This document shows, in pieces, positions 1 through 64,000 of a DNA stretch of 64,000 nucleotides. This stretch comes from Minisyncoccota bacterium (GTDB lineage Bacteria > Patescibacteriota > Minisyncoccia > Phycocordibacterales > XYD1-FULL-46-19), in contig JBAZMZ010000001.1 of NCBI GenBank assembly GCA_041649495.1, positions 623 through 64,622 of the forward strand. The letters run 5' to 3'. How positions within the stretch are numbered: the first letter of the stretch is position 1; each line of letters opens with the position of its first letter. The translations under genes and the position numbers were made by a program. The notes beneath the pieces are model-generated. The model was not told the origin of the DNA. It worked only from the letters and a program-made list of their open reading frames with translations, and did no database searches.

Positions 1-29
1 AAACCGAGACTAGTTTGTTTTTGCATTTT

Positions 30-72
30 GTCCGCGCGGACTCCTCCCCAGACCTCTCCTCCGCGCGTGACA
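30..72. other. GC-rich imperfect hairpin upstream of murD (gtccgcgcgga...tccgcgcgtgac). It may be a terminator or leader structure.
   Basis: Inverted repeat visible in the sequence; AT-rich surroundings. Confidence 0.25.
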
Positions 73-122
73 CATTACCGATTTTGAAAATAGGTTCGGA
101 TTTGGTAGAATAAAGGCACCCA

Positions 123-1640
123 ATGAAAACTTCTTTAAATTATAAAAACTTCTTTAAGGGTAAGAAGATTACTGTCCATGGTTTGGGACTATTGGGGCGG
201 GGGATTGGTGATGTGATTTTTTTGGCGCAACAGGGGGCGGATTTGACGGTGACGGATTTAAAGACAGAAGATCAACTTGCTCTCTCGTTAGCTCAAATTA
301 AAAAAGCTTTAAAACCAGAAGTTTTTAAAAAAATAAAATTCGTGCTCGGTGAACATAAATTAGAAAACTTCAGGAATAAAGATTTTATTCTTAAGGCAGC
401 CGGGGTGCCGATTGATTCAGAATTTATTGAGGAAGCAAAGAAAAATAAAATTCCGATTAAAATGGACGCTTCGTGGCTTGCAGAGTTGGTCGAGGGGGCT
501 TGCCCTGAGCGAAGTCGAAGGGTGAAAATTATTGGCGTCACGGGTACGCGGGGCAAATCAACCGTCACTCACTTGATTTATGAAATTTTAAAGGCTTGGC
601 GACCCGAGGGGAATCCTTTGGGGTCAGTTCAAGGGTTCCCCTCGGGTCGCGTGTTTCTCGGTGGCAACGTGAGAGGTTTAGCCACCTTGCCCTTGCTTAA
701 AAAAGTAAAAAAAGGGGATATCGTGGTCATGGAATTAGATTCTTGGCAATTGCAAGGTTTCGCTGACTCAAAAATCAGCCCAAATATTTCGGTCTTTACG
801 AATTTAATGGTGGATCATCAAAATTATTATGGTTCGACTTCGCTCACCACAAGTTCCAATCCGATGAATCTTTATTTTGCCGATAAAGCAAATATCTATC
901 GCTGGCAAAAAAAGGGAGATTATTTGGTGGCGGGGGGTGAGGTGGCGAAAAGAATTAAATTAGATCTTAAAAAATCAAGGCACGCCCTTGATTGTTTGGG
1001 GCAATTAATTGTGCCGGACGCTGAAATTATCCCAAAAAGTTGGAAGATAAAATTATTGGGTGAACATAATTTATTAAATATTGCTTACGCCGTGACGGTG
1101 GCTAGAATTTTGGATGTGCCAGAAAAAATAATTAAACAAGTCGTTGAGAATTATGCTGGCGTGCCCGGACGCCTGGAATTTTTGCGTGAAGTTAAGGGGG
1201 TAAAATATTATAACGATACCACGGCCACCACGCCAGACGGAGTAATCGCGGCGCTTAAGGCCTTGAACCTGCCCCGACGACGGTCATCGGGAAATTTCCC
1301 GATGACCGTCGTCGGGGCAGGAGCTAAAATTATTCTAATTGGCGGAGGGCGAGATAAAGAGTTAGATTATAAAAAGTACGCGCCGGTGGTCAAAAAATCA
1401 GTTAAAGCCCTCGCCCTATTTCAAGGTACCGCGACTGATAAAATAATTAAAATATTAAATAAAACTAAATTTCCAGTTCAAGTTTTTGATAACATGCCAT
1501 CGGCGTTTACTTGGGCTAATTCGTTTGCTCAAAAAGGGGACATCGTCCTTCTTTCTCCCGGTGCGGCCAGTTTTGGCGTCTTTAAAAATGAGTTTGACCG
1601 CGGGGATCAATTTGTAAATTTGGTTAAAAAAATAAAATAA
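123..1640 (+). CDS. murD: UDP-N-acetylmuramoylalanine--D-glutamate ligase (MurD), carrying in-frame insertions
   Basis: N-terminal Rossmann motif GLGLLGRGIG and the Mur ligase P-loop GVTGTRGKST. It sits immediately upstream of murC. Confidence 0.85.
   Translation: MKTSLNYKNFFKGKKITVHGLGLLGRGIGDVIFLAQQGADLTVTDLKTEDQLALSLAQIKKALKPEVFKKIKFVLGEHKLENFRNKDFILKAAGVPIDSEFIEEAKKNKIPIKMDASWLAELVEGACPERSRRVKIIGVTGTRGKSTVTHLIYEILKAWRPEGNPLGSVQGFPSGRVFLGGNVRGLATLPLLKKVKKGDIVVMELDSWQLQGFADSKISPNISVFTNLMVDHQNYYGSTSLTTSSNPMNLYFADKANIYRWQKKGDYLVAGGEVAKRIKLDLKKSRHALDCLGQLIVPDAEIIPKSWKIKLLGEHNLLNIAYAVTVARILDVPEKIIKQVVENYAGVPGRLEFLREVKGVKYYNDTTATTPDGVIAALKALNLPRRRSSGNFPMTVVGAGAKIILIGGGRDKELDYKKYAPVVKKSVKALALFQGTATDKIIKILNKTKFPVQVFDNMPSAFTWANSFAQKGDIVLLSPGAASFGVFKNEFDRGDQFVNLVKKIK
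600..649. repeat. palindromic element family A, copy in murD (in frame, encodes EGNPLGSVQGFPSG)
   Basis: cgacccgaggggaa...ttcccctcgggtcg: 14-bp perfect inverted arms around the cctttggggtcagttcaagg core. Confidence 0.85.
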
Positions 1641-3004
1641 TGGATCTAAAAGAAATTAACCCCTCGACCTTGCTCGGGGCAAGAAAAGTTTATTTTATTG
1701 GCATTGGGGGCATTGGCATGTCAGCGGTGGCAAGGATGTTTACCTTGCGAAGCCTGGGCGGAGGGGGGCTGGTTCAAATATCTGGCTCAGATCGCTCAAA
1801 ATCGCTCGTGACTGAAGAATTAGAAAAATTGGGAATCAAAGTTTTTTACGAACAAAAAGCGGAGAATATTGCTAATGATATTGATTTGGTGATTTATACA
1901 ATTGCGATTACTGAAGATAATCCTGAATTAAGAAAGGCGAGGGAATTGGGGATAAGGTGCTTAACTTATCCCGAAATGCTCGGCGTGATTTCGGACGGCA
2001 AATACACCGTTGCGGTGGCGGGGACGCACGGCAAAACGACCACGACGGCGATGATTGCCGAGATGATGATTGAGGCGGGTTTAGACCCGACGGTGGTGGT
2101 AGGGTCGTTATTGGGGTCGGGCACGAATTTTATCGCTGGTCAGAGCCAATATCTAGTGGTTGAGGCCTGTGAGTATCGACGCTCGTTTTTGAATCTTCAT
2201 CCGACCTTGGCGGTAATAACGAATATCGATAATGATCACTTAGATTACTATAAAGACTTGGCTGATATCCAGTCGGCTTTTGCGGAATTTGCCGGTCGAT
2301 TGCCAAGCGATGGTTATTTGGTTTGTGACGTCAATGATCCACTTTTGGCATCAGCGATAGAATCAGCGAAAAAGAAAGGCGTGCAAATTATTGATTATTC
2401 ACAACTTGGAGGTTTAACCTCCAAGTTGGATTTGCAAGTGCCCGGGAAGCATAATCTCGAAAATGCTAAGGGTGCGCTGGCGGTGGGGGAGGTGTTGGGG
2501 ATTAGCCCCTCGACGATGCTCGGGGCGTTGAACAAGTTCAACGGCACCTGGCGACGGTTTGAGTTTAAGGGTAAGACAAAAGGTGGCGCCTGGGTTTATG
2601 ACGATTACGCTCATCATCCGACCGAAGTTTCGGCGACGATTCAGGCGGGGCGCGAATTTATGAAGAAGAAAGGGTTAGGGGGGAAATTAATTATTGCTTT
2701 TCAACCACATTTATATAGTCGCACTAAATTACTGAAAGAAGATTTTGCACGCGTCTTGGCGCAAGCCGACGAAATTATTTTGGCGCCAATTTACGCAGCG
2801 CGTGAGGCGATTGACCCAGAAATTAATTCGGAAATTTTGGGGAATCTCATTAAGGGCAAAAATGATAAGATTAAAGTCGTAAATAATCTTGAGGAAGTCA
2901 AAAATTATTTGATTGAAAACAACAAAAATGGCGATTTGATTATTACTATGGGGGCGGGGGATATTAGCACAATTGGCGCCCAGTTGGTTGAAGCCAAAGC
3001 CTAA
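1640..3004 (+). CDS. murC: UDP-N-acetylmuramate--L-alanine ligase (MurC)
   Basis: GIGGIGMSAVARM and the GTHGKTTTTAMIA P-loop. Its start overlaps the murD stop (ATAATGG). Confidence 0.9.
   Translation: MDLKEINPSTLLGARKVYFIGIGGIGMSAVARMFTLRSLGGGGLVQISGSDRSKSLVTEELEKLGIKVFYEQKAENIANDIDLVIYTIAITEDNPELRKARELGIRCLTYPEMLGVISDGKYTVAVAGTHGKTTTTAMIAEMMIEAGLDPTVVVGSLLGSGTNFIAGQSQYLVVEACEYRRSFLNLHPTLAVITNIDNDHLDYYKDLADIQSAFAEFAGRLPSDGYLVCDVNDPLLASAIESAKKKGVQIIDYSQLGGLTSKLDLQVPGKHNLENAKGALAVGEVLGISPSTMLGALNKFNGTWRRFEFKGKTKGGAWVYDDYAHHPTEVSATIQAGREFMKKKGLGGKLIIAFQPHLYSRTKLLKEDFARVLAQADEIILAPIYAAREAIDPEINSEILGNLIKGKNDKIKVVNNLEEVKNYLIENNKNGDLIITMGAGDISTIGAQLVEAKA
1658..1683. repeat. repeat family B (aacccctcgacNNNgctcggggcaag; encodes NPSTxLGA), copy at the murC N-terminus
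   Basis: Shared 26-nt motif, in frame. Confidence 0.7.
2504..2527. repeat. repeat family B, copy inside murC (SPSTMLGA)
   Basis: agcccctcgacgatgctcggggcg. Confidence 0.65.
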
Positions 3005-3025
3005 ATTTGCTATAATCAAACCCAT

Positions 3026-3253
3026 ATGAATATGCGACATATTGTTTGGCGTAATCGGGCGAGCGCTATTTTAGGGCTAGTGGTGATGATCGTTCCCTTC
3101 ACCGGTTTTCCGGAGGGAATGAAAGAGTCGTTAATTATTTTAGCTGGCTTTCTGATTGTTATTTTTGGTTTTTCCCGAAGCTATAATAGTTACGCTTACT
3201 CAGGCGAAGAAAAGAAGCCCGTCGCGGTTGATACTCCAACCGAGCCCCATTAA
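3026..3253 (+). CDS. small two-TM membrane protein, hypothetical
   Basis: 75-aa ORF with two hydrophobic helices; no recognisable domain. Confidence 0.35.
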   Translation: MNMRHIVWRNRASAILGLVVMIVPFTGFPEGMKESLIILAGFLIVIFGFSRSYNSYAYSGEEKKPVAVDTPTEPH

Positions 3254-3255
3254 CA

Positions 3256-4458
3256 ATGTCCCAACCAATTTCCAGACGAAACGGTTTAGCTTTATCAGCC
3301 GTTGTTTTAACGGTTTTTGTGGCGGGCCTGATTTCTTTCGCTACATTTTCTTCTCTGGGGGCGATTGCTTCGCCGGCTAGCTTCTTGATGGAAAAAAGTG
3401 AGAGAGCTTCGAGCTCTGATCCCGCTCAATTATCTCTTCCGTCAACTATTGTTTCGCATCAAGCTCCACCCAAACCTCTGCATGCGGTTTATATGTCGAG
3501 CTGGGTGGCTGGCACACCAGAGGTGAGGAAAAAATTATTAGAACGACTCGAAGGAACAAATATCAACACCATCGTGATTGATGTTAAAGATTCTTCGGGA
3601 AAAATTGTGGTGAAGTTAAACGCCCCCGCGCTGGCCAAATACGAATCGTTCGATAGCCATGTCTCGGACATTGTGGCTTTTGTCGCCGAGCTCCATCAAA
3701 AAGGTTTTTATGTGATCGGTCACATCTCCGTTTTCCAAGATAATTACCTAACGCGTCGACGATCTGATCTGGCTATTCAGCGTTTGGATACCGGTCAGAT
3801 TTGGGAAGACAAAAAGGGTTTGGCCTGGCTTGATCCGAGTTCGCGCGAAGTTTGGGACTACGCGGTGGCCGTGGCCAAGGAGGCCTACGTGGCCGGTTTT
3901 GACGAATTGAATTTTGATTATGTGCGGTTTCCGTCTGACGGCGAGATTTCTCAAATGCGTTTTCCTTATTATGACGCGCAAGAAAAAACTAAATCAGAGG
4001 TGATCGAAGAATTTTTTAGTTATCTCCACGATCAAATGCAGAGTATTGGGGCGCTCACTTCGGCCAATTTGTTTGGGCTGACGACGACTAACATTGATGA
4101 TTTAGGGATCGGTCAAATTTTAGAAAAGGCGACCCCATATTTTGATTTTATTTGCCCGATGGTTTATCCCTCGCATTATCCAGCCGGTTGGCGCGGTTAC
4201 CATAATCCAGCCAAAGCGCCCTACCAAGTGATTAAAATCTCGCTCGATTCGGCAGTCAAAAGGCTTAACGCTCAAGGTCTCCCGGCCGAAAAACTTCGCC
4301 CCTGGCTTCAAGATTTCAATTTGGGCGCGATTTATACGGCCAGTCTGATTAAGGCCGAAATCAAAGCGGTTAACGATGCCGGCCTCGACTCTTGGCTGAT
4401 GTGGGACCCTAAGAATAAATACACCATTAGTGTCTATCGCCAGACCGACGCGAATTAG
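3256..4458 (+). CDS. membrane-anchored GHL10/DUF187-like putative glycoside hydrolase (TIM barrel)
   Basis: N-terminal TM segment, then HAVYMSSW...NTIVIDVKD...LNFDYVRFP, typical of the COG1306/GHL10 family. Confidence 0.55.
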   Translation: MSQPISRRNGLALSAVVLTVFVAGLISFATFSSLGAIASPASFLMEKSERASSSDPAQLSLPSTIVSHQAPPKPLHAVYMSSWVAGTPEVRKKLLERLEGTNINTIVIDVKDSSGKIVVKLNAPALAKYESFDSHVSDIVAFVAELHQKGFYVIGHISVFQDNYLTRRRSDLAIQRLDTGQIWEDKKGLAWLDPSSREVWDYAVAVAKEAYVAGFDELNFDYVRFPSDGEISQMRFPYYDAQEKTKSEVIEEFFSYLHDQMQSIGALTSANLFGLTTTNIDDLGIGQILEKATPYFDFICPMVYPSHYPAGWRGYHNPAKAPYQVIKISLDSAVKRLNAQGLPAEKLRPWLQDFNLGAIYTASLIKAEIKAVNDAGLDSWLMWDPKNKYTISVYRQTDAN

Positions 4459-4476
4459 GTATAATAGTAAATAGCT

Positions 4477-6180
4477 ATGGCCGAGACGATAATTAATTAT
4501 TTTGCTCAGACTGATTTTCGCGGGAAGAGAATTCCGTTTGGGATTAAGGGTGATGATCGAGCGCGCCATGTTTATGTGATTGGTAAGACGGGCATGGGCA
4601 AGTCTTGTTTGTTGGAGAATATGGCGGTGCAGGATATCCAAAATGGTGAGGGGATGGCCTTCATCGATCCACACGGCAAATCGGCTGAATTATTACTTGA
4701 TTTTGTGCCACCCGAACGACTCAAAGATGTTATATATTTCGCACCCTTTGATCTTGAGCACCCAATTTCTTTTAATGTGATGGAAGATGTGGGTCCGGAC
4801 CAGCGTCACTTGGTGGCGAATGGTTTAATGTCCTCGTTTAAGAAAATTTGGCCAGATGTTTGGTCGAGCCGAATGGAGTACATTTTAAATAATTGTTTAC
4901 TGGCACTTTTAGAATATCCTGACTCGACTCTTTTGGGGGTGAATCGTTTGTTGTCAGACAAAGACTATCGCAAACAAGTGGTTGATAATATTACCGACCC
5001 GTCGGTGCGATCGTTTTGGCTTGATGAATTTGCCAAGTATAACGAACGCTATATGCAGGAGGCGGGCGACGCGATTAAGAACAAGATCGGGCAATTTACG
5101 GCTAACCCCTTGATTCGTAATATTATCGGTCAAACCAAGTCCTCATTTGATTTGCGCGAGGCGATGGACAGCAAAAAGATTTTGATTGTTAACCTGTCAA
5201 AAGGGCAATTGGGTGAGCAAAACGCCAATCTCTTGGGCGGTATTTTAATTACCAAGATTTATTTGGCGGCGATGTCGCGAGCGGGCGTGGGGGCGGGGAT
5301 TTCGAAATTGCCCTACTTTTATGTTTTTATCGATGAGTTTCAATCTTTTGTCAACGATTCGTTTGCTGATATTTTGTCCGAGGCGCGCAAATATAAATTA
5401 AGTTTGACGATTGCTCATCAATATATTGAACAGATGCCAGAGGAGGTGCGGAACGCGGTTTTTGGCAACATTGGCACGACCATTGCTTTTCGGGTCGGCC
5501 CATTTGATGCCGAAGTGTTGGAGAAAATCTTTTTACCGACCTTTACGCAAGAAGACCTCGTCAATTTGGGTTTTGCTCAAATTTATTTAACGCTGATGAT
5601 TAACGGGGTTGGCTCGCCACCTTTTTCGGCCGTGACCTTGCCCCCAATTGTGTCGACGACCGCGTCGATTAAAGATCAAATCATCAAGTCTTCGCAGAAA
5701 AATTATGCTAGTCCGCGGGAATTGGTGGAGACAAAAATTACAACTTGGTTTGAACCGGTGGTTAAATTTACCGCTAAATCAGAGCCGAAAAAATCAGAAA
5801 ACTCAAAAACACCTCAAACTTTTCAATCGAGTTTGCCTCTCGCAAAGACGACTAAGGCGGTTTCAAAACCCGTCGCGACTCCGGTTACGAAATCAGCGCC
5901 CAAACCATTAGCTAAGCCGGCGCCTCCCAAAGCTTTTTCGTTGAGCATCTTGAAAAATAAAGCGCAAAGTTCTAACCCCTCGACTCCGCTCGGGGCAAGT
6001 AAAAATAAAGACGAGCTCAAAGCCTTTTTGGGCGAAATTATGGCCAACAAAAAACCCAAAACTGTTTCAGCTTCCTCAACTTCTAATCCGTCAGTCAGAT
6101 CAAATTCTCAACCTGACCCCAAAAAAGAAATTCCCCAAGATGTCCTCGAAGATCTATTAGCCGTTAAGCCGGGAGAGTAA
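4477..6180 (+). CDS. HerA/DUF87-like (T4SS coupling-protein-like) P-loop NTPase with a Pro/Lys/Ser-rich low-complexity C-terminal tail
   Basis: Walker A HVYVIGKTGMGKS, FIDPHGK and Walker B FYVFIDEFQ. The last ~170 aa are low complexity. Confidence 0.6.
   Translation: MAETIINYFAQTDFRGKRIPFGIKGDDRARHVYVIGKTGMGKSCLLENMAVQDIQNGEGMAFIDPHGKSAELLLDFVPPERLKDVIYFAPFDLEHPISFNVMEDVGPDQRHLVANGLMSSFKKIWPDVWSSRMEYILNNCLLALLEYPDSTLLGVNRLLSDKDYRKQVVDNITDPSVRSFWLDEFAKYNERYMQEAGDAIKNKIGQFTANPLIRNIIGQTKSSFDLREAMDSKKILIVNLSKGQLGEQNANLLGGILITKIYLAAMSRAGVGAGISKLPYFYVFIDEFQSFVNDSFADILSEARKYKLSLTIAHQYIEQMPEEVRNAVFGNIGTTIAFRVGPFDAEVLEKIFLPTFTQEDLVNLGFAQIYLTLMINGVGSPPFSAVTLPPIVSTTASIKDQIIKSSQKNYASPRELVETKITTWFEPVVKFTAKSEPKKSENSKTPQTFQSSLPLAKTTKAVSKPVATPVTKSAPKPLAKPAPPKAFSLSILKNKAQSSNPSTPLGASKNKDELKAFLGEIMANKKPKTVSASSTSNPSVRSNSQPDPKKEIPQDVLEDLLAVKPGE
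5974..5999. repeat. repeat family B, copy in the HerA-like ATPase tail (NPSTPLGA)
   Basis: aacccctcgactccgctcggggcaag. Confidence 0.7.
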
Positions 6181-6960
6181 TTTAGCTAACTCTAGGCGGA
6201 CAAAGCGACGAATTAAAGCGTAAGAAAAACCCGGATAAAACTCTCGGTATTTTTTGACTAGGTTTAAATTTTCCATCATTAATCTAAGTCGATCGGTGTT
6301 TGAAATATTCGAACCGTGCTGACGATAATTGAGATCGTAAGAGGGAAGATTATGGAGTTTGCCTTTTTGACCCAATTTGAGCCATAAATCATAGTCCTCA
6401 ATGCCGTTTAGGTTCGGATGATAACCATTTACAGACCGGGCAATATCTCGTCGATAAAGGATGCTCGAGTGGGCGAAAGGATTTTTTGCTAAAATTTGTA
6501 CCCTAATTTGCCCGTCTTGTTCTGGGTTGAGATAGCGTTTTCGTTCTTGATTATTCTGGTCGATAACAATTACTCCTGTACCAACGGCGACATAATTGGG
6601 GTGATCGTCGAGAAAATCAATTTGTTTTTTTAGTTTATCTGGGCTGTTCCAAATATCATCACTATCCAAAATAGCGACATATTTGCCTCGAGACTCTTGA
6701 AGGGCACGATTTCGCGAGGCACAAATGCCTAAATTTCTTTCATTTTTGAAATAACGAATTCTTGCATCAGTAAGATATTTTTTAACAATTTCTTCTGTTT
6801 GGTCGGTTGAGCCATCGTCGACAATAATTATTTCCCAATGGGTAAAGCTTTGGGCTAAGACGCTTTCAATTGTTTGAGCAATAAAATTGGCTCGATTATA
6901 AGTAATAATATTAACACTGACTTTTATTTGGGGCTCTAATTTCGTGGTAATTTGGTCCAT
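6157..6960 (-). CDS. family 2 glycosyltransferase
   Basis: VSVNIITYNRANF...IIIVDDGSTD...DSDD motifs. Confidence 0.8.
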   Translation of the reverse strand: MDQITTKLEPQIKVSVNIITYNRANFIAQTIESVLAQSFTHWEIIIVDDGSTDQTEEIVKKYLTDARIRYFKNERNLGICASRNRALQESRGKYVAILDSDDIWNSPDKLKKQIDFLDDHPNYVAVGTGVIVIDQNNQERKRYLNPEQDGQIRVQILAKNPFAHSSILYRRDIARSVNGYHPNLNGIEDYDLWLKLGQKGKLHNLPSYDLNYRQHGSNISNTDRLRLMMENLNLVKKYREFYPGFSYALIRRFVRLELAKLLSRLNG

Positions 6961-7826
6961 GTTGGGGGGATAATATCATCTATTTTGATACTACCATTAT
7001 TAAACCAGATGTCTGGCGCAATAACAATCTTGTTGGGATTTTCGTTGAGCCAAGCGCCCCACCAAGAGAAACTTGAATTAGCGATAATATTATGTTTACA
7101 CTTACTCATCAAAACTAGTTCCTGGTAATCAGTCAGTTCTTTCTCTTGTTTATTTTCCGAAACATAAGTTACTAGATGGCTATTAAATTTCATATTAGCC
7201 TTAACCCAATCAACATCATCACTAAATACAAAGAAAGCTGGATTCTCAATCTTTGTTTCAATTAACTCAATGGCTTTTTTGTAATAATTTGCCGAACAGA
7301 TTCCTAACCCTTTTAAATTAGTTGTCAAAAGGTAGTCGGTCCTTCGGACGGCAAGCGAGACAGAGTTGGTAGTTGTTATCTGATTCAATAGTTCAGGATT
7401 TGTTTGGTCAAGAGGGGTCTTGAGAGTAAAATCTTTTTGGATGACTTCTTTGATATCAGAAAAGTACTTGAAACTTTGCCAATAGCCGTCTAAATAGATA
7501 TCTTTACCCTGGGCCATCTCTTTTTTTATTCTGCTAATTACCCGAGGTTCCCAGCCGGTGTGGTGAACTCGTAGGATTTTAAATTTGAAACCGCGCCAGG
7601 CTTTGGATGCCAAACCAAGAGAGTATTTATTTTTTTTAATTTCTTGGTGGTTAGCAAAGTTCTCTTCGATAGCAAAAACTTTTAATCCGTAAGCGCGAAA
7701 ATGCTCTCGATCGTAGCCAGTTCGATCTAATTTTAGCCCCGTCTTTTGGGTGACAGCTAATTCTCGTCCCAAAGCATATTGAAACATTTGATTGCCGAGC
7801 CCGCCTTTTAAATTGACGGTAATCAT
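6936..7826 (-). CDS. GT11 alpha-1,2-fucosyltransferase-like glycosyltransferase
   Basis: N-terminal GGLGNQMFQYA signature of the GT11 fucosyltransferases. Confidence 0.75.
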   Translation of the reverse strand: MITVNLKGGLGNQMFQYALGRELAVTQKTGLKLDRTGYDREHFRAYGLKVFAIEENFANHQEIKKNKYSLGLASKAWRGFKFKILRVHHTGWEPRVISRIKKEMAQGKDIYLDGYWQSFKYFSDIKEVIQKDFTLKTPLDQTNPELLNQITTTNSVSLAVRRTDYLLTTNLKGLGICSANYYKKAIELIETKIENPAFFVFSDDVDWVKANMKFNSHLVTYVSENKQEKELTDYQELVLMSKCKHNIIANSSFSWWGAWLNENPNKIVIAPDIWFNNGSIKIDDIIPPTWTKLPRN

Positions 7827-8584
7827 TTTTCCGTCGATATTTTAAAGCTGATAATAATCTCCTCATTTTTATTAAGTACTTTTTTCCAATTTGGTTTTAA
7901 ATCTTGGTGAAAAAAATAATCTCCATTACCCATTATCCTCTGTATTTTAAAGCCGGTCTGCTTGGTAATTAATTCAATTTGCCAATAGGGCAGGGGATTA
8001 ATATGATATTCAAAACAGTCGGGGGTGAACCAGGGAAAATATCCTGTTAACCAAAATTTTAAACGACTTCTCGTTGATAAAATATTTGGCGTACTAATAA
8101 TAAAAAGCCCGTCTGGTTTGAGCATTCTTCTTGCTTGTCGGAAAAATTCCCAGGGATTTTCTAGGTGCTCGATGATTTCTTGGCCGACAATTATATCGAA
8201 GGATTGCTCGAGAAAAGGGTAAGGAAAATGATTCAAATCCCAGATTGAATTTTTTTTGTCAACTTTGGTTGACGCAATATCTACATTAGAGACGTTATAA
8301 CCCAAAAGTTCAAAAATCGTCGAGACCTGGCCAGTTCCGCCCCCTAGATTAAGAAGTTTCTTTTTTTGGTTGTTTATGCTCAACTCTCTCGTGATTGTCT
8401 CTATGACACCGGGTGAGGCATGACAATAAAGGGAATCAACTAAATATCTGCGCCAACCATAGAAGAAACTTCTCTCTTCGTGTCGAAATTGTTTTTTTAA
8501 ATTGACAACTAGATCATCGGTCGGTGCTTCAATGTTTAAAAGGCCTGTTCTCTTAAGCCAATTTTTAATAAGATTATTTTTCAT
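7823..8584 (-). CDS. class I SAM-dependent methyltransferase
   Basis: LLNLGGGTGQ glycine-rich SAM motif followed by an acidic residue and a DIIV motif. Confidence 0.6.
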   Translation of the reverse strand: MKNNLIKNWLKRTGLLNIEAPTDDLVVNLKKQFRHEERSFFYGWRRYLVDSLYCHASPGVIETITRELSINNQKKKLLNLGGGTGQVSTIFELLGYNVSNVDIASTKVDKKNSIWDLNHFPYPFLEQSFDIIVGQEIIEHLENPWEFFRQARRMLKPDGLFIISTPNILSTRSRLKFWLTGYFPWFTPDCFEYHINPLPYWQIELITKQTGFKIQRIMGNGDYFFHQDLKPNWKKVLNKNEEIIISFKISTEK

Positions 8585-9317
8585 GTTGTTTTGTTGCTAT
8601 TATAACATAGTCAAGAGTTAGCCAACGTTTATTGGTTAGCCAGTCAAGGAATAGTGAAATAATTTGAATTGGCCCCAAAATAAAAATAGACAGGGTGATT
8701 TTTAGGATGGTGTTTCTAAAAGCTAAGCTTTCAAAGACAAAGGCGGAAAATATCTGTCCTAAAACACCAAAGATTCCAGTTGTTTGAGTCAAGCTGGAGA
8801 TTTCGAGACCGTTTTGAGTTAGTAATTGTTCTAACCCATATCGAGTAAAACGGTAAAAATCATAAGGAATCTCATGTTCGTTCCAAACAAAGGGTGTCGT
8901 GATAAAAACTTGCCCATCTGTTTTTAGGGTCCGAGCCATTTCGTTTAGTAATTTTGCTGGTTCGGGGGTGTGTTCTAGAACTTGAGTACACAGAATTACT
9001 TCAAATTGATTGTCTGGGAAGGGGATATGCACGCCGTCAAAAAATTTATCAACCGTTTTCTCTTGATCGGTATGTCCACCCCCTTCAATATCTATTCCTT
9101 GGTAAGAAGAAGATAGAAAAAGGTTCTTATACGGCTTATTGCCACAGCCGACATCTAATATTTTAGAATTATGGGGGACTACTCTAGAGAATTTTCTGAT
9201 CTGGCAATAAAGGGCTCTTCGGCTAATAAAATACGGATTTAAAAAAATTGAGTACCAACTGGGTCGAAAAAAGATGGCCTCAATAATCTGCTTCTTGTTT
9301 TTTCTAAGATCGATCAT
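8574..9317 (-). CDS. class I SAM-dependent methyltransferase with a C-terminal TM segment
   Basis: ILDVGCGNKPY motif I and FEVILCTQVLEH motif. Confidence 0.7.
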   Translation of the reverse strand: MIDLRKNKKQIIEAIFFRPSWYSIFLNPYFISRRALYCQIRKFSRVVPHNSKILDVGCGNKPYKNLFLSSSYQGIDIEGGGHTDQEKTVDKFFDGVHIPFPDNQFEVILCTQVLEHTPEPAKLLNEMARTLKTDGQVFITTPFVWNEHEIPYDFYRFTRYGLEQLLTQNGLEISSLTQTTGIFGVLGQIFSAFVFESLAFRNTILKITLSIFILGPIQIISLFLDWLTNKRWLTLDYVIIATKQHEK

Positions 9318-10231
9318 AAGTTTTTGGTTACTATATCTAAGAAGGGGTTATTATATAATAGGTATTTTAATTTCTCCACACGGGTAAACTGACTGAAACC
9401 GTGGTTAAAATTTGGATCAATTTGAGCCACGCAAGTTATTGATTTTCTTATTGCCTCGATATAAGGTCGGTAAAAGGTTTTTCTTTTGGTGGCTGGAATA
9501 AAGTAGCCCTTAGCCTCAACAAATTTATCTTGATTGAGAAGTTTGAAAGCATGAAAATGATAAAAAATTACCTTTGGGGGTATCGAAGTTCGTATATTCC
9601 AGGGAGCTAGGCCAGCTCCAGGGTGTTGGATGACCGATAGGTTGGGGAATCTCTCGGGCCAATCGTTTAAATATAGCTGATCGCCGTAAAGACCATTTTC
9701 TAATCGATCGAAACACCAATCAATTACTTTATTAGCCCACCATTTAACAGCTTCTTGGCCGACCTTGTCATTTTTGAAATAAACAAAACCGACATTAAAA
9801 CGACCAACCTTTTGCGTAAATTCTTGTTGTTTTTTGGGAAAACGGTGCTCAATAATCCCAATTGAATTATTGCCAATTTCGACAAAGATTGGCTCTGGAT
9901 TATCAAAGAAATAGAGATCAGCGTCGAGGTAAGTAATACTTTCAACTTCTTCTTTTTTCAGCATAAAATGGCATAAATTAGCTGTGCAAGTCCACGCATA
10001 TTCGGCTGGGTTGCGAGAGGGTCTGACTCTTAATAGTCGTTCGTCTTCAAACTCAGACATCTTTATCAGCTTTATTTTTGGGAGATCCATCTTGGAAAGC
10101 AAGTCATATGTTTCTTCCTCTAAACAGAGAATCCAGAGAGTAAAATTAGGACAATGCTGCTTAAGTGAAAAATACAAAGCTAGGCCTCGATAAAGATAAT
10201 TCTTGTCAAATAGAGTGCAAAAATTACACAT
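9314..10231 (-). CDS. putative nucleotide-diphospho-sugar transferase (GT8-like, DxD)
   Basis: YLDADLYFF DxD-like motif in a glycan-cluster context. Confidence 0.4.
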   Translation of the reverse strand: MCNFCTLFDKNYLYRGLALYFSLKQHCPNFTLWILCLEEETYDLLSKMDLPKIKLIKMSEFEDERLLRVRPSRNPAEYAWTCTANLCHFMLKKEEVESITYLDADLYFFDNPEPIFVEIGNNSIGIIEHRFPKKQQEFTQKVGRFNVGFVYFKNDKVGQEAVKWWANKVIDWCFDRLENGLYGDQLYLNDWPERFPNLSVIQHPGAGLAPWNIRTSIPPKVIFYHFHAFKLLNQDKFVEAKGYFIPATKRKTFYRPYIEAIRKSITCVAQIDPNFNHGFSQFTRVEKLKYLLYNNPFLDIVTKNL

Positions 10232-11033
10232 GTTTTTTTAGTTTAAACAGGTAGCCCTTAAATTCTCCCCGAAAATTATGGCGCGCAATCTTTCTTTCTG
10301 GAGTTTCAAAATCTATTATCAACTCATATCGGGGGGCCAAAAAGTCTAGTAATTTTTGTTCACTGAAAAACCAACATGGGTAGCTGGCAGAGTAAATTTG
10401 TGGCGGGACTTTTTGGAGAGTAATAAAATCCTTGTTCCGTTTAGTTACACTTGTTCGGTCAAAGATTATAAATTCTAAATTTTTTGACAAAACTTCAGTC
10501 AAAATATCATACGGTTTTTCTATATACTGCAAAGAGCTGGAAAAAACTATTGTTGTTGGGTTAGTTTTTTTGATGCAATCTGAAATATTTTTGTAGAAAT
10601 TAAGTTGTTTATTAGAAAAATTTTCCTGCCCACATTTAACAAAGTTCGGTTGTTCAACAACGTTCCAGTGGATAGACAACAAATGTTTTATAAAAGGAAG
10701 GTGTTGGAAATAAATGCTCCCAAGGGAACCACCAAAATCAATCAGATTTAATCTCTGGCTATTTTGCCCGGCTACAAAGAGGAGGTTTGCTAGTAATGGC
10801 CACCGGGGTTCTTTTTTGTAAAACAAAACGGAATCTCGTTCATAAGTTGCCTCACCGGTCGTGACCTTAAGTAGGGCATTTTTAACTCTAGACAATATCA
10901 ATTTGTCGTTATAGCCGGTACTTTTTAATGCCACTTCAGACCAGTTTTGGTAAGGTCCAAACCAGCCATATCTTTGGCTGAGAATAAACCCCCTGATCTT
11001 TTTTGGGGTAACTTTTTTAAGAAAATTTTTCAT
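10224..11033 (-). CDS. TIGR04325-like methyltransferase of polysaccharide clusters
   Basis: YGWFGPYQNWSEV...IDFGGSLGS resembles the LIC12133/TIGR04325 family. Confidence 0.5.
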   Translation of the reverse strand: MKNFLKKVTPKKIRGFILSQRYGWFGPYQNWSEVALKSTGYNDKLILSRVKNALLKVTTGEATYERDSVLFYKKEPRWPLLANLLFVAGQNSQRLNLIDFGGSLGSIYFQHLPFIKHLLSIHWNVVEQPNFVKCGQENFSNKQLNFYKNISDCIKKTNPTTIVFSSSLQYIEKPYDILTEVLSKNLEFIIFDRTSVTKRNKDFITLQKVPPQIYSASYPCWFFSEQKLLDFLAPRYELIIDFETPERKIARHNFRGEFKGYLFKLKKHV

Positions 11034-11770
11034 ATTATTTTTGCAGCACTGTCAGTTGTTCGATGGCCTTTGGCCCTTTCGAAGTAAGAATTGAATATCT
11101 TAAGGGCATCTTTGGGGGAAATTAAGTTATTCCTAACGCAATACCAATTTAAATAATTTTTCTCATAGACATTTGACCTAAAGGTTGCCCTAGCTTTTTT
11201 CACATTAAGAGCTCCAAGGGCGCTGAGGCGATGATTCCCATCAATAACCAAATATCTTACCTGGTTGTCTGTTTTGATGAGGCGGACTAACTCTATATAG
11301 TTATTATTTTTTTGGGGCTCATAACCGTTTTTTTTGATCAAATAATAGGCTCTTTCTAGCCAAACGAATTCTTCTTCGAGCCTAAAATTCAAGACACCTT
11401 TTGCTGAAAAGTGGGTCATAATGTCTGGGCAGTCGTTAGGGTCATCGAGCCAACAGCGGTCTTTTTCCATAAAAACACTTTTATTGTATTTAATCCATGG
11501 ATAAATCCAGAGGGGGACGTAATTTTCCAAAGTTATCCCTAGTGCTTGCCCTAGGTTTTTGGGTCTGTAATATTTTATAAAATCTATGAATTTTTCTTGT
11601 CGCTTGTCTTTTTCTATACCGTCATGCAGCTCGAGCGTATAGGTTTGATATGGATTATAATCATTGCCCCCATAACGGAAGCCTCCATAATGAACACACT
11701 CGTTTATCGATACTTCAACAGCAAAAGGAGGAATTATTTTTTTTAGGATCGATTTTATGAATTGTGGCAT
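11030..11770 (-). CDS. hypothetical protein with a ParB/sulfiredoxin-like DGxHR motif
   Basis: YLVIDGNHRLSALGAL. Confidence 0.3.
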   Translation of the reverse strand: MPQFIKSILKKIIPPFAVEVSINECVHYGGFRYGGNDYNPYQTYTLELHDGIEKDKRQEKFIDFIKYYRPKNLGQALGITLENYVPLWIYPWIKYNKSVFMEKDRCWLDDPNDCPDIMTHFSAKGVLNFRLEEEFVWLERAYYLIKKNGYEPQKNNNYIELVRLIKTDNQVRYLVIDGNHRLSALGALNVKKARATFRSNVYEKNYLNWYCVRNNLISPKDALKIFNSYFERAKGHRTTDSAAKII

Positions 11771-12435
11771 ACTATGTAAATTCTCTCCCTATTTAAGGGG
11801 TCATCTTTACCTAAAACAAAATTATCTTTGATTTTTAGGTTGTGTATTTTTAATATCTCGCTTATCTCTTCTTTTTTATGAATAAAGTTTTTTATATCTC
11901 CCCAGGTTTTAATCTCATTTTTTCCTAACGCGAGATTCTTAATCTTACGTATTTTTCTTATAAGTCGGGAAGCAAGGGGGAGTTTTTTTTCTTGTCTCGG
12001 TTCAAATGTTTGAATAATTAATTCTTTTCGAAAAATACGACCAAATTCAGAAATCATCTTGTTGAGATCTTTTGAATTTAATAGATGAACTAATCTCCAG
12101 CAGATGACATAATCGATTGAATTGCCAGGAAAAGGCAGGGACGTGACATTGCCCAAGAATAGCTTTATTTTTTCATTATTTTTAAATTTATCTCTTACTT
12201 TTGCTAACATATCCGCAGAGATATCTGCTCCCATGACCGTCATATTTTTTTCCAGGAAGAAATCTACAAACCGACCAGTGCCAATGGGGGCATCAAGAAT
12301 GGTCGTCCCCATATCTAACCGAGAGAAGTAATCTCTTACAAAATCTTGCTCCCTTTCCCAAATCGGTTCGACAACACGGTCCCTCTCGTAATTATCGGCG
12401 ATATCCCCATAATAAGCTTTATTAGCGTTTATCAT
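11755..12435 (-). CDS. class I SAM-dependent methyltransferase
   Basis: ILDAPIGTGRF motif I and IDYVICWRLVHL. Confidence 0.7.
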   Translation of the reverse strand: MINANKAYYGDIADNYERDRVVEPIWEREQDFVRDYFSRLDMGTTILDAPIGTGRFVDFFLEKNMTVMGADISADMLAKVRDKFKNNEKIKLFLGNVTSLPFPGNSIDYVICWRLVHLLNSKDLNKMISEFGRIFRKELIIQTFEPRQEKKLPLASRLIRKIRKIKNLALGKNEIKTWGDIKNFIHKKEEISEILKIHNLKIKDNFVLGKDDPLNRERIYIVCHNS

Positions 12436-12436
12436 T

Positions 12437-13366
12437 TTATTTTAATTTAGAAATTATTCGGCGCCAAATTTTTATTAAAAAAATTACTGGCCATGAATGA
12501 TTAAATTCAGAATGCATGATTGAAAAAATTATCTTATCATATTCTTTATCAACAACAAGGTTGCCATTATTTTTTAGGGGGAAATTAAGCTCTTGTCTTT
12601 CTAGCTTTTCGATTTGGGGCATTAAGGTCTTTGTATGGGTTGCCTCGGGGCCAAAGCCAATATTTGCTATTAAGTTTCTAGAAGGGAAAATAGCCAAACC
12701 ATTATAAAATGTTCTGAAAAAGGCCCATTGATATTCCCATTTTTTCTCTCTAATTCCAATGTTAAACAAATAGCGACGAGCCCAGTATTGTTTATTGTTG
12801 CCAATTTTTTCTTTTATTTTTTTCCTAGTCTCTCGGTCTTTCCATTGTTTCATTTCTGGATCGAGGAGCTCCCATGCTCGACGCCATGTTGCCCATCCCC
12901 AGACACCGCCTAGTGCCGAGAAGTAATAGTCTTGTTGGTCAGCTTTCCATTCCCCAGCCCAATTCATTCCGCTGACCATCATTATTTTGTTGTCATTCTT
13001 GTATTTTTCCAGCATTTGTTCACAGAAAAAGAAGAAAGATTGATTAGGTAAACAATCGTCCTCTATGATAATTGCTCGATCATATTTGGCTAAAATTTGA
13101 TTGATGCCGGAATAGACCCTCTCACTACAACCTAAATTAGTGCTAGAAAAGTCTTTAATAAATTCACAATCCCAGTCAATATCGGCGACTACGGCTTGGG
13201 ACTGTTCACATAACTCTTTTTCTCCGGGTTTATCTGGCCGAGGCCCGTCGGCTACAATATAAAGGTATTTTGGTTTGACTCTCTTGATCTCCTCAAAAAC
13301 TCGGATAGCCCGATCTGGCCGATTGAAGATGACAAATAAAATTGGGGTATTTAAAACCAGGGCCAT
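12437..13366 (-). CDS. putative glycosyltransferase (GnT-I-like EDD motif)
   Basis: PILFVIFNRPD...IIEDDCLP motifs. Confidence 0.45.
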   Translation of the reverse strand: MALVLNTPILFVIFNRPDRAIRVFEEIKRVKPKYLYIVADGPRPDKPGEKELCEQSQAVVADIDWDCEFIKDFSSTNLGCSERVYSGINQILAKYDRAIIIEDDCLPNQSFFFFCEQMLEKYKNDNKIMMVSGMNWAGEWKADQQDYYFSALGGVWGWATWRRAWELLDPEMKQWKDRETRKKIKEKIGNNKQYWARRYLFNIGIREKKWEYQWAFFRTFYNGLAIFPSRNLIANIGFGPEATHTKTLMPQIEKLERQELNFPLKNNGNLVVDKEYDKIIFSIMHSEFNHSWPVIFLIKIWRRIISKLK

Positions 13367-13527
13367 AACTTAATTTTAATTGTAACTTAAAATCTCGCAT
13401 GTTTCAAGCTGAGTTTTGCTCTAAAAATGCTTGATTTTTTGATAGATAAACAAAATTATGCAGACTCTTTATTTGGAAGATTAAAGACATGACAATTAGA
13501 TAATGAATCAATAGTTTGCAATTATCG

Positions 13528-13576
13528 CAAAAAAATATAAGCAAAGAGCCTGGCAATGATTTCCACTGCCAGGCTC
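13528..13576 (-). terminator. rho-independent terminator downstream of the radical SAM gene
   Basis: Perfect 10-bp stem (gagcctggca/tgccaggctc) followed by a U-run on the minus strand. Confidence 0.6.
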
Positions 13577-13635
13577 GAAAAGAACGGGATGCAATTTCCT
13601 CTGCTTCTGCACAGAATGGAAGATGGCAGATCCCC

Positions 13636-15069
13636 TTACCCTATGCTGTGCTCGATGCTTTGTACCACGGTCTGTGGGTAAGGGATACCCAACTCTTCCC
13701 GCACTTTCTGTTCGACTTGGTCTCGCCGGGCGACGACTTCCTCCGCCGACAAGAAGTCGGTGAAGACATTTGCTTGGTATTCCCCGGGGCGTCCTTTGTA
13801 GAAGCTCCCGGAGAACGCTAGCCAATCGATCTCCCGGCTATAAAGTCGGTCGCCATTGGGACGGGTGTAGACCCACACTCCTGCTCTCGTCGGGTCTGGG
13901 ACAGCTTCGTCATGGTAGGACGTTCCTGGGTACACCGTAACGATTGTGGCGTCAAAGTCGTCCACGCCATTTTCAAGCAGCCACTTCTGTGTCGCTTGGA
14001 TCGTTGCCGACGATTCACCTGGGTGGCCAATTGACATCAGGGCCTTGACCTTTAGTTGATGAGCCCGAGCGATTTCCACGCATCGGGTGTTCTCCTCCGC
14101 TGTTGATCGCTTGCTCATGTTCTGGAGCATTCTGTCCGACCCTGACTCAAAACCCGCCAGGATCCAGCGGAAACCGGCTTCGTACATCAGCCCAGCTTGT
14201 TCATTCGTGAAAAGTTGGGACTTCACGAATCCGCGAAGACGGAATTCTGCACCGAGACGCTCTTGTAGTCCGATGATTCCCCTTAGTAATTTGGGGAACA
14301 TCGGGCTCACATTGAGCTCGTCGTCAAAGAACATGAAGCCTTTGACGCCGTAAGTCTGGTGCAATTGCTCTATCTCGGCCAAGATGCTTCCGATGGGGCG
14401 ACTACGCATTCGCCGAAACGAAGGCGCATGACGCCCGCCACAGAATCCACAACCAAACGGGCAGCCGAGTTGCGAGACGAGGCTTAAGGCCTCTTCTCCC
14501 TCGATTCGGTAGTGATAACTACCGATATCGATGAGTTCTCTGTCGGGCCAAGGGAGACGGGCTAGGTCCTCTCTTGTTAAGAACAGGGGGCTTTTGGGAT
14601 CGTCGGCACTGATCAGTTTGGGCGGGTTGGGCCCTAATGCCACGAAGATGGCCTTTTCACCATCCCCGGCGACCAGGACGTCAACCAAGTCCTTTAGCTG
14701 ACGCAGGGCCACTGTCGCTCGGCCGGGAGATTTTTCTCTTCGCGCTGAGGCGTTGATCAGTGTCACGTGAGCTCCACCCAAAATAATCCGGACCGTTGGC
14801 TGTTCGTGGCGAATAATTGCCACGATTTTGGCCACGGCCGGCATCTGTGGTGTTGTGGCCGTGATACCAACGGTCACGGGTTTTGTCTCCCGCAAATACT
14901 CACAGAGGACTTCTTCATAATTGACGGTGCCGGACAGATCCAACACCTCAACCCGAAGACCCTTCTCCTCCATTGCTGCTGCCACCTTTAGTGCCCCCAG
15001 ACTGACGAATACTCGCTGGTCAGACAGGAAAGCGGAAGGGGTCATGATTAGGCACACTTTTTTATCCAA
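13636..15069 (-). CDS. B12-binding domain radical SAM protein (class B radical SAM, putative methyltransferase); distinctly GC-rich
   Basis: CPFGCGFC (CxxxCxxC) cluster after an N-terminal B12-binding-like domain. GC content is far above the flanks. Confidence 0.8.
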   Translation of the reverse strand: MDKKVCLIMTPSAFLSDQRVFVSLGALKVAAAMEEKGLRVEVLDLSGTVNYEEVLCEYLRETKPVTVGITATTPQMPAVAKIVAIIRHEQPTVRIILGGAHVTLINASARREKSPGRATVALRQLKDLVDVLVAGDGEKAIFVALGPNPPKLISADDPKSPLFLTREDLARLPWPDRELIDIGSYHYRIEGEEALSLVSQLGCPFGCGFCGGRHAPSFRRMRSRPIGSILAEIEQLHQTYGVKGFMFFDDELNVSPMFPKLLRGIIGLQERLGAEFRLRGFVKSQLFTNEQAGLMYEAGFRWILAGFESGSDRMLQNMSKRSTAEENTRCVEIARAHQLKVKALMSIGHPGESSATIQATQKWLLENGVDDFDATIVTVYPGTSYHDEAVPDPTRAGVWVYTRPNGDRLYSREIDWLAFSGSFYKGRPGEYQANVFTDFLSAEEVVARRDQVEQKVREELGIPYPQTVVQSIEHSIG

Positions 15070-15134
15070 GACGTTTCTCCTTCTGCTTTCAAGCAGGGTT
15101 GTGTGAATGACAAAGTTTCCTTTTAAAAAATACT

Positions 15135-16127
15135 CTAAATAGAGCTATTTGTCAAATTCAAATTTTTTGTAAATATTTTCTTAAATCGGTGTTTAATCCT
15201 TAAATAATAACCCAAAAGACTATCCCTTGGGACATAAATTGGCGATGGGAACTTAATTTGCAATGGGGGATGTGTTCTCCCAAAGGTTTTTTCGGGGTTA
15301 GGTATTAAAATATCACCTATTTCTATTAGTTCACTCAGTATATTCCTGGTAAAATCGCGACAATTAAATGTACAGATGAAATCAAGAGCTTTTTTGTTAA
15401 AAACATAATAATGTTCAACAAAAATATCCCTCCAATTATAGTTCATTTTACCGTCATTGTACTCTCTCAAATAATAAGATTCATTAAAATTCACACGATG
15501 TAAATACTCCACCTCAGGGCAGGTATAGGCACTCAATCCGGCACATAAAAAGCGCCAAGCAAAGCCCTGAGTGTCAAAACCGTGTAATGTAGGGTACCCT
15601 CCAGTTTTAGCAAAAGCTTCTTTTGTATACATAAAATTGACACAGAGGGGAAGAAAGCCTTTGTTTTTTGAGAGTAAAGATTCAAACGGTATTTTTTTGT
15701 TGAGGTAAGGGGAGGTTTCTATGTGGTGGATATTTTCGATATTTTTACCGCTAAACTTTATTGATCGATGGATGGTTACTCCGTCACATTCTTTTTCTTT
15801 CAAAAATTTTACCATTTTTCCTAATGCTCCTTTGGGTAACAAGTCATCACTGTCCAAACAAAAAATAATATTTCCGGTAGATTTTTGGACGGCAGTATTT
15901 CTTGTTGCTCCGCCACCTAAATTTTTTTCGTGTTGGTAATGGCCAAGATTGGGGTATTTTCTAGCCAATTTCTCAATAACTTCTTGGGTTTTGTCTGTTG
16001 AAGCATCGTCAACCAAGATCAATTCAAATGGAATTGTCAGTCCTTGCTGACAGGCCGAAACCACGGCTTCTTCGAGCGTGTCTTGGCAATTATAACAGGG
16101 GATTATTATAGATAATTTATCGTTCAT
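15135..16127 (-). CDS. family 2 glycosyltransferase
   Basis: LSIIIPCYNCQDTL...LILVDDASTD...DSDD. Confidence 0.8.
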   Translation of the reverse strand: MNDKLSIIIPCYNCQDTLEEAVVSACQQGLTIPFELILVDDASTDKTQEVIEKLARKYPNLGHYQHEKNLGGGATRNTAVQKSTGNIIFCLDSDDLLPKGALGKMVKFLKEKECDGVTIHRSIKFSGKNIENIHHIETSPYLNKKIPFESLLSKNKGFLPLCVNFMYTKEAFAKTGGYPTLHGFDTQGFAWRFLCAGLSAYTCPEVEYLHRVNFNESYYLREYNDGKMNYNWRDIFVEHYYVFNKKALDFICTFNCRDFTRNILSELIEIGDILIPNPEKTFGRTHPPLQIKFPSPIYVPRDSLLGYYLRIKHRFKKIFTKNLNLTNSSI

Positions 16128-16131
16128 CTAG

Positions 16132-17022
16132 TCAATCGTTATTTTTTATCAAATTGATCCAATAGTCCAGGAAAAGAGGTTTAGTATTGGCTTGGGCCAT
16201 TATCTCTGTGTATTTACTAGCTAACTCTGTTTCGGAGAAATTTTTAATTTCTTGCCAGTCATCAACGAGCCAAATAGGCAGCCCTAATTGTGAAAAAGAT
16301 TCCATCATAAATGAGCGTTTCACTATCGGGATGACTCCTAGGTACATCGCCTCCCACATTCTATGAGAATCAATGGCATTACCTGGGGGCGAAGCTACAA
16401 ATTTATAGCCGTTTAATTTCTCTAAATACTGTTTGGCGTTTAGTTTCCCCCTTATTTCGTCTGCAGAGGGGCATTTAATGAGGGCATCATAAGCTGGCTG
16501 TCTTTCCCCTGGATTGGTGGAGATACTGAAACCAAACAGAATACGATTTATTTTATCCCCTCCTTTCCATCGGTTTTTGTCAAAAAGTTTTGTTATTCCA
16601 TTATTATAATAGCTTAAATTCTCTAGTCCGGCGGGAATGGGTGTAATTTGGGGGTGGGAGACAGTAACACTCATCGCGTACCATTTGTTAATCTTTTTGT
16701 CTGCGTATTTCGCCAATTGCTCAGTAACTAGAGTATCTCCGTTATGGGTAATTAATATATAGGGCTTAGTAATATGGGGGTGGACTTCTTGAAAGAATTT
16801 TTCAGCTTGCTCAATGCAAACAAAAATTATCGTGTTTTCTTTTATCTTCCCTAAAACAATTGAATTTAATCCTTTTTCGTATACCATATTTGCAAAAGCC
16901 CTGAAAGAATCACCGCTTATATAGGGGCAACTTGAGGGATGAGGATTAGGCAACAGCTTAATTGCTCGTCGATACAGACCTCGCCTTAATCTAAAGATAA
17001 AATTTTGAATAAGGAGAAACAT
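16132..17022 (-). CDS. hypothetical protein of the glycan cluster (possibly glycosyltransferase-like)
   Basis: Lies in an operon with GT and MT genes; no clear motif. Confidence 0.35.
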   Translation of the reverse strand: MFLLIQNFIFRLRRGLYRRAIKLLPNPHPSSCPYISGDSFRAFANMVYEKGLNSIVLGKIKENTIIFVCIEQAEKFFQEVHPHITKPYILITHNGDTLVTEQLAKYADKKINKWYAMSVTVSHPQITPIPAGLENLSYYNNGITKLFDKNRWKGGDKINRILFGFSISTNPGERQPAYDALIKCPSADEIRGKLNAKQYLEKLNGYKFVASPPGNAIDSHRMWEAMYLGVIPIVKRSFMMESFSQLGLPIWLVDDWQEIKNFSETELASKYTEIMAQANTKPLFLDYWINLIKNND

Positions 17023-17028
17023 AGTGCT

Positions 17029-17790
17029 TTAAGGCTGAGTCGCCTCTTTTGCTTGGTATAAATAATCAACACCATTGATAATTGTAATTAGTTGGTAGTT
17101 GTAATCTAGAAAAGACCCTATTTTTTTTTGTCTTTTCTCGCTATGTATCTCAATAAGTAAAAAATTTGGCTTATACTTCCTAAAGCTTAAGCCTCTCAGA
17201 GCTTCTAGCTCGTAACCCTCGATATCTAGAGTAAGTAGATCTATCGTTCTCATTTTATGACTTAAAAAATACTCATCTAAAAGTGAGTCTAATGTCGAGG
17301 TTGGAACGGTGATTTCTCTCGCGGTTATTTTCTGAGCTTTTTCACCAGCACGAACCCAATCTAAATAGTCAAACGAATCATCTTTGACTATGGTCATGGC
17401 GTTACAGTCAATAAGCGTTAAAACTGGTTTTAGAAAATCACAACTGACCAAAGCTTTTTTAACGATTATCGATCGGGGACGATTTATCTGGCAATATCGG
17501 CTGGCTCGGGTCGGTTCTATTATTATCCCGGTCCAACCCAGGAAACGTTCAAGGTAGTAAGTTGGATCTTGAAAGTAGCCATCATTTCCTCCTCCCACAA
17601 CAAAAAATCCTCCTTTTTTGTTGATATATTTTAACAATTTGTCGTGACCCAAATAAGGTTTAGAAAATTTTTCATCTCCCCACCATTCATATATTTTCCT
17701 TTTAAGTATTGTTAGTTGCGCAAATAGGTAGGGTTTTATTTTTTTTAGTATATTTATCATTGCTTTATGAGTTTTTGCCACTATCGACAC
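17029..17790 (-). CDS. FkbM-family methyltransferase
   Basis: IDLLTLDIEGYELEALRG, typical of Methyltransf_21/FkbM. Confidence 0.65.
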   Translation of the reverse strand: MSIVAKTHKAMINILKKIKPYLFAQLTILKRKIYEWWGDEKFSKPYLGHDKLLKYINKKGGFFVVGGGNDGYFQDPTYYLERFLGWTGIIIEPTRASRYCQINRPRSIIVKKALVSCDFLKPVLTLIDCNAMTIVKDDSFDYLDWVRAGEKAQKITAREITVPTSTLDSLLDEYFLSHKMRTIDLLTLDIEGYELEALRGLSFRKYKPNFLLIEIHSEKRQKKIGSFLDYNYQLITIINGVDYLYQAKEATQP

Positions 17791-18655
17791 TGCTGTTTGT
17801 TCTCCAGAAGCAAATGGGAATTTTATTGTCGGTTCCTACGGAGTATAACAGATTCATCCTGATTTGAAAGTCACGGTCTGAAAAGCGAACAAGACGATCT
17901 TTTTTATTTCTGTAAAGTCCAACCGAAAGAGCTTTTTTCCGCGAAAAGGTTGATCCAGAATGAGTCATGTTCAAACTGCAAAAATCCTCAAAACCTAAGG
18001 CGTCGCTCGGGGTTGTTATCTGTAGGGAGATATCTTTTATCGAAAAATGATCTTCCACCCTTTTTTTACTTGTCTCGAGAAAATTGTCGTTGTCAAAATT
18101 TATATTACCAAACCCTATTAAGGCCAAATCTTTTCGATCCCTGAGCATCCGCAAAGATATTTCTATTGCATCATGCATTAAATAGTCGTCATCGTTGAGG
18201 ATCATCACCACGTCGGTTGTTGCTAACCCGGTCGCCCTGTTTATGCTTAACGCTTGGCCCAAGTTTTTTTCGTTTTTGCGAACAATAAACTCTATTTTCT
18301 CTTCGGGATTATTTTTTTGATAATCTGATACCAAGCCTCGAATAACCTCTGAGGTCTGGTCGCGCGAACAATCATCAATCAAAATTACCTGGTCAGGGAG
18401 ACGAGTCTGGTTAATAATTGATCTAAAAGTCAAGGATAAGAACTTGCTGTGGTTATAACAAGGGACAATAATGGCAATTGTCCTAACTCTGGTTGGTTCA
18501 TTAACTTTCTTTCCCTCGAACTCTTTTTTGAATCTCATCATCTTATTAAGAGGTACTTGACGCTGGCGAATTAGCTCCAAAAACCATTTAGGTAATAATC
18601 CCCGAATAGTGATTTTGGCATTGTATTTAAACATCTCTCGTTGGCTTCTGTTCAT
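17765..18655 (-). CDS. family 2 glycosyltransferase
   Basis: IAIIVPCYNHSKFL...VILIDDCSRD...DDD. Confidence 0.75.
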   Translation of the reverse strand: MNRSQREMFKYNAKITIRGLLPKWFLELIRQRQVPLNKMMRFKKEFEGKKVNEPTRVRTIAIIVPCYNHSKFLSLTFRSIINQTRLPDQVILIDDCSRDQTSEVIRGLVSDYQKNNPEEKIEFIVRKNEKNLGQALSINRATGLATTDVVMILNDDDYLMHDAIEISLRMLRDRKDLALIGFGNINFDNDNFLETSKKRVEDHFSIKDISLQITTPSDALGFEDFCSLNMTHSGSTFSRKKALSVGLYRNKKDRLVRFSDRDFQIRMNLLYSVGTDNKIPICFWRTNSSVDSGKNS

Positions 18656-20199
18656 GGTTTGGAAAAATTTTTGATTCGGAGAATTGCTAAATTAGAAAAC
18701 TTTTTAAAATCTTGCCAATCTTCTTTTTCCACAAAACCCAAGACTTTATAGAGAAGCAGGTAAACAATAACCGCGCCGGGACCCAAGATGGCCAGGGTCG
18801 GGAAGTTGACGATTAAGGGTGAAATTAAAAATTTAGCAACAAAAAAGAAAATAGCCGCAGTCGTGCCAATTCGCCAGATAATTTGGCGATAATATTTGCC
18901 TCGGCCAATTAGGCCCAAATATTTTTTCTCAGCGAAATAAATCATATAAAAGATAGGCAACATTGATAAAAGATAGGCCCAGGCGGCACCGGTGACGCCA
19001 TATTTGGGTAGCAAAAGGAAGAGGAAGAGGGCATTTAGCCCGGCCATAATAGTGTTGAGAATAGAGGAAAATTTTATTTTGCCTAAACCGAAAAAGAAAG
19101 CATTGATGGGCGAAAGCAGGGCAATCATGAAATTTGTCAAAGTTAAGATAACCAAAATGTTGGTGGATTTATTGGCCACGTCGGCATTTATCCAGTAACG
19201 CATGATGGGGTAAGCTAAAAAAATTACAGATAAGGAAATGGCCGAGGCAATAGTTGTGACCAAACGAACAGAACGGATGTAAAAACGCCGAAGTTGTTCT
19301 TGGTTACCCGTACCATTGATGCTGGCCGAAATGGGGAAAATAATCCCAGAGAGGTTGTCGGTTACCCCCGGGATGCGGGCGGCGACATTGCCGGGCAAAC
19401 TATAGTAAGTCAGCTGCGTTGGGCCGATAAAGATTGGGATAATTAGTCGATCTAGGTAGGCAAGGGAAGTACTAGCCGTATTGTTTATTACTGTGGCAAT
19501 TCCAAAACGATAACAATGTCTAATTTCTTCCTTGTCCCAGCCTAATTGGTAATGAGCCAGGGGTAGGATTTGGAGAGCGTATCGACGTCGGACTAAAACA
19601 AAGATGGCAGTTAGGATTAACTGGGAAATAAAAATGGCGATTAATTTATAGCCGAGCAAAACTAAAATCAGAATTGTTAATGGGGAGAGCGTAAGATAAA
19701 CGATGTTAACTTTGGAAGAAATATCATAACGCTGGAGCGCTTCGGGGATAATGTTGTATGAATTATTAATTGAACTGATAAAAAAACTCAGACCAGCAAT
19801 AATAAAGAGGATTAGATAAAACTGTTGGCCAGCGAGACGGTCAGCGAAAAGCCAACGACCCCCCAATGAAAGTAAGATTGTGGTGGTTAGGCCAGAAAGA
19901 CCAATGAGGAGGAAGAGGCTATTGGCTGAACGGAGCAACTTTTTGATTTTTTCAGTTTCCAACTGGGCTGAGTATTCGGCGAGGAATTTCATTACGGCGT
20001 AAGAGATCCCCAAGTCGAGCAAGCCGAGCAAACTAGTGATTGCTCCGATAAAGATGTAGATACCATAATCTTTGGCCCCTAATCTAAGGACAACAATTGG
20101 GGTAATAAGAATCGAAAAAACCATTGGCCAGATAAAAGCCGTAAAACGATAAGAAATATTCTTTAGGGTCTTGTAGGTTAAAGAAGAGGTTTCCATCAT
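18652..20199 (-). CDS. oligosaccharide flippase (Wzx/MOP family), polytopic membrane protein
   Basis: Roughly 12-14 predicted TM helices, 515 aa, lying inside the glycan cluster. Confidence 0.75.
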   Translation of the reverse strand: MMETSSLTYKTLKNISYRFTAFIWPMVFSILITPIVVLRLGAKDYGIYIFIGAITSLLGLLDLGISYAVMKFLAEYSAQLETEKIKKLLRSANSLFLLIGLSGLTTTILLSLGGRWLFADRLAGQQFYLILFIIAGLSFFISSINNSYNIIPEALQRYDISSKVNIVYLTLSPLTILILVLLGYKLIAIFISQLILTAIFVLVRRRYALQILPLAHYQLGWDKEEIRHCYRFGIATVINNTASTSLAYLDRLIIPIFIGPTQLTYYSLPGNVAARIPGVTDNLSGIIFPISASINGTGNQEQLRRFYIRSVRLVTTIASAISLSVIFLAYPIMRYWINADVANKSTNILVILTLTNFMIALLSPINAFFFGLGKIKFSSILNTIMAGLNALFLFLLLPKYGVTGAAWAYLLSMLPIFYMIYFAEKKYLGLIGRGKYYRQIIWRIGTTAAIFFFVAKFLISPLIVNFPTLAILGPGAVIVYLLLYKVLGFVEKEDWQDFKKFSNLAILRIKNFSKP

Positions 20200-20975
20200 G
20201 TAAAGATGACACCGATCCCCCCCCAGTCTCGGGGTGGAGTGGCAATCAATTCCTTAAAGTTTTTCTCCAGCCTAATCTCATTCCAGAAGTGGTCAACCTG
20301 GCATTCGGGACTACTCTTGTGTTGAGCAATGTCATGAAAAGCGATAATTCCACCGATTCTGACCATGGGAGAATAAAATTCGTAATCCTTTTTTACTCCA
20401 GCGTAGGTGTGGTCACCGTCAATAAAGAGGAAATCTATTTTTTCTTCTAAAATTTCTCGCAATCTCTCTTGAGTTCCCTGATGATGGGAATTAGCCCGTA
20501 ACAAATGCAATTTTTGTTTTGGCGTAGCAAATTTTTTGTAAACTTTTGTTCTCCATGCGGGGTAGCCTCCCCCATCTTCCCATGGTAGGTCAAGACTGAC
20601 GATTGTAGCATTTTCTGTTGCAAGACGGGTAAACAGAAAAAGTGTTCCTCCTCTGGCGGTGCCAATTTCTAAAACAGTCTGAGGTTTTAGATCTTCAACA
20701 ATTTTTGTTAGCTCAGTAATTTCCCAACGAACTTGTTTGGGTCTAATTAAGTGTCCCCATTTGTCAAACAAAAAGCTCACAAGCGGTAGGGCCGATGGCT
20801 TCTTTTGGACTTCGCGGGAGATTTTCCATAAAGCGAGGGGGCGCAAAAGAGGCTCGAGTTTTGTCAATAAGGGTTGGACGGAACGGACGAAAAAAAAGAA
20901 TAATTTGCGACAAAATTCCCTACCTCCTTTTTGAGATAAAGTTTCCCACGCTTTTTGATTCAGTGACTTAGCCAT
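20196..20975 (-). CDS. class I SAM-dependent O-methyltransferase (CmcI/Methyltransf_24-like)
   Basis: VLEIGTARGGT...FLFIDGDHTYAGV. Confidence 0.6.
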   Translation of the reverse strand: MAKSLNQKAWETLSQKGGREFCRKLFFFFVRSVQPLLTKLEPLLRPLALWKISREVQKKPSALPLVSFLFDKWGHLIRPKQVRWEITELTKIVEDLKPQTVLEIGTARGGTLFLFTRLATENATIVSLDLPWEDGGGYPAWRTKVYKKFATPKQKLHLLRANSHHQGTQERLREILEEKIDFLFIDGDHTYAGVKKDYEFYSPMVRIGGIIAFHDIAQHKSSPECQVDHFWNEIRLEKNFKELIATPPRDWGGIGVIFT

Positions 20976-21077
20976 TTTAATCGATTTGGGGTGATTAAAA
21001 CCATCTAAATCTTAGCATTATTTGGGCAATTTGCCAAAATGGTTTAAAACAAAGTTTTATGTTATACTGATAAACAT

Positions 21078-23165
21078 ATGACAATTAATAATATCAACAA
21101 ATGGCTCCGATACCTTATTTATACTGGCCTCTTCCTTGTCCCCTTTATTCCGCTTTTTGTCTCAACTTCGATGTTTTTTCCTTTCATTACTGGCAAAAAT
21201 TTCGCTTTTCGGATTATTGTCGAAATCATTTTTGCCCTGTGGGCGATTTTGGTCTTAACCGACAAAACGGCTAGACCCAAATATTCTTGGCTTTTGTGGG
21301 CAATCGTGGCTCTTATTGTCGTTGATGGTTTGGCCACCTTGTTCGGTCTCTATCCTTATCGCAGTTTTTGGTCCAATTATGAGCGTATGGACGGTTATAC
21401 TAATATTTTACATCTGGGGGCTTATTTTCTGGTTTTAATCTCTGTTTTGAAAGATAAAGCCAAATGGTTTTGGCTAGCCAACACCTCTCTTTTGGCCAAT
21501 GTTTATATTGTCGGTTACAGCTTTCTCCAATTGGTTGGGAAAGTGCAAATTCATCAAAGTGGCACTCGGCTTGATGCCTCGCTTGGTAATTCAGCTTATT
21601 TAGCTGTTTATGTGCTCTTTCATATCTTCATCGCTGGCTATCTATTGCTAGCACAATGGAGCAAAAATAAAATATTGTCAACTTTTTACATTATAATGAT
21701 GGTTGCTGACACTATTATCTTGTATTACACGGCGACTCGTGGAGCGATTTTGGGTTTAATCGGTGGGGTCTTGGTGGTTGGTTTGTTGTTGGCTATTTTG
21801 AGTCGGGGCCAGACGCGAAAAATTTCGGGCCTTATTATCGCGCTGGTTATTTTGCTTGTGGCTGGTTTTTGGTCGGTGAAAGGTACCGATTTTGTCAAAA
21901 ATAATCAGGTTCTGACGCGTTTTGCCACCTTGTCTTTGTCGGAGGGGACGGCCCAATCTCGTTTTTTGATTTGGCAGATGAGCTGGCAAGGTTTTCAAGA
22001 ACATCCGGTTTTGGGTTGGGGTCCAGAAAATTACACGATGGTTTTTAGTAAATATTATAATCCTAAAATGTGGGGCAACGAGCCTTGGTTTGATCGGTCA
22101 CACAATATTTTCTTCGATTGGCTGATTAACGCTGGTGCGCTCGGACTTCTTGCTTATCTGTCAATTTATGGGACCCTTCTTTATTATCTTTGGTTTGGTC
22201 GGCGAGGAAAATCAAATTCGGTTATTGATACAATTAGTGGTAAAAGTTTATTAACCGGTCTTTTGGCCGCTTACTTTTTCCACAATATTTTTGTTTTTGA
22301 CAACTTAGTTAGTTACATTTTATTTTTCTCACTGGTCGCTTTTATTCATTTCGAAATGACGGAGGAAAAAGGGGACGAAATTTTGAAAGTTAAGAATAAT
22401 TATCAGGCCAATAAAAAAACGCTTAGCAATTATAACGCCAGTTTAATTGCTCCCGTTGCCTCGGTTGTTATCATTGTGGCCATGGGCTCGATTATTTACT
22501 TTGCCAATCTTAAACCAATTGAGGCGTCAACTTCTTTGATTAAAGCTTTATCGTCTAATCAGGCGGGGGTAACCGGTAATTTGGAGTATTACAAAAAAGT
22601 TTTTACGCTGGACACTTTTGGTTCGGGCGAAGCGCGGGAGCAATTGGTGACAAAAACCCTTAACGTCTTAAATGGTGCTAAAGTCTCTAATGATTTGAAG
22701 AATCAATTTGTTCAATTAATCGATGGGCAAATAAAAGTTCAGTTAGCGCAATTTGACCAAGACGCGCGGGCCCTGTCATTTTTTGGTTCTTATTTTACGG
22801 CGACGGGTCGAGTTGATGAAGGTTTAGCTTTATTACAAAAAGCGCATGAGCTATCACCCAAGAAACAACAAATCACTTTTGCTCTTATCTCAGCTTATGT
22901 GCAAAAGCAGGACGCGACGAATGCGATTAAATTAGCGCAAGAAGCTTATGAGCTTGATCCGACTTATCCCGAAGCGCGAAAAATTTATGCTTTAATTCTC
23001 TTAATGACCAGTCAAAACAAATTGGCTCAAGAAATTTTAGCGCCGATCAAAAATTCGGCCAACTATTATAATGACGATCGCTTCATTAATCTTTACCAAC
23101 AAGCGGGCGATCAAAAATCGCTTCAAGAGATAAATTCTTTGCGCGCGGCTGCAAACAAAAAATAA
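21078..23165 (+). CDS. O-antigen ligase/polymerase-like polytopic membrane protein with a C-terminal TPR domain
   Basis: Multi-TM N-terminal half with a Wzy_C-like loop; C-terminal repeats such as LSFFGSYFTATGRVDEGLALLQKAHELSP. Confidence 0.7.
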   Translation: MTINNINKWLRYLIYTGLFLVPFIPLFVSTSMFFPFITGKNFAFRIIVEIIFALWAILVLTDKTARPKYSWLLWAIVALIVVDGLATLFGLYPYRSFWSNYERMDGYTNILHLGAYFLVLISVLKDKAKWFWLANTSLLANVYIVGYSFLQLVGKVQIHQSGTRLDASLGNSAYLAVYVLFHIFIAGYLLLAQWSKNKILSTFYIIMMVADTIILYYTATRGAILGLIGGVLVVGLLLAILSRGQTRKISGLIIALVILLVAGFWSVKGTDFVKNNQVLTRFATLSLSEGTAQSRFLIWQMSWQGFQEHPVLGWGPENYTMVFSKYYNPKMWGNEPWFDRSHNIFFDWLINAGALGLLAYLSIYGTLLYYLWFGRRGKSNSVIDTISGKSLLTGLLAAYFFHNIFVFDNLVSYILFFSLVAFIHFEMTEEKGDEILKVKNNYQANKKTLSNYNASLIAPVASVVIIVAMGSIIYFANLKPIEASTSLIKALSSNQAGVTGNLEYYKKVFTLDTFGSGEAREQLVTKTLNVLNGAKVSNDLKNQFVQLIDGQIKVQLAQFDQDARALSFFGSYFTATGRVDEGLALLQKAHELSPKKQQITFALISAYVQKQDATNAIKLAQEAYELDPTYPEARKIYALILLMTSQNKLAQEILAPIKNSANYYNDDRFINLYQQAGDQKSLQEINSLRAAANKK

Positions 23166-23366
23166 TTTTTCTTAAATTATTTTTTAAAGTTATCATCATA
23201 CGATGATTGCTTCGTTCGAAAAACTCACGAGTTATCCACAACTTTTTTTAAAAAAGTGTTGTCGATAATTTTTTTTTGAGCGATAATTATCAGTAAGAGT
23301 AACAACGTTGCTAAAGGTCGAATGTTGTTTATCCTCTTTAGTAAATAAAAACAAAAAATAAAAATT

Positions 23367-23435
23367 ATGGCAGCAAAGAAAAAGGCCAAGAAAGTTGCAA
23401 AGAAAAAGGCCAAGAAAACCAAGAAGAAGAAATAG
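23367..23435 (+). CDS. 22-aa lysine-rich micro-ORF (MAAKKKAKKVAKKKAKKTKKKK)
   Basis: ATG..TAG with an internal 18-nt direct repeat, followed by a terminator hairpin. There is no clear Shine-Dalgarno sequence. Confidence 0.2.
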   Translation: MAAKKKAKKVAKKKAKKTKKKK

Positions 23436-23465
23436 TCTCTTCTATTCTCTAAGTAAGTACACCAA

Positions 23466-23505
23466 GAAAACTCCGTCGGTCACCTCCGAGGGAGTTTTCT
23501 TTTGG
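23466..23505 (+). terminator. rho-independent terminator
   Basis: Stem gaaaactcc...ggagttttc followed by ttttggg. Confidence 0.5.
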
Positions 23506-23556
23506 GAGACAAAATTTTTTCATTTTTGGGGTTTTTGTGCTAAGATTGCCTAATCA

Positions 23557-26115
23557 ATGTCTATTTTGACTAAAATTTTAGGTGATGCGAGCACCAAGTT
23601 TGTTAAGACGACCCAGGGTGTGGTGGCTCGGGTTAACGCGTTGGAGGGGGAAATTAGCGCCCTAACTGACGAGCAACTGAAAGCCAAAACCCAAGAATTC
23701 AAACAGTGCCTAGGGGTAATTAGTGAGAATAGCGAAGCCGAGAAAAACGAAACGCTTGACGATATTTTACCCGAGGCTTTTGCGGTGGTGAGAGAGACGG
23801 CTAAACGTTTGCTTGGCCAGCGCCATTTTGATGTGCAACTTATCGGCGGGCTCGCCCTCCATCAAGGCAAAATTGCCGAAATGAAAACAGGGGAGGGAAA
23901 AACTTTAGTCGCCACTTTACCGATTTATCTTAACGCCTTAACGGGGAAGGGCGCCCACGCGGTGACCGTTAACGATTACTTGGCTCGACGGGACGCGGTT
24001 TGGATGGGGCAAATTTATAATTTTCTCGGTCTCTCGGTGGGTGTGCTCAATAACCAAACTTCTTATCTCTATGATCCGACCCACACGGATGCCGAAAAAG
24101 ATAAAGAAAGAGATACTGAAGGATCGTTCAAAGTTGTGCACGAATTTCTTCGACCTTGTTCGCGCCGAGAGGCTTATGCGGCGGATATTTTGTATGGCAC
24201 CAATAATGAATATGGTTTCGATTATTTGCGTGACAATATTGCTCATCGGCCCGAAGAGCAGGTTCAACGGCTTGATCCACTAGCTAGACATCATTTCGCC
24301 ATTGTCGACGAGGTAGACTCAATCTTGATTGATGAGGCGCGCACCCCGCTCATTATCTCCGCGCCCTATGGTGAGTCCGAAAAATTGTATGGCACTTTTG
24401 CTCAAGTTGCGCGGTCTCTAACTAAGGAGGCCGATTACACGGTTGACGAAAAATTTAAATCTATTTCTTTGACGGATGAGGGGATTACGCGGGCGGAAAA
24501 GATGTTGGGTGTCGAGAATATTTATACTGACAAAGGTATCAAATATGTTCATCATTTAGAAACGGCGGTGCGAGCCAAAGCCCTGTTTGAACTTGATCGT
24601 GATTATGTGGTACGGGACGGCGAGATTGTGATTGTTGATGAATTTACTGGTCGACTCCAACCGGGTCGGCGTTGGTCGGAGGGTTTACACCAAGCGATCG
24701 AAGCGAAGGAGGGGGTGGAGGTCAAAGAGGAGTCGCGGACTTTTGCCACTATCACTTTGCAAAATTATTTTCGGCTTTATCAAAAATTAGCGGGGATGAC
24801 GGGAACCGCTCAAACCTCGGCTGAAGAATTTCTCAAAGTTTATGGCCTGGAGGTGATTTCGATTCCTACCAATAAACCCAGCCGGCGGGAGGATCTTGGC
24901 GATTATATTTTTCAAACCGAGGCGGGCAAGATTTCAGCCGCTGTCAAAAAAGTTAAGGAGCTTAATCAACAAGGTCAGCCGGTCTTAATCGGCACCTCGT
25001 CAATTGAGAAAAACGAATTATTGTCCGCTTATTTCAAAAAAGAGGGGATTGAGCACAAGGTTTTGAATGCCAAAAACCACGAAGAAGAGGGTAATGTGAT
25101 TGCGGGCGCTGGTCGCCAAGGGAGCGTCGTCATTGCGACGAATATGGCTGGCCGCGGGGTGGACATTAAATTGGGCGGACCGACACCAACGCCCGAGGAA
25201 CAAGAGGAGGTAAAAAATCTTGGTGGATTATTTGTTTTGGGCACCGAACGCCATGATGCCAGGCGGATTGATGATCAGCTCCGTGGTCGTTCGGGTCGTC
25301 AAGGTGATCAAGGCACGACGCAATTTTATGTCTCGCTCGAAGATGATTTGATGCGAGTTTTTGGTTCAGATCGGATTAAGGGGATGATGGGGCGTTTTGG
25401 TATCCCCGAAGATGAGCCAATTCAGAATCGACTGGTTTCGCGCGCGTTGGAGGGGGCGCAGGCTAAAATTGAGGGTTTTAATTTTGATATGCGCAAACAT
25501 TTGCTCGAGTATGACGATGTGGTTAGTCATCAACGGCAAACGATTTATGATCGACGCAATCAGATTTTATTGGGTGGAAAAACGGAAATTGACGAGTTCA
25601 TCGCTAACGCGACAGAATTATTACCTATCCCCGACGAAGACAAAGAGAGATTAGTGGCGGGGGTTAACAAGAAGCGAGAAGAATTGGGCGAAGAAAAATT
25701 TGTCGTTCTCGCTCGCCAGACCATCCTGCAGGTGATTGATATGTTTTGGGTTGAGCATTTGGAAGCGATTGATTATCTGCGCGGGAGTGTTCGCTTGCGC
25801 GCTTATGGCCAACGCGATCCTTTGGTGGAATTCAAGAAAGAGGGCTTGTCGTTATTCAAAGAAATGGAATTGGCAATTTTTGGCAATTCGCTCGAGTTAT
25901 TGGCTAAGGTTGAGGGCGAGCTCAAAACCGAGACGGTCAAGGTCCAAGAAGTTCATAACCAAGCCGAGCTGATTCTTAATGCTACCAACTCCAACTCCAA
26001 ATCCAACCCCGGCTCGGCCAAGGCCGAGCCGGCCAAACCTCATGATAAAGTTGGCCGTAACGACCCCTGCCCTTGCGGTTCGGGCAAAAAATACAAGAAG
26101 TGTTGTGGCCAGTAG
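23557..26115 (+). CDS. secA: preprotein translocase ATPase SecA
   Basis: KMKTGEGKTLVATL Walker A, the DEVDSILIDEARTPLIIS motif and a C-terminal CPCGSGKKYKKCCG zinc motif. Confidence 0.95.
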   Translation: MSILTKILGDASTKFVKTTQGVVARVNALEGEISALTDEQLKAKTQEFKQCLGVISENSEAEKNETLDDILPEAFAVVRETAKRLLGQRHFDVQLIGGLALHQGKIAEMKTGEGKTLVATLPIYLNALTGKGAHAVTVNDYLARRDAVWMGQIYNFLGLSVGVLNNQTSYLYDPTHTDAEKDKERDTEGSFKVVHEFLRPCSRREAYAADILYGTNNEYGFDYLRDNIAHRPEEQVQRLDPLARHHFAIVDEVDSILIDEARTPLIISAPYGESEKLYGTFAQVARSLTKEADYTVDEKFKSISLTDEGITRAEKMLGVENIYTDKGIKYVHHLETAVRAKALFELDRDYVVRDGEIVIVDEFTGRLQPGRRWSEGLHQAIEAKEGVEVKEESRTFATITLQNYFRLYQKLAGMTGTAQTSAEEFLKVYGLEVISIPTNKPSRREDLGDYIFQTEAGKISAAVKKVKELNQQGQPVLIGTSSIEKNELLSAYFKKEGIEHKVLNAKNHEEEGNVIAGAGRQGSVVIATNMAGRGVDIKLGGPTPTPEEQEEVKNLGGLFVLGTERHDARRIDDQLRGRSGRQGDQGTTQFYVSLEDDLMRVFGSDRIKGMMGRFGIPEDEPIQNRLVSRALEGAQAKIEGFNFDMRKHLLEYDDVVSHQRQTIYDRRNQILLGGKTEIDEFIANATELLPIPDEDKERLVAGVNKKREELGEEKFVVLARQTILQVIDMFWVEHLEAIDYLRGSVRLRAYGQRDPLVEFKKEGLSLFKEMELAIFGNSLELLAKVEGELKTETVKVQEVHNQAELILNATNSNSKSNPGSAKAEPAKPHDKVGRNDPCPCGSGKKYKKCCGQ

Positions 26116-26363
26116 GCTAATCTAAAGGACAGTTAAAGGACAAATCTTGGAGACGGGGTTTGTCCTTTAGGTTTGGGGTCCGAAATAACTTAACTTTAAC
26201 TTCGGCTTAAGTAGTGGAGACTGGACTTATTTGATTTTTCCTTGCTTTATTAGGGTGGTTCTGCTAGTAATTAAACCAGTCATTGTTCTTAACTCTGTGA
26301 TTTGTTCTTAAGAAAACTTGATATGCTCTTTTTCGGATTATTATCTGTTTCTGAAACAGAGCT

Positions 26364-28709
26364 ATGTTTTCTTACTTAGCCCCATTGGGCAAAAAACTTG
26401 TCGTCCTAACCCTGCTTGCGGGGATTTTAGTGATGCCAGTTTCGCCCCTGTTGGCCGAGGAGATCGCTGACGCTCAAGTTTCTTCTCCAGTGGTTGTTGA
26501 AGTTGAACAACCAAGCGAATCGATCGAAGTGGTGGCAATACCTGATGTGATTCAGGCTGAACCGATTGCCTCTGACCAAACTCCGGTTTGCGATGAGCCA
26601 ATTATTATTGACACTGACAGTGTTATTGATACCGCTGATACCGTCATTGATCCAATTATCGAGCCAACCGACTCGATTGTCGCACCAGATACTGAAGTGA
26701 TAATTGCTTCAGATACGCCAGCGATTGCTCCCGTTGTTGAAACCGAGCCTGAAGTCCAGATCGAAGCCAACCTTGAACCGATTAAGGATAATGTGGCCGA
26801 GGATAGTTTTACCACTTTAAGTGGCGAAACCGAGCCTGATCTTGATGATGGTGACGAAAGGAGTTTTGAGACTCTTTCGGCGACTCCGATTGAGGATCTC
26901 GATAACCTAGCAATTAGCGACGAAAATCCTTTTGGTGAAGAACCAAATTGGGATAATTTGGCAATTAGCGACGAGCAAAATGGAGAAACAACTAATAACG
27001 AAACAGACAACCCGTGGGCGGAGAGTGACGAAAATTCGTTTCTGACCCTCTCATCGCCGGTCGACACGGTCACAACCAGCAACGAAAGATCTTTCACGAC
27101 GGCCAGTGCTCCTGTTGATACTTTGACGGTTAGCCTTGAGAACTCGTTTACGACTCAAGCGACCGCGATTGATACCCTAACAATTAGCGCCGAGCAAAGC
27201 TTTACCACGGTCACTACTCCGGTTGACACCTTGGCGATTAGCGCTGAACAGTCTTTCACTACCACCGATATCCCGGTGATTGACCCTCTAGCGATCAGCC
27301 CAGAGCAATCTTTTACCACGGCGACTATCCTAGTTGATACGCTGGTGATTAGTGACGAGCATAATTTTAATACTTTACCTGACGGGCCGATGACTGACTC
27401 AGTCATTAGCGATGAGGGCTTCTTCATGACGGCGAGCGTTCCCCCGATTGACACTCTAGCCATCAGCCCTGAACAGTCTTTCATTACCACCGATATCCCC
27501 GTGATTGACCCTCTAGCGATCAGCTCAGAGCAATCTTTTACAACCGCGACTATCCCAGTTGATACTTTAGCGATTAGTGATGAACAGTCTTTTGCTACTC
27601 TCACTCCACCGACTCCTGACACTCTAAGTGTGAGCGACGAATTATCTTTTACCACCTTAAGTCAACCAACCGATAACTTAGTTGTTAGTGACGAAAATTC
27701 GTTCACCACTTCAGGCTCGCCAATAATTGTTGACCCAGTGGTGAGCGAGGAAAATTCTTTTACGACTCTCTCTGGCTTTGGCCCGACGCCAACTCCAACC
27801 CCGACTCCTCCAAGCAGTAGTCATTCCTCAAGCATTAGCCGAGTTGTTTTGCCAATTCCATATACTTGCCCGATTTTCCTAAAGAAATTTATTAGATCTG
27901 GTCAAGCCAATGACCGCTATGAAGTCATCAAACTCCAAGCCTTCTTGAAAGTGTTTGAGGGTTTCCATAATCTGAAAATCACTGGCGTTTATGATCGCGA
28001 GACCTATCGAGCGGTGGAAATTTTCCAAGCCCGTTATCTGCGCGATGTCCTTAAGCCGTGGGGGATTACTGACCCAACCGGCTATGTCTATATCACAACT
28101 CGTCAAGCGATCAATAAAATTTATTGTGGTCAAGATACCAGAAATAATCTTGATTTGTATAACTTAGTGGCTCGAGAATATTATCAAGCGACCGGCGAAT
28201 ATCTAGAAATGCCGATCGAAGAACCCGAAGATCTCGATGGGGGCTATTATCTTATGGCAACCACGACTCCGACCACAACCCTTTCGGTGACTCGACCGAA
28301 TGTTTTCTTGGCCGGTGTGGGGGAGCTCTTGAGTTTTATGGGTGATAATTTCTGCTGGCTCTTAAATCTATTTCTCTTACTTCTAATCTTTTTCTTGCTT
28401 TGGTTACTCTGGCAAGTGAGTCGTGAGGATGAAGAGGTGGTTGATGAAGGTGAATCAAAAAATTCGTTACCCCCAGGCGTTGTTTCCCTGGAAGACTTAG
28501 ACGATGACATTTATCCAGTGACTGAAGAAGAGATAATTCCAACCGAGGAGGCTACGATTTTGCCCGAGGAGGCCATGGCTCCGGCTGACGAAGATTCGGA
28601 AGTGCTTCTTGGTGCCGAAGATGAAGAAGAATTGGCCAAATTGGCCGAAGAAGACGAAACGAAGCTCGAAGTCTTGGATAATAACCCGTGGCAGGAGATG
28701 TTGACTTAA
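26364..28709 (+). CDS. large acidic tandem-repeat cell-surface protein with a peptidoglycan-binding-like domain, C-terminal TM anchor and acidic tail
   Basis: Signal peptide; about 14 repeats of D(T/P)L(A/T)IS(A/P/D)EQSFTT...; PT linker; PG_binding_1-like segment (VYDRETYRAVEIFQARY); TM helix LLNLFLLLLIFFLLWLLW. Confidence 0.7.
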   Translation: MFSYLAPLGKKLVVLTLLAGILVMPVSPLLAEEIADAQVSSPVVVEVEQPSESIEVVAIPDVIQAEPIASDQTPVCDEPIIIDTDSVIDTADTVIDPIIEPTDSIVAPDTEVIIASDTPAIAPVVETEPEVQIEANLEPIKDNVAEDSFTTLSGETEPDLDDGDERSFETLSATPIEDLDNLAISDENPFGEEPNWDNLAISDEQNGETTNNETDNPWAESDENSFLTLSSPVDTVTTSNERSFTTASAPVDTLTVSLENSFTTQATAIDTLTISAEQSFTTVTTPVDTLAISAEQSFTTTDIPVIDPLAISPEQSFTTATILVDTLVISDEHNFNTLPDGPMTDSVISDEGFFMTASVPPIDTLAISPEQSFITTDIPVIDPLAISSEQSFTTATIPVDTLAISDEQSFATLTPPTPDTLSVSDELSFTTLSQPTDNLVVSDENSFTTSGSPIIVDPVVSEENSFTTLSGFGPTPTPTPTPPSSSHSSSISRVVLPIPYTCPIFLKKFIRSGQANDRYEVIKLQAFLKVFEGFHNLKITGVYDRETYRAVEIFQARYLRDVLKPWGITDPTGYVYITTRQAINKIYCGQDTRNNLDLYNLVAREYYQATGEYLEMPIEEPEDLDGGYYLMATTTPTTTLSVTRPNVFLAGVGELLSFMGDNFCWLLNLFLLLLIFFLLWLLWQVSREDEEVVDEGESKNSLPPGVVSLEDLDDDIYPVTEEEIIPTEEATILPEEAMAPADEDSEVLLGAEDEEELAKLAEEDETKLEVLDNNPWQEMLT
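26880..27790 (+). repeat. in-frame tandem coding repeats of about 66-72 nt (LAISxEQSFTT units)
   Basis: Visible periodicity in both nucleotide and protein sequence. Confidence 0.8.
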
Positions 28710-28866
28710 CTTAAATTTTCTGGTAGAGATGGAGGTAGAAAATAACAATTGTTCTTTGTAAAGGACAATTTTGGGATATAGGTAGAGAGTCTCGGTTACT
28801 GTGTGATCGAGATGGTTGATAAAGGTGTGTCAGATGCGAGGTTCTCTCGCAGAAAGAAGGTTCGTC

Positions 28867-30243
28867 ATGTTGCGTCATCTCCCGGTTCTCGTGTTGTGTG
28901 TGTTGGTGTGTGTCGTGTTGGCTGGGTGTCCGAAATCGACGGATGTGGAGGTAACGGTTGAGGCCTACGACTTGGCGGGCCAATCGCTGGGAGTGGAGTC
29001 GTCTCCTGTGCCGTCGGCCACGATGGGGCAGTATGTCGTCGCGCCGGGCGTGGCGACTTTCGACTTCCTCCGCAACGGAGGTTTTGGGCGTTTGTCGTCG
29101 CCCGAAAAGGTGACGGCGACCTATTGCCTCGTGTACCCAGGCTTCGAGCATTTTTTGCTCGTTGCCGACCTGATGAGCGAGCAGTTTACCTTGCTCGATT
29201 CTGGGGGCAAGGTCTTGGCCGAGAAAGTTGGGCCGGAAGATGTAGCGGCTCTCTTGCTCCTTCTTGGTTATGGGACAGTAAATACGGTCTTCCCATTGCT
29301 TGTGGAGACTTCGGGGGTGACCGTTGAGTTCCTTGAGACTCTGGTGTGGCCGGCGGTTTTCGATATCGCTGGGCACCAGGGGTTTCGGACCACTGTCCCT
29401 ATGGGGTTAGCGGTCGCTTGGGCACTGCTTGAGGTCTCTTTTCAGAAAGAGGATGGACTGGGAGACTTTTCCTACCTCATTTTTCCCAGCGACCCAGCTA
29501 GCGAAGGCGAAGGTGAAGGTGAAGGTGAAGGTGAGGGCGAAACCTGGGTTCAAGTGCCCAGTCTGTCAGGGCTCAACTGGGCCCAAGCGGACGAGGTCTT
29601 GGCTGGGGTTGGTCTCTTGGTAGGTCAAGAAGTGGCTACCGAGGCTAGCTCAACGGTGCCAGCGAACATCATTATTCGCTGGACGCCGACTGGCACGGTG
29701 TTGGTTGGGACAGTGATTAACCTCATCGTCTCGACCGGGCCGGGGACCGCAACGGTTCCCGATCTGACGGGTCTCGATCAGGACGAGGCCGAGGAAGCGA
29801 TTGAGGCGACCTGCCTCAACCTCGGTTCGGTAACCTTTGCCTCAAGTGCGACGGTTCCGGCTGGTCGAGTGATCAGTTGGTCGCTGACGGGTCTGCAACC
29901 CTGCGGAACGGCGATTTCGATCGTCATTTCCACGGGGCCAGTGATTGTTCCACCCGAGATGTCGGTGGAGATCAGGGCCCCGCTCAGTGGGCAGGTTTAC
30001 GAGGTTGGGGAGACTGTCACGGTGACGGTCATGCCCCGAGGTGACCCAGCCGGTGGCCCATACCGTCTCGTCGTTCGCAATGCCGAGCTGGCAACGCGGA
30101 CGATCAACAATGTGACATTGGAAGTGGGGGTTTCTCTCACTTTCGACCTCGCCATGCCAGGGAGCGGATCATTTACCGCTTACCTGGAAAGTCACAGTGG
30201 GGTCTCGGTTGAGACCTATTGTCCCTACTCGGTCGCCGAGTAG
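28867..30243 (+). CDS. GC-rich lipoprotein with a (GE)n repeat and two PASTA-like domains
   Basis: Lipobox VLAGC; GEGEGEGEGEGE run; PASTA-like VPSLSGLNWAQADEVLAGVGL... and VPDLTGLDQDEAEEAIEA...IVISTGP. GC content is much higher than the flanks. Confidence 0.6.
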   Translation: MLRHLPVLVLCVLVCVVLAGCPKSTDVEVTVEAYDLAGQSLGVESSPVPSATMGQYVVAPGVATFDFLRNGGFGRLSSPEKVTATYCLVYPGFEHFLLVADLMSEQFTLLDSGGKVLAEKVGPEDVAALLLLLGYGTVNTVFPLLVETSGVTVEFLETLVWPAVFDIAGHQGFRTTVPMGLAVAWALLEVSFQKEDGLGDFSYLIFPSDPASEGEGEGEGEGEGETWVQVPSLSGLNWAQADEVLAGVGLLVGQEVATEASSTVPANIIIRWTPTGTVLVGTVINLIVSTGPGTATVPDLTGLDQDEAEEAIEATCLNLGSVTFASSATVPAGRVISWSLTGLQPCGTAISIVISTGPVIVPPEMSVEIRAPLSGQVYEVGETVTVTVMPRGDPAGGPYRLVVRNAELATRTINNVTLEVGVSLTFDLAMPGSGSFTAYLESHSGVSVETYCPYSVAE

Positions 30244-30267
30244 TAGAATATCCCATGTCCTCACGGA

Positions 30268-30305
30268 CCGGGTTGTGCCTTTGCGCACGATCCGGTCCTT
30301 TTCAA
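30268..30305 (+). terminator. rho-independent terminator
   Basis: ggaccgg...ccggtcc 7-bp stem followed by ttttcaattc. Confidence 0.5.
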
Positions 30306-30398
30306 TTCTAGTTGACAAAATAGGACTACTTGTGCTAGGAATGGGCTATTAAAAGATCGATTTTAAGAGTTATTATTAAGTTAATTTATAAGCAAAAT

Positions 30399-31007
30399 AT
30401 GAAGAAATTAGGATTTTTGGTTCTCGCTTTGTCTTTGGTCCTCGTCTTGAGCTCAGTCGTCTCGGCGGCTGGTTTGGTGGCGACGATCACCTCCCCAACG
30501 GCTGGGGCGACCTATAGCGTTGGACAAACTATTAACCTTTCCGCGACGAGCGCCAGTGCTGTGGGTGCCGTTAATTATATTTGGTCTTTCAGTGATGGCA
30601 CCACTAGCCGGACTGGTCAGACTCAAGCCGTGGCTTTTACCACGGCTGGTGCCAAGACCATTACTTTAATGGCTGGCGATGCTTCAGGGGCTAATAGCAC
30701 TAAGACGGTTGGTGTCACAATCAACGCTGTTGCTTCTAATCGACCAGTTATCTCTAATATTGCCACGAGCAATATTACCCAAACTGGTGTGACGATTACT
30801 TGGACCACCGATATCCCCGCTTCGAGCCGAGTTATTTATGACTCGACTAGTCACGCTGATATTACGGGCGCGACTGCGCCGAATTTTGGTTACGTTGCTT
30901 CGACTCCCGAAACGGATGTTGAGACTAAAGTAACCAGCCACTCGGTGACGATCTCGGGCTTAAGTCCCGCCACCAAGTATTATTTCCGCGTTTTGTCGCA
31001 AGGCTAA
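30399..31007 (+). CDS. secreted protein with Ig-like/PKD and fibronectin type III-like domains
   Basis: Signal peptide; VTITWTTD...YYFRV FN3-like motif. Confidence 0.55.
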   Translation: MKKLGFLVLALSLVLVLSSVVSAAGLVATITSPTAGATYSVGQTINLSATSASAVGAVNYIWSFSDGTTSRTGQTQAVAFTTAGAKTITLMAGDASGANSTKTVGVTINAVASNRPVISNIATSNITQTGVTITWTTDIPASSRVIYDSTSHADITGATAPNFGYVASTPETDVETKVTSHSVTISGLSPATKYYFRVLSQG

Positions 31008-31020
31008 TTCACTTTCGCAA

Positions 31021-31070
31021 AATCAAGGACCGCCCTTGCTTATCCAAGCAAGGGCGGTCCTTGATTTTTA
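31021..31070 (+). terminator. strong rho-independent terminator
   Basis: Perfect 20-bp stem (aatcaaggaccgcccttgct / agcaagggcggtccttgatt) followed by ttta. Confidence 0.8.
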
Positions 31071-31120
31071 GTCACAGCCAGGTGTCACCTTTTTGTTGCT
31101 ATGTTATTATAAACAACGAA

Positions 31121-32005
31121 ATGAAACTACAAGAAAATTTTTTGTTATCTAAAATCACTACTTTTCAATTAGGTGGGCCGGCCAAGTTTTATTTGAAAGT
31201 GAGAACGCCCGAAGAGGCGGTGGCGGCGGTTTTAATCGCGCAAGACAAAAAAATTAAATACCACTTGGTGGGAGGTGGGAGTAATCTCGTTTTTAATGAT
31301 GAAGGTTTTGCCGGGCTGGTGATTCATTGGCAGATAGCTAGACCGAGTCTAGCTGATATCATGGTTAAGAAGAAAGAGCGGGAAATTATTGTTTCGGCGG
31401 TAATTAAATTAGCCGATTTGATTAAAACAGCGAACAAAAATGGTTTGGCTGGTTTAGAAAAATTGGCCGGGATTCCCGGTCAAGTGGGGGGCGCGGTGGT
31501 CGGCAATGCCGGCGCTTATGGTCAAGCGATCAGTGATCGTTTGCGCTGGGTGGAAGTTTTCGATGGCCAACGGGTTCGACGCCTGACCAAGAAAAATTGT
31601 TGTTTTGATTATCGCGAGAGTATTTTCAAAAAAAATAAGTGGTTAGTTTTGCGGGTCGCTTTTAAATTAAAAAAAGGTCAGGCTCAAAATTTAATTAAAG
31701 AAAGTCAAAAAATTACCAAAATTCGCTGGGCCAAATTTGGCCAACATCCGATTTGCGCTGGCAGTTTTTTTAAAAATGTTTATCAAAACGGCGAGCGTCT
31801 TCCCACGGCGACTTTAATCGAACAAGCGGGCGCGATTAATTTAAAAGCTGGTGGTATTAGTGTCGCGCCGTGGCATCATAATTTTTTAATCAACGATGGT
31901 TCGGGCACGACGCGTGATTTAAAAAAATTAGCGAAGCGTTTAAAAAAAGTTGTCCACCAAAAACTAGGGATTGAACTGGCAGAAGAGGTGCGGTTCGTAG
32001 TATAA
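31121..32005 (+). CDS. murB: UDP-N-acetylenolpyruvoylglucosamine reductase (MurB)
   Basis: FAD-binding GGGSNLVF motif and MurB fold motifs. Start chosen at MKLQENF. Confidence 0.85.
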   Translation: MKLQENFLLSKITTFQLGGPAKFYLKVRTPEEAVAAVLIAQDKKIKYHLVGGGSNLVFNDEGFAGLVIHWQIARPSLADIMVKKKEREIIVSAVIKLADLIKTANKNGLAGLEKLAGIPGQVGGAVVGNAGAYGQAISDRLRWVEVFDGQRVRRLTKKNCCFDYRESIFKKNKWLVLRVAFKLKKGQAQNLIKESQKITKIRWAKFGQHPICAGSFFKNVYQNGERLPTATLIEQAGAINLKAGGISVAPWHHNFLINDGSGTTRDLKKLAKRLKKVVHQKLGIELAEEVRFVV

Positions 32006-32060
32006 TAAAAATAAGTTATTACTAAATTTGTTATTAGTTTTACTAATTAAAAATTTTTTT

Positions 32061-33020
32061 ATGAAAAAACATATTTTCTTTTTTGGTGGCTTAGTGATTG
32101 TGGTGATCCTTATCGCGTTGGCGCTAACTTTTAATCAGGTTGGTTGGCCCTCCGTTTTTAATTCTCAAACTGTAACCGGTTTTGGTGGGGGATTGGGCGA
32201 AAGTTTTTCCGCTGACTCTAATTTAAAAATCGCGACGGCTGATCGAGCGATGGCACCATCAGCTACGGCCGAAATTTTGCCCCGCCAAGTAACGAAAACT
32301 GGCAACCTAAGTATTTTGGTTACGACCGCTGAAGACACGGCGCAAAATATTCAAGCCATTGCCGAGAGCGTCGCGGGGTATGTCAGTGATACCTATCTTT
32401 ACGAAGTCACGACCGGAGTTAAAGCGGGCGCCATCACCATTCGTGTCCCAGCCGACAAATTTGACCAGACTCTCTCCCGCATCAAAGAGTTGGCCATTAA
32501 GGTTGAATCTGAAAATATTAATGCCAATGATGTTACCGATCAATTTATCGATCTCGAAGCCCGTCTGAAAAATCTTGAAGCGCAAGAAGATCAATATCTC
32601 GGTATTTTGAAAAAGGCGACCGCGGTGGAAGATGTTTTGAAAGTGACCAACCAATTGAATCAAGTCCGTCAACAAATTGACAGTTGGCAAGGCCAGCTCA
32701 AATATCTCAATAGTCAAATTGACTTGTCCACGATTACAGTTAATTTGACCGCCGAAAAAGAAGTTCAGATCTTTGGTCTCCATTGGCGTCCAATTACGGT
32801 GGTTAAGCAAGCGGTCCGCTCGCTCTTAAACGGTTTAGTTCATTACGCTAATTTGATTATTGCTATTATTATCTTCTTGCCGGTCATTGCTCTCTGGCTG
32901 ATTACCCTCCTGCTCATCGCCTGGCTTATCTGGTGGGTGGTCAAAAAATTAAAATCAAAGAAACTCCCGCTCATTCAAGCACCAACCAAAAAGAAAACCA
33001 AGAAACTGGTTGCGAAATAA
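32061..33020 (+). CDS. DUF4349-like membrane protein (N-terminal and C-terminal TM segments around a central coiled coil)
   Basis: Architecture and the NLEAQEDQYL coiled coil. Confidence 0.5.
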   Translation: MKKHIFFFGGLVIVVILIALALTFNQVGWPSVFNSQTVTGFGGGLGESFSADSNLKIATADRAMAPSATAEILPRQVTKTGNLSILVTTAEDTAQNIQAIAESVAGYVSDTYLYEVTTGVKAGAITIRVPADKFDQTLSRIKELAIKVESENINANDVTDQFIDLEARLKNLEAQEDQYLGILKKATAVEDVLKVTNQLNQVRQQIDSWQGQLKYLNSQIDLSTITVNLTAEKEVQIFGLHWRPITVVKQAVRSLLNGLVHYANLIIAIIIFLPVIALWLITLLLIAWLIWWVVKKLKSKKLPLIQAPTKKKTKKLVAK

Positions 33021-33061
33021 TCACTCTTTATCTCGTCGGTTAATTGTGTATAATTAACCTT

Positions 33062-34546
33062 ATGTCATATAAACCCACCATTGGGCTGGAGATTCATGTG
33101 GAGTTGAAGACGGCGACGAAGATGTTTTGTCGGTGTCAGAATAATCCAGCCCTTTCGACTTCGCTCAGGGCAGGCGAAACACGACCTAATATTAATATCT
33201 GTCCCGTTTGTACGGCCCAGCCGGGAGCATTGCCGGTTATTAATAAAGAGGCGGTGCGACAGGTTTTGCGCGTCGGCGTGGCTTTGAACGGGACGGTGGC
33301 GGACTTTACCGAATTTGATCGCAAAAATTATTTTTATCCCGATATCCCAAAGGGTTATCAGATTAGTCAATACAAATACCCGCTCATTTCTGGCGGTGAA
33401 TTAAACGGCGTTAAGATTACCAGAATTCATCTTGAAGAAGATACGGCCAAATCGACGCATAGCGACAAAGCTGATGAAAGTTATATTGATTTTAATCGCT
33501 CGAGTTTGCCCTTGATGGAGTTGGTGACCGAACCGGTGATTCATGATGGTCAGACGGCTTCGGCGTTTGCCAAAGAATTGCAGACGCTGATGCGCTATCT
33601 CGGCGCGTCAGAAGCGAATATGGAAAAAGGGCAGATGCGGATTGAGGCGAATATCTCGGTGGCTCGTTCCAACGTTCTTGGCACCAAGGTTGAGGTGAAA
33701 AATCTCAATTCTTTTAAGTCGGTGGAGAAAGCGATTGATTTCGAAATTGCGCGCCAAATCGAAGTTTTAGAAAATGGGGATAAGGTAATACAGGAGACGC
33801 GGGGTTGGGACGAAAATAAACAAATCACTTTCAGCCAACGGCTCAAGGAGTCGTCGCATGATTATCGTTATTTCCCTGATCCGGATTTACCCAAACTTTT
33901 TTTAAGCGAAATTCCCGAATTTAGTCTCGAGGCGATTAAAAAATCTTTGCCCGAATTGCCGTGGGAGCGACGCCAACATTTTACCGAGCAACTTGGTTTG
34001 AAATCAGAAGATGTTGAAGTCTTTGTGCAAAGTCATAAATTAGCCGAATTTTTCCGCGCCGTCGCCGAAAAATTGGTGCCCAAGGGGAACCCTTTGGGAG
34101 CCGTTCAAGGGTTCCCCTTGGGCCCTTTGGCCGAGGCCTACCTTCAGTCTGCCGTCAATTATCTCACGACTGATTTGCTGGGACTGGCGCCCACGCCCGA
34201 TGAATTAACTTTGCCCGAACCGAGCGATTATGCCGAGCTGATTAAAATGGTGGTCGAGAAAGAAGTTTCTTCGCGGGGGGCCAAAGACATTTTGGCGGTG
34301 ATGTTGCGCGAGGGAGGCGAGCCAAGAGTGATTGCCAGGGCGAAAGGCTTGTTCCAAGTTCATGACGAAGGCGCGATCTCGACGATTATTGATGAGGTGA
34401 TAAAGAAAAACGAAGCAGTTTTTGCCGAATTTAAGGCCGGCAAAGAAAAATCACTTCAATTCTTGATTGGCCAAGCGATGAAAGCCAGTCATGGTTCTGC
34501 CAATCCCGAATTACTCAAAAAACTGTTGCAAAATAAGGCGAAATAG
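33062..34546 (+). CDS. gatB: aspartyl/glutamyl-tRNA(Asn/Gln) amidotransferase subunit B, carrying an in-frame palindromic insertion
   Basis: YKPTIGLEIHVELKT...HLEEDTAKS; C-terminal GatB/YqeY domain. Confidence 0.9.
   Translation: MSYKPTIGLEIHVELKTATKMFCRCQNNPALSTSLRAGETRPNINICPVCTAQPGALPVINKEAVRQVLRVGVALNGTVADFTEFDRKNYFYPDIPKGYQISQYKYPLISGGELNGVKITRIHLEEDTAKSTHSDKADESYIDFNRSSLPLMELVTEPVIHDGQTASAFAKELQTLMRYLGASEANMEKGQMRIEANISVARSNVLGTKVEVKNLNSFKSVEKAIDFEIARQIEVLENGDKVIQETRGWDENKQITFSQRLKESSHDYRYFPDPDLPKLFLSEIPEFSLEAIKKSLPELPWERRQHFTEQLGLKSEDVEVFVQSHKLAEFFRAVAEKLVPKGNPLGAVQGFPLGPLAEAYLQSAVNYLTTDLLGLAPTPDELTLPEPSDYAELIKMVVEKEVSSRGAKDILAVMLREGGEPRVIARAKGLFQVHDEGAISTIIDEVIKKNEAVFAEFKAGKEKSLQFLIGQAMKASHGSANPELLKKLLQNKAK
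34078..34123. repeat. palindromic element family A, copy in gatB (encodes KGNPLGAVQGFPLG)
   Basis: gcccaaggggaac cctttgggagccgttcaagg gttccccttgggc. Confidence 0.85.
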
Positions 34547-34575
34547 GCGAAAGGCCAGATCGGCTCCGATTTTGC

Positions 34576-34603
34576 TTGACAAATAATAGCGTTATGCTAT
34601 ACT
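34576..34603 (+). promoter_or_regulatory. sigma70-like promoter (TTGACA, 16-nt spacer, TATACT)
   Basis: Near-consensus hexamers directly upstream of the GC-rich RNA island. Confidence 0.6.
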
Positions 34604-34609
34604 GGAAGA

Positions 34610-34968
34610 GTATATGTTCCTTGTGTTCTTAGGAGAGTGGCTAGCTCGATCGAGTGTCGACGAGTTAGCCCAGACGACAATGGAGGAAAGTCCCATGCGC
34701 ATTCGTGGTTCCACGTTCCAACTCCCCTCGCCCCCCAATATGACGATTAAGGATGACGCGTTCGTCGCCGGCATCGCGGCCGCCGCGCGAGCCTAGCCTC
34801 GCCAGGAGGCAGGCCCCGCACGAAAGGAGTTCGTTATGAAGATTTTGGGTAGACCGCCGTAACGGCGGCCACAGAGTCGCTCCGTCTAAGGTTCTCGAGT
34901 CTCGCACAGGCATTGCGAACGCCATCGGCGTCGTCGCGTCGGCCCTGCGAGACTCGGGGCCTTTTTTG
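34610..34968 (+). ncRNA. rnpB: GC-rich structured RNA, candidate RNase P RNA (P4/CR-I-like GGAGGAAAGUCCCAUGC motif), ending in a U-run terminator
   Basis: Near-consensus promoter upstream and a GC-rich stem plus U-run terminator at the end; GC far above the flanks. GAGGAAAGUCC-AUGC matches CR-I of bacterial RNase P RNA, and AUUUUGGGUAG recalls CCAAAUUUUGGUAGG of type B. I could not find the complementary P4 3' strand by eye. The only ORF (60 aa) spans the -10 region, has no Shine-Dalgarno sequence and reads like translated structured RNA. Confidence 0.45.
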
Positions 34969-35080
34969 TTTCAGCTATTTTTTTGCTAAAATCGAGATAA
35001 ACCCCATTAGAAATTTCACAATTTTTTTAATGTGCTAGAATAGGGTGTTGAGGGATTATTAAAATAAATTTATAAAAATT

Positions 35081-36136
35081 ATGGCCAGTCAAATTTCTAA
35101 CGGGGCGAGAAAAGTAAAAGTGGGGATTAATGGTCTGGGGCGAATTGGTCGGGCGTTTCTTAAATTGGCGATTAAAAATCCGGACCTTCAAATTGTTGGC
35201 GTTAATGATTTGGGCGATTTGGCCAACATCGCTTATCTTTTGAAATACGATAGCGCCTATGGCCAATTTGCGGGGACAATCGAAACGAAAAATGATGGAG
35301 CGGGTCAAGCGTTAATTGTTAATGGTCAAACCATCAAATTTTTACAAGAAAAAGATCCCGCTCAATTACCGTGGGGCGAGTTGATGGTGGATGTGGTGGT
35401 GGAGTCAACGGGGGTTTTCGAAACTTACGCGAAGGCCAAGGCTCACTTGGATGCTGGTGCCCGCAAGGTGGTAATTTCGGCACCAGTCAAAGATGAGCCA
35501 GTGGCGGGCGTGCCCGGTGGCACTTTCTTAATTAATATCAATGACGAAAAATTGAGCGACCAAGTCATGACTTCGAACGGTTCCTGCACGACTAATTGCG
35601 CCGCGCCAGTAATCAAAATTTTAGATGAAGCGCTCGGCGTTGAGAAGGCGTTACTTAATACGATCCATGGTTATACCGCGACGCAAAAATTGGTGGATGT
35701 GGCTGATGTCAAAGATTGGCGTCGGGGCCGGGCGGGGGCGGTTAACCTAATTCCCTCCACGACGGGTGCGGCGGTCGCAGTCGGGCAAGTCATCCCGCAA
35801 GTTCAGGGCAAATTTGATGGCATCGCCATTCGGGTGCCGGTCATTACCGGTTCGATGATTGATGTCACTTTTATCGCTAAGCGACCCACGTCAGTTGAGG
35901 AAGTCAATGTTATTTTAGAAAAAGCTTCCACTCTGCCCCAATGGCAAAAAACTTTTAGCGTGACGAAAGAAGCGCTCGTTTCCTCTGATATTCTTGGTAG
36001 CCCGTTTGCTTCCATTGCCGACTTATCTTATACCAAAGTCGTGGGCGGTAATCTCGTCAAAGTGATGGCTTGGTACGACAACGAAGCCGGTTATACCAAT
36101 ACGCTCGTGGAGCATGTGCTAAAATTGGGACAATAG
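35081..36136 (+). CDS. gap: glyceraldehyde-3-phosphate dehydrogenase
   Basis: VGINGLGRIGR and the SNGSCTTNCAAP active-site motif. Confidence 0.9.
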   Translation: MASQISNGARKVKVGINGLGRIGRAFLKLAIKNPDLQIVGVNDLGDLANIAYLLKYDSAYGQFAGTIETKNDGAGQALIVNGQTIKFLQEKDPAQLPWGELMVDVVVESTGVFETYAKAKAHLDAGARKVVISAPVKDEPVAGVPGGTFLININDEKLSDQVMTSNGSCTTNCAAPVIKILDEALGVEKALLNTIHGYTATQKLVDVADVKDWRRGRAGAVNLIPSTTGAAVAVGQVIPQVQGKFDGIAIRVPVITGSMIDVTFIAKRPTSVEEVNVILEKASTLPQWQKTFSVTKEALVSSDILGSPFASIADLSYTKVVGGNLVKVMAWYDNEAGYTNTLVEHVLKLGQ

Positions 36137-36151
36137 TGTTATAATTAACTC

Positions 36152-36640
36152 ATGACTATTTACTTGGGTACTGACCATGCGGGGTTTGAATTGAAGGAGC
36201 AGATTAAAGATTATCTGAAGGGAAAGGGTTTGGCTGTGCAAGACCAAGGCGCTTTTACTTTGGATCCCGAAGATGATTACACCGATTATGTGAAAATTGT
36301 GGCCAAAATGGTTCAGGGTGATTCGGAGAGTCGGGGGATAATTTTGGGTGGGTCTGGTCAAGGTGAGGCGATTTGTGCTAACCGGTTTAAGGGCGTGCGG
36401 GCGGCGCTTTATTATGGTCCCTCGGCTTCACTCGGGACAAGTGGTCCGCTCGATATTATTAAACTTTCGCGTGAACATAATGACACTAATGTTTTGTCGC
36501 TGGGTGCGCGGTTTTTGAATTTTGAGCAAGCCAAAGAAGTGATTGATTTGTGGTTGGCCACACCGTTTTCTCAAGACCCTCGTCATGTTCGGCGGATTAA
36601 AGAGATTGATGACGATGAATCAATGGGGCGAGTTATCTAA
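36152..36640 (+). CDS. rpiB: ribose-5-phosphate isomerase B
   Basis: IYLGTDHAGFELK; RpiB/LacAB family. Confidence 0.85.
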   Translation: MTIYLGTDHAGFELKEQIKDYLKGKGLAVQDQGAFTLDPEDDYTDYVKIVAKMVQGDSESRGIILGGSGQGEAICANRFKGVRAALYYGPSASLGTSGPLDIIKLSREHNDTNVLSLGARFLNFEQAKEVIDLWLATPFSQDPRHVRRIKEIDDDESMGRVI

Positions 36641-36674
36641 TCCCTAAATACTAGATACTAAATACTAAACCAAC

Positions 36675-37337
36675 ATGGAAATAATTCCCTCGATCATTGC
36701 GGATAATTTTGAAGAAGTCAAAACTCGATTGATTCGCGTCGAGGGTTTAGTGGACTGGGTCGAATTGGATATTGCCGATGGTGTTTTTGTACCGAGTTTT
36801 ACTTGGCCAATGTTGTTAGGGCAAGCCCCCGAGGATTTAAAAGAGGTTGACGGCAAAACCAAAATCAGTGCCCATTTAATGGTTGAACACCCCGAAACTT
36901 TGATTGACGACCCCTCAACTCCGTTCGGGGCAAGTTGGCAGGAGGTAGTTGATCGCCTTATTATTCATTACGAATCGACGGACGAGATTGAAAAAATAAT
37001 CGAAACCAAAGGCGCGCATATTAGTCTTGGTTTGGCGCTTGAATTGGCCACGCCAGTTGAAAAAATTTATCATTATTTAGATAGAGTAAAATTAGTTCAA
37101 TTAATGAGTATCGAACGCGTTGGTTACTCGGGTGAAAAATTTGACGAACGAGTCTTTGAAAAAATTAAAACGCTTAAAACCAATTGGCCAGATGTCAAAA
37201 TAATTATTGATGGCGGGATTGATCTGGAAATTGGCCGGCGCCTCAAAGAAGTTGGTGCCGATGGTCTCGTGATTGGCTCCCGCATTTGGCAGGCGCCCAA
37301 TATCGAAGAAACAATTAAAAGTTTCCAAAATTTGTGA
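36675..37337 (+). CDS. rpe: ribulose-phosphate 3-epimerase, carrying an in-frame repeat insertion
   Basis: IIPSIIADNF...LDIADGVFVP...IIDGGI motifs. Confidence 0.75.
   Translation: MEIIPSIIADNFEEVKTRLIRVEGLVDWVELDIADGVFVPSFTWPMLLGQAPEDLKEVDGKTKISAHLMVEHPETLIDDPSTPFGASWQEVVDRLIIHYESTDEIEKIIETKGAHISLGLALELATPVEKIYHYLDRVKLVQLMSIERVGYSGEKFDERVFEKIKTLKTNWPDVKIIIDGGIDLEIGRRLKEVGADGLVIGSRIWQAPNIEETIKSFQNL
36910..36935. repeat. repeat family B, copy in rpe (DPSTPFGA)
   Basis: gacccctcaactccgttcggggcaag. Confidence 0.65.
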
Positions 37338-38188
37338 TTCTTACTGACGATAAATTAAAATATTTAGAAACGAAAGCGCGAGAAATTAGACGCTCGATTA
37401 TTTCGATGTTGGTCGAGGCGCGATCGGGGCATACGGCGGGGGCACTTGGTATGGCCGATATTTTCACGGCCCTTTATTTTGGTTTACTTAATCACGACCC
37501 TAAGAGGCCTGATTGGGAGGGGAGAGATCGGGTGGTTTTATCAAATGGCCATATTTGCCCGGTTTTGTATGCGACTTTGGCCGAAGCCGGTTATTTTGAG
37601 AAAAAAGAATTAATGACTCTTCGTAAATATGGTTCGCGTTTACAGGGCCATCCGCATCGGGAATTTTTCCCGTTGGCCGAGACTAGTTCTGGTCCGCTCG
37701 GTGAGGGTTTGGCGCAAGCGGTGGGGATGGCTTTGGCTGACCGTCTCGATGTCGTCTCAATCCGCCTCGCCGGCGGGCCGGTCTTACACCGTTTTTTCTA
37801 TTGTTTAATGAGCGATGGCGAATTACAAGAGGGCTCGACTTGGGAGGCGGTGATGTTAGCGGGCAAAGAAAAACCGCATAATTTAATCGCGATTATCGAT
37901 CGCAATAATATCCAAATTGATGGTCAAACTGAAGATGTGATGCCTCTCGAACCGTTGGTTGACAAATGGCGGGCATTTGGTTGGCAAGTGATCGAGATTG
38001 ATGGGCACAGTTTTCCCGAAATTTTTGACGCCGTGGGGATGGCCAAATCGGTTTTTAATCGTCCGTCGGTGATCATTGCTCACACCACGCCCGGCAAAGG
38101 TGTGCCCGAATTCGAAAACAAATTCGAATGGCACGGCAAAACACCAACAAAAGAAGAAGGGAGGCAGGCACTTGATGAAATAAATTAG
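37334..38188 (+). CDS. transketolase, N-terminal (TPP-binding) subunit of a split enzyme
   Basis: GHTAGALGMADIFTALYF, GHICPVLYA and GPLGEGLA motifs. Confidence 0.85.
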   Translation: MILTDDKLKYLETKAREIRRSIISMLVEARSGHTAGALGMADIFTALYFGLLNHDPKRPDWEGRDRVVLSNGHICPVLYATLAEAGYFEKKELMTLRKYGSRLQGHPHREFFPLAETSSGPLGEGLAQAVGMALADRLDVVSIRLAGGPVLHRFFYCLMSDGELQEGSTWEAVMLAGKEKPHNLIAIIDRNNIQIDGQTEDVMPLEPLVDKWRAFGWQVIEIDGHSFPEIFDAVGMAKSVFNRPSVIIAHTTPGKGVPEFENKFEWHGKTPTKEEGRQALDEIN

Positions 38189-38505
38189 TAAAAGTCTTTC
38201 AAAAGATAAGGTGCCCCGCGTTTCCTTGGGGCACCGAGTGTTCGAGCACCGGTAACAAGATTGGCCTTCTCTTGCTTTATATTGGGCTAGGAGACGGGGG
38301 AAGCCCGCTCAGGGATCGCCGGTGCATCAATCCTTTTCACCTCTCATTTTAATCTAGCAAATCTATTAATAATATGCAAATATTGAGGGGGTAGTTTTAA
38401 ATCAACTTCAAAATTACCTGGCAAGATTTGTTACCAAAATTTACAATTGTTAATTTTGGTAGTGAGAGGTGGTTTTCGTTTGACGATTGTTTTATAATTA
38501 AAGAA

Positions 38506-39507
38506 ATGAATCTCAACCCTAAAATTTATGAGTTAAACGTTGAACAGAAAGCAATTCGCGAGGGGTTTGGCGAGGGGGTGATTGAAGCGGGGGAGAGGGA
38601 TAAGAAGGTGGTAGTGTTGTGCGCGGACTTGAAGGAGTCAACGCGGGTTGAAGAATTTTCGCAGAAATTCCCTGACCGATTTTTTGAATTGGGGGTCGCT
38701 GAACAAAATTTAGCGAGCGTGGCGTCGGGGTTGGCCTCGATGGGTAAAGTGCCCTTCATTGCCTCGTATGCGATTTTTTCACCCGGGCGGAATTGGGAAA
38801 TGATTCGGACGACGATTTGTTATAACCAGACCAATGTCAAAATTGTTGGCGCGCACGCGGGGTTGAATGTTGGTCCCGATGGTGGGTCGCACCAAATGCT
38901 CGAGGATATTGCTTTAACCCGAGTTTTACCCAGAATGACGGTCGTCGTGCCTTGTGATGCAGTTGAAGCGAAGAAGGCGACTCTGGCTCTGGCCGAAATG
39001 GTTGGCCCGAGTTATCTTCGTCTGGCGCGTGCCAAGAGTCCGATCGTGACGACTGACGAGGCGTCGTTTGAGATTGGAAAAGCTGAAGTTTTGCTTGATG
39101 ATGAAAAACCAGAAGTGGCGATTATCGCTTGTGGTCTCTTGGTTTATAATTCTTTAATGGCGGCGCGCAAATTGGCGCGCGAGGGGATCAAAGTTTCAGT
39201 CATCAATAATCACACTATTAAACCACTAGATGAAAAAACAATTTTAGAAGCTGTAAAAAAAACTTGCCCGCCAATGGGCGGGGTCGGGGCGGTTGTCACT
39301 TGCGAAGAACATCAAAAAGCGGGCGGTTTGGGTAGCGTGGTGGCGGAATTTTTGGCGCAAAATTATCCCGTGCCAATCGAATTTGTGGGTGTCGCCGACC
39401 GCTTTGGCCAATCTGGCGAACCGGCCGAATTAATGGAACATTATGGTCTCGGGGTTGATGATATTATTGAAGCGGTAAAAAAGGTAATTAAAAGAAAGAC
39501 TACTTAA
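38506..39507 (+). CDS. transketolase, C-terminal (pyrimidine-binding) subunit
   Basis: KAIREGFGEG...FELGVAEQN motifs. Start chosen at MNLNPKIYEL. Confidence 0.85.
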   Translation: MNLNPKIYELNVEQKAIREGFGEGVIEAGERDKKVVVLCADLKESTRVEEFSQKFPDRFFELGVAEQNLASVASGLASMGKVPFIASYAIFSPGRNWEMIRTTICYNQTNVKIVGAHAGLNVGPDGGSHQMLEDIALTRVLPRMTVVVPCDAVEAKKATLALAEMVGPSYLRLARAKSPIVTTDEASFEIGKAEVLLDDEKPEVAIIACGLLVYNSLMAARKLAREGIKVSVINNHTIKPLDEKTILEAVKKTCPPMGGVGAVVTCEEHQKAGGLGSVVAEFLAQNYPVPIEFVGVADRFGQSGEPAELMEHYGLGVDDIIEAVKKVIKRKTT

Positions 39508-40556
39508 CTTTTTTTTTCAATTTCCGTGCGGGTGAGGAGGCCGGCGTGGGGGCCGATTTGGGTGACGACCGAGGCAGAATTAATCGCGCCCCAAGCGAGA
39601 GCTTGATCGGCGGGCAAATTATTGGCGGTGGCGACGAGAAAGGCGGCGGCGAAGGCGTCACCGGCACCAGTGCGTTCAAGGGCGGGACCAAAATTGGTGA
39701 AGGCGGGGATTTGGTAAAAATTATTTTGGTCGTCGAGAACACTGGCGCCATTCTCGCCATCGGTGATGACGACGATTTTGGGACCCAGATTTTTAATTGA
39801 CTCAGCTAATGTGCGAAAAACGACTTTGGGCGAATTTGGTAATCGAGGAGAGACCTCGGGCTCATCAGAGGACTCACCTCGATTACTGATTTTGGTTGCT
39901 TCTTGTTTGTTGCAAAAAAGAATTTCGGTGCGGGCATAAATTGCTTTCAATTTTTCAACGCCAGCTTTTAATTGCCAAGTGCCGGGGCTGAAGGCGAGCT
40001 TGGTTTCGGGTTGAGCCGTGAGCCAATCGGCAATTTGTTGATGAACTGAACCATCGCTGTCGCTCATTGATGACAAATAGAGCCAATTAGCTTCTGGATT
40101 ATCGGGCTCGCTCTGAGCGGACTGGTGGTGAGTATCGTCGAACCGGTCGAAGGGGAAATAATTCGGATAATTTTCGTGCTTAACTAAAATCGTGCGGTCA
40201 TCGGCATACCATAAAACATAATTATAATTAGTTGGGACATCGGCATTTTTCTTGACCCAAGTCGTGTTGATTCCTGCTTCATTTAACTTGGCTAAAGTTT
40301 TTTGGCCGTGGTCGTCGTCGCCGACATTCGAGATATAAGCTACCGCTAGACCGAGTCTGGCGGAACCGAGAGCGACATTTGAACTATTGCCCCCGGCTGG
40401 GACCTCAGTGACCGAGTCGTAAGGAATCTTCGACGCAAACTTCATACAAATCTTGCATTCTGGTTTGTCGATTTGGCAATTTAATTCGGCCTCACTTAAC
40501 CTAATAAAGGCGTCGGTGGCGTTATCCCCCACGGAGATTAAATCAAATTTTTTCAT
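39504..40556 (-). CDS. PfkB-family carbohydrate kinase (ribokinase-like)
   Basis: N-terminal GG motif and C-terminal GAGDAFAAAF anion-hole motif. Confidence 0.75.
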   Translation of the reverse strand: MKKFDLISVGDNATDAFIRLSEAELNCQIDKPECKICMKFASKIPYDSVTEVPAGGNSSNVALGSARLGLAVAYISNVGDDDHGQKTLAKLNEAGINTTWVKKNADVPTNYNYVLWYADDRTILVKHENYPNYFPFDRFDDTHHQSAQSEPDNPEANWLYLSSMSDSDGSVHQQIADWLTAQPETKLAFSPGTWQLKAGVEKLKAIYARTEILFCNKQEATKISNRGESSDEPEVSPRLPNSPKVVFRTLAESIKNLGPKIVVITDGENGASVLDDQNNFYQIPAFTNFGPALERTGAGDAFAAAFLVATANNLPADQALAWGAINSASVVTQIGPHAGLLTRTEIEKKS

Positions 40557-40572
40557 ATGCTATTATTATAGC

Positions 40573-41460
40573 ATGCAAACTTTAAGACAAATAATTAAAG
40601 AGGCGGAGGCGAAGAAGACGGCCATTGGCCACTTCAATATCTCTAACCTCGAAGGCTTGTGGGCTATTTTTCGTGCGGCGCAAGGTTTATCCGCCTCTGG
40701 CGGAACGCCAATGCCAGTGATTATTGGTGTCTCCGAGGGTGAACGAGATTTTGTCGGCGTGCCTCAAGCGGTGGCCCTGGTGGCGAGCTTGAAGCAGGAA
40801 TTTGATTACCCAATTTTTTTGTCGGCGGACCATACTTCGTCATTTGAGCGGGCCAAGGAGGCGATTGATGCCGGTTTTGATTTAATTGTTTTTGATCGCA
40901 GTGAATTGTCTCTTGATGAAAATATTGCGGAAACAAAAAAATGTGTCATTTATGCGCGAGGTGTTAATCCGGAGATTTTAATTGAGGGTGAGTTGGGCTA
41001 TATTGGCAAATCGTCAAAGATGCTCGACGAAATTCCTGAAGGGGCAGCGATTGGTGATGAGGCCATTACTAAGGCCGAGGAGGCCAAGCGCTTGGTTGAA
41101 GAGACGGGTCTCGATCTTTTCTCGCCGGCTGTTGGCAATTTGCACGGGATGTTAAAGCACGCGCCCAACCCTCGATTAAATATTGCGCGCATTAAAGAAA
41201 TTCATGAAGCGACCGGCGTCCCGCTTGTCTTGCACGGCGGGTCTGGTCTCACTGATGAAGATTTTGTCTCGGCGATTGAGGCGGGGGTGGCGATTGTCCA
41301 CATTAATACCGAATTGCGTTTGGCTTATCGCGACGCTTTGCGCGAAGCTCTCCAAGATTATCCTGAAGAAATTGCGCCTTATAAAATTCTCAAGGATGCG
41401 GTGGCCGGGATGAAAGATGTCACCACCCGTCGCTTGCGTTTATTTTCGCGAATTGGTTAA
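40573..41460 (+). CDS. fba: class II fructose-bisphosphate aldolase
   Basis: AIGHFNISNLE...LHGGSG motifs. Start chosen at MQTLRQ. Confidence 0.85.
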   Translation: MQTLRQIIKEAEAKKTAIGHFNISNLEGLWAIFRAAQGLSASGGTPMPVIIGVSEGERDFVGVPQAVALVASLKQEFDYPIFLSADHTSSFERAKEAIDAGFDLIVFDRSELSLDENIAETKKCVIYARGVNPEILIEGELGYIGKSSKMLDEIPEGAAIGDEAITKAEEAKRLVEETGLDLFSPAVGNLHGMLKHAPNPRLNIARIKEIHEATGVPLVLHGGSGLTDEDFVSAIEAGVAIVHINTELRLAYRDALREALQDYPEEIAPYKILKDAVAGMKDVTTRRLRLFSRIG

Positions 41461-41508
41461 ATAAGAGAGGAGTGGTGTGTGTTTGCTATAAAAACGGAGG
41501 GTTTTTTC

Positions 41509-41793
41509 ATGAAAGAACGCCCGGTTCTTTGTCTTTTTTTCGATTCATCGGTTGGCGGGGATCGGAGGGTTCTCGCGGGGAGCTTTGCGGTTGAGCTTTG
41601 CGAGAAAGGGGGGGTTTTCGTTGTCTCCTCGGAAGAAGATGCCGATGTCTCCTTTTTCCTCAAAGAAGGTGGGGGGATGATCCTTGTTCGTCTCCGCAAT
41701 GGCGATGAGACCGAGATATTTTCCCCTGTGTCCCCCTCGGTCATTGGTTTGGGCAAAAAGGATGGGTTTTGGGACTTGCTCCTGGCCCCATAA
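41509..41793 (+). CDS. hypothetical small protein
   Basis: GGAGGG Shine-Dalgarno 8 nt upstream of the ATG; GC-rich; a terminator follows. Confidence 0.3.
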   Translation: MKERPVLCLFFDSSVGGDRRVLAGSFAVELCEKGGVFVVSSEEDADVSFFLKEGGGMILVRLRNGDETEIFSPVSPSVIGLGKKDGFWDLLLAP

Positions 41794-41810
41794 AAAGAAT
41801 TGAACAGCAA

Positions 41811-41856
41811 CCCGGGTGGCGCGCTTGCGCGTCGCCCGGGCTTTACTTTTTTAGGT
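41811..41856 (+). terminator. imperfect GC hairpin plus T-run terminator
   Basis: cccgggtggcgcgc...gcgcgtcgcccggg followed by ctttactttttt. Confidence 0.5.
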
Positions 41857-41878
41857 TTTTCGTTATACTGGACCAGTT

Positions 41879-42538
41879 ATGTTTAAATTGACCGCGGAAA
41901 AACGCGATATTTTAGGTAAGAAGGTTAGTAACTTGCGCGAGGCAGGCGAACTCCCGGCGGTAGTTTATGGTGGCCAGAAGGAGACTTTAGCCATTACTCT
42001 CAATCAAGCCGAATTTCAAAAGGTCTTAACTCAAGCGGGCGAATCGACCATTGTTTCTTTGGCGGTTGATGGTCAAGCCCAAGATATCTTAATTCATGAT
42101 GTTCAGACTGACCCGCTCTCGGGCTTTCCTGTCCACGCTGATTTTTATATTGTTAGTCAAGACAAAGAGCTTGAGGTGGCGGTTCCGCTTATCTTCGAAG
42201 GGGTGGCGCCAGCGGTTAAGGATTTGGGCGGGAGCTTGGTCAAAGTTTTGCACGAATTAGAAATTCGCGCTTTGCCGAAGAATTTGCCTCACGATATTAC
42301 GGTTGATATTTCTTCCCTCGTGGCCTTGGATAGCCAGATTTTGATTAAAGATTTGAAATTGCCAGTTGGTGTCGAATCGGTGCTTGATGTTGAAGAAGTG
42401 GTGGCCGCCATTACCGAGGCGGGCGAAGAAGTGATTGAAGAAGTGGCGCCGGTTGATCTCTCGGCGATTGAAGTCGAGAAGAAGGGTAAACAAGAAGAGG
42501 CGACTGAAGAAGGCGACGCTCCAACGGACGAGAAATAA
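41879..42538 (+). CDS. rplY: 50S ribosomal protein L25/general stress protein Ctc, with an acidic tail
   Basis: KRDILGKKVSNLREAGELPAVVYG. Confidence 0.85.
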   Translation: MFKLTAEKRDILGKKVSNLREAGELPAVVYGGQKETLAITLNQAEFQKVLTQAGESTIVSLAVDGQAQDILIHDVQTDPLSGFPVHADFYIVSQDKELEVAVPLIFEGVAPAVKDLGGSLVKVLHELEIRALPKNLPHDITVDISSLVALDSQILIKDLKLPVGVESVLDVEEVVAAITEAGEEVIEEVAPVDLSAIEVEKKGKQEEATEEGDAPTDEK

Positions 42539-42565
42539 TTTTTTATCTCTGCTATAATATTCCTG

Positions 42566-43882
42566 ATGAAGAATCGGTTGATTTTTTTGTGGTTCGGGTG
42601 GCTGGTGATTTCGGCGGTGATTTTTTTGCCGTTGGCAACTCGGGCCGAAACCACTCAAGAAAAAGAGGCGCGTTTGAACGCGGAGCTTAAGGTGGTGGAG
42701 GCGGAGATTGCGGGCCAAAAAAGCTTGCTTCAATCTAAACAAAAAGAGACGGCGAGTATTCAGCGTGACATCGACATTTTGACCTACAAAATCAATACGG
42801 CCCAACTTAATATCAAAGCCAAACAAATCGAAATTGCGCGCTTGGGTGGCGATATTGTCCAGAAAGAAAAAACCATTGGCACTTTAGAGGAACAGCTTGA
42901 TCAAGAAAAAACCTCTCTGGCTGAATTGTTGCGTCAAACGCGGGAGCTTGACGATAGTACTTTTGCTGAAATTGTTTTAAGCCCACAGACTTTATCGAAT
43001 TTATTTGTCGATCTCCAACGTTTTCATTCGGTCGAAGATCATGTTCAAGACTCGTTGGCGACCGTGCGGGGGGTTAAGAAAAATACCGAAACGCAAAAAA
43101 CGGTCCTCGAAAGTCGACGTGACGCTGAGACCAATGCCAAGAAAGCGATTGAAAATGAGAAAGCAAATATCGAGCAATTAAATAAAGAGAAAACTACTCT
43201 CCTAAACGCGAGTAAAGCGAAGGAGAATTCTTACAAAGCGGTAATTGCGAAGAAAGAAAAAGAACGGGCGGAGATTCGGAGTGCTCTTTACCGTTTGCGG
43301 GGAGCGACGAATATTACTTTTGGCCAAGCCCTCGAACATGCCAATTTTGTTTCCGCTAAAACTGGTGTTCGTCCGGCTTTTCTCTTGGCCATTATTACCC
43401 AAGAGTCTAATTTGGGCGAAAATATCGGAACTTGTAATCGGCCGGGCGACCCAGCCTCAAAGAGTTATAAATCAGTGATGAAGCCGAGTCGGGACATTGA
43501 GCCCTTTGAAAAAATTTGTAAAGAATTGGGGATTGATCCGGTTGGTCAACCTGTCTCTTGCCCTTACGGTGGGGGTTATGGTGGAGCCATGGGGCCGGCC
43601 CAATTTATCCCGTCAACTTGGATGGGGATGAAGAGCGCGGTTTCCAAAGTGACCGGCAATAATCCACCTAACCCGTGGGACGCGAGAGACGCCTTCACGG
43701 CCTCGGGTCTCTATTTGCGCGATTTGGGCGCAGACGGTGGCACTTATACCACGGAACGCAAAGCGGCGCTCAAGTATTATGCTGGGGGCAATTGGTCTTT
43801 GGCTAAAAACGCTTTTTACGGCAACGAAGTAATGGCGATTGCCACCAAATATCAGAAGCAAATCGACATCTTGCAGAATTAA
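42566..43882 (+). CDS. secreted coiled-coil protein with a C-terminal MltB-like lytic transglycosylase domain
   Basis: Signal peptide; roughly 200-aa coiled coil; ITQESNLG and GAMGPAQFIPSTW motifs. Confidence 0.6.
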   Translation: MKNRLIFLWFGWLVISAVIFLPLATRAETTQEKEARLNAELKVVEAEIAGQKSLLQSKQKETASIQRDIDILTYKINTAQLNIKAKQIEIARLGGDIVQKEKTIGTLEEQLDQEKTSLAELLRQTRELDDSTFAEIVLSPQTLSNLFVDLQRFHSVEDHVQDSLATVRGVKKNTETQKTVLESRRDAETNAKKAIENEKANIEQLNKEKTTLLNASKAKENSYKAVIAKKEKERAEIRSALYRLRGATNITFGQALEHANFVSAKTGVRPAFLLAIITQESNLGENIGTCNRPGDPASKSYKSVMKPSRDIEPFEKICKELGIDPVGQPVSCPYGGGYGGAMGPAQFIPSTWMGMKSAVSKVTGNNPPNPWDARDAFTASGLYLRDLGADGGTYTTERKAALKYYAGGNWSLAKNAFYGNEVMAIATKYQKQIDILQN

Positions 43883-43906
43883 TAAAATTAGTGTATAGTC
43901 TGTCGT

Positions 43907-44167
43907 ATGAAAAAGGATATCCACCCTAAATATTACGAAGCTGAAGTCACTTGCGCCTGTGGCAATACCTTTACAGTGGGCGCGTCAGTTGAGAAAATCA
44001 ATGTTGAAATTTGTAGCGCTTGCCACCCATTTTTTACTGGTAATGAGAAGGTGGTAGATACCGCCGGCATGGTTGAGAAATTCCGCGGTCGCGCCGCCAA
44101 AGCGACGGCTCCCAAGAAGAAAGTGGCCAAGAAAACTGCCTCGACCAAAACTAAAGAGGATAAATAG
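43907..44167 (+). CDS. rpmE: 50S ribosomal protein L31
   Basis: MKKDIHPKY...CxC...[10 protein letters not shown]. Confidence 0.9.
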
Positions 44168-44170
44168 ATA

Positions 44171-45124
44171 ATGGAGATTGCTGATTTCAGAGCCAACCCG
44201 AAGACGGCCTATTGGGCGGGAGTTTTTGACGATTTAGCCGGTAAAATTACTGAAGCGAAAGATTTGTTGGCCAAAGATGCTTCGGTTAAAGATCTGGCTG
44301 AAGAAGAAATTAAAGAGCTGGAGAAACAGCAAGCCGAGATTTTGGTTAAGATGGAAGAAATTTTGGCACCCAAAGCGGGAGAGAGTGAGCCCGACAGCCC
44401 TCGAATTGTGATGATCGAATTAAGAGCTGGGGCGGGTGGGGAAGAAGCGGCGTTGTTTGCCTACGAGTTAGCTCAAACTTATGCTAAATATGCCACCCTC
44501 CAAGGTTGGGTCTTTTCGCTGGTTGACGAATCATTGTCGCCAATGGGGGGTTACAAAGAAGCGACTTTCGAAATTGTCGGTAATGGCGCTTACGATTCTT
44601 TCAAATACGAAATGGGGGTCCACCGCGTGCAACGGGTGCCGGCCACCGAGAAATCGGGGCGAGTTCATACCTCAACTATTTCGGTGGCGGTTTTGCCGGT
44701 CAGGGAATATAGCGAAATCAAAATCAATCCGGGAGATTTAGAGATTGAATTTACGCGCTCGGGTGGGGCTGGCGGACAAAATGTTAATAAAGTCGAAACC
44801 GCCGTGCGAATGGTTCACAAGTCAACGGGCTTGGCGGTGCGTTGTCAGAGCGAACGAACCCAATTAAGGAATAAGGAAAAGGCGCTCGAAATGCTGGCGG
44901 CTAAAATTGAGGATCAAGAACGGCAAGCTGAAGAGGCTAAGTACTCGGCCGAGCGCAAGAGCCAGATTGGCACCGCTGATCGCTCTGAAAAAATCCGCAC
45001 CTACAATTTTCTTCAAGACCGGATTACCGACCATCGCATTAAGAAATCTTGGCACGGCATTGAACGCATTCTCGCCGGCAACCTTGACCCCATTTTCACT
45101 GACCTGAAAGAAGGCCTAAAATAA
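44171..45124 (+). CDS. prfA: peptide chain release factor 1
   Basis: GGQNVNK motif and a PAT tripeptide (the RF1 PxT type). Confidence 0.8.
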   Translation: MEIADFRANPKTAYWAGVFDDLAGKITEAKDLLAKDASVKDLAEEEIKELEKQQAEILVKMEEILAPKAGESEPDSPRIVMIELRAGAGGEEAALFAYELAQTYAKYATLQGWVFSLVDESLSPMGGYKEATFEIVGNGAYDSFKYEMGVHRVQRVPATEKSGRVHTSTISVAVLPVREYSEIKINPGDLEIEFTRSGGAGGQNVNKVETAVRMVHKSTGLAVRCQSERTQLRNKEKALEMLAAKIEDQERQAEEAKYSAERKSQIGTADRSEKIRTYNFLQDRITDHRIKKSWHGIERILAGNLDPIFTDLKEGLK

Positions 45125-45126
45125 GG

Positions 45127-45153
45127 CCTAATGGAGGTCTCGCCTCCATTAGG
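45127..45153 (+). terminator. hairpin just after the prfA stop, with no U-run
   Basis: cctaatggagg tctcg cctccattagg, 11-bp stem. Confidence 0.35.
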
Positions 45154-45168
45154 GTAGTTGTCATGAAC

Positions 45169-45197
45169 TTGACAAATGATTTGCGTGGGTGTATAAT
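45169..45197 (+). promoter_or_regulatory. consensus sigma70-type promoter (TTGACA, 17-nt spacer, TATAAT)
   Basis: Perfect hexamers with a 17-nt spacer. Confidence 0.65.
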
Positions 45198-45240
45198 ATC
45201 GTCAGATTTCTTTGGAGCTACAACTACAAGGAGGTTTACG

Positions 45241-45408
45241 GTGGAGATGGAAATGGGAAAACAACCAGAGGAAGACCATTTCGGTCACGAAATGGTTGAC
45301 ATTGTCGCCATGGGGGTCGGGGCGATGATCTCACTTTTGGTCAGCGAAGTGTTGTTGGCGGTGGCGGTGGCGGTTTTTTGTTCGGTGTTTAGGGGGCTGG
45401 TCTCGTGA
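45241..45408 (+). CDS. small single-TM membrane protein of about 55 aa (GTG or ATG start)
   Basis: AAGGAGG Shine-Dalgarno 6 nt upstream of the GTG; hydrophobic C-terminal helix; two hairpins follow. Confidence 0.35.
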   Translation: MEMEMGKQPEEDHFGHEMVDIVAMGVGAMISLLVSEVLLAVAVAVFCSVFRGLVS

Positions 45409-45429
45409 CCAGTCCCTCGATACGGGCTT

Positions 45430-45468
45430 GTCCGGCGGTCGATTTAGACCGCCGGACATCTTTGTTTA
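45430..45468 (+). terminator. rho-independent terminator (perfect 11-bp stem)
   Basis: gtccggcggtc gattta gaccgccggac followed by atctttgttt. Confidence 0.65.
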
Positions 45469-45514
45469 TGGCCCACCTTGCCTTTATTAGGGTTTTTTGT
45501 TAAACTCTCCCTGT

Positions 45515-46285
45515 ATGAATGAAGCAGTAAAAGATCAGGCCAAAGAAGATTTGGTGAAAAAGATGTTTGATTTGGGGGCGCATTTTGGTTATGGCAAAAA
45601 TAGCCGACACCCGTCAAGCAAGTCTTTTTTGTTTGGGTTGAAGAATAAGACGGTCGTTATTGACTTAGAGAAGACGGCCGAGAGTTTAAGTGTGGCCAAG
45701 GCCTTCGCTCGGGAATTGGGTCAGAGTAAGAAGGCGATTATTTTTGTCGGCACTAAAACTGAAGCCCAAAAAGCTGTGACCGAAGTTGCCGGCTTGGCCA
45801 ATTTGCCTTATGTCATCGAGCGTTGGATTGGTGGGACAATGACTAATTTTCGACAAATTCGTTCACGCATCGATCGTTTATTGAAACTTAAGGATGAAGA
45901 GGCGACGGGCGAGTTAAAAAAATATACCAAAAAAGAACGAGGGGTGATTGCCAAAGAAGTGGCGAATCTCGAGCGTTATTTTGGTAGTTTGACTGATCTA
46001 ACCAAATTACCCGGCGCGATTTTTGTGGTTGATCCTAAGAAGGAGGATATTGCCGTGGCCGAAGCGAAGAAATTAAATATTCCGGTTATCGCCTTGGCTA
46101 ATTCTGACTGCAATATTGAGGGGATTGCTTATCCGATTATGGCTAACGATGCGCAACGTAAAGTCATTGATTTTGTTGCTCGCGAAATCGCAATGGCTTA
46201 TAATGAAGGAGTGAAGGAAGACGAAAAAGAAATCATAAAAGAAAAAGAGGTAGAAAAAAAAGATGATCACAACGGAACAAATTAA
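45515..46285 (+). CDS. rpsB: 30S ribosomal protein S2
   Basis: MFDLGAHFGY...FVVDP motifs. Confidence 0.9.
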   Translation: MNEAVKDQAKEDLVKKMFDLGAHFGYGKNSRHPSSKSFLFGLKNKTVVIDLEKTAESLSVAKAFARELGQSKKAIIFVGTKTEAQKAVTEVAGLANLPYVIERWIGGTMTNFRQIRSRIDRLLKLKDEEATGELKKYTKKERGVIAKEVANLERYFGSLTDLTKLPGAIFVVDPKKEDIAVAEAKKLNIPVIALANSDCNIEGIAYPIMANDAQRKVIDFVAREIAMAYNEGVKEDEKEIIKEKEVEKKDDHNGTN

Positions 46286-46718
46286 AGAACTTCGCGATCG
46301 AACTGGGATCTCAATTGCGCAATGTAAAAAAGCGCTCGAAGATGCTGGGGGCGATATCAACAAGGCTTTAGACTTTCTAAAAGAGAAGGGGGCCGAAGTC
46401 GCGGAGAAAAAGGCGACGCGCGAACTTCACGCCGGTTTGGTTAGTGCCTATATTCACTCTGACCACAAGCTGGGAGCTTTAGTGGAGGTTCATGTGGAGA
46501 CCGATTTCGTGGCCAAGAACGAAGGCTTCCAAGCGCTGGCGGATGACCTCGCGATGCATATCGTGGCGATGAACCCAGCTGATGTGGCCGAACTTCTCAC
46601 CCAACCCTTTATCAAGGATCCGACCTTGACAATTGACGATTTGGTTAAGAATCACATCCAGAAATTTGGCGAACGAATTGAGATTGCTCATTTTGCTCGG
46701 CTCGATTCCAAAAACTAA
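46263..46718 (+). CDS. tsf: elongation factor Ts (short form)
   Basis: ITTEQIKELRDRTGISIAQCKKALEDAGGDINKAL UBA-like N-terminus. Confidence 0.85.
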   Translation: MITTEQIKELRDRTGISIAQCKKALEDAGGDINKALDFLKEKGAEVAEKKATRELHAGLVSAYIHSDHKLGALVEVHVETDFVAKNEGFQALADDLAMHIVAMNPADVAELLTQPFIKDPTLTIDDLVKNHIQKFGERIEIAHFARLDSKN

Positions 46719-46726
46719 AACCCTAT

Positions 46727-47158
46727 ATGGTTTATTATATTTTAGCGGTCGTGGCGCTGGTTTCGCTGGCCATTCTCTCCTTCCTTTTTCGGCGCCAAAT
46801 CATGATCAATCGAGCCAAAAATCTCGATTATAATGAGTTGAATCATTACGGGGTGGCGAATGTGATGATTGATTACTTGGCTTTTAAGATTGTGCGTTTT
46901 TGCCAGTCAGGGTTAAGGAAACTTTATCTTTTCTTTCTTCATTTTGTGAAAAATTCGATGGCGACGGCGCGTTACGCTATTGTTAAAACCGAAAGACGCT
47001 TTAACCAAATTGTTGATTCGGCGCCTAGCCCCGAAGAAATTCATAAAACCGACAAAGTCTCTTTTTTCTTGAAAGAGATTAAAGATCACAAAGATGCCAC
47101 TATGGCTGAAATCCAAATCATGGCCGATGAGGCGAAAAAGGTCGAAAGTGAAAACTGA
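46727..47158 (+). CDS. hypothetical membrane protein
   Basis: N-terminal TM helix; no domain identified. Confidence 0.4.
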   Translation: MVYYILAVVALVSLAILSFLFRRQIMINRAKNLDYNELNHYGVANVMIDYLAFKIVRFCQSGLRKLYLFFLHFVKNSMATARYAIVKTERRFNQIVDSAPSPEEIHKTDKVSFFLKEIKDHKDATMAEIQIMADEAKKVESEN

Positions 47159-47230
47159 GCCAGCACGAGGATTCGAACCCCGGACCTTCGCTTTACAAAA
47201 GCGTTGCTCTACCAACTGAGCTATGCTGGC
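47158..47230 (-). tRNA. tRNA-Thr (anticodon UGU)
   Basis: 73-nt cloverleaf: acceptor GCCAGCA/UGCUGGC, D arm GCUC-AGUUGGUA-GAGC, anticodon loop UUUGUAA, T arm CGGGG-UUCGAAU-CCUCG. CCA is not encoded. Confidence 0.9.
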
Positions 47231-47302
47231 GTTTCTATATTAAAGCGTATTTTTAACAATCAGGCAATTTGTTTTTACTGATTTTTTCGTTATAATCTAG
47301 GA

Positions 47303-48130
47303 ATGACCGAACGAGAGCAAAAGGGGCATCTTCATCCTTTAACGCAGATTATTAACGAGGTGGTGGACGCTTTTCGCGACTTGGATTTTGTGGTGGCCGA
47401 GGGGCCAGAAATTGAGGACGAATATCATAATTTTGACGCACTGAATGTTCCGGCGGATCATCCGGCGCGGGATATGTGGGATACTTTTTGGCTCCGACCG
47501 CAGGGAGGAGCCCCGAGCGACTCGTCCCGAGCTGGGTCGAGGGAAGTCGAGGGGTTAAAAAAATTATTAAGAACTCACACTTCACCCGTTCAAATTAGAT
47601 ATTTAGAAAATAATAAACCGCCACTACGAATTATCGTGCCAGGCAAAGTTTTTCGTTATGAGGCGACAGACGCGCGACACGAGGCGCAATTTTTTCAAAT
47701 TGAAGGTTTACTGGTGGACAAAAAAGTGAGCGTGGCCGACATGAAAGGCAGTTTAGAACATTTTTTGCAAAAGATTTTTGGTCAGAAGGTGCAGATTCGC
47801 CTTCGCCCCTCCTTCTTTCCTTTTGTCGAGCCGGGTTTTGAGGTGGATATGATTTGTCCCGCTTGTTTACCCGCCATAGCTTCAGCGAAGGAGGGTCACA
47901 AGGAAGATGAAGAGAAAAAATGCTCAGTTTGTAGTGGCACTGGTTGGCTCGAGATTATGGGTGCGGGTTTGGTTCATCCTCATGTCTTCAAATCCGTTGG
48001 CCTTAATCCTGACGAGTGGCAAGGCTTTGCCTTTGGGCTCGGCCCTGAGCGTTTGGCCATGGTTAAATGGGGGATTGAAGATATCCGGAATTTTTATAAT
48101 GGCGATTTAAGATTCATTAATCAGTTTTAG
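47303..48130 (+). CDS. pheS: phenylalanine--tRNA ligase alpha subunit (short form)
   Basis: FRYEATDARHEAQFFQIEGL class II motifs; GFAFGLGPERLAM. Confidence 0.85.
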   Translation: MTEREQKGHLHPLTQIINEVVDAFRDLDFVVAEGPEIEDEYHNFDALNVPADHPARDMWDTFWLRPQGGAPSDSSRAGSREVEGLKKLLRTHTSPVQIRYLENNKPPLRIIVPGKVFRYEATDARHEAQFFQIEGLLVDKKVSVADMKGSLEHFLQKIFGQKVQIRLRPSFFPFVEPGFEVDMICPACLPAIASAKEGHKEDEEKKCSVCSGTGWLEIMGAGLVHPHVFKSVGLNPDEWQGFAFGLGPERLAMVKWGIEDIRNFYNGDLRFINQF

Positions 48131-48159
48131 CTTAAAAGCTTACTTGCTTACAAACTTAC

Positions 48160-50190
48160 ATGCTTGTCTCTCATAATTGGCTCCAAAAATATTTTGACGC
48201 AAAATTGCCTAAGGCGAGCGTTTTAGCGGATAAAATAATTTTTCACGCTTTTGAAGTCGAAGATATTGTCGAAAAAGATGGTGATTGCTTAATGGATGTT
48301 AAAGTATTGCCCGATCGCGCTCATGATTGCTTGTGTCATTATGGCCTGGCTAAAGAAATTTCGGCGCTATTTGATTTGAGGCTTAAATCTGCCGTCACCA
48401 AGGGGAACCCTTTGGGAGCAGTTCAAGGGTTTCCCTTGGTGACGGTTCGGAATCTTAATATTAAAATTGAGGATGAAAAACTTTGTCGGCGATACATCGG
48501 GAGAATGGTTGAGAATGTTGCCGTCAAAAATTCAGCTGATTGGCTTAAAAAAGATTTAGAAAAATTAGATCAGCGTTCGATTTTTAATATTGTTGATTTG
48601 GCTAATTACGTGATGTTCGATGTGGGGCAACCCTTGCACGCGTTTGACGCTGATAAAGTTCAGGGAGGAATCACGGTGCGGTTGGCGAAGACGGGAGAAA
48701 AAATCACGACTCTTGATAACCAAGAAGTTAATTTGGATGAAAGCATTTTAATCATTGCTGATGATGAGGGCCCGCTAGCGATCGCGGGGATTAAGGGGGG
48801 CAAAAAAGCCGAAGTGACCAATGAGACGAAAAACTTGATTTTAGAATCAGCCAATTTTGATCCAGTTAATATCCGCCAGACGGCGCAAAAAATTGGTATT
48901 AGAACCGATGCTTCAAAAAGATTTGAAAATGAAATTTCGACTGAAGTGGCGGGTTATGCCATGGATTTACTCACTGATTTAATAATCAAAGAGGCCGGGA
49001 CAAGCGAAACAAAAGTCGGGGAAAAAGTTGACGAGTATAAAATTAAAAATATTCCCGCGCCGATTGAATTTGCCATTAAAGAATTTAGTGAAAGATTGGG
49101 AGTAGACATTGCGCCTGAAGAGTCTATTAAAATTCTTGAGAGCTTGGGTATTGAAGTTGAAGTGAGCACCAAGGGGAACCCTTTGGGAGCAGTTCAAGGG
49201 TTTCCCTTGGTGCGCTTGACCCCTCCGGTTGAGAGATTAGACCTTCAAGCGAAAGAAAATTATGTGGAAGAAGTGGGGCGAATCTATGGGTATGACAAAA
49301 TTGCCGGCGTGGTGAGTTTGGGAGCCGAGCTTCCAAACTCCCGAAGCTCGGCTCCCAAACTCTCGGGAGCCGAAGCTGAAGCGGAGAAAAGATTTAATCT
49401 CGCCAATAAAATCCGGGTGATTTTGAAGGGGGAAGGTTTTACTGAAGTTTATGGCTATACTTTTACCAACAAGGGCGAAGTCGAAGTGGCGAATCCGTTG
49501 GCGAGTGATAAAAAGTTTTTGCGCACTAATTTAACCGATTGGCTGATCGAAAAAATTAAATTTAATTTGCCTTATGTTTTATTTGATAACGAAGCGGTTA
49601 AGATTTTTGAAATCGGGAAAGTTTTTGTCGGCGGAAAAGAGGAGACTCGATTGGGGTTGGGGATTGGCTACAAAAAGAAAATTAAAGGTCAGGATGCACA
49701 GAAGGAAGTTGAGGGGACTTTGGTTAAGTTGGCGGAGCGGTTCGAGATTCAATCTCTGGAGGCTTTGAGATTGGATCTCGAACCGCCAACGGTTGACGAG
49801 GTTTCCGCGGTTCAAGAATTTAATTTTGATAAGTTATCCGAAGAAATTAAAGAGGCAAAAGAAGTTAAGTTGTCAGACCTAATCAACAAAAACGCTAGTT
49901 ATAAACTTGTCTCGCCTTACCCGCGCATTATCCGTGACGTTGCCGTTTGGGTGCCCGAGAATACTCAAACCGATGAAGTGGCAAAAATTATAAAAGAATC
50001 AGCAGGGGAGCTTTGTGTGGCGGGGCCGATTCTTTTTGACGAATTTGCAAAGGAAGGGAGAAAGTCGCTGGCCTTTCGCCTCGTCTTTCAATCTTACACC
50101 AAAACCCTCTCCGATGATGAAACTAACGCCCCAATGGCTCAAATTATTAAAAATCTCGAAAAACAAGCTGGTTTTGAAGTGAGGAAATAA
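48160..50190 (+). CDS. pheT: phenylalanine--tRNA ligase beta subunit (reduced form), carrying three in-frame inverted-repeat insertions
   Basis: B3/B4 and B5 domains; C-terminal FDEF anticodon-binding-like domain. Confidence 0.8.
   Translation: MLVSHNWLQKYFDAKLPKASVLADKIIFHAFEVEDIVEKDGDCLMDVKVLPDRAHDCLCHYGLAKEISALFDLRLKSAVTKGNPLGAVQGFPLVTVRNLNIKIEDEKLCRRYIGRMVENVAVKNSADWLKKDLEKLDQRSIFNIVDLANYVMFDVGQPLHAFDADKVQGGITVRLAKTGEKITTLDNQEVNLDESILIIADDEGPLAIAGIKGGKKAEVTNETKNLILESANFDPVNIRQTAQKIGIRTDASKRFENEISTEVAGYAMDLLTDLIIKEAGTSETKVGEKVDEYKIKNIPAPIEFAIKEFSERLGVDIAPEESIKILESLGIEVEVSTKGNPLGAVQGFPLVRLTPPVERLDLQAKENYVEEVGRIYGYDKIAGVVSLGAELPNSRSSAPKLSGAEAEAEKRFNLANKIRVILKGEGFTEVYGYTFTNKGEVEVANPLASDKKFLRTNLTDWLIEKIKFNLPYVLFDNEAVKIFEIGKVFVGGKEETRLGLGIGYKKKIKGQDAQKEVEGTLVKLAERFEIQSLEALRLDLEPPTVDEVSAVQEFNFDKLSEEIKEAKEVKLSDLINKNASYKLVSPYPRIIRDVAVWVPENTQTDEVAKIIKESAGELCVAGPILFDEFAKEGRKSLAFRLVFQSYTKTLSDDETNAPMAQIIKNLEKQAGFEVRK
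48392..48445. repeat. palindromic element family A, copy 1 in pheT
   Basis: ccgtcaccaaggggaaccc tttgggagcagttcaa gggtttcccttggtgacgg (19-bp arms, one mismatch). Confidence 0.85.
49166..49213. repeat. palindromic element family A, copy 2 in pheT
   Basis: gcaccaaggggaaccc tttgggagcagttcaa gggtttcccttggtgc. Confidence 0.85.
49321..49383. repeat. third in-frame inverted-repeat insertion in pheT (ggagccgagcttc...gaagctcggctcc plus a partial third arm)
   Basis: Perfect 13-bp inverted repeat separated by 9 nt, then gggagccgaagctgaagc; encodes GAELPNSRSSAPKLSGAEAEAEK. Confidence 0.7.
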
Positions 50191-50209
50191 AAAACCTTAA
50201 AAAACAAAA

Positions 50210-50445
50210 AGACGTGATCGGACCGTCTTAGTTGTGGCCTTCGCGTCAGCAGGTTGGCCGTACCAGTGTGAGGTGCCCGGACTCAGCTCCCTATCTCTAG
50301 GAGAACCTTACCTTGGGCTCCAGCCTTGTTAGGCAATGGTGGCTCACGCCTTGGACCTTGCCACTCACGTCTGTTCCCTGCCCTTTATCGACAGGGGGTA
50401 TTGTTTTGTGCCAGGTCCGAATTAATACTACTAAAAGGCTACTAA
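50210..50445 (+). other. GC-rich structured intergenic segment ending in a hairpin plus U-run; candidate small RNA or leader of unknown identity
   Basis: GC well above the flanks; hairpin CCCUGCCCUUUAUCGACAGGGGG followed by UAUUGUUUUGU; no ORF. Confidence 0.3.
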
Positions 50446-50499
50446 TTTGTCCAGTTTTTATTGTTTGTTTTTAGGGTTGAGTTATGCTATAATAACCTT

Positions 50500-52560
50500 A
50501 TGAATAGCCCTAAAACACGCAAATATAGCGCGGACGATATCGTGGTGCTCGAGGGTCTAGATCCGGTTCGTAAGCGTCCTGGTATGTATATTGGTTCGAC
50601 TGGCGAGGATGGCCTCCACCATCTCTTGGTTGAGATTTTTGACAACTCTCGCGATGAGGCGATGAACGGTTTTTGTAGTGAGATTGAAGTTGCTCTTTTG
50701 CCTGGTAACGCGGTGCGCATTGTGGATAATGGCACAGGGATCCCAGTTGATGTCCATAAAAAAACTAAAGTCTCGGCGCTCGAAACGGTGCTTACTGTTC
50801 TCCACGCCGGTGGCAAATTTGAAGGTGATGGTTATAAAATCTCTGGCGGTTTGCATGGTGTCGGCGCGTCAGTGGTTAACGCCCTTTCGACTTGGCTCAA
50901 GGCCGAGGTTCATCGTGATGGTGGCAAATACGCACAAGAATACGCGCAGGGCAAGAAAAAAAATAATGTTAAAAAGGTGGCTAGTTCCAAGCTTCACGGG
51001 ACCGTTATTATGTTCCAACCTGATCCAACGATTTTTTCTGAAACCGTCTATGATTGGGATCGAGTCGTTAATCATTTGCGTGGGCAGGCTTATCTCGTCA
51101 AAGGTTTGCGGGTTCGAGTGATTGATGCGCGCGACACGAAGGAGAAAATCGATCTCGACAAGATCTTTTGGTTGAAGGAACTCGAGCTTGAGGTGCCGTC
51201 AAAAACTTTCTATTTTGAGGGCGGGTTATTGTCTCTCGTGCGTTATTATAATCGTCACGACAAACCGCTTCATCGCGAGATTTTTTATGTTGAGAAAGAA
51301 GCGAATGAAGTGATGGTAGAAGTAGCGCTTCAATATGTTGATGATATTGATGCCAAAGAAACCAGTTTTACTAACAACACGATTACGCCGGAGGGCGGGA
51401 TGCACTTAACCGGCTTTCGTTCGGCGCTGACCCGAATTCTAAATGATTACGGTAAGAAAAATAATATTTTAAAAGAGAGTGAGGGAGGTTTGACTGGCGA
51501 CGATGTGCGCGAAGGGCTAACCGCGGTGATTTCGGTCAAATTAAGAAACCCGCAATTTGAGGGTCAGACTAAGGCCAAATTGGGGAGTGTGGAGGCTCGC
51601 GGGGCCGTCGAAACGGTCTTCGGCGAGGCCTTTAACGCTTATCTAGAAGAACACCCCGATGACGCCAAAGCTATCATCAGCAAGTCAATTTTGGCTCTCA
51701 AAGCTCGTAAGGCGGCCAAAGCGGCCAAGGATAGCGTGATTCGTAAGGGGGCGCTGGAGGGTATGACCTTGCCAGGCAAATTGGCTGATTGTCAAAGTCG
51801 CGATCCGGAAGAATCCGAAATCTTTATTGTGGAGGGTGATTCGGCCGGTGGCTCGGGTAAACAAGGGCGTGATCGCCATACTCAAGCGATTCTCCCGCTC
51901 AAGGGCAAGATTTTGAATGTCGAGAAAGCGCGTCTTGATAAGATGTTGGCGTTTAAAGAAATCAAATCGCTGATTATTGCGATGGGGGTGGGGATTGGCG
52001 ATATGATGGATCTTTCAAAATTACGTTATCATAAAATTATTATCGCGACCGATGCCGACGTGGACGGGGCGCATATTACGACCTTATTGTTGACTTTCTT
52101 TTTCCGTTATTACAAACCCTTGATTGATGCAGGACATATTTATATCGCTCAACCGCCGTTGTATAAAATTAAAAAAGGTAAAGAAACGGTTTACGCTTAT
52201 ACCGATGAAGAAAAGGCCAAAGTGATTAAGTCGATGGGGGGCAATGAGACTGAAGTGAAAGAGGTTGACGATTCGCTTGAAACGGATATTGGGGGAGAAG
52301 AAAATGAGGGGGGAGAGGAAATAGAAGCTAAGGCCAAATCAGGCAAAATCTCGATTCAACGCTATAAGGGTTTGGGCGAAATGAATCCTGAAGAATTATG
52401 GGAAACCACCATGAACCCGGCTTCTCGCATCTTGAAACAAGTGACCGCGCTCAATGTGGAAGAAGCCGACAAGACCTTCGACGTCTTAATGGGTTCGGAA
52501 GTTGAACCCCGCAAAATCTTCATTCAGACCCACGCGCATTTGGCGAACGTTGACGTCTAG
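50500..52560 (+). CDS. gyrB: DNA gyrase subunit B
   Basis: GHKL ATPase motifs (LEGLDPVRKRPGMYIGS, GLHGVG), the Toprim EGDSAGG motif and the PLKGKILN motif. Confidence 0.9.
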   Translation: MNSPKTRKYSADDIVVLEGLDPVRKRPGMYIGSTGEDGLHHLLVEIFDNSRDEAMNGFCSEIEVALLPGNAVRIVDNGTGIPVDVHKKTKVSALETVLTVLHAGGKFEGDGYKISGGLHGVGASVVNALSTWLKAEVHRDGGKYAQEYAQGKKKNNVKKVASSKLHGTVIMFQPDPTIFSETVYDWDRVVNHLRGQAYLVKGLRVRVIDARDTKEKIDLDKIFWLKELELEVPSKTFYFEGGLLSLVRYYNRHDKPLHREIFYVEKEANEVMVEVALQYVDDIDAKETSFTNNTITPEGGMHLTGFRSALTRILNDYGKKNNILKESEGGLTGDDVREGLTAVISVKLRNPQFEGQTKAKLGSVEARGAVETVFGEAFNAYLEEHPDDAKAIISKSILALKARKAAKAAKDSVIRKGALEGMTLPGKLADCQSRDPEESEIFIVEGDSAGGSGKQGRDRHTQAILPLKGKILNVEKARLDKMLAFKEIKSLIIAMGVGIGDMMDLSKLRYHKIIIATDADVDGAHITTLLLTFFFRYYKPLIDAGHIYIAQPPLYKIKKGKETVYAYTDEEKAKVIKSMGGNETEVKEVDDSLETDIGGEENEGGEEIEAKAKSGKISIQRYKGLGEMNPEELWETTMNPASRILKQVTALNVEEADKTFDVLMGSEVEPRKIFIQTHAHLANVDV

Positions 52561-54398
52561 TTTCGGTTTTTAATTTCAGCGAGAATTTTGGTGATGAAGT
52601 TGGGGAGGGAAACTTTTTCGCTTTTGTCGTCAGAATTGCGAGTCTCGACGGTGATCATTTTTTCTTCCATTTCTTTATCGCCAAGAACGACGAGGTAAGG
52701 GATTTTTTGCATTTTGGCGTTTCTAATCTTTTTGCCCAAGGTCTCATTTGATTCGTCTAGCTCTGTTCTGATGCCATTTTCTTTTAGCGAGGCGAAAACT
52801 TCTTGCGCGTAAGCCATTTGCTTTTCGCTAATTGGTAAAATTTTCACTTGGACTGGCGCGAGCCAAGTGGGGAAGGCACCAGCATAATGTTCAATTAATA
52901 AGCCAATGAATCTTTCGAAACTGCCGAATAAAGCGCGGTGAAGCATGTAGGGTCGTTCTTCTTGGCCCTCACTATTGGTAAAGGTCATCTCGAATCGTTC
53001 GGGCAAGTTAAAGTCAAATTGGAGGGTTGAACATTGCCAGAGTCGACCCAAACAATCCTTAATCTTGAAGTCTAACTTCGGGCCATAGAAAGCGGCTTCC
53101 CCCAATTCTTCTTGAAAGTCGAGCTTTTTTTCTTGGGCAATTTTTCGTAAGACATTTTCGGTGAATTCCCAACCTTCATCGGTGCCAGCATATTTATCTT
53201 TATTTTGCGGATCACGAAGTGAGAGAAAGACTTTAACCGAATTGATATCAAAGCCAAAAGCCTCATAAATGAAGAGAATAAAATCAACAACCTGTTTTAA
53301 TTCTTGTTCAACTTGATCTTGACGACAAATGATGTGGGCATCATCTTGAGTAAAACCGCGAACCCTGGTTAAACCCGATAACTCGCCTCGTTTTTCAAAT
53401 CGATAAACTGTTCCGCACTCGGCCCAACGTAAGGGCAGGTCACGGTAAGAGTGAGGATTATTTTTATAGATTTGAACATGGAAAGGGCAATTCATTGGTT
53501 TGATCAAATATTCCTCTGACTTTTCCGCTTTTTGACCTAATTGTCTCTCTTCTAATGTTTGCCCGACTTCCATTGGTGGATACATACTCTTGTTGTAAAA
53601 GCCCCAATGGCCCGAAGTCTCCCAAAGAATTTTACTACCAATATGGGGACTTCTAACTAAATCATAGCCATTTTCTAAATGTTTGGCATACCAAAAATCC
53701 TCAATCACTCGCCAGAGAATAGCGCCCTTGGGATGCCAGAGAGGTAAACCGAGGCCAACTTTTTCGTCGATATGAAAGAGGTCTAATTCCTTACCCAATT
53801 TACGATGATCCCTTTTTTCGGCTTCGGCTTGTTGGTCGAGGTAAGTGTCGAGCTCGCCTTTGTTGGCAAAAGCGACGCCATAGATACGAGTCAGCATTTT
53901 ATTTTTCTCATCACCCTGCCAATAAGCGCCAGCGACCCGAGTCAGGCGAAAAGCGTCGCGAGCAATTTCGCTCGAGTTAGCCACGTGGGGCCCGGCGCAA
54001 AGATCGGCAAAGTTTGCCTGGCTTTCTGGCGACGAGGTGTCTGATTTATAAATAGAAATTTTTTCACCAGTTTTGTCGAGCACTTCAATTAACTCCAATT
54101 TATAAGGCTCGTTAGCAAAAATTTCTCGCGCTTGATCGGCGCTAATTTCTTCGCGCCTGAAGTCTATATTTTGACTGACCAAGGCACGTATCGCTTTTTC
54201 TAATTCTAATAGCTCATTTTCGGCCGGTACGGTTTGACCAAAATCAAAATCATAATAAAAGCCGTTTTCAATGATCTGGCCAATCCCCAATTTGATCTCG
54301 GGATATTTGGCCTTAATGGCTATGGCTAATAAATGAGCCAGCGAATGACGAATTTTGTTTATGCTGAGCTCTATCGAAGTATTTATATTGTTTTCCAT
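52557..54398 (-). CDS. thrS: threonine--tRNA ligase
   Basis: HSLAHLLA zinc-site region, class II motifs and C-terminal anticodon-binding domain. Confidence 0.9.
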   Translation of the reverse strand: MENNINTSIELSINKIRHSLAHLLAIAIKAKYPEIKLGIGQIIENGFYYDFDFGQTVPAENELLELEKAIRALVSQNIDFRREEISADQAREIFANEPYKLELIEVLDKTGEKISIYKSDTSSPESQANFADLCAGPHVANSSEIARDAFRLTRVAGAYWQGDEKNKMLTRIYGVAFANKGELDTYLDQQAEAEKRDHRKLGKELDLFHIDEKVGLGLPLWHPKGAILWRVIEDFWYAKHLENGYDLVRSPHIGSKILWETSGHWGFYNKSMYPPMEVGQTLEERQLGQKAEKSEEYLIKPMNCPFHVQIYKNNPHSYRDLPLRWAECGTVYRFEKRGELSGLTRVRGFTQDDAHIICRQDQVEQELKQVVDFILFIYEAFGFDINSVKVFLSLRDPQNKDKYAGTDEGWEFTENVLRKIAQEKKLDFQEELGEAAFYGPKLDFKIKDCLGRLWQCSTLQFDFNLPERFEMTFTNSEGQEERPYMLHRALFGSFERFIGLLIEHYAGAFPTWLAPVQVKILPISEKQMAYAQEVFASLKENGIRTELDESNETLGKKIRNAKMQKIPYLVVLGDKEMEEKMITVETRNSDDKSEKVSLPNFITKILAEIKNRN

Positions 54399-54507
54399 AT
54401 TTTTTTAATTAATAATTAGACTTGACTTTTTAATAATTGGGTATAGACTACAAGGACAAATGGCTTCGGCCCGACTCACGCGCAAGCGTGAGGTTACAAG
54501 GAAGAAC

Positions 54508-54906
54508 TCAAGGGATCAAAGCCTTGAGTTTTTTCGTCAACTCACCAAACTCTTCTTCTGGCAAATCTCCGACCTTGTAGCTTAATCTCTTGGCGTCAAT
54601 TAGGCGTATTTGAGATAAAATAGCACTGCCATAAACATTATCTTGGGTAGTTATTTTAAAGTAATAGATAGATTCCTTGTTGTTTGAAGTTAAAGGAATA
54701 CCCCAAAATATTTCATTGTTGAATTTTCTAATGATTATTATTGGCCGGAGAAAATCAATACCTTTGCCATCCTGTTCAAACCCGATGTTTTCTCCAAGAT
54801 GGCAATACCAAATTTCTCGTTCATGAAAAAAGGCTCGATTAATGTCCGGCTCATTCTGAAGTCGACTTTTTAACGGTTGCCAATTTTTGTAATTTTTTTC
54901 TTCCAT
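54508..54906 (-). CDS. PemK/MazF/EndoA-family toxin (mRNA interferase-like)
   Basis: REIWYCHLGENIGFEQDGKG..FLRPIIII...GIPLTS...ILSQIRLIDAKRL..LPEEEFGELTKKL aligns with B. subtilis EndoA and E. coli MazF core motifs. Confidence 0.7.
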   Translation of the reverse strand: MEEKNYKNWQPLKSRLQNEPDINRAFFHEREIWYCHLGENIGFEQDGKGIDFLRPIIIIRKFNNEIFWGIPLTSNNKESIYYFKITTQDNVYGSAILSQIRLIDAKRLSYKVGDLPEEEFGELTKKLKALIP

Positions 54907-54941
54907 TATTTTGATTTTTTAACGAAGATAATAAAACGAAG

Positions 54942-54979
54942 CGCCCCGGCAAAAACACAAAGTGTTTTTGCCGGGGCGA
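54942..54979. terminator. perfect 17-bp palindromic hairpin 35 nt upstream of the mazF-like start; terminator-like on both strands
   Basis: cgccccggcaaaaacac aaag gtgtttttgccggggcg. Confidence 0.5.
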
Positions 54980-55191
54980 TAATTTGTTTAGAATTTTCGC
55001 GGTTCCACCCGACTTCGCCCTGCCGAAGTTCCTTTTTTGAACGAAGGCTGGCAACCTCATTACTGATTAGATTAGTCCCAGCTCGGGAACCCATTTAATG
55101 GGCGAGTGGTTGGTAGCCACTCCAATCTCTAAGGTAATTTAATGTTAGGCCTTATTGAATAAATTGTCAAATTGTTATATCGTATTAGAGT

Positions 55192-56142
55192 ATGAAAAAA
55201 TATCTAATTGTCCTTCTCGTTGTTATTTTAATTAGTATTGTGGCTCGGGCAATTTATTTGAAATTAAATAATTCTCCAGAAGATCAAGCTGTTTTCAACC
55301 GGGTTATCTTAAGGGGAACTAAGGGTGGTTATTATTTTTCTAGTCGCGAGGGTGAATCAATCTATTTGTCCACAAAGGTGGCGGGTCAATACAATGACTT
55401 TTTAGCAGAAAATTTTGATAAAGAATTAAATATTGAGGGTTGGGTTACTGAATATCCTTGTCCCAAAAACGAAGACAAAATGACCCAATGTTTTAATGGC
55501 AAAATGTTAAGCCAATTAGACAGAGTTTCTTTATCTGCTGAATCGTTCCCTGTTCAATCGACGGCCCATCAATATTCTTGCCAAGCGGATAATGATTGCC
55601 ATCTCTCTTGCATTTGGGGAGCGGTTAACGAAGCTTGGTATGTGAACAACGGACAAGAGGAGAATTGTGTCGGTGGTTGTAATGGTATTGGGATGAAAGT
55701 TCATTGCGTTAATAATGTTTGCCACACTTTTCTTGTTAATGATAAACCAGCCGATTTTTACTGCAGTGGTCGCGACAAGAAATTTAATTTGTCAGGACAA
55801 ATTTCTTGCGCTAAAGAAAACGAAGCCATCGGTGCGATGGAGATGCCAAATCAATGTTGTATCGGGTTGTTACCGATGGTCGGCGGTTATAACGAAACGA
55901 ATTGTAGCTTGCCCCCAGCTCCCACTGGTTTGAGTGTTTGTTCAAATTGTGGTGATGGTGTTTGCAACCAAGGAGTTGAAAATAAATGTAATTGCCCGGC
56001 CGATTGTGGTAACGAAAAAAAGAAATGCGAAGATTATGAAAATGTCTGTGGCGAAGCGCTCTTTGAACAACAACAAAAAAGCGGAGACATCTACGATCCG
56101 GATAAAAAATGCTGGTTCAAATGTGTTACCCCGGGCACTTAA
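55192..56142 (+). CDS. secreted cysteine-rich protein (about 36 Cys) with an MKKYLIV signal anchor
   Basis: N-terminal TM/signal; dense Cys pattern (CxxC, CNC, CPADC). Confidence 0.55.
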   Translation: MKKYLIVLLVVILISIVARAIYLKLNNSPEDQAVFNRVILRGTKGGYYFSSREGESIYLSTKVAGQYNDFLAENFDKELNIEGWVTEYPCPKNEDKMTQCFNGKMLSQLDRVSLSAESFPVQSTAHQYSCQADNDCHLSCIWGAVNEAWYVNNGQEENCVGGCNGIGMKVHCVNNVCHTFLVNDKPADFYCSGRDKKFNLSGQISCAKENEAIGAMEMPNQCCIGLLPMVGGYNETNCSLPPAPTGLSVCSNCGDGVCNQGVENKCNCPADCGNEKKKCEDYENVCGEALFEQQQKSGDIYDPDKKCWFKCVTPGT

Positions 56143-56166
56143 TTCTATCATTAATCCATAAATTTT

Positions 56167-56799
56167 ATGAAAAAATATCTAATTGTTCTAATCGTTGTCG
56201 TTCTGGTTATTATCAGCGCCGGAGTTGTTTATTGGAAATTGATTAAACCAATTTCAATTGTTCCCGACCAGGTTGCTTGTACCGAAGAAGCCAAAATTTG
56301 CCCCGATGGTTCAGCTGTTGGCCGTCAAGGCCCAAATTGTGAATTTGCGGAGTGTCCAGTTGCTCAAGCGGTTGACGAAACGGCTGATTGGAAGATTTAC
56401 AAAAATGATAAATATGGGTTTGAGTTTAAGTATCCAAGTAATTGGTCACTATCTAGCCAGGGTTCAGATCAAGAGATAAACATAAGACATTACTCAGATT
56501 CTTCGCAAAAGAAATTTGACGGAGCGATTATTCTTACGGTTGGTATGCCGATTGCAGGTGGCGAAAGACCAGATTTGGTTAAATCAGAAGAAGTAAAGGT
56601 TGATGGACAGATAGCGACGAGAAAGATTGAGAGCTGGAGCGCTCAAAGTAACAATAATTTAAGTTATCAATTGAATATCGAGTCAGGATCAAAAATTCTT
56701 ATCAGTGTTTACGCTTATGACGGAGAACACGGATATAGTTTGGATACTTATAACAGTCTTCTAGATAAAGTAATGGGGACTTTCAAATTCACCCAATAA
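56167..56799 (+). CDS. secreted or anchored hypothetical protein, N-terminal paralog of the preceding gene
   Basis: The first ~30 nt are nearly identical to the start of the 55192 gene (atgaaaaaatatctaattgt). Confidence 0.5.
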   Translation: MKKYLIVLIVVVLVIISAGVVYWKLIKPISIVPDQVACTEEAKICPDGSAVGRQGPNCEFAECPVAQAVDETADWKIYKNDKYGFEFKYPSNWSLSSQGSDQEINIRHYSDSSQKKFDGAIILTVGMPIAGGERPDLVKSEEVKVDGQIATRKIESWSAQSNNNLSYQLNIESGSKILISVYAYDGEHGYSLDTYNSLLDKVMGTFKFTQ

Positions 56800-56805
56800 T
56801 TAAAG

Positions 56806-56935
56806 CTCTTTTACTGCCTCGATAATAATACTCGGCTCACCCCGCCTTCGCTGAAGCTACGGACGGGCAAGCGTTACGATGGGAGATTTTACCGCGGGAG
56901 GTGACGGTCCCTGTTGACTTTAGGCTGAGAATTGA
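56806..56935 (-). pseudogene. degenerate duplicate of the dnaE 3'-terminal coding segment; direct repeat partner of 57665..57745
   Basis: tgcctcgataataatactcggctcacc...gttacgatgggagattttaccgcgggaggtgacgg versus tgcctcaataattatactcggctcacc...gttgcgatgagaaattttcccacggagggcgacga. About 30-nt indel. Translates to ..RGKISHRN.., matching the DnaE tail. Confidence 0.6.
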
Positions 56936-56951
56936 CTAAAATAAAGATAAT

Positions 56952-57218
56952 ATGGATATGAAAGGAATTGACAAAAATTACACTTTTCGCGTTATCATTG
57001 AACCGGAAAGCCCCAAGGGTTTTCATGGTTTTGTACCATTGCTTCGTGGTCTGCATACTTTTGGCGACTCGATGGATGAGGTCAGAAAAAATCTTAAAGA
57101 GGCGATAATTTGTCATTTGCAAGGTTTGGCCAAGGATAAACAGCCAGTTCCCCAAGAAGAAAACACTTTTGAGCTGGTTCAAACCTTTTCAGCTAAAGAA
57201 TTAGCCTTGAGTTGCTAA
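56952..57218 (+). CDS. hicB: HicB-family antitoxin
   Basis: YTFRVIIEPESPKGFHGFVPLLRGLHTFGDSMDEVRKNLKEAIICHLQ (HicB/UPF0150 N-terminal domain). Confidence 0.75.
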   Translation: MDMKGIDKNYTFRVIIEPESPKGFHGFVPLLRGLHTFGDSMDEVRKNLKEAIICHLQGLAKDKQPVPQEENTFELVQTFSAKELALSC

Positions 57219-57225
57219 TTTAATT

Positions 57226-57462
57226 ATGCCGAAATTACCAGTAATTAAAGTCCGAGAGCTGGTAAAAATTTTAGATAGGCTTGGTTTTTTGAAACATCAT
57301 TGTATCGGTAGTCATGCTCAATTCAAACGTATCGATGGTTATCGAATTACAATTCCAATCCATCACGGCAAGGATTTTGACAAGGGAATCTTGAGAGGAA
57401 TAATTGGTGACCTTAATTTAACCGTTGACGAGTTTATTGTTCTCTTAAAAAAGAAAAAATAA
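57226..57462 (+). CDS. hicA: HicA-family toxin (YcfA-like mRNA interferase)
   Basis: MPKLPVIKVRELVKILDRLGF...GSHAQFKRIDGYRITIPIHHGKDFDKGILRGII. Confidence 0.75.
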   Translation: MPKLPVIKVRELVKILDRLGFLKHHCIGSHAQFKRIDGYRITIPIHHGKDFDKGILRGIIGDLNLTVDEFIVLLKKKK

Positions 57463-57483
57463 TTATTATTAATTTTTAATTTA

Positions 57484-57663
57484 ATGATGAAAAAATATAT
57501 AATTATTGCTGTTGTTGTCGTTATTGTAATAATAACCCTAAGTTTTTACAGGATGACAGGGCACTGTCTTTCTGGTTACGATATCGCCGGGGGTTGTGAA
57601 AAAGAGACTTCTGGAATTACGTGTTTTGATGATGTTTTGACAAAGTGTCGTTTTGGGTTTTAA
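57484..57663 (+). CDS. 59-aa Cys-containing small protein with an MMKKYIII signal anchor; third member of the MKKY paralog set
   Basis: Shares its N-terminus with the 55192 and 56167 genes; not in the ORF track because it is under 60 aa. Confidence 0.4.
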   Translation: MMKKYIIIAVVVVIVIITLSFYRMTGHCLSGYDIAGGCEKETSGITCFDDVLTKCRFGF

Positions 57664-57664
57664 A

Positions 57665-60600
57665 TTATAATTCTTTCATTGCCTCAATAATTATACTCGG
57701 CTCACCGTTGCGATGAGAAATTTTCCCACGGAGGGCGACGATTTTGTCGGGGATTAAGAGCTCGCGATATTTTTCGTAGACATCAGAAAAGGCGACCGCT
57801 TCGATCGAGTCGGTGAAGTCAAACATTTTGATAAAGGCCATCTTTTTGTTATTTTTGGTGATTATTTCGCGCACGGTATCAATAACGCCGCCGGTAATGG
57901 CGGGGAAGCCTTCTTTTTGTTCGCGATGATGTTTGATGGTATTTTCGGGTTTGTCGAAGCGGTCACGATAAGGTTCAAGCGGATGGCCCGAGACATAGAG
58001 ACCCAATAATTCTTTTTCCCAGGCGAGTTTGGTTTTAGGGTCAACCGGCTCAACTTCTTTTAATCGCAAGGCCGGCGGAGTTGCTGTTTCTGGTAATAAG
58101 CCAAAGAGCGAAGTTTGGTTGGCATTATTGCCCAATTCTTGCCGATTGAAGGCGAGGGCTTCATCCACATTGCCGAGGACTTGTCCGCGTTCCACCCCCA
58201 AGCTATCAAAGGCACCAGCTTTAGCGAGGGCTTCGAGCGATTTCTTGTTCATATTTTTGTGCTTCACGCGTGAGAGAAAATCGGCATAATCTTGATATAA
58301 ACCATTTTGTTTTCGTTCTTCCACGATAAAATGAGAAATCTCTTGACCGAGATTTTTGATCGTCACCAGACCAAATCTAATCCGGTCGAGACCGTCGGTA
58401 TTCTTTTTTGATAATTTTTCAGCTGCTTCGGTTAAGCCACTTGAACCGAGGCCTTTAATCACCGTGAAGTCTTCGAAACTTTCATTAATATCAGGGGGCA
58501 AAACGGGCAAATTCATTCGGCGACACTCGGTAATAACCTCGGCAATTTTTTCGGTGTCACCCGCTTCGGCCGAGAGCACGGCCGTCATATATTCGGAGGG
58601 GTAATTGGCTTTTAAGTAACTAGTTTGGTAAGCGACTCGGCCGTAACTAGCGGCGTGGGCTTTGTTGAAGCCGTAAGCGGCAAAGGGTTCGATCAAAAGC
58701 CAGAGTTCGTGGGCCTTTTTCTCAGACAAACCGTTTTTTACTAGACCGTCAAACAATTTACCTTTTTGCGCCTCCATTTCTTTAGGAATTTTTTTACCCA
58801 TCGCTTTGCGCAATTTGTCGGCCTCAATCCACGAATAGCCGGCTAAGTGGATGGCGGTGAGCATGACATCATCTTGGTAAACCAATACGCCGAACGAGTG
58901 GTGAAGAATCGGTTCGAGTCGCGGGTCAAGATATTTAACCAGAGCGGGGTTGTGTTTGCGTTTAATATATTCGGGAATCATTTCCATTGGACCCGGACGA
59001 TACAGGGCGACCATGGCGTTAATATCGAAAATCGTGGTGGGTTGAAGCTCCTTAAGCCAACGGGTCATGCCCGCGCCACTAAGTTGGAAAAGACCAATTG
59101 TTTCGCCGCGAGCCAGCATCGCAAAAGTTTTCGTATCGTCGAGCGGGATATTGTTGATGTCAATAATCACGCCATGAACTTTTTTAATAATTTTAATGGC
59201 GTCTTCGAGGATGGAGAGATTGCGAATCCCGAGGAAATCATATTTCAGCAAGCCCGCATCCTCCACGGCGTGCATCTCGTATTGAGTAATGGTTTTGCCA
59301 CCCTTAGGGTCAAATTGAACGGGCGTGAAGTCGGTAATCTCGGTGGGGGAAATGACGACGCCAGCGGCGTGGACCGAAATATGTCGAGCGCAACCCTCGA
59401 TTTTTTTCGCCAAGTCAATAATTTTTTTGGTGTCGGCATCTTTCTTATACATTTCTTCTAATTCTGGCACCATCTCTAGCGCGTGGGTGATGGTCATCGG
59501 AAAGCCTTGTGAGCCCATCGGGATTAATTTTGAAATTTGATCGCCAATCGCGTAAGGGTAACCAAGGGCGCGAGACACATCGCGCACTGCCCCGCGGGCC
59601 ATCATTGAACCGAAAGTGCCAATTTGGGCGACATTATTCTCGCCGTATTTATGGCGAGCATACTCAATAATCTCATCGCGTCGTTTGTCGGCGTAATCCA
59701 TATCGATATCGGGCGGCGACGGTCGGTCGGCATTCAAGAACCGCTCGAAGGGCAGTTCATAATAGAGCGGGTCAACATTAGTAATGCCGATAATAAAAGA
59801 AATAAGCGAACCCGCGGCCGAGCCTCGAGTATTAGTAAAAATCCCCGTTTCGTGAGCGTGATTAATAAGGTCGGACACGACGAGAAAATAGGGCGAATAA
59901 CCTTTTTTGCTAATCACCTCGAATTCATATTCCATTCTGGTTCGAGCCAACTCGGCTCGGTCAGGATTTTGTTCAATATATTTAGCCAAACCGGCTTCAG
60001 CCATTTTTTTGAGTTCTTGATTATAATCAGAATCAGGGGGCACGGGATAACGGGGGAAGGTCCATTGGCCTAATTCAAGTGTGACATCACAGCGCTCGGC
60101 AATCTTCAAGCTATTTTCAATGGCTTCGGGGACTTGGGCAAAGTTTTTCGCCATCTCTTCACTAGAAAGAAAAGAAAAATCTTCCTCTGTATTAGTGACG
60201 CCCTTCAAATCAGACAAATCATTGCCAGTTTGGATGGCGAGCAGGGTGTGGTGAGCTTCGGCGTCGTCTCTGTTTAGATAATGTGTATCCTGGGTCGCGA
60301 CTAGGGGAATATTTAATTTTTTCCCCAATTCGATAACTTTAGCCGTAATTTCGGTTTGGTTTTCAACAAACGGGTGGTGCATTATTTCGAGATAATAATT
60401 GTCAACGCCAAAAATTTCTTGGTATTCTTTGATCACCCCCTCCGCTTTTTCGGGTTCATAAACTAAAGTTTTCGAGAGCTCTCCGCCCCGACAACCCGAG
60501 AGACAAATCAAGCCCTCGTGATATTCACGCAACAATTCTTTATCCGCCCGTGGTTTGTAATAATAGCCTTCGAGGTTGGCTTTGGTGACAATTTTAATTA

Positions 60601-60898
60601 AGTTATGATAACCCTCAAGATTTTTGGCTAAAAGGGTTAGATGGTAGCGTCGCGCATCGACATGGGGCTCCTTATTAAATCGACTGCGGGGGGCGACATA
60701 AATTTCGCAACCTAAAATCGGTTTAATTTCTTGTTTGAGGCATTCTTTATAAAATTCGATGACGCCATACATACTCCCGTGGTCAGTAATGGCCACGGCT
60801 GGCATACCGAATTCTTTGGCTTTTTTGACCAATTGGGGGATTTTGATGAGCCCGTCCAAGAGACTATAATGGGTGTGATTATGGAGATGCACGAACAT
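57665..60898 (-). CDS. dnaE: DNA polymerase III alpha subunit
   Basis: PHP domain (HLHNHTHYSLLDG), polymerase core; 1077 aa from MFVHLHNH. Confidence 0.9.
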   Translation of the reverse strand: MFVHLHNHTHYSLLDGLIKIPQLVKKAKEFGMPAVAITDHGSMYGVIEFYKECLKQEIKPILGCEIYVAPRSRFNKEPHVDARRYHLTLLAKNLEGYHNLIKIVTKANLEGYYYKPRADKELLREYHEGLICLSGCRGGELSKTLVYEPEKAEGVIKEYQEIFGVDNYYLEIMHHPFVENQTEITAKVIELGKKLNIPLVATQDTHYLNRDDAEAHHTLLAIQTGNDLSDLKGVTNTEEDFSFLSSEEMAKNFAQVPEAIENSLKIAERCDVTLELGQWTFPRYPVPPDSDYNQELKKMAEAGLAKYIEQNPDRAELARTRMEYEFEVISKKGYSPYFLVVSDLINHAHETGIFTNTRGSAAGSLISFIIGITNVDPLYYELPFERFLNADRPSPPDIDMDYADKRRDEIIEYARHKYGENNVAQIGTFGSMMARGAVRDVSRALGYPYAIGDQISKLIPMGSQGFPMTITHALEMVPELEEMYKKDADTKKIIDLAKKIEGCARHISVHAAGVVISPTEITDFTPVQFDPKGGKTITQYEMHAVEDAGLLKYDFLGIRNLSILEDAIKIIKKVHGVIIDINNIPLDDTKTFAMLARGETIGLFQLSGAGMTRWLKELQPTTIFDINAMVALYRPGPMEMIPEYIKRKHNPALVKYLDPRLEPILHHSFGVLVYQDDVMLTAIHLAGYSWIEADKLRKAMGKKIPKEMEAQKGKLFDGLVKNGLSEKKAHELWLLIEPFAAYGFNKAHAASYGRVAYQTSYLKANYPSEYMTAVLSAEAGDTEKIAEVITECRRMNLPVLPPDINESFEDFTVIKGLGSSGLTEAAEKLSKKNTDGLDRIRFGLVTIKNLGQEISHFIVEERKQNGLYQDYADFLSRVKHKNMNKKSLEALAKAGAFDSLGVERGQVLGNVDEALAFNRQELGNNANQTSLFGLLPETATPPALRLKEVEPVDPKTKLAWEKELLGLYVSGHPLEPYRDRFDKPENTIKHHREQKEGFPAITGGVIDTVREIITKNNKKMAFIKMFDFTDSIEAVAFSDVYEKYRELLIPDKIVALRGKISHRNGEPSIIIEAMKEL

Positions 60899-60918
60899 GA
60901 TAGTATGTAGTATATAGT

Positions 60919-61542
60919 ATGTCGTATGTAGGGGCAAAAAAGTGGCTAATTGGGATAGATGAAGCCGGGCGGGGGGCGTTGGCCGGGCCGGTGGCGGTGG
61001 GGTTGGTGGCGTGGGAAATTAAAAAGTGGCTGGCGATTAAAAAGTTTTTAAAAGATTATCCGGTTGGTAAAGATTCGAAAAAACTAACGCCCAAACAGCG
61101 CGATTTTTGGTTTGGGAAGATTGAGGAATTAAGTGTTAAACATCCGGTGTTTAACACTGTGACGTTGGTGAGCAATAAAATAATAGATAAAAAAGGGATA
61201 AATTTTACTATTAAGACTGGGATAAAAAAGAATTTAGAAAACTTTCAGCGACTTGGAAGTTTAACTTCCAAGTCGCTGGTGCTTCTGGATGGTGGTTTAA
61301 AAGCCCCGGCCGAGTGGGTCAATCAGCAAACGATCATTAAAGGTGACGAGAAAGAATTAATCATTTCCTTGGCTTCAATCGTGGCCAAAGTTTCAAGAGA
61401 TAGAAAAATGATCAAATTAAGTCAGAAATATCCTCATCACAGCCTTCATCAGCACAAAGGTTATGGTACCAAACTCCATTATCAAAAAATCACCGAATTT
61501 GGTGTTTTAATTATCCACCGACAAAGCTACTTGTCTAATTAA
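60919..61542 (+). CDS. rnhB: ribonuclease HII
   Basis: LIGIDEAGRGALAGPVAV active-site motif. Confidence 0.85.
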   Translation: MSYVGAKKWLIGIDEAGRGALAGPVAVGLVAWEIKKWLAIKKFLKDYPVGKDSKKLTPKQRDFWFGKIEELSVKHPVFNTVTLVSNKIIDKKGINFTIKTGIKKNLENFQRLGSLTSKSLVLLDGGLKAPAEWVNQQTIIKGDEKELIISLASIVAKVSRDRKMIKLSQKYPHHSLHQHKGYGTKLHYQKITEFGVLIIHRQSYLSN

Positions 61543-61564
61543 TTGATTAGTTGTATATTAAAAC

Positions 61565-61935
61565 TGGATTGGATAGGAGTTAATTCGGGGTCTCAATGCG
61601 CCCGGAGGGCGCGTAGGAGAAAACAAGGACGACCGCAGTAGCCTTTTTGACGGTGGTGGAACGACCTGTCAGTGAGGGAATTCGATTTCTTTTCGAACTA
61701 AGGGAGGGAGCAACAGAGGATCGCCAGAGGGAAATCCTGACAAACTCTGATGTTTTCACTAATCACGAACTCCAAGAGTTCGGAAGGAGATCGGAGTACC
61801 TGTCTGTCAAGCAGAGGGTGTCCGACCTGCTTGATGAGAGGGGATACAAACAGAAGCCGTTTGGAGAAAGGAGGGGTGTATTCGTCACCCATTCACGACC
61901 GCCGGGTGACTGACCGACAAGGTTTTTTCTAGTTT
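61565..61935 (+). ncRNA. GC-rich structured RNA-like island of unknown identity, ending in a 10-bp hairpin plus U-run
   Basis: GC above 50% against ~40% flanks; many local hairpins (GAACUC-CAA-GAGUUC, GGGUCGACGC...GCGCCGACCC followed by UUUCUUG). The only ORF starts at TTG with no Shine-Dalgarno. Confidence 0.35.
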
Positions 61936-62023
61936 TCCTATCCAGAGAATTGGGTCGACGCTGTATCCGGATGCGCCGACCCTTTCTTGATTATAATTAG
62001 CGAATAAGCTATAATAGAATTAT

Positions 62024-62248
62024 ATGGTAATCAGAATGCGACATACCCGGGCCCACACCGGGAATCGACGGTCTCATCACGCGCTTAAGGTGTCGGCTTT
62101 GGGGGTCTGTGAAAAATGTCAGGCGCCTAAGGCGGGCCATCAGCTTTGCCCTAATTGCGGGACTTATCGCGGACGCGAAGTAGTGAATGTTTTGGCTAAG
62201 GTAGAGAAAAAGGCGGCGAAGAAGAAGCGCGCCATGGCTCAAAATTAA
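62024..62248 (+). CDS. rpmF: 50S ribosomal protein L32
   Basis: RRSHHAL...CxxC...CPNCG zinc ribbon. Confidence 0.8.
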
Positions 62249-62281
62249 ATAATTTCGTTAACTTAGATTTTTTGAAAAAAT

Positions 62282-63208
62282 ATGGCTAATCGTCATTTAT
62301 GTCGGAGTTTGGCAATGCAGATCCTCTTTGAATTAGATTTTCAAGAGGGGGTTAAATCGAGCAATGATATTGAAGAAACGATTAAGCGCGTGGCTCTCGA
62401 ATTCGGTCCGGGGATCGAAGATTTGTCATTTGTTGAAGAAGTGGTGCGGGGAGTGATGACCCACCAAGAGAAGATTGATTTGATTATTGGCAAGGCCGCG
62501 CCTGATTGGCCTCTCGAACAAATTGCAGCTGTGGATCGCAATGTGCTCCGATTAGGTTTATATGAATTGATTTTTGGTGATCGGGCTGATGTGCCGGCCA
62601 AGGTGGCGATTAATGAGGCGATCGAATTGGCCAAGACCTTTGGCGGTGAATCAAGCGGGCGTTTTGTTAATGGCGTGCTCGGCACGGTTTATAAAGAATT
62701 AGGCGAACCGGGCAAAGATGAGGCGCCAGTTAAGAAGAATAAAATTGTGGATATCCCTTATGATCAAATGCCGATTGAGAAATTAGGCGGAGCGGTGGTT
62801 TACTCGCGGGGCGCTGATGGTGAAATTTCTCTCGCGATGGTGCACGACGTCTTTGGTCGCTGGACGCTCTCAAGGGGGCATATTGAAAAGGGTGAATCAG
62901 TTGTGGCTGGTGTGACTCGTGAAATTAAAGAAGAAATGGGTATCGATATCGAAGTGGGCGAGGCTTTGGGCCAGAATGAATATATCGCTTCTGATCCAGA
63001 AAAAGGAAAAACGCGTCGACAAGTTAATTATTTTTTGGGCGAAGCCTGTTTGGGAAAGGCTGGCACTCGGCCTGAGTTGTTCTTGGCGAAAAAAGGTGGA
63101 CTGGATGATGTGAAGTGGTTTCCTCTGGCTGAAGTGCCCGAGCTCAATATGTATGACGACATGGTGCCGATTATTACCAAAGCGATTAAGATTTTACTCA
63201 ATCGTTAA
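62282..63208 (+). CDS. nusB: NusB antitermination factor fused to a C-terminal NUDIX hydrolase domain
   Basis: N-terminal ~150 aa is NusB-like (RSLAMQILFELDF...AVDRNVLRLGLYEL). C-terminal has the Nudix box GHIEKGESVVAGVTREIKEEMGI. Confidence 0.75.
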   Translation: MANRHLCRSLAMQILFELDFQEGVKSSNDIEETIKRVALEFGPGIEDLSFVEEVVRGVMTHQEKIDLIIGKAAPDWPLEQIAAVDRNVLRLGLYELIFGDRADVPAKVAINEAIELAKTFGGESSGRFVNGVLGTVYKELGEPGKDEAPVKKNKIVDIPYDQMPIEKLGGAVVYSRGADGEISLAMVHDVFGRWTLSRGHIEKGESVVAGVTREIKEEMGIDIEVGEALGQNEYIASDPEKGKTRRQVNYFLGEACLGKAGTRPELFLAKKGGLDDVKWFPLAEVPELNMYDDMVPIITKAIKILLNR

Positions 63209-63251
63209 ATTTGTAGATTTGCAGGTATTTGTAGATTGGCGTCGCATTTTT

Positions 63252-63932
63252 ATGAAAGACTTTCAAAAAAAGATTAATTATCATTTCCAAAATCCCAGCT
63301 TGCTTAAGCAAGCTTTTCTTCATCGATCTTACCTCAATGAGCACAAAGATCTTAATCTGGAGCATAATGAGCGTTTAGAATTTTTGGGCGATGCGGTCTT
63401 AGAATTAGTGGTGACAGATTGGTTGTATCGAAATTATTCGGATAAACCGGAGGGGGAATTGACCGCTTATCGGGCCGCTTTGGTCAACGCTAACACTTGC
63501 GCCGATTTAGCCAGTGAGTGGGGGATGAACGAATTGTTGATGCTCTCAAAAGGGGAGGCTAAGGACACCGGTCGGGCGCGTCAAATTATTTTGGCCAATG
63601 CTTTTGAGGCGGTGGTAGGGGCGATTTATCTGGACGGTGGTTATGAGCCGGCCCGGGCTTTTATCGCGCAAACGGTTTTCCCTCAAGCCGACCAAGTGAT
63701 TAAAAAGAATTTAGTCGAAGATTATAAAAGTCATTTTCAACATCGAGCGCAAGAAGCGATGGGGATAACGCCTACCTATCAAGTTTTGTCCGAGACTGGT
63801 CCCGATCATGACAAAAAATTTACGGTTGGCCTGTATCTTGGCGATCAAAAAATTGCCGAGGGTTCGGGTCATGCCAAACAAGAAGCTGAACAATCCGCCG
63901 CTCGCGCCGGTCTGGAAGCTAAGGGTTGGTAA
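63252..63932 (+). CDS. rnc: ribonuclease III
   Basis: HRSYLNEH...ERLEFLGDAVLELVV catalytic signature and a C-terminal dsRBD. Confidence 0.85.
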   Translation: MKDFQKKINYHFQNPSLLKQAFLHRSYLNEHKDLNLEHNERLEFLGDAVLELVVTDWLYRNYSDKPEGELTAYRAALVNANTCADLASEWGMNELLMLSKGEAKDTGRARQIILANAFEAVVGAIYLDGGYEPARAFIAQTVFPQADQVIKKNLVEDYKSHFQHRAQEAMGITPTYQVLSETGPDHDKKFTVGLYLGDQKIAEGSGHAKQEAEQSAARAGLEAKGW

Positions 63933-64000
63933 TAAAATTACTAAGTATATTCTAACGACCGTTGGGAAATACTTAGTCTTATAAATAAGGTGTTTTGAGG

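Follow-up and report, generated by a model that had tools for sequence, protein, structure and literature searches.

The palindromic elements of Rickettsia, RPE-1 to RPE-10, are summarised in PMC10969869 as repeats of ~150 bp that lie in frame within unrelated housekeeping genes. REPs, as outlined in PMC3733652, are extragenic, span 20–40 bp, have one end tagged by GTAG or CGTC and are mobilised by RAYTs. Coding palindromes are also present in the mitochondrial genes of Nematomorpha, where they are unique, reach 284 bp and have both arms encoding conserved parts of the protein (PMC6649704). The products ascribed to template switching in PMC8604942, PMC13100816 and PMC8794818 include arm homogenisation, arm expansion and spacer inversion. 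Phyla of the Candidate Phyla Radiation (CPR) rank at the top in density of perfect inverted repeats (PMC13155455). No description of a palindromic, MITE or RPE repeat for CPR or Patescibacteria was found in the searchable literature, in agreement with the original prediction, which had considered the element undescribed for such a reduced-genome bacterium.

Here, a stretch of 64,000 nucleotides from a Minisyncoccota bacterium (the window) was analysed for a hairpin repeat inserted into its housekeeping genes. The genome is a Candidatus Paceibacterota MAG, with JGI 3300014204, JGI 3300037067 and ENA ERZ27247350 as source samples. Our preferred explanation, which we regard as probable though well short of certain, is that the four copies of the repeat belong to a family of palindromic DNA elements, all very short, that occurs in a subclade of Paceibacteria. 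Such an element would be selfish, with no function for the host, and would spread by copy-and-paste; copies would be translated at sites that tolerate them, and template switching during replication would reshape them.

A short palindromic repeat within murD, gatB and pheT

The original prediction placed four palindromic copies at 600–649, 34078–34123, 48392–48445 and 49166–49213, in frame within unrelated housekeeping genes. All four were found there, on the plus strand and in one shared reading frame (Table 1). The core CCTTTGGGAGCAGTTCAAGG matched 615–634, 34091–34110, 48409–48428 and 49180–49199 with two, one, zero and zero mismatches, respectively, against a chance expectation of ~0.02 matches (mean over shuffles), and no shuffle reached four. 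Over the 46-nt family, identity to the reference copy was 100% for copies 3 and 4, 87% for copy 2 and 78% for copy 1. As three assemblies, made independently from different samples, carried the GatB copy without any difference, an assembly artefact was ruled out.

Table 1. Host genes, copies of the repeat and further hairpins in the window.
Feature	Coordinates	Strand	Details
murD host gene	123..1640	+	505 aa vs ~447 aa in more distant homologues; copy 1 and at least three other in-frame inserts
Copy 1, murD site A	599..650	+	Arms 599–618 / 631–650; loop TGGGGTCAGTTC; residues 160–175 = RPEGNPLGSVQGFPSG
murD site B palindrome, different sequence	1268..1321	+	Perfect 27+27 nt, no spacer; LPRRRSSGNFPMTVVGAGA
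gatB host gene	33062..34546	+	494 aa; ATG start, exactly the product on record
Copy 2, gatB	34076..34125	+	Arms 34078–34094 / 34107–34123; loop TGGGAGCCGTTC; residues 340–354 = PKGNPLGAVQGFPLG
pheT host gene	48160..50190	+	676 aa; copies 3 and 4 and two other hairpins
Copy 3, pheT site 1	48392..48445	+	20 Watson–Crick pairs and one G–T; loop TGGGAGCAGTTC; residues 80–94 = TKGNPLGAVQGFPLV
Copy 4, pheT site 2	49166..49213	+	17 Watson–Crick pairs; 46/46 identical to copy 3; residues 337–351
pheT site 3 hairpin, different sequence	49312..49364	+	21-bp stem; SLGAELPNSRSSAPKLSG
pheT hairpin	49737..49786	+	19-bp stem; ERFEIQSLEALRLDLEPP

The arms had been predicted to be perfect and 11–19 bp long. 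Inverted arms were indeed present but proved longer, with 17–20 Watson–Crick pairs and at most one wobble or mismatch around a 12-nt loop, and they ran on into copy-specific flanks as anticipated (GCGAC/GTCGC, GC/GC, CCGTCA/TGACGG and GCA/TGC). Folding energies ranged from −34.6 to −43.6 kcal/mol (z = −4.7 to −7.3). The shared unit measured 42–46 nt and the whole hairpin 48–54 nt. The common unit comprises 42 nt, equal to 14 codons, arranged as CCRAGG, a 5-nt variable block, CCTT, the 12-nt loop, AAGG, the block's complement and CCYTGG, with one to six additional complementary base pairs outside it.

The MurD, GatB and PheT ORFs were named from precomputed Pfam domains and source names. A TTG start was considered for GatB and discarded, as it matched no record, whereas the ATG at 33062 yielded the annotated product. 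Arithmetic on the ORF starts placed the beginning of all four cores at codon position 1 of long ORFs (phase 0). The encoded peptides—RPEGNPLGSVQGFPSG in MurD, PKGNPLGAVQGFPLG in GatB and, twice, TKGNPLGAVQGFPLV in PheT—conform to the pattern (K/E)GNPLG(A/S)VQGFP.

The AlphaFold models of MurD and PheT were confident overall (pLDDT 86.8 and 85.6). Confidence dropped precisely at the inserts: residues 163–170 (coil, pLDDT <50, copy 1) and the 381–400 blocks in MurD, as well as residues 80–89 (pLDDT <50, copy 3), the 341–350 block and residues 385–402 in PheT. Copy 4 falls in a PheT coil between the strands at residues 332–336 and 350–354 of the model. The inserts are thus located in predicted coils between conserved secondary-structure elements, which is compatible with the host fold and with the surface-loop position that had been proposed.

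No intragenic copy examined disrupts the frame or contains a stop in the frame that is used, even though a stop is present in one of the six. With a length divisible by three and five of six frames open, the unit would not break a gene on insertion. Copies would persist where the extra 12–14 residues land in a tolerant loop, and would be translated there. Frame and openness suggest that the inserts are translated. In the opposite case, the ribosome would bypass the insert, as in T4 gene 60 and the mitochondrial byp elements, or the insert would be excised from the mRNA; hairpins as stable as −35 to −44 kcal/mol within essential genes would speak for this. We consider it very improbable: bypass or splicing requires neither a conserved frame, nor the lack of a stop in the frame used, nor a unit that is a multiple of three, and where the frame used by a sub-type includes a stop, the gene terminates there. 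One copy closes a TatD-like ORF and provides its stop codon.

At least three in-frame repeat families, the studied palindrome among them, are present in the window, which contains 25 hairpins of at least 11 bp, compared with 0–3 in shuffles. At murD site B, the four relatives L048, L014, L121 and L122 carry a copy of the studied family in place of the 1268–1321 palindrome, and a PLGAVQG copy occupies pheT site 3 in L079 (P0137). The presence of several in-frame repeat or hairpin families in the same genes, the use of other frames and the flipped loop are points that the original prediction did not contain.

Paired stem changes and inverted loops

In an alignment of 14 copies over a 20-bp stem, 94.6% of the cells were paired and both sides changed in 13 of the 20 pairs. 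The covariation score of 0.623 exceeded both that of shuffles (0.177) and that obtained by sliding the partners (at most 0.19). Across the stems of 21 copies, 377 Watson–Crick, 12 G–T, 4 A–C and 8 other pairs were counted; the 12:4 ratio of G–T to A–C, which bears on selection at the RNA level versus symmetry at the DNA level, is small in number and dominated by single copies. At the orthologous PheT-1 site, a CA..TG block had become TG..CA and the G–T pair T–A, and the loop had drifted. Arms extended into unique flanks in every copy.

The loop itself is found inverted. At MurD site B, L048 and L121 have identical stems around 12-nt loops that are exact reverse complements, and L014 and L122 likewise have identical stems, with loops that are reverse complements save two bases. 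An initial assumption that all copies are sense-oriented proved wrong, as the protein motifs LNCSQR and LNGSQR pointed to flipped loops that were then confirmed in the DNA.

Selection acting on an RNA or DNA structure would likewise be consistent with the stem covariation. In that case, the hairpin could be functional, as an mRNA pause, an RNase III or protein-binding site, or a DNA cruciform read by a host factor, with the peptide as a by-product. In addition to the covariation and the 94.6% pairing, this possibility accommodates the retention of the loop core CCTTTGGGRGCNGTTCAAGG across genomes and sites while stems vary, and the repeated filling of the same protein sites by hairpins of differing sequence. 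At some sites, the loop core is better conserved across genomes than neutral drift would suggest, which could indicate function. Nevertheless, a sense-strand RNA motif is unlikely because identical stems enclose the loop in one orientation in some copies and in the other orientation in others. Moreover, the loop drifted freely at the orthologous PheT-1 site, the murD-A copy of L122 is decaying without compensation, close orthologues manage without the hairpin, and a Rfam search returned no matching family. Template switching can yield the same covariation without selection (PMC8794818). Overall, we judge a selected structure to be unlikely.

The multi-base compensatory changes and the arm expansion match the pattern of template switching, a fit that does not amount to proof. 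Under the preferred explanation, template switching on the hairpin or arm-to-arm conversion would reshape the palindrome after insertion, keeping the arms complementary, extending them into the flanks and flipping the loop, and would thereby account for the covariation. In E. coli, quasipalindrome mutation is suppressed by the 3' exonucleases ExoI and ExoVII.

Occurrence in relatives and spread between sites

The search for copies beyond the four sites, suggested with the original prediction, revealed more of them, with the hairpin conserved. Related genomes carry the element at MurD A and B, MurC, PheT 1–3, RseP and one gene end. MurD site A is also filled in L048/P0002, and a covariance model search added copies in MurC (L048) and MurD site A (L014). 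An exact-core scan of the whole collections returned 89 stretches in genomes, 23 in metagenomes and one in viral contigs, most of them chance matches, with only ~8 distinct true copies; this exact-pattern census undercounts the family because the loop drifts. True hairpin copies in public collections came only from Paceibacterota and Vogelbacteria records. A multi-copy repeat in Bacillota MAGs that has the 20-nt core in common with the family lacked the long stem, gave no Rfam match and was treated as unrelated.

Most orthologues lack the peptide, as expected from the original prediction: the element was missing from ~109 of the 120 best MurD matches, 112 of the 120 best PheT matches and 118 of the 120 best GatB matches. 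It was neither an ancestral peptide of distant orthologues nor a feature of four sites without a conserved hairpin. An ancestral origin of the peptide, with a function in the proteins, might be argued from the MurD-A, PheT-1 and PheT-2 inserts, which are common to several relatives; this we find hardly credible, and it is already contradicted by the orthologues without insert, by the same nucleotide sequence in unrelated proteins and by the predicted low-confidence coil at the inserts. Reading frames contradict it further: related copies are read in phase 0 (PLGAVQG) or phase 1 (SFGGRSR), and at the same site the element is read in different frames.

The near-identity of the copies had been taken as a sign of recent mobility. 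This stands only in part. The GatB copy is the only one in the window that looks young or patchy: it is missing from the 33 nearest GatB homologues among the matches listed, and the same site in P0275/L120 holds a relative of the element. PheT site 1 has orthologous copies with compensated stems in L117 and L118, PheT site 2 has diverged copies in both, and the MurD-A, PheT-1 and PheT-2 insertions are common to relatives with host proteins 68–76% identical, in which stems differ by compensatory changes and loops have drifted. Because both PheT sites are shared with these relatives, two fresh insertions seem a less likely source of the 46/46 identity between the PheT copies than replacement or homogenisation within the genome.

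A stem sub-type with block ACTCT/AAAGT and the same C–A mismatch was found at three sites in different genes (L014 murD-A, L048 murC and L117 pheT-2); therefore, the unit including its stem has moved between sites. This bears on whether there is a mobile element at all, since each hairpin might instead have been made locally by a template-switch inverted duplication, with likeness arising from convergence or conversion. Many intragenic palindromes of the window are unique, the 27-bp arms without spacer at 1268–1321 are what inverted duplication predicts, and loop flips and arm extension were observed. However, a local origin fails for a shared sequence of 42–46 nt that includes a non-palindromic 12-nt loop and recurs in unrelated genes and different genomes, as it does for the sub-type with the same internal mismatch at three sites. 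It is contradicted for the studied family, and we rate it as quite unlikely; the unique palindromes may have arisen in this way.

Under the preferred explanation, copies would be duplicated to new sites by copy-and-paste through a putative enzyme. No transposase, RAYT or IS200/IS605 domain was found among the scanned or annotated ORFs of the window, which is part of the genome, and of related loci. Direct target-site duplications were absent at 10 sites (direct repeats of 0–2 bp), with flanks that are inverted complements instead. No clean filled-versus-empty pair was found; the nearest GatB orthologue (82% identical) has 8 codons where the host of copy 2 has 20, and the insertion boundaries at this site are thus undefined.

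More speculatively, and with considerable doubt, Paceibacteria may harbour a transposase-free system in which template switching during replication is the sole means by which short palindromes are created, copied between loci, lengthened, flipped and nested. If so, hairpin insertion would be a routine source of new surface loops in essential proteins, and the top ranking of CPR phyla in perfect inverted-repeat density would be explained (PMC13155455). In a still bolder variant, a putative enzyme specific to hairpins would recognise the conserved loop and act on the tips of hairpins already in place, which would explain both why the same protein sites are used repeatedly and how one insertion came to be nested. 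Such a nested insertion is present in L123.

Implications and relation to known systems

The element would extend Rickettsia-type selfish DNA inside essential genes to the CPR, a group of small-genome bacteria that is very large and has received little study. Its short, numerous copies and orthologous sites, comparable across many metagenome-assembled genomes, constitute a natural experiment for asking whether the perfection of palindromes is due to selection or template switching, how proteins acquire loops, and how much stable secondary structure is tolerated by the translation of essential genes. On the practical side, the inserts inflate protein lengths and give unrelated CPR proteins motifs that they spuriously share. 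Alignments, phylogenies and domain assignments could be misled by them.

Among known systems, REPs (as described in PMC3733652) are likewise short, hairpin-forming repeats of similar size and with many copies. In contrast to them, the copies studied here are intragenic (4/4 in the window and all but one of the related copies), the 14-copy alignment shows no GTAG, CGTC or other conserved tag, and the scanned or annotated ORFs of the window include no RAYT. MITEs usually exceed this element in length; their non-palindromic body is bounded by terminal inverted repeats, and direct target-site duplications accompany them. The whole unit is here a single hairpin and lacks such duplications, and no insertion sequence was found in the DNA analysed. 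It nonetheless shares with the ORF-containing bacterial MITEs covered in PMC10969869, PMC5896051 and PMC2759123 (ERIC, Coxiella QMITE and Anabaena MITEs) the small size, the non-autonomous nature and the in-frame fusion with host genes.

The Nematomorpha palindromes (PMC6649704) are also perfect inverted repeats in translated genes of a small genome that preserve function and hairpin together, whereas the hairpin here is an added, dispensable loop of a dispersed family. Hairpins shaped by template switching, as presented in PMC8794818, PMC8604942, PMC7202029 and PMC13100816, show the same multi-base compensation, arm homogenisation, arm expansion and spacer inversion, the last matched here between unchanged arms, exactly in one pair of MurD site B copies and with two more differences in the other. 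Template switching explains such change in place but not the arrival of the same 42-nt unit in unrelated genes.

The likeness that had also been proposed in the original prediction is with the RPEs as summarised in PMC10969869: in-frame palindromes in unrelated housekeeping genes of a reduced genome, with a conserved peptide per family and inserts compatible with the host fold. RPEs, too, occur as several families in one genome and do not encode a transposase. The present repeat forms palindromic hairpins with 17–20 bp stems and is found in frame with a conserved peptide in MurD, GatB and, twice, PheT, as well as in MurC and RseP of relatives. It differs in unit length (42–54 nt, compared with the ~150 bp given for RPEs in PMC10969869) and in host, Paceibacterota being another phylum; size and lineage set the two apart. 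Stems that vary yet stay complementary, the flipped loop and arms running into the flanks are features of this element that do not appear in the RPE summary of PMC10969869. The Rickettsia comparison holds for behaviour and not for family membership: relative to the Rickettsia type, this element is shorter, partly old, and keeps its hairpin by matched changes in both arms.

Copies in the window and at other loci

The hairpin repeat claimed in the original prediction is present at all four sites, where the 20-nt core CCTTTGGGAGCAGTTCAAGG matches four times, against a mean of 0.02 in shuffled sequence. Each copy forms a hairpin of 17–20 Watson–Crick pairs with a 12-nt loop, and folding energies (−34.6 to −43.6 kcal/mol) lie 4.7 to 7.3 standard deviations below those of shuffles. 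In a 46-nt family alignment, the two PheT copies do not differ from each other; identity to this pair is 87% for the GatB copy and 78% for the MurD copy. All four cores begin at codon position 1 of long ORFs, as computed from the ORF starts, with MurD, GatB and PheT assigned as hosts from Pfam domains and source names. The encoded peptide is (K/E)GNPLG(A/S)VQGFP, and its two flanks mirror one another. The source genome is a Candidatus Paceibacterota MAG; an assembly artefact is excluded because three assemblies, each from a different sample, carry an identical GatB gene, hairpin included. The in-frame palindromic repeat family is a real feature.

Genome, metagenome and viral collections were scanned with the core pattern. 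The matches were mostly due to chance, and those with long stems all fell in Paceibacterota or Vogelbacteria records. This search beyond the window, suggested with the original prediction, yielded additional long-stem copies at other loci (L-numbers): MurD site A of L048, the same site as the window copy; MurD site B of L048 and L014; PheT site 3 of L079; an RseP-type protease of L104; and a TatD-like ORF of L108, to which the element, lying at the 3' end, contributes the stop codon. A covariance model trained on 14 family copies added two with loops differing from the search pattern (L048, MurC; L014, MurD site A) and also detected, in L120, the diverged hairpin in GatB.

The unit shared by the copies, with CCRAGG at one end and CCYTGG at the other, is 42 nt (14 codons) long, and five of its six reading frames are open on direct reading of the window's sequence. 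The stem sub-type ACTCT/AAAGT recurs with the same C–A mismatch at three sites in two or three genomes (MurD site A of L014, MurC of L048 and PheT site 2 of L117); therefore, the unit including its stem was copied between loci. A purely local origin of each hairpin cannot explain the shared loop, which is non-palindromic and common to unrelated genes.

Insertion into host proteins

The best homologues returned for MurD, PheT and GatB were aligned, and most lack the insert; MurD spans 505 aa in the window, and its more distant relatives have about 447 aa. By motif count, the family occurs in 11/120 MurD, 8/120 PheT and 1/120 GatB homologues; a further, diverged GatB case (P0275, from L120; 64% identical) has a related hairpin at the place of the window's GatB insert. 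That insert was not found in the 33 nearest GatB homologues listed (82–65% identical). With the peptide mostly missing from orthologue alignments, the proposed insertion is upheld and an ancestral protein sequence is contradicted. Bypass or splicing of the insert is unlikely, given that the frame is strictly preserved and stops are absent.

The insertions at MurD site A and PheT sites 1 and 2 are old, since the nearest relatives, with host proteins 68–76% identical, carry inserts there too. The two PheT copies of the window match at 46/46 positions, but in L117 the orthologous copies differ from each other in both stem and loop, from which we infer homogenisation or replacement within the genome. 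Different relatives hold different inserts at MurD sites A and B and PheT sites 1–3, so the same loops were used repeatedly.

The AlphaFold models of MurD (pLDDT 86.8, pTM 0.87) and PheT (pLDDT 85.6) lose confidence only at the inserts. MurD 160–175 is predicted as coil between helix 145–159 and strand 177–181 (pLDDT <50 at 163–170), PheT 80–94 as coil (pLDDT <50 at 80–89) and PheT 337–351 as a turn joining two strands; the remaining hairpin-encoded segments (MurD 383–401, PheT 386–403 and 526–543) behave in the same way. As predicted structures, these models support a position of the inserts in protein loops and, at that level, back the original idea of loop insertion.

Proposed remodelling and spread of the hairpins

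Pairing is maintained across the family: in an ungapped alignment of 14 copies over the 20-bp stem, 94.6% of cells are paired and 13/20 pairs changed on both sides, with a covariation score of 0.623 versus 0.177 in shuffles and ≤0.19 with partners slid. Across 21 copies, 377 pairs are Watson–Crick, 12 G–T, 4 A–C and 8 other. At PheT site 1, the window has CCGTCACCAAGGGGAACCCTT versus CCGTTGCCAAGGGTAACCCTT in L117 and L118, with the 3' arm changed to match, and all three loops differ. The hairpin is not kept in every copy, as MurD site A of L122 has a mutated 5' arm and an intact 3' arm.

At MurD site B, L048 (2131–2194) and L121 (1587–1650) have the same stems, with the 12-nt loop TGGGAGCAGTTC in one and its exact reverse complement, GAACTGCTCCCA, in the other. 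The loop is likewise reverse-complemented between L014 (3128–3191) and L122 (1187–1250), on a stem different from that of L048/L121 and with two base differences. Between these close relatives, the flip turns FGSSS into LNCSQ in the protein. Every copy extends beyond the shared unit by one to six extra complementary bp, each time different, and no direct target-site duplication was found at copies of the family. In MurD of L123 (11051–11182), the loop of a PLKA-type hairpin contains a 30-nt piece resembling a second in-frame family (CCCYTCGACTYCGCTCRGGGC); close relative L124 (1373–1474) has otherwise the same hairpin without the piece.

Selection on a functional RNA or DNA hairpin is made less probable by the flipped loop, loop drift, decay of one copy and the large number of orthologues lacking a hairpin. 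Template switching at inverted repeats is described as producing arm homogenisation, arm expansion and spacer inversion (PMC8604942, PMC13100816 and PMC8794818); on this ground, we infer that the apparent compensatory evolution is due mainly to replication template switching. We consider it moderately probable that the family is a selfish palindrome that would spread by copy-and-paste, be left by selection only in tolerant protein loops, be translated there and afterwards be remodelled in situ through template switching. This reading has two weak points: no mobilising enzyme was seen among scanned or annotated ORFs, and a clean empty site was searched for and not found.

Other repeats in the window and known systems

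The window contains 25 hairpins of ≥11 paired bases versus 0–3 in shuffles, and many sit inside MurD, MurC, PheT, GatB, RNase HII and PfkB. Unlike the flanking core genes, those of the low-GC glycosyltransferase block, possibly a more recently acquired island, contain none of the 25.

Two more in-frame repeat families occur in the window. The second (CCCYTCGACTYCGCTCRGGGC; seven matches versus 0 expected) lies in MurD, MurC (twice), a TrwB/TraG-like ORF, GatB, Rpe and GyrB, and RpiB holds a looser copy. The peptides of this family include ACPERSRRV, LSTSLRAG and GSTSLTTS, as well as LRLRSGQ in relatives; among orthologues, the family has a patchy distribution. The murD palindrome without spacer occupies a site that holds the family under study in relatives, and may be yet another family because the peptide PRRRSS recurs there in homologues P0009 and P0023. 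Both intergenic hairpins are probably terminators; a CAAGG/CCTTG stem gives the first of them a weak score with the family model.

Features of the window
Feature	Position	Strand	Remark
Core match	615–634	+	2 mismatches
Core match	34091–34110	+	1 mismatch
Core match	48409–48428	+	0 mismatches
Core match	49180–49199	+	0 mismatches
Second family	502–522	−
Second family	1660–1680, 2506–2526, 5976–5996, 33151–33171, 36911–36931, 50883–50903
Second family, looser	822–853, 36417–36442
Third family, small palindromic	2404–2426, 61251–61273		ACTTGGARGTTTAACYTCCAAGT; inside MurC and RNase HII
Palindrome	1268–1321		Perfect, 54 nt, inside murD
Low-GC block	6157–20975	−	37–41% GC; glycosyltransferase, methyltransferase, radical SAM, flippase-type genes
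ORF, 781 aa	26364–28709		No Pfam match; diverged tandem repeats, first copies spaced 54 nt (27055–27710)
Intergenic hairpin after ORF	31019–31068		Long, perfect; 23-bp stem
Intergenic hairpin after ORF	54940–54980		Long, perfect; 18-bp stem
tRNA gene	47158–47230	−	Sole Rfam match in window

A multi-copy repeat of Bacillota MAGs, ...GGACCTTTGGGGTC(C/A)GTTCAAGGTTCAAGG..., has the 20-nt core in common with the window's MurD copy, but its stem is only a short GGACC/GGTCC (L004, L010, L023, L034, L035, L039, L046, L057, L072 and L084; Desulfotomaculum UWMA-0229, Ammonifex SURF_55 and others). Five of its loci were searched against Rfam with no match.

Passages of a 2026 survey (PMC13155455) rank two CPR groups, Campbellbacteria and Kaiserbacteria, above all other phyla in density of perfect inverted repeats, and draw no link to coding insertions. 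In agreement with the original claim of novelty, the searchable literature, outside which most subscription journals lie, yielded no account of elements of this kind from CPR bacteria. REP/RAYT membership was ruled out by location and tag, and MITE membership by the target-site duplication test. In Nematomorpha mitochondria, coding palindromes (PMC6649704) are likewise perfect hairpins coexisting with translation but, unlike the window family, are not dispersed inserts. Measured against the summary in PMC10969869, the proposed likeness to Rickettsia palindromic elements holds for behaviour, which the window family matches, but not for membership, from which its length and lineage set it apart.

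Follow-up and report, generated by a model that had tools for sequence, protein, structure and literature searches.

The sequence that recurs within several genes of this bacterium is a 24-nt miniature repeat that is non-coding and forms a hairpin. Alignments with orthologs show that it has entered protein-coding genes of a Candidatus Paceibacterota lineage as precise 24-nt (8-codon) blocks, without target-site duplication, and from these alignments we infer that it is mobile. It is probably a selfish mini-element, akin to the REP elements and to the Rickettsia palindromic elements (RPE), and probably mobilised as single-stranded DNA by a putative trans-acting enzyme.

The host is an ultra-small groundwater bacterium with an AT-rich genome. 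The stretch analyzed, ‘the window’, comprises 64 kb of this genome and harbors about 12 copies of the repeat at 10 sites, with one more just outside (Table 1). All copies in the window are intragenic, and all, including the one just outside, lie within housekeeping genes; these host genes are essential, and are kept intact. A first-pass annotation had noted four copies, at 1658, 2504, 5974 and 36910. All four are present, each within 2 nt of these coordinates, and they do lie inside CDSs, where all share a codon phase and encode xPSTx(L/F)GA; three of the four share the 3′ end GGGGCAAG. The family is larger than was noted then. The pattern CCCCTCRACNNNGYTCGGGGC has four exact matches in the window and two more with two mismatches, far above the 0.02 expected from shuffles, and a scan for core plus stem finds nine copies, against 0.2 expected. 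Copy density is ∼0.2 per kb in the window versus ∼0.013 per kb in 594 kb of other Parcubacteria.

Table 1. Copies of the 24-nt repeat, and one look-alike, in the 64-kb window
Position	Strand	Host protein	Encoded residues	Sequence	Remark
499..522	-	MurD-like ligase	ACPERSRR	CTTG-CCCT-GAGC-GAA-GTCGA-AGGG	opposite orientation; + strand sequence given
830..853	+	MurD-like ligase	GSTSLTTS	TGGT-TCGAC-TTC-GCTC-ACCA-CAAG	
1660..1683	+	MurC, N-terminus	NPSTLLGA	CCCC-TCGAC-CTT-GCTC-GGGG-CAAG	
2506..2525	+	MurC, interior	ISPSTMLGAL	CCCC-TCGAC-GAT-GCTC-GGGG	20-nt hairpin without CAAG tail
5976..5999	+	TrwB/HerA-like P-loop ATPase, C-terminal tail	NPSTPLGA	CCCC-TCGAC-TCC-GCTC-GGGG-CAAG	
33151..33174	+	GatB	ALSTSLRA	CCTT-TCGAC-TTC-GCTC-AGGG-CAGG	
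36418..36441	+	RpiB	PSASLGTS	TCCC-TCGGC-TTC-ACTC-GGGA-CAAG	diverged
36911..36934	+	Rpe	PSTPFGAS	CCCC-TCAAC-TCC-GTTC-GGGG-CAAG	
40107..40154	-	PfkB	PFD..AQ		probable nested pair; sense orientation, different codon phase
40122-40145	-	PfkB		CGGT-TCGAC-GAT-ACTC-ACCA-CCAG	inner unit, at loop of decayed outer unit
47507..47554	-	PheS		GGAG-CCCC-GAGC-GA|A-GTCGA-GGGG	nested pair, opposite orientation; outer unit given
47521-47544	-	PheS		CTCG-TCCC-GAGC-TGG-GTCGA-GGGA	inner unit, inserted in loop of outer unit
50883..50902	+	GyrB	NALSTWLKA (native)	CCTT-TCGAC-TTG-GCTC-AAGG	look-alike

The repeat unit is exactly 24 nt long: a 4-bp stem leads into the apex TCGAC-NNN-GCTC, which the complementary stem closes, and the unit ends in four further nucleotides, usually CAAG. 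The 12-nt apex is conserved and the stem is variable, its variants covarying as CCCC/GGGG, CCCT/AGGG, TCCC/GGGA, TGGT/ACCA and others. Among 88 non-seed core matches, stems of 4 bp or more occur in 46, where ∼9 are expected, and there are 18 stem types; covariation scores 0.319, compared with 0.150 in shuffles, none of 500 of which scored as high, and with at most 0.147 in slid controls. Compensation is visible at single sites, too: in the Rpe copy an inner G-C pair has become A-T, and the same internal MurC site carries CCCC/GGGG in some lineages and CCCT/AGGG in others. This covariation supports the view that the repeat is a short hairpin under constraint. The first-pass annotation saw no strong self-complementarity, which is correct for folding energy, as this is unremarkable (z-scores +0.2 to −1.7), but the short, covarying 4-bp-stem hairpin was overlooked. 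Read on the complementary strand, the conserved unpaired bases of the apex would make a tandem G.A/A.G internal loop, followed by two base pairs and a loop of the GNA or GNRA type. The loop is TNC, or GNA on the other strand, in ∼65% of copies; 4-nt variants are mostly GNRA on that strand (GAGA, GACA and GAAA, with one GTCA). The 5′ foot of the hairpin differs from GTAG, CGTC and CnGA. In its CCCC/GGGG form, the element has no stop codon in any frame, in either orientation.

Empty sites in close relatives close up exactly in Rpe, the ATPase, the MurC N-terminus, RpiB, both sites of the MurD-like ligase, and PheS (48 nt), and at 10 of the 11 real sites the difference is an indel of precisely 24 or 48 nt. 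Every insertion preserves the reading frame, since 24 is divisible by three. Ortholog alignments, a check that the first-pass annotation had proposed, bear out lineage-specific, 8-codon insertions at three of the four places first noted. Relative to ortholog L204, the MurC N-terminus (ATTAA|AAAAGTT) and the tail of the ATPase (Pfam match PF10412; TCTAA|TAAAAAT) each contain exactly 24 additional nucleotides, without target duplication in the latter. The MurC N-terminal insertion is missing from most MurC orthologs as well; it is patchy over the MurC tree, decayed in L205, L206 and L124, and near-identical NPSTLLGA alleles, with the same rare loop, are scattered over diverged MurC lineages. The Rpe copy is missing in ∼70 orthologs, including relatives 87–88% identical, and the empty site in L201 reads GACGA|TTGG. 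In an AlphaFold model of Rpe (mean pLDDT 92.9), the sole case modeled, the insert is predicted to fall in a flexible surface coil, within the lowest-confidence block.

The RpiB copy is an exact 24-nt insertion compared with L201, L202 and L203 (TATGG|TGGT), and GatB has eight residues more than the solved structure of Thermotoga maritima (T. maritima) GatB, between FCxC and PN..CPVC. In the MurD-like ligase, the copy at 830 is an 8-aa insertion missing in ∼40 orthologs, intact in L161 and decayed in L205; the copy at 499, also present in L205, adds 8 aa compared with PDB MurD and most orthologs, and directly follows the native sequence GTCGAGGGG, which encodes VEG. Apart from A|T-rich junctions (AA|T, GA|T, AA|A, TA|T and GG|T), the insertion sites showed no consistent target sequence.

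An existing copy can itself receive new copies in its loop, as PheS and, probably, PfkB show. PheS is exactly 48 nt (16 aa) longer than in the close relatives L207 and L208, and ∼19 aa longer than PDB PheS. The probable nested pair of PfkB lies in a variable region, with a net gain of 8 aa over L202 and L203, and is the least certain member of the family.

The copy in the interior of MurC differs from all these. It aligns without gaps to PDB MurC and to 60 orthologs, and occupies the place of a native sequence of the IDEEVAKQAL type; simple insertion fails to explain this length neutrality, and a uniform origin of the four copies first noted is not supported. Motif scores at this site are bimodal among orthologs (18, 16, 16 and 13 versus 9 or less), and in L205, L140 and L144 the stem is of the compensated CCCT/AGGG type. 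The GyrB match is of another kind. NALSTWLKA is widely conserved there, without length change, and relatives use different synonymous codons for these residues; between L208 and the window there are two synonymous differences in the eight codons shown, one of them within the 20-nt match. The GyrB match is probably not a family member but a coincidence with native, conserved sequence, and one chance match is compatible with the 0.2 expected in the core-plus-stem scan.

Beyond the source genome, at least 120 loci with the hairpin core are among the matches listed in the genome collection, and these come from Acidobacteriota, Myxococcota, Bacteroidota, Planctomycetota, sphingomonads, Patescibacteria and others. 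Copies in other phyla are often tandem or inverted doublets, and 62 viral stretches carry the core, some as intergenic tandem arrays. On one viral contig every copy is intergenic and co-oriented with the genes. At locus L022 the hairpin caps a terminator-like stem that is followed by a T-run, and in one relative a cluster with an RVT_1 gene is inserted between GatB and GAPDH.

In the mechanism that we favor, the hairpin would spread as selfish DNA in the manner of REP elements and Rickettsia palindromic elements. A putative trans-acting enzyme, encoded outside the window, would recognize the hairpin in single-stranded DNA by its conserved unpaired bases; the likeliest candidate would be a nuclease-ligase of the HUH/Y1 (IS200/RAYT-like) type, capable of precise cut-and-paste. 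The strong preference for a single orientation and codon phase would reflect purifying selection on the encoded peptide, and the length-neutral MurC copy might stem from insertion followed by an equal-sized deletion, or from a short conversion tract. Pfam searches found no integrase, transposase, reverse transcriptase or Y1/HUH gene in the window, and weak tests, some with regular expressions as queries, detected no such enzyme in 2.1 Mb of copy-bearing loci. Known pairs of RAYT and REP evolve together and vary from species to species. The apex, unlike these, is the same across phyla, as would more readily be expected of a conserved host factor or of an RNA role than of a dedicated transposase. 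The undetected enzyme, the apex shared across phyla, the 5′ foot without GTAG, CGTC or CnGA, the length-neutral MurC copy, the lack of a consistent target and the ordinary hairpin energies all count against the favored mechanism.

Selection, rather than selfishness, might keep the repeat if it acted as a functional RNA hairpin in mRNAs (and elsewhere in intergenic regions or terminators), bound by a conserved RNA-binding protein or nuclease. An apex identical across phyla above covarying stems is what a protein-binding hairpin would display; GNA/GNRA loops and tandem G.A pairs are classic RNA motifs; and orientation tracks the strand of the gene, also in PfkB and RNase R, which lie on the minus strand, as it does on the viral contig with intergenic copies. 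The stem at L022 is also in keeping. Yet the stable G.A/GNRA form is usually antisense, both in CDS copies (nine sense TC versus three) and in phage arrays, copies decay freely in the sister lineages L205, L206, L124 and L150, host genes and positions are unrelated, predicted energies are ordinary, and no matching family was found in Rfam. We consider this explanation unlikely. Rather less likely still is a DNA recognition sequence—an uptake signal, or the site of a chromosome-organizing protein—that biased gene conversion or uptake would have enriched at places where the protein allows it. The length-neutral MurC copy, the GyrB near-copy built from synonymous changes on native ALSTWLKA, and the scattered NPSTLLGA alleles, suggestive of spread by recombination, would suit such a sequence. 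Uptake bias does not create indels of 24 or 48 nt, however, the type that predominates here; density is low, MurC scores are bimodal rather than graded, and one uptake signal common to many phyla is implausible.

The suggestion of the first-pass annotation, that the copies are sites of recombination or of integrase attachment, is very improbable. They are short, partly symmetric and repeated, and the RVT_1 cluster of one relative would suit the idea, but the window is without integrase or recombinase, no copy flanks foreign DNA, the host genes stay intact, and what was added, as empty sites reveal, is the 24-mer itself. We give least credence of all to a PSTxLGA motif selected for peptide function, or to chance similarity. 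Each copy adds eight residues, usually xPSTxLGA, and 8 of the ∼10 sense-orientation copies of the source genome do have the same codon phase and similar encoded peptides. Against this, identical codons (CCC TCG ... CTC GGG GCA) are used in an AT-rich genome, and the element is also found in different frames, inverted, and between genes elsewhere; such DNA-level identity and non-coding copies contradict a protein motif, the peptide is missing from orthologs, and chance would supply only 0.02 to 0.2 matches. An in-frame repeat family at unrelated positions of unrelated proteins, as first annotated, is confirmed.

No paper in the literature searched matches the 24-nt repeat, but it has partial counterparts among known systems. 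Rickettsia palindromic elements, as Ogata et al. reportedly described in 2000 (also cited in PMC3733652), are selfish repeats that lie in-frame in housekeeping genes, where their peptides are tolerated; ours, likewise palindromic, does the same in functional housekeeping genes of a reduced genome. RPE-1 is ∼100–150 nt long, and RPE-4 and RPE-6 are CGTC-tagged; our element, by contrast, is 24 nt, unrelated in sequence, from a different phylum, and widespread outside its host lineage. IS200/IS605 ‘peel-and-paste’ transposition involves no target duplication, excises precisely, recognizes imperfect hairpins in ssDNA and targets single-stranded regions (summarized in PMC6006769). Insertion here is similarly free of target duplication, and self-nesting in hairpin loops would fit single-stranded targeting, but IS200/IS605 elements have two different subterminal hairpins and a specific 4–5-nt target, and ours has one hairpin and no clear target motif. 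The uptake sequences of Neisseria (DUS) and Haemophilus (USS) are short motifs that lie within genes, in preferred frames, and leave proteins undisturbed, much as the length-neutral MurC copy does. They accumulate by substitution, are lineage-specific and ∼10 times denser, whereas our element forms 24-nt indels and spans many phyla.

REP/REPIN sequences, which RAYT (TnpA-REP) mobilizes, are, like the 24-nt element, short (20–40 nt in REPs), dispersed, imperfect palindromes, frequently in inverted doublets, as here in other phyla. They carry GTAG or CGTC tags that ours lacks, and form species-specific pairs with RAYTs, whereas here one apex is common to many phyla and no RAYT was detected. REPs are typically extragenic, unlike every copy in the window, although intragenic REPs are documented (PMC3733652). 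The RAYT of Escherichia coli (E. coli) needs a conserved 2×2 mismatch in its REP stem for recognition (PMC8266576). The closest published parallel is the REP-like hairpins that flank class 3 TnpA-Y1 (HUH) genes of Acidobacteria, Planctomycetes and Proteobacteria, ∼600 times in Solibacter (Quentin et al. 2018, PMC6006769). These, too, have high copy number and a GC stem, a 2×2 GA/GA internal loop, 2 bp and a 3–4-nt loop (e.g. CCGAGCCGCGACTGTCAAGGAGCGGTTG of Solibacter usitatus). Their inner pairs and loop are CY-GTCA-RG, compared with GC-GNA-G(T)C, with an extra T, here; they have a 5′ CnGA foot, which the 24-nt element lacks, and are described as extragenic, unlike the intragenic copies of the window (PMC6006769). 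A class 3 gene was found near no copy of our element. The phyla that host class 3 TnpA-Y1 genes overlap strongly with those of the core matches reported here (PMC6006769).

The 24-nt repeat reported in the first-pass annotation occurs where it was said to: CCCCTCRACNNNGYTCGGGGC is matched exactly at 1660, 2506, 5976 and 36911, in MurC (twice), the ATPase and Rpe, against 0.02 matches expected from shuffles, and a pattern scan of the window finds two further matches on the opposite strand, each with two mismatches. All four copies lie within ORFs, in a single codon phase, and encode xPSTx(L/F)GA. The observation is thus confirmed and, by wider pattern searching, extended to a larger family. The host, recovered from groundwater-type metagenomes, is placed near Vogelbacteria in Candidatus Paceibacterota (Parcubacteria). 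As delimited by k-mer and pattern scans, the unit has a conserved apex of 12 nt, TCGAC-NNN-GCTC; a flanking 4-bp stem, complementary but variable in sequence (CCCC/GGGG, CCCT/AGGG, CCTT/AGGG, TCCC/GGGA and TGGT/ACCA); and a tail, the 4 nt after the stem, mostly CAAG. Scanned for core plus stem, the window contains nine copies, versus 0.2 expected from Markov controls. When diverged and nested copies are counted in, about 12 units occupy 10 sites, and the copy in the RNase R gene is the sole find in 9 kb scanned beyond the window. Every copy in the window is inside a CDS; none is intergenic. Eight sense-orientation copies, including that of RNase R on the minus strand, share one codon phase, and so orientation tracks the gene rather than the chromosome strand. 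The PfkB pair is in a different phase, and three copies are antisense. We read the single phase and gene-following orientation as selection on the peptide.

Hairpin units and family A repeats, with corresponding sites in relatives (a caret marks the junction)
Gene	Position	Orientation or form	Site without unit	Site with unit
MurD-like ligase, unit 1	499-522	opposite orientation	8 codons missing in ~40 orthologs	24-mer
MurD-like ligase, unit 2	830-853		8 codons missing in ~40 orthologs	24-mer
MurC, N-terminus	1660		ATTAA^AAAAGTT	identical flanks + 24-mer
MurC, internal	2506-2525
TrwB/HerA-like ATPase	5976	one copy	TCTAA^TAAAAAT	identical flanks + 24-mer
GatB	33151-33174			8 residues more than solved GatB
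RpiB	36418-36441	24-nt insertion	TATGG^TGGT	identical flanks + 24-mer
Rpe	36911	24-nt insertion	GACGA^TTGG (orthologs 87-88% identical)	GACGA-CCCCTCAACTCCGTTCGGGGCAAG-TTGG
PfkB	40107-40154	minus-strand gene, nested
PheS	47507-47554	opposite orientation, nested	relatives ~90% identical	window gene longer by exactly 48 nt
RNase R	3 kb outside window	minus-strand gene, one additional copy
Family A, MurD-like ligase	620-660
Family A, GatB	34083-34118
Family A, PheT	48401-48440
Family A, PheT	49172-49210

Empty and filled sites can be paired for seven genes, and comparison of their sequences shows insertion of discrete blocks of exactly 24 nt (twice that in PheS). Ortholog alignments reveal an 8-codon (24-nt) insertion at the MurC N-terminus and in Rpe; the internal MurC copy is length-neutral. 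In PheS, the insert consists of one 24-mer within another, between its second and third loop bases. Target duplication is absent from the six resolved junctions, where the flanking bases are only loosely alike (AA^T, GA^T, AA^A, TA^T and GG^T). In-frame insertion needs no special cause, because the unit is eight codons long and the CCCC/GGGG form, read directly, has stop codons in none of its frames. AlphaFold models Rpe with a mean pLDDT of 92.9 and places the insert in coil, within the lowest-confidence block. The first-pass annotation had raised a recombination or integrase site as one possibility; this interpretation is not supported, as the window has no integrase and the empty and filled sites in relatives identify the 24-mer as inserted DNA. 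An 'inverted target duplication', with the stem copied from the flank, was prompted by the TGGT stem beside native YG, and is contradicted by the Rpe and ATPase junctions. Alignment to PDB structures laid the Rpe copy over a conserved AGA with a length change of one residue at most; close orthologs show instead a clean 8-aa insertion, a reminder that PDB alignments can mislead.

Two matches are exceptions. The internal MurC copy has no tail and a length change of 0, with ISPSTMLGAL in place of IDEEVAKQAL-type sequence, and its stem is CCCC/GGGG or CCCT/AGGG depending on lineage. Across 60 orthologous loci, motif match at this site is bimodal (18, 16, 16 and 13; all others 9 or less), and the copy therefore stems from a discrete event rather than drift—possibly an insertion and then a deletion of equal size, or conversion over a short tract. 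A match in GyrB encodes NALSTWLKA, a native, widely distributed peptide. Motif writing by conversion was considered here and rejected, since relatives show the native sequence with synonymous drift; because they keep the residues with other codons, we take the match to be coincidence.

The first-pass annotation saw no strong self-complementarity beyond CCCC/GGGG. That is understandable, because folding is predicted to yield only -5 to -11 kcal/mol (z-scores +0.2 to -1.7), but a short hairpin with a covarying 4-bp stem is present. Of the core matches in 1.5 Mb of retrieved DNA, 88 remain once seed-pattern finds are left out; 46 of them are flanked by a stem of 4 bp or more, versus about nine expected when flanks are re-paired randomly, and the set includes 18 stem types. 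Paired cells amount to 71.9%, where shuffles give 60.3% and slid controls 23-47%, and the covariation score is 0.319, versus 0.150 shuffled; 0/500 shuffles reach 0.319. In the Rpe copy, both halves of the inner pair have changed, from G-C to A-T. About 65% of copies have TNC as the loop triplet, and four-base loops also occur (TCTC, TGTC, TTTC and TGAC). Read on the complementary strand, the apex is thus GA-GC-GNA (or GNRA)-G(T)C-GA, which gives a tandem G.A/A.G internal loop, then two pairs plus an extra T, then a GNA/GNRA loop. ViennaRNA suggested a 6-bp register (CCUCGA/UCGGGG), which was rejected: slid controls favor the nested 4-bp register, as do the variants CCCT/AGGG and TGGT/ACCA. Judged from its sequence variation, then, the 24-mer is a hairpin after all.

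By sequence comparison, some insertions are old and patchy (MurC N-terminus), and those in Rpe, RpiB and PheS are recent. At the MurC N-terminus, the allele invariably encodes NPSTLLGA and has a rare loop; it occurs in scattered MurC lineages, and is decayed in L205, L206 and L124 (loci from other genomes). The copy at 830-853 is decayed in L205, intact in the distant ortholog L161, and missing from closer orthologs. Density is high in the window genome, about 0.2 per kb against 0.013 per kb in other Parcubacteria, where 594 kb yielded 8 exact copies; at other CPR loci copies are intergenic (that of L022 is terminator-like) or in different frames. In a relative (loci L202 and L203), the Rpe site matching window 36910 contains a different, 21-nt GC hairpin, CCATCGCCCCGGCGGGGCGAG, encoding HRPGGAS, which suggests a common insertion hot spot, or one element replaced by another.

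Beyond this clade, the exact 20-mer CCCCTCGACNNNGCTCGGGG occurs at 120 loci or more in a collection of species-representative genomes, a number to be read against our own estimate that a few hundred chance matches are possible in high-GC genomes. Hosts among the matches listed include Acidobacteriota, Myxococcota, Bacteroidota, Planctomycetota, Verrucomicrobiota, sphingomonads, Gemmatimonadota, Omnitrophota and several Patescibacteria. That most of these are real is shown by the TNC loop bias, the recurring 3' tails (CAAG, CAGG, TGAC and CGAA), the common tandem or inverted doublets, and the presence of some matches in genomes of 30-45% GC. In three sphingomonad-type loci (L042, L096 and L107), the hairpin is one arm of CCGTTCG-[TGTC GAGCGAAGTCGA GACA]-[CCCC TCGACTACGCTC GGGG]-CGAACGG, a pair of opposite-orientation copies within an outer stem, so that both strands read alike. 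Viral stretches with CCCCTCGACNNNGCTCGGGG number 62. One 35-kb viral contig, L247 (IMGVR_UViG_2731639222_000001), contains the core nine times, five of these as the exact 20-mer; at 3700-8800 it carries tandem arrays of hairpins and half-hairpins, (CCCCTCGACTCCT)n ... (GGGGAACGC)n, which occupy successive intergenic gaps, all co-oriented with the genes.

The 24-mer is most aptly called a selfish mini-hairpin, akin to REPs and RPEs, that colonizes the coding sequence of a gene-dense genome. Like REPs, which are short (~20-40 nt), dispersed, imperfect palindromes, it has a 20-nt hairpin, with covarying stem, and a 4-nt tail. REPs are typically extragenic, whereas the window 24-mers are all in CDSs, although intergenic copies occur in other taxa and phage; and REPs carry GT[AG]G or CGTC at one foot, whereas the feet here are CTTG, CTCG, CCTG or GGAG on one strand, with no conservation on the other. 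Rickettsia palindromic elements likewise lie in-frame in functional ORFs, but the RPE families are ~100-150 nt, or CGTC-tagged (RPE-4/6), and belong to Rickettsiales, whereas this unit is 24 nt, CGTC-less and hosted by Paceibacterota. Intragenic REPs and RPEs are known, with GTAG or CGTC tags (PMC3733652), and differ from the 24-mer because it has neither; that paper, supplements included, does not contain the motif. MITEs have the terminal inverted repeats of a parent IS, a target-site duplication, and lengths of 50-500 nt, in contrast to 24 nt and no duplication. DNA uptake sequences are gained by substitution, at ~1 per kb in a single lineage; the 24-mer arises mostly by indels, at ~0.2 per kb in this genome and 0.013 per kb in other Parcubacteria, and is present in many phyla. 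Hammerhead ribozymes, K-turns, T-loops, SECIS elements, CRISPR repeats and rRNA or tRNA fragments did not fit when compared by eye. Rfam yields only tRNA in the window at gathering score, and no match at E≤1 in seven multi-copy loci. Literature searches by peptide (FDFAQGK, LSEVEG etc.), nucleotide string and topic returned primers or general REP papers only, and none of the papers searched gives the sequence or its peptides.

The closest published objects are the hairpins of class 3 TnpA-Y1. 'Atypical' REP-like hairpins flank these genes in Acidobacteria, Planctomycetes and Proteobacteria, with ~600 copies in Solibacter (PMC6006769). They too have a stem, tandem GA/GA, 2 bp and a short loop (GCCGC-GA-CY-GTCA-RG-GA-GCGGT, compared with CCCC-GA-GC-GNA-G(T)C-GA-GGGG), but have a 5' CnGA foot, which the 24-mer does not. 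The E. coli RAYT depends on a 2x2 mismatch that is conserved in its REP (PMC8266576). These parallels support, purely by analogy, recognition of the 24-mer by an HUH enzyme as a single-stranded DNA hairpin. By Pfam, RAYT/TnpA-REP, HUH, integrase and reverse transcriptase genes are absent from the 64-kb window. Neither tblastn with transposase queries nor HuH..Y regular expressions, both weak tests, found Y1 or RAYT in 2.1 Mb of copy-bearing loci, and the class 3 Y1 signatures YV[VI]xEQ and NHVH are absent from the same 2.1 Mb by a similarly weak regular-expression test. The transposition chemistry, and the reason for conservation across phyla, we infer. One possible account, which we think rather doubtful, makes the 24-mer a 'nano-element', among the smallest of mobile DNA units, that inserts precisely without duplication, nests in its own loop, and overwrites coding sequence length-neutrally; its apex, common to Patescibacteria, Acidobacteriota, Bacteroidota and phages, would imply a widely transferred putative ssDNA enzyme (perhaps an orphan class 3 HUH-Y1) or a universal host activity. 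If so, the 24-mer would generate loop insertions of 8 residues in the essential proteins of gene-dense CPR genomes.

Selfish 8-codon hairpin inserts pepper the essential enzymes MurC, the MurD-like ligase, GatB, PheS, Rpe, RpiB and RNase R of this minimal-genome CPR bacterium. In CPR lineages, such inserts affect how genes are called, orthologs aligned, structures predicted and protein divergence estimated. The compact motif—stem, TCGAC-NNN-GCTC, stem, CAAG—is searchable; the clean empty and filled pairs make the movement of REP-like hairpins directly testable; and the apex conserved across phyla points to an unrecognized partner protein, or to orphan class 3 HUH enzymes.

Other repeats accompany the 24-mer. 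Family A of the first-pass annotation, likewise in-frame, is a longer palindrome, AAGGGGAACCC-TTTGGGAGCAGTTCA-AGGGTTCCCCTT, encoding KGNPLGAVQGFPL; its GatB and MurD-like ligase copies fall in alignment gaps of the PDB homologs of GatB and MurD. The MurD-like CDS also contains a perfect 54-nt palindrome (1268-1321; 25-bp stem, -58 kcal/mol) that adds about 14 residues (LPRRRSSGNFPMTVVGAGA), and the relatives L204 and L205 have shorter, different palindromes there. At MurC ~1741-1765, past ARMF, the window has LRSLGGGGL versus LEGKE in close orthologs, and other orthologs have unrelated GC-rich inserts (LRSFSE.., RQAQDKLPGE, DPPSQSFG..); by these alignments, the site is a probable insertion hot spot. 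A GC palindrome, CCGGCTCGGCC-AAGG-CCGAGCCGG, lies at 26002-26039 in the SecA C-terminal tail (PGSAKAEPA). The GatB-GAPDH spacer (34546-35081, 535 nt) has very high GC and strong structure, and matches nothing in Rfam; in the syntenic relative L202, this gap holds AAA_5, RVT_1 reverse transcriptase and VWA genes (1166-8356). A 15-kb glycan-synthesis cluster on the minus strand (6157-20975; low GC, 36-40%) encodes glycosyltransferases, methyltransferases, a B12-radical SAM enzyme and a flippase. Unlike the adjoining housekeeping genes, it has no copies of any repeat family, and it may be a variable or more recently acquired island. A PemK/MazF-type toxin gene lies at 54508-54906, and a conserved 143-aa ORF 3' of EF-Ts (46727-47158), which has no Pfam match in the window, has a weak HNH match in its L208 ortholog.

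What the first reader, a model, noticed from the sequence alone, without database searches (positions are those of the whole stretch)
6157..23165. 17 kb glycan-modification cluster unusually rich in methyltransferases, with a B12-radical SAM enzyme and a fucosyltransferase
Fifteen co-directional minus-strand genes, followed by a plus-strand O-antigen-ligase/TPR membrane protein, form the cluster. The 15 minus-strand genes are:
- four GT2 glycosyltransferases;
- one GT11 alpha-1,2-fucosyltransferase-like enzyme (GGLGNQMFQYA);
- six SAM methyltransferases of different families (TIGR04325-like, FkbM, CmcI-like and three generic class I);
- a class B (B12-binding) radical SAM enzyme;
- a GT8-like transferase;
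- a ParB/Srx-like protein;
- a Wzx flippase.

Six or seven methylation enzymes for one glycan is an unusually large number. It predicts a heavily O-methylated and possibly C-methylated fucosylated surface glycan. In a reduced-genome bacterium this is a large investment, plausibly in host or partner interaction.
Basis: partly seen in the sequence, partly recalled or inferred. Interest (0 to 1): 0.55.

Follow-up and report, generated by a model that had tools for sequence, protein, structure and literature searches.

The report
Methyltransferase-rich surface-glycan locus in Paceibacterota
This is a real, conserved 17-kb gene cluster in a tiny-genome (Paceibacterota) bacterium that most likely builds, heavily methylates and exports a cell-surface sugar chain; it is an ordinary kind of locus that carries two uncharacterised tailoring modules worth testing.

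Summary
There are 16, not 15, minus-strand genes. The missed one (16132-17022) is a GT114 glycosyltransferase related to chlorovirus A075L.

Inventory:
- seven glycosyltransferases
- six SAM methyltransferases
- one B12-domain radical SAM enzyme
- one ParB/Srx-fold protein
- a Wzx flippase
- a divergently transcribed Wzy_C/TPR membrane protein

The source is a Candidatus Paceibacterota MAG. Three other Paceibacterota carry the locus next to the same TrwB-like/DUF4015 neighbours, with a variable middle. It is therefore a conserved Wzx-dependent glycan locus, not a chance concatenation, although terminator and promoter matches split it into two or three transcription units.

New points:
1. Window 8574-13366 is a mobile six-gene module also found in Methylomonas and two other loci. 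Natural fusion proteins link the ParB/Srx protein to methyltransferases.
2. The radical SAM enzyme belongs to a large uncharacterised family (at least 421 species genomes), mostly found in glycan loci. Its closest solved fold is the sugar diol-dehydratase AprD4, so C-methylation is unproven.
3. No priming transferase or GDP-fucose genes lie in the window.

Verdict: a new variant of a known kind, of moderate interest.

The parts
6157..6960 (-). GT2 glycosyltransferase (GT2a), last gene of the cluster. Its 3' end overlaps the convergent TrwB-like gene by 24 bp.
   Evidence: PF00535 at 138 bits. DSDD motif. 70-71% identical orthologues occupy the same end position in L001 and L003.
6936..7826 (-). 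GT11-family glycosyltransferase (alpha-1,2-fucosyltransferase family).
   Evidence: PF01531 at 110.9 bits against a cut-off of 23.9. GGLGNQMFQYA and AVRRTDY motifs. 57-61% identical orthologues in L001, L003 and L086.
7823..8584 (-). Class I SAM methyltransferase (MT23a).
   Evidence: Methyltransf_23/11. GGGTG SAM motif. Orthologues in L001, L003 and L086.
8574..9317 (-). Class I SAM methyltransferase with two C-terminal hydrophobic segments (MT23b). Part of the mobile six-gene module.
   Evidence: Methyltransf_23/11. Hydropathy analysis. 33-59% identical orthologues in L086, L085, L089 and L090.
9314..10231 (-). GT8-like GT-A glycosyltransferase. Part of the module.
   Evidence: PF01501 at 27.8 bits against a cut-off of 24.3. 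DAD motif. Orthologues in L086, L085, L089 and L090.
10224..11033 (-). TIGR04325 (LIC12133-type) methyltransferase. Its start overlaps the preceding gene by 4 bp.
   Evidence: NCBIfam TIGR04325 at 207.7 bits against a cut-off of 80. It is fused to the ParB/Srx-like domain in P0172.
11030..11770 (-). ParB/Srx-fold protein with an invariant DGNHR motif. Predicted NTP-binding partner of the methyltransferases.
   Evidence: No Pfam hit. Family alignment A2. AlphaFold pLDDT 92.7. Foldseek top hits are almost all from the ParB/Srx superfamily. Natural fusions to methyltransferases exist.
11755..12435 (-). Class I SAM methyltransferase (Methyltransf_25, UbiE-like). First methyltransferase of the module.
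   Evidence: PF13649 at 63 bits. Always lies immediately upstream of the ParB/Srx gene in L085, L086, L089 and L090.
12437..13366 (-). GT-A glycosyltransferase of the HlpA-like/'GT2' family (EDD motif). First gene of the downstream transcription unit.
   Evidence: Only a weak GNT-I hit. More than 7,400 homologues, named GT2/GT-A/HlpA-like by NCBI. Orthologues in L086, L003, L001, L085 and L089.
13379..13407 (-). Promoter-like site (TTGAAA-17-TACAAT) upstream of 12437-13366.
   Evidence: 10 of 12 consensus match. TATAAT-like boxes sit at the same position in L003 and L086. This is a consensus match only.
13546..13576 (-). Intrinsic-terminator-like hairpin (14-bp stem, 8 G-C pairs, T-rich tail), 60 nt after the radical SAM stop codon.
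   Evidence: Best-ranked terminator match in the scan. Equivalent GC-rich hairpins with a T run follow the radical SAM gene in L001, L003 and L086.
13636..15069 (-). B12-binding-domain radical SAM enzyme. It has a TTG start with an AAGGAG Shine-Dalgarno sequence and is a GC-rich outlier (0.55).
   Evidence: PF02310 at 53.5 bits and PF04055 at 77 bits. CxxxCxxC at C203/C207/C210 is invariant. GC values. Family size and contexts. Fold.
15135..16127 (-). GT2 glycosyltransferase (GT2b).
   Evidence: PF00535 at 120.7 bits. 50-75% identical orthologues lie directly upstream of the radical SAM gene in L001, L003 and L086.
16132..17022 (-). GT114-family (A075L-like, GT-B, inverting) glycosyltransferase.
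   Evidence: phmmer E = 3e-22 to PBCV-1 A075L (8Q8I/8AVQ). The catalytic Asp and both phosphate-binding Arg residues align (PMC11571054).
17029..17790 (-). FkbM-family methyltransferase.
   Evidence: PF05050 at 65 bits against a cut-off of 22.7. Orthologues in L001 and L086.
17765..18655 (-). GT2 glycosyltransferase (GT2c). It overlaps the end of wzx by 4 bp and is fused to Wzx in L003.
   Evidence: PF00535 at 85 bits. The L003 ORF 4475-6919 covers both Wzx and GT2c.
18652..20199 (-). Wzx-type flippase (MOP superfamily).
   Evidence: Polysacc_synt_3, Polysacc_synt and MatE hits. At least 9 hydrophobic segments.
20196..20975 (-). CmcI/rhamnosyl-O-methyltransferase-like methyltransferase. First gene of the upstream unit.
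   Evidence: PF13578 at 62.2 bits and PF04989 at 32.9 bits. 61% identical orthologue in L003.
21078..23165 (+). Wzy_C (O-antigen ligase/polymerase/O-oligosaccharyltransferase family) membrane protein with a C-terminal TPR domain. Transcribed divergently from the cluster.
   Evidence: PF04932 at 80.2 bits and TPR hits. At least 8 hydrophobic segments, then a soluble tail of about 210 aa. The same architecture flanks the locus in L001 and L003.

Best explanation
This is a Wzx-dependent surface-glycan assembly and tailoring locus of a Candidatus Paceibacterota (CPR) bacterium. The proposed mechanism has five steps.

1. A priming transferase encoded elsewhere starts the chain on a polyprenyl-phosphate carrier.
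2. Seven soluble glycosyltransferases extend it on the cytoplasmic face. They are three GT2, one HlpA-like GT-A, one GT8-like, one GT11 and one GT114.
3. Six SAM methyltransferases decorate it.
   - Three of them travel with a ParB/Srx-fold protein and two of the glycosyltransferases as a mobile six-gene module (window 8574-13366).
   - I infer that this module adds and multiply methylates a non-reducing-end residue. The residue is possibly also phosphorylated through the NTP-binding ParB/Srx protein.
4. A B12-domain radical SAM enzyme makes one radical modification of a sugar, either C-methylation or AprD4-like deoxygenation.
5. Wzx flips the finished unit. The divergently transcribed Wzy_C/TPR protein then polymerises it or transfers it to an extracytoplasmic acceptor, which could be a protein or a wall polymer.

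Shown here: the gene content and family memberships, the conservation of the locus, the mobility of the module, the fusion links, and the association of the radical SAM family with glycan loci.

Inferred: every substrate, the order of steps, the chemistry of the radical SAM enzyme and of the ParB/Srx protein, and the acceptor.
For: Family assignments:
- Pfam and NCBIfam place most of the genes.
- The GT114 gene matches A075L at E = 3e-22, with the catalytic Asp and two Arg residues conserved (PMC11571054).
- The HlpA-like GT-A family is large.
- The catalytic signatures are intact: DxD/EDD in the GT-A enzymes, GxGxG in the methyltransferases and CxxxCxxC in the radical SAM enzyme.

Organisation:
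- Gene junctions overlap or lie within 7 bp, except around the radical SAM gene.
- All glycosyltransferases and methyltransferases except MT23b lack hydrophobic segments. Wzx and the Wzy_C/TPR protein are polytopic.

Conservation:
- The locus lies next to the same TrwB-like/DUF4015 neighbours in three other Paceibacterota, and a Wzy_C/TPR gene closes it in the two whose far end was recovered (L001, L003). End genes and the radical SAM gene are conserved and the middle varies.
- L086 is collinear for 14 genes at 48-67% identity.

The six-gene module:
- It recurs in Methylomonas sp. EFPC1 (L085), L086, L089 and L090 at 32-67% identity.
- In L090 it lies directly downstream of an ABC-transporter Wzt with a Wzt_C domain.
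- Rosetta-stone fusions exist: P0172 joins the ParB/Srx domain to a TIGR04325 methyltransferase (E = 3e-62), and P0249 joins it to a class I methyltransferase.
- The fold of the 11030-11770 protein matches Srx, SerK, SbnI and ParB.

The radical SAM family:
- It occurs in at least 421 species genomes.
- At least 29 of 42 long non-Paceibacterota loci have a GT2, GT4, GT9 or GT1-like gene within 10 kb. GT2, GT61 and Bac_transf turn up among the remainder.

Precedents:
- A TIGR04325 methyltransferase sits in the Leptospira O-antigen locus (PMC8055020).
- The Tannerella forsythia O-glycan cluster has Wzx, five glycosyltransferases and three methyltransferases (PMC6120980).
Against: - No priming phosphoglycosyltransferase, no Wzz, no LCP ligase and no nucleotide-sugar genes (for example gmd/fcl for GDP-fucose) lie in the 64-kb window or in the 10 kb beyond its far end. 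The pathway is therefore incomplete as seen.
- The radical SAM gene has its own promoter-like site and a conserved terminator, and its GC content is 0.55 against 0.36-0.39 for its neighbours. It could be functionally independent.
- The ParB/Srx assignment rests on about 76 aligned residues at Foldseek E of about 1e-3.
- No substrate has been tested for any enzyme.
- The organism has no known lipid A. The name 'O-antigen ligase' therefore says nothing about the acceptor.
Confidence: 0.75

Rival explanations
1. The radical SAM gene is a passenger. It is a separately transcribed, horizontally acquired gene lodged inside the glycan locus, it acts on something other than the glycan, and the cluster makes an O-methylated glycan without it.
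For: - GC is 0.55 (GC3 0.61) against 0.36-0.39 in all neighbours.
- It is flanked by the only two sizeable intergenic gaps in the run, 65 and 269 bp.
- It has its own promoter-like site and Shine-Dalgarno sequence, and a strong terminator hairpin.
- It has no fixed neighbour family across phyla.
- About a quarter of the long loci showed no glycosyltransferase in my clustering.
Against: - It occupies the same slot (after GT2b, before the HlpA-like GT or its replacement) in four Paceibacterota loci whose copies are only 58-63% identical.
- The GC offset is also seen in L001 and L003, so it is old and not one recent insertion.
- In other phyla its GC content tracks the host (r = 0.92) and it mostly sits among GT2, GT4, UXS-like, AsnB, DegT and Wzy_C/TPR genes.
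Confidence: 0.15
2. The radical SAM enzyme is not a methylase. It is an AprD4-like radical dehydratase or isomerase that deoxygenates or rearranges a sugar, so the glycan is O-methylated but not C-methylated.
For: - The best structural match of the AlphaFold model is AprD4, the diol-dehydratase that acts on the aminoglycoside sugar of paromamine (TM 0.69/0.72, E = 5e-22).
- AprD4 is also the second-best PDB sequence hit and an NCBIfam hit.
- Its length (477 aa) matches AprD4 (about 455 aa), not the longer methylases TsrM, TokK, CysS and OxsB.
Against: - TsrM scores equally (E = 6.8e-22) and the methylase QCMT/MgmA is the best sequence hit.
- The top NCBIfam hit is the PhpK P-methyltransferase family, though far below its cut-off.
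- The Pfam B12-binding domain passes its threshold.
- No AprD3-like reductase partner was seen next to the gene.
Confidence: 0.3
3. The product is a protein O-glycan rather than a wall-linked or capsular polymer. The Wzy_C/TPR protein acts as a PglL/PilO-type O-oligosaccharyltransferase and puts a single methyl-capped oligosaccharide on S-layer or pilin proteins.
For: - No Wzz and no second Wzy-like gene are present.
- A set of seven glycosyltransferases fits one oligosaccharide of defined length.
- Multiple methylation of a terminal residue would block further extension (inference).
- CPR bacteria lack lipid A, so the Wzy_C protein is not a WaaL (own knowledge).
- The Tannerella forsythia O-glycan cluster has the same parts list (PMC6120980).
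Against: - Sequence alone cannot separate Wzy_C ligases, polymerases and O-oligosaccharyltransferases. The PDB sequence search hit only the TPR part.
- No acceptor protein gene is evident next to the locus.
- The same Wzy_C plus TPR architecture occurs next to LPS-type genes in diderm Elusimicrobiota.
Confidence: 0.35
4. The genes are a chance concatenation of unrelated operons, and the methyltransferases serve other pathways such as quinone, lipid or natural-product methylation.
For: - The generic class I methyltransferases give weak sub-threshold hits to UbiG, UbiE, BioC and similar families.
- There are signs of two or three transcription units.
Against: - All those NCBIfam hits are far below their cut-offs.
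- The methyltransferases interleave with glycosyltransferases, with overlapping stop and start codons.
- The same methyltransferase/glycosyltransferase order is conserved in L086, and the module recurs in four other glycan loci.
- The TIGR04325, FkbM and CmcI families are known from glycan loci (own knowledge of NoeI and Rv2959c).
Confidence: 0.03

Closest known systems
Wzx/Wzy-dependent O-antigen or capsule gene clusters (for example E. coli O-antigen loci; Leptospira rfb locus)
   Same: - Wzx flippase, a run of GT2/GT-A glycosyltransferases and a Wzy_C-family membrane protein.
- GC content below the genome average.
- A fixed chromosomal position with conserved ends and a variable middle.
- A TIGR04325 methyltransferase also occurs in the Leptospira rfb locus.
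   Different: - No priming transferase, Wzz or nucleotide-sugar genes lie in or near the locus.
- The host is a CPR bacterium that should have no lipid A-core acceptor.
- It has six methyltransferases plus a radical SAM enzyme, whereas only a few E. coli clusters have even one methyltransferase (PMC7685785).
Tannerella forsythia / Bacteroidota general protein O-glycosylation cluster
   Same: Wzx, five glycosyltransferases and three methyltransferases in one polycistronic locus. The product is a fucose-containing, methylated oligosaccharide placed on S-layer proteins (PMC6120980).
   Different: - The Tannerella cluster has no radical SAM enzyme and no ParB/Srx protein, and it carries nonulosonic-acid genes.
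- Its methyltransferase count is half that seen here.
- The acceptor is unknown here.
Chlorovirus PBCV-1 capsid N-glycan machinery (A075L, GT114)
   Same: ORF 16132-17022 is a GT114 member with the catalytic Asp and both Arg residues conserved. Chlorovirus glycans are fucose-centred and O-methylated (PMC11571054; own knowledge).
   Different: Only this one enzyme is shared. Its donor and acceptor here are unknown, and the context is a bacterial lipid-carrier pathway.
WbdD kinase-methyltransferase chain terminator of E. coli O9a, with the Wzt_C cap reader
   Same: [quoted passage not shown] In L090 the ParB/Srx-methyltransferase module lies directly after a Wzt with a Wzt_C domain.
   Different: - The NTP-binding candidate here has a ParB/Srx fold, not a protein-kinase fold.
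- No WbdD homology was found.
- The window uses Wzx, not an ABC transporter.
- Phosphotransfer is untested.
Class B (cobalamin-dependent) radical SAM enzymes and AprD4
   Same: An N-terminal B12-binding Rossmann domain plus a radical SAM barrel with CxxxCxxC. The fold matches AprD4, TsrM, QCMT/MgmA, TokK, CysS and OxsB.
   Different: - It is below the cut-off of every curated NCBIfam model (best: PhpK at 117 bits against 600).
- It has at most 19% identity to any solved structure.
- Its setting in cell-surface glycan loci across many phyla matches no family I know to be characterised.
Mycobacterial phenolic glycolipid and glycopeptidolipid tailoring (Rv2954c-Rv2956 and Rv2959c methyltransferases with fucosyl- and rhamnosyltransferases) - from own knowledge
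   Same: Several class I methyltransferases plus a CmcI-family rhamnosyl O-methyltransferase permethylate a terminal fucose or rhamnose that dedicated glycosyltransferases add.
   Different: The mycobacterial product is a lipid-linked glycolipid assembled without a Wzx/Wzy_C pair. No sequence orthology was tested here beyond the CmcI family hit.

Membership tests
Wzx/Wzy-dependent glycan assembly locus | Wzx (MOP-family) flippase gene in the cluster | tested here: met
   PF13440, PF01943 and PF01554 hits on 18652-20199. At least 9 hydrophobic segments.
Wzx/Wzy-dependent glycan assembly locus | Several glycosyltransferase genes co-oriented with wzx | tested here: met
   Seven glycosyltransferases.
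Wzx/Wzy-dependent glycan assembly locus | Initiating phosphoglycosyltransferase (Bac_transf or Glycos_transf_4 family) | tested here: not met
   None among the cluster ORFs or the larger ORFs (120 aa or more) of the 64-kb window that were scanned. None in the 10 kb beyond the window end. It may be encoded elsewhere in the genome.
Wzx/Wzy-dependent glycan assembly locus | Wzy polymerase plus Wzz chain-length regulator | tested here: inconclusive
   One Wzy_C-domain protein is present (80.2 bits). The domain does not separate polymerase, ligase and O-oligosaccharyltransferase. No Wzz was found.
Class B cobalamin-dependent radical SAM methyltransferase | CxxxCxxC cluster motif in a Radical_SAM domain | tested here: met
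   C203, C207 and C210 are invariant in 21 sequences. PF04055 at 77 bits.
Class B cobalamin-dependent radical SAM methyltransferase | N-terminal B12-binding domain | tested here: met
   PF02310 at 53.5 bits against a cut-off of 32.1. The model has a Rossmann-type N-terminal domain and matches TsrM, TokK and OxsB.
Class B cobalamin-dependent radical SAM methyltransferase | Membership of a characterised methylase subfamily (PhpK, HpnR, TsrM, GenK-like and others) | tested here: not met
   All NCBIfam hits are far below their cut-offs. The best is PhpK at 117 bits against 600.
Class B cobalamin-dependent radical SAM methyltransferase | Cobalamin bound and methyl group transferred | not testable with these tools
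   The closest fold, AprD4, is a dehydratase that, from my own knowledge, does not use cobalamin. The domain alone therefore does not prove methylation.
GT11 alpha-1,2-fucosyltransferase family | Full-length match to the GT11 profile | tested here: met
   PF01531 at 110.9 bits, covering residues 1-291.
GT11 alpha-1,2-fucosyltransferase family | HxRRxD(Y) donor-binding motif (from own knowledge) | tested here: inconclusive
   The sequence reads AVRRTDY. The RRxDY part is kept and the His is replaced by Ala.
GT11 alpha-1,2-fucosyltransferase family | Use of GDP-L-fucose, and presence of its biosynthetic genes | tested here: not met
   No gmd/fcl-type genes in the window. Donor specificity itself cannot be tested here.
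GT114 (A075L-like) | Sequence similarity to A075L, with the catalytic base Asp73 and the phosphate-binding Arg158 and Arg208 | tested here: met
   E = 3e-22 over residues 89-291. D96 aligns with Asp73 (in HNGD versus GHSD). The Arg of GERQ aligns with Arg158 and the Arg of SHR aligns with Arg208 (residue roles from PMC11571054).
TIGR04325 methyltransferase family | Score above the curated NCBIfam cut-off | tested here: met
   207.7 bits against a cut-off of 80, covering model positions 1-233 of 234.
ParB/Srx superfamily | ParB/Srx fold | tested here: met
   The AlphaFold model has pLDDT 92.7. Of the 50 Foldseek PDB hits listed, nearly all are Srx, SbnI, SerK, ParB, Noc, KorB or PadC; two are hypothetical proteins (Atu1540, 1vk1). 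The match covers only about 76 columns, E is 1.4e-3 or weaker, and TM normalised to the target is about 0.5.
ParB/Srx superfamily | Match to a Pfam ParB/Srx profile | tested here: not met
   No Pfam family at E of 0.01 or better. No PDB sequence hit at E of 1 or better.
ParB/Srx superfamily | Nucleotide (ATP or CTP) binding or phosphotransfer | not testable with these tools
   The invariant DGNHR motif resembles the Srx GCHR motif (the motif comparison is from own knowledge).
WbdD-type kinase-methyltransferase terminator | Protein-kinase-like domain fused to a methyltransferase, in an ABC-transporter O-antigen pathway | tested here: not met
   No kinase domain was found in any cluster ORF, and the window uses Wzx. 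WbdD is an analogy only. It is supported by the ParB/Srx-methyltransferase fusions and by the Wzt_C neighbour in L090.

The most novel reading that the evidence does not exclude
The cluster may carry two tailoring systems for bacterial surface glycans that have never been characterised.

(a) A ParB/Srx-fold NTP-using protein works as an obligate partner of TIGR04325 and class I methyltransferases. They sit adjacent in five loci and are fused in some genomes. Together they would install a phospho-methyl or otherwise activated, multiply methylated cap on the non-reducing end. This would be a WbdD-like chain-end chemistry built from an unrelated fold, able to move between Wzx and ABC-transporter pathways.

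(b) A B12-domain radical SAM family, present in hundreds of species from CPR bacteria to Nitrospira and Elusimicrobiota, performs radical C-methylation or deoxygenation on envelope glycans. In a Paceibacterota cell that would mean dependence on scavenged cobamide for surface decoration.
Probability: 0.25. Interest if true: 0.65.

Novelty: new variant of a known kind. Interest (0 to 1): 0.42.

Why it matters
CPR/Patescibacteria live attached to other cells, and almost nothing is known about their surface chemistry. A conserved locus that may take 2-3% of a genome of roughly 0.5 Mb (my estimate, from the 553-kb contig of a relative) points to a hydrophobic, heavily methylated glycan as a core trait.

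The analysis gives two concrete, testable handles.
- The six-gene methylation module is shared with a cultivable methanotroph, Methylomonas sp. EFPC1. Its product can therefore be determined without culturing a CPR organism.
- The radical SAM family is widespread and associated with glycan loci. If it acts on sugars, it would extend radical SAM tailoring from antibiotics to cell-envelope polysaccharides.

The locus is also a caution for annotation. The label 'O-antigen ligase' in an organism without LPS says nothing about the acceptor.

Tried and rejected
- An exact look-up of the radical SAM protein found nothing. The NCBI copy is a partial ORF at a contig end.
- I tested whether the second GC-rich ORF (28816-30243) is a paralogue of the radical SAM gene. 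It is not. It is a PASTA-domain protein with no similarity.
- PDB sequence searches found nothing for 11030-11770, 12437-13366 or 10224-11033. For the Wzy_C/TPR protein they hit only designed TPR proteins.
- A literature search for B12-binding radical SAM enzymes in polysaccharide clusters returned nothing. Searches for CPR glycan loci returned no directly relevant paper.
- I rejected the idea that the radical SAM gene is one recent horizontal insertion. L001 and L003 show the same GC offset (L086 was not measured), yet the four Paceibacterota copies are only 58-63% identical and form a loose deep clade with Geobacteraceae copies.
- I rejected a fixed partner gene for the radical SAM enzyme. 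Its neighbours vary.
- I looked for a priming transferase and nucleotide-sugar genes in the rest of the window and beyond its end and found none.

Full report
**1. Observation**

ORF listing shows a compact run of 16 minus-strand ORFs from 6157 to 20975. A divergently transcribed plus-strand ORF follows at 21078-23165. Junctions inside the run overlap or are at most 6 bp apart. The two exceptions are the gaps of 65 bp and 269 bp on either side of 13636-15069.

- GT2 at 6157-6960, 15135-16127 and 17765-18655
- GT11 at 6936-7826, with the quoted GGLGNQMFQYA motif
- class I methyltransferases at 7823-8584, 8574-9317 and 11755-12435
- a TIGR04325 methyltransferase at 10224-11033 (207.7 bits against a cut-off of 80)
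- FkbM at 17029-17790
- a CmcI/Methyltransf_24 methyltransferase at 20196-20975
- a B12-binding plus radical SAM protein at 13636-15069
- a marginal GT8 at 9314-10231
- Wzx at 18652-20199
- Wzy_C plus TPR at 21078-23165

Three ORFs had no family hit above threshold, and I resolved them separately.
It matches the chlorovirus PBCV-1 beta-xylosyltransferase A075L, founder of CAZy family GT114, at E = 3e-22. The catalytic Asp73 and the phosphate-binding Arg158 and Arg208 all align with identical residues (residue roles from PMC11571054).
- ORF 12437-13366 belongs to a family of more than 7,400 proteins that NCBI labels GT2/GT-A/HlpA-like. It has an EDD motif.
  - It belongs to a family of 66 cluster representatives at E of 1e-30 or better, and 1,538 at E of 1e-3 or better. 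The family has an invariant DGNHR motif.
  - An AlphaFold model (pLDDT 92.7) gives Foldseek top hits that are almost all from the ParB/Srx superfamily: sulfiredoxin, SbnI, free serine kinase, ParB, Noc and KorB. The match covers only about 76 residues at E of about 1e-3.

The inventory is therefore seven glycosyltransferases, six SAM methyltransferases, one B12-domain radical SAM enzyme, one ParB/Srx-fold protein, Wzx, and Wzy_C/TPR. Catalytic signatures are intact throughout: DxD/EDD, GxGxG and CxxxCxxC.

**2. Source and surroundings**

A partial protein 100% identical to the radical SAM enzyme, and a 100% identical copy of ORF 11030-11770, are annotated as Candidatus Paceibacterota bacterium (GCA_041652655.1). 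The window lies near one end of a 131,858-bp metagenomic contig.

Flanking genes are housekeeping genes:
- upstream: MurD- and MurC-like ligases, a DUF4015 protein and a TrwB/TraG-like ATPase
- downstream: SecA, MurB, GatB, pentose-phosphate enzymes, ribosomal proteins and others

I found no priming phosphoglycosyltransferase, Wzz, LCP ligase or nucleotide-sugar pathway. This holds for the larger ORFs of the window that I scanned and for the 10 kb past its far end.

**3. The locus is conserved, with a variable middle**

Homologues of the radical SAM enzyme and of ORF 11030-11770 led to three more Paceibacterota loci: L001, L003 (on a 553-kb contig) and L086 (on a 347-kb contig).
- All three have the DUF4015 and TrwB-like genes next to the locus. 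L086 has two extra sugar genes between them and the cluster.
- The conserved genes are GT2a/GT11/MT23a at one end, GT2b followed by the radical SAM gene in the centre, and the GT114-like gene.
- Wzx and a flanking Wzy_C/TPR gene were seen at the other end in L001 and L003. The L086 stretch I fetched stops short of that end.
- L086 is collinear with the window for 14 genes at 48-67% identity.
- L001 and L003 replace the segment equivalent to 8574-12435 with other tailoring genes: FkbM, Methyltransf_11, polysaccharide deacetylase, pyruvyl transferase or GT4.
- Methyltransferase counts are 6 (L001), 4 (L003) and at least 5 (L086), each plus the radical SAM enzyme.
- The cluster's GC content (0.35-0.43) is mostly below that of the flanking genes (0.42-0.48), as is usual for surface-polysaccharide loci.

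This is the behaviour of an O-antigen-type locus: fixed position, conserved ends and an exchangeable centre.

**4. Transcription units**

The strongest terminator-like hairpin in the region lies 60 nt after the radical SAM stop codon (13576-13546; 14-bp stem, T-rich tail). A TTGAAA-17-TACAAT promoter-like site follows at 13407-13379. A TTGACA-17-TATTTT site precedes the radical SAM gene, which starts at TTG behind an AAGGAG Shine-Dalgarno sequence.

Equivalent GC-rich hairpins followed by T runs sit after the radical SAM gene in L001, L003 and L086.

The locus therefore probably has two or three transcription units:
- 20975-15135
- the radical SAM gene
- 13366-6157

These are pattern matches, not transcript data.

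**5. A mobile six-gene module**

The block consists of the HlpA-like GT, MT25, the ParB/Srx protein, the TIGR04325 methyltransferase, MT23b and the GT8-like GT (window 8574-13366). It recurs at 32-67% identity in four other loci:
- L086
- the cultured methanotroph Methylomonas sp. EFPC1 (L085, CP070494.1)
- L089
- L090

The core order MT25, ParB/Srx, TIGR04325 is the same in all of them. Its settings differ:
- In Methylomonas it sits inside a Wzx/GT11/FkbM/DUF268 cluster.
- In L090 it lies directly downstream of an ABC-transporter Wzt with a Wzt_C carbohydrate-binding domain.

Two natural fusion proteins tie the ParB/Srx protein to methyltransferases.
- P0172 joins the ParB/Srx domain to a TIGR04325 methyltransferase that is 36% identical to the window's (E = 3e-62).
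- P0249 joins it to a class I methyltransferase.

In the window the ParB/Srx and TIGR04325 genes overlap by 4 bp.

Srx, SerK/SbnI and ParB all bind ATP or CTP (own knowledge). E. coli WbdD is a kinase-methyltransferase that caps the O9a chain with methyl phosphate (PMC7685785), and I recall that the Wzt_C domain reads that cap. From this I infer that the module adds a non-reducing-end residue and multiply methylates it, possibly with phosphorylation. This is an inference. No kinase-fold domain is present and no chemistry was tested.

**6. The radical SAM enzyme**

It has the B12-binding domain (53.5 bits against a cut-off of 32.1) and an invariant CxxxCxxC motif. It falls far below the cut-off of every curated NCBIfam model; the best is PhpK at 117 bits against 600.

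Its family is large and strikingly uniform.
- More than 4,400 database clusters match at E of 1e-10 or better, and the 120 best are all 55-62% identical to it (apart from its own partial copy).
- There are relatives in at least 421 GTDB species genomes. They include Elusimicrobiota, Nitrospirota, Geobacteraceae, Planctomycetota, Acidobacteriota, Saccharibacteria and others.

No single neighbour is constant.
- At least 29 of 42 long non-Paceibacterota loci have a GT2, GT4, GT9 or GT1-like gene within 10 kb.
- UXS-like epimerases, AsnB, DegT and Wzy_C/TPR genes are also common.
- The remaining loci include GT2, GT61, Bac_transf and flagellin genes.

An AlphaFold model (pLDDT 86) matches AprD4 best. 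AprD4 is the radical diol-dehydratase that deoxygenates the sugar of paromamine (TM 0.69/0.72). The methylase TsrM is level with it, followed by MgmA/QCMT, TokK, CysS and OxsB. A sugar substrate is therefore plausible, but C-methylation is only one of at least two chemistries.

**7. An unexplained compositional feature**

The radical SAM gene has GC 0.55 (GC3 0.61) inside a cluster at 0.36-0.39. The same offset (+0.11 to +0.13) is seen in L001 and L003. Across other phyla the gene's GC content tracks its host (r = 0.92, mean offset 0.006).

The four Paceibacterota copies are only 58-63% identical. They form a loose, deep clade with Geobacteraceae copies in a neighbour-joining tree. One recent transfer does not explain this. 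Repeated replacement from GC-richer donors, or a maintained codon bias, remains possible.

**8. Mechanism proposed**

1. A primer enzyme encoded elsewhere starts the chain on a polyprenyl phosphate.
2. Seven soluble glycosyltransferases extend it on the cytoplasmic face.
3. Methyltransferases and the radical SAM enzyme tailor it. Only MT23b has hydrophobic segments.
4. Wzx flips it.
5. The Wzy_C/TPR protein transfers or polymerises it outside the membrane. This protein has at least 8 hydrophobic segments followed by a soluble TPR tail of about 210 residues.

A CPR cell should lack lipid A, so the acceptor is likely a protein (S-layer or pilin, PglL-like route) or a wall polymer. Sequence cannot decide between these.

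**9. Comparison and novelty**

The kind of system is well known. The closest known systems are:
- Wzx-dependent O-antigen and capsule loci
- the Tannerella forsythia protein O-glycosylation cluster, with Wzx, five glycosyltransferases and three methyltransferases (PMC6120980)
- the Leptospira rfb locus, for the TIGR04325 enzyme
- from my own knowledge, mycobacterial PGL/GPL permethylation

What differs here:
- the methyltransferase density, six of 17 genes plus the radical SAM enzyme
- the uncharacterised B12-domain radical SAM family
- the ParB/Srx-methyltransferase module
- the GT114 enzyme
- the CPR host

I found no paper describing such loci in CPR bacteria and none on this radical SAM family in polysaccharide clusters.

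I rate it a new variant of a known kind, with moderate interest (0.42). A specialist would not be surprised by a glycan locus. The two uncharacterised modules are concrete and testable, and one of them can be tested in a cultivable organism.

Noticed in passing
window 13636-15069 (also L001 10001-11413 and L003 10001-11485): The radical SAM gene is a persistent GC-rich outlier (0.51-0.55 against 0.34-0.43 in its neighbours) in the three Paceibacterota loci measured, although the copies are only about 60% identical. In other phyla its GC content tracks the host (r = 0.92). Unexplained.
   Followed up: partly
window 28816-30243: A PASTA-domain ORF with GC 0.58 (GC3 0.65) is a second strong compositional outlier in a window that averages 0.44. 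It is unrelated to the radical SAM gene.
   Followed up: partly
window 3256-6180: A DUF4015 (putative glycoside hydrolase) gene and a TrwB/TraG-like P-loop ATPase with a long low-complexity Pro/Ser/Lys-rich C-terminus lie next to the glycan locus. In the window the ATPase gene's 3' end overlaps the convergent GT2a gene by 24 bp. Both are conserved neighbours in all four Paceibacterota loci. Their role is unknown.
   Followed up: no
window 17765-20199 and L003 4475-6919: Wzx and the adjacent GT2 are two ORFs with a 4-bp overlap in the window. In L003 they are one 814-aa ORF, either a natural Wzx-GT2 fusion or an assembly frameshift.
   Followed up: no
L087 and L001 (ENA sample ERZ27247363): The window's contig (k141_953300) and the L001 contig (k141_949953) come from the same metagenome. 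The two related Paceibacterota populations have TrwB-like proteins 80% identical but carry different versions of the middle of the glycan locus.
   Followed up: partly
L090 3829-8335 (GCA_037445115.1, JBBILC010000014.1): The MT25/ParB-Srx/TIGR04325/MT23 block lies immediately downstream of an ABC-transporter Wzt with a Wzt_C carbohydrate-binding domain. From my recollection of the E. coli O9a locus, that is where wbdD would sit.
   Followed up: partly
window 62282-63208: One 308-aa ORF combines a NusB domain with a NUDIX hydrolase domain, an unusual fusion.
   Followed up: no
window 54508-54906 (and L088 4671-5181): A MazF/PemK-type toxin gene, and nearby a HicB/HicA pair, lie among housekeeping genes.
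   Followed up: no
window 37334-39507: Transketolase is encoded as two separate ORFs (N-terminal and pyrimidine-binding/C-terminal halves) with a gap of about 240 bp between them.
   Followed up: no
L017, L018, L011 and other loci: Among the radical SAM loci that lacked a clustered glycosyltransferase, flagellin, GT61 and TPR genes turned up near the radical SAM gene. This hints at a link to flagellin glycosylation in some lineages.
   Followed up: no
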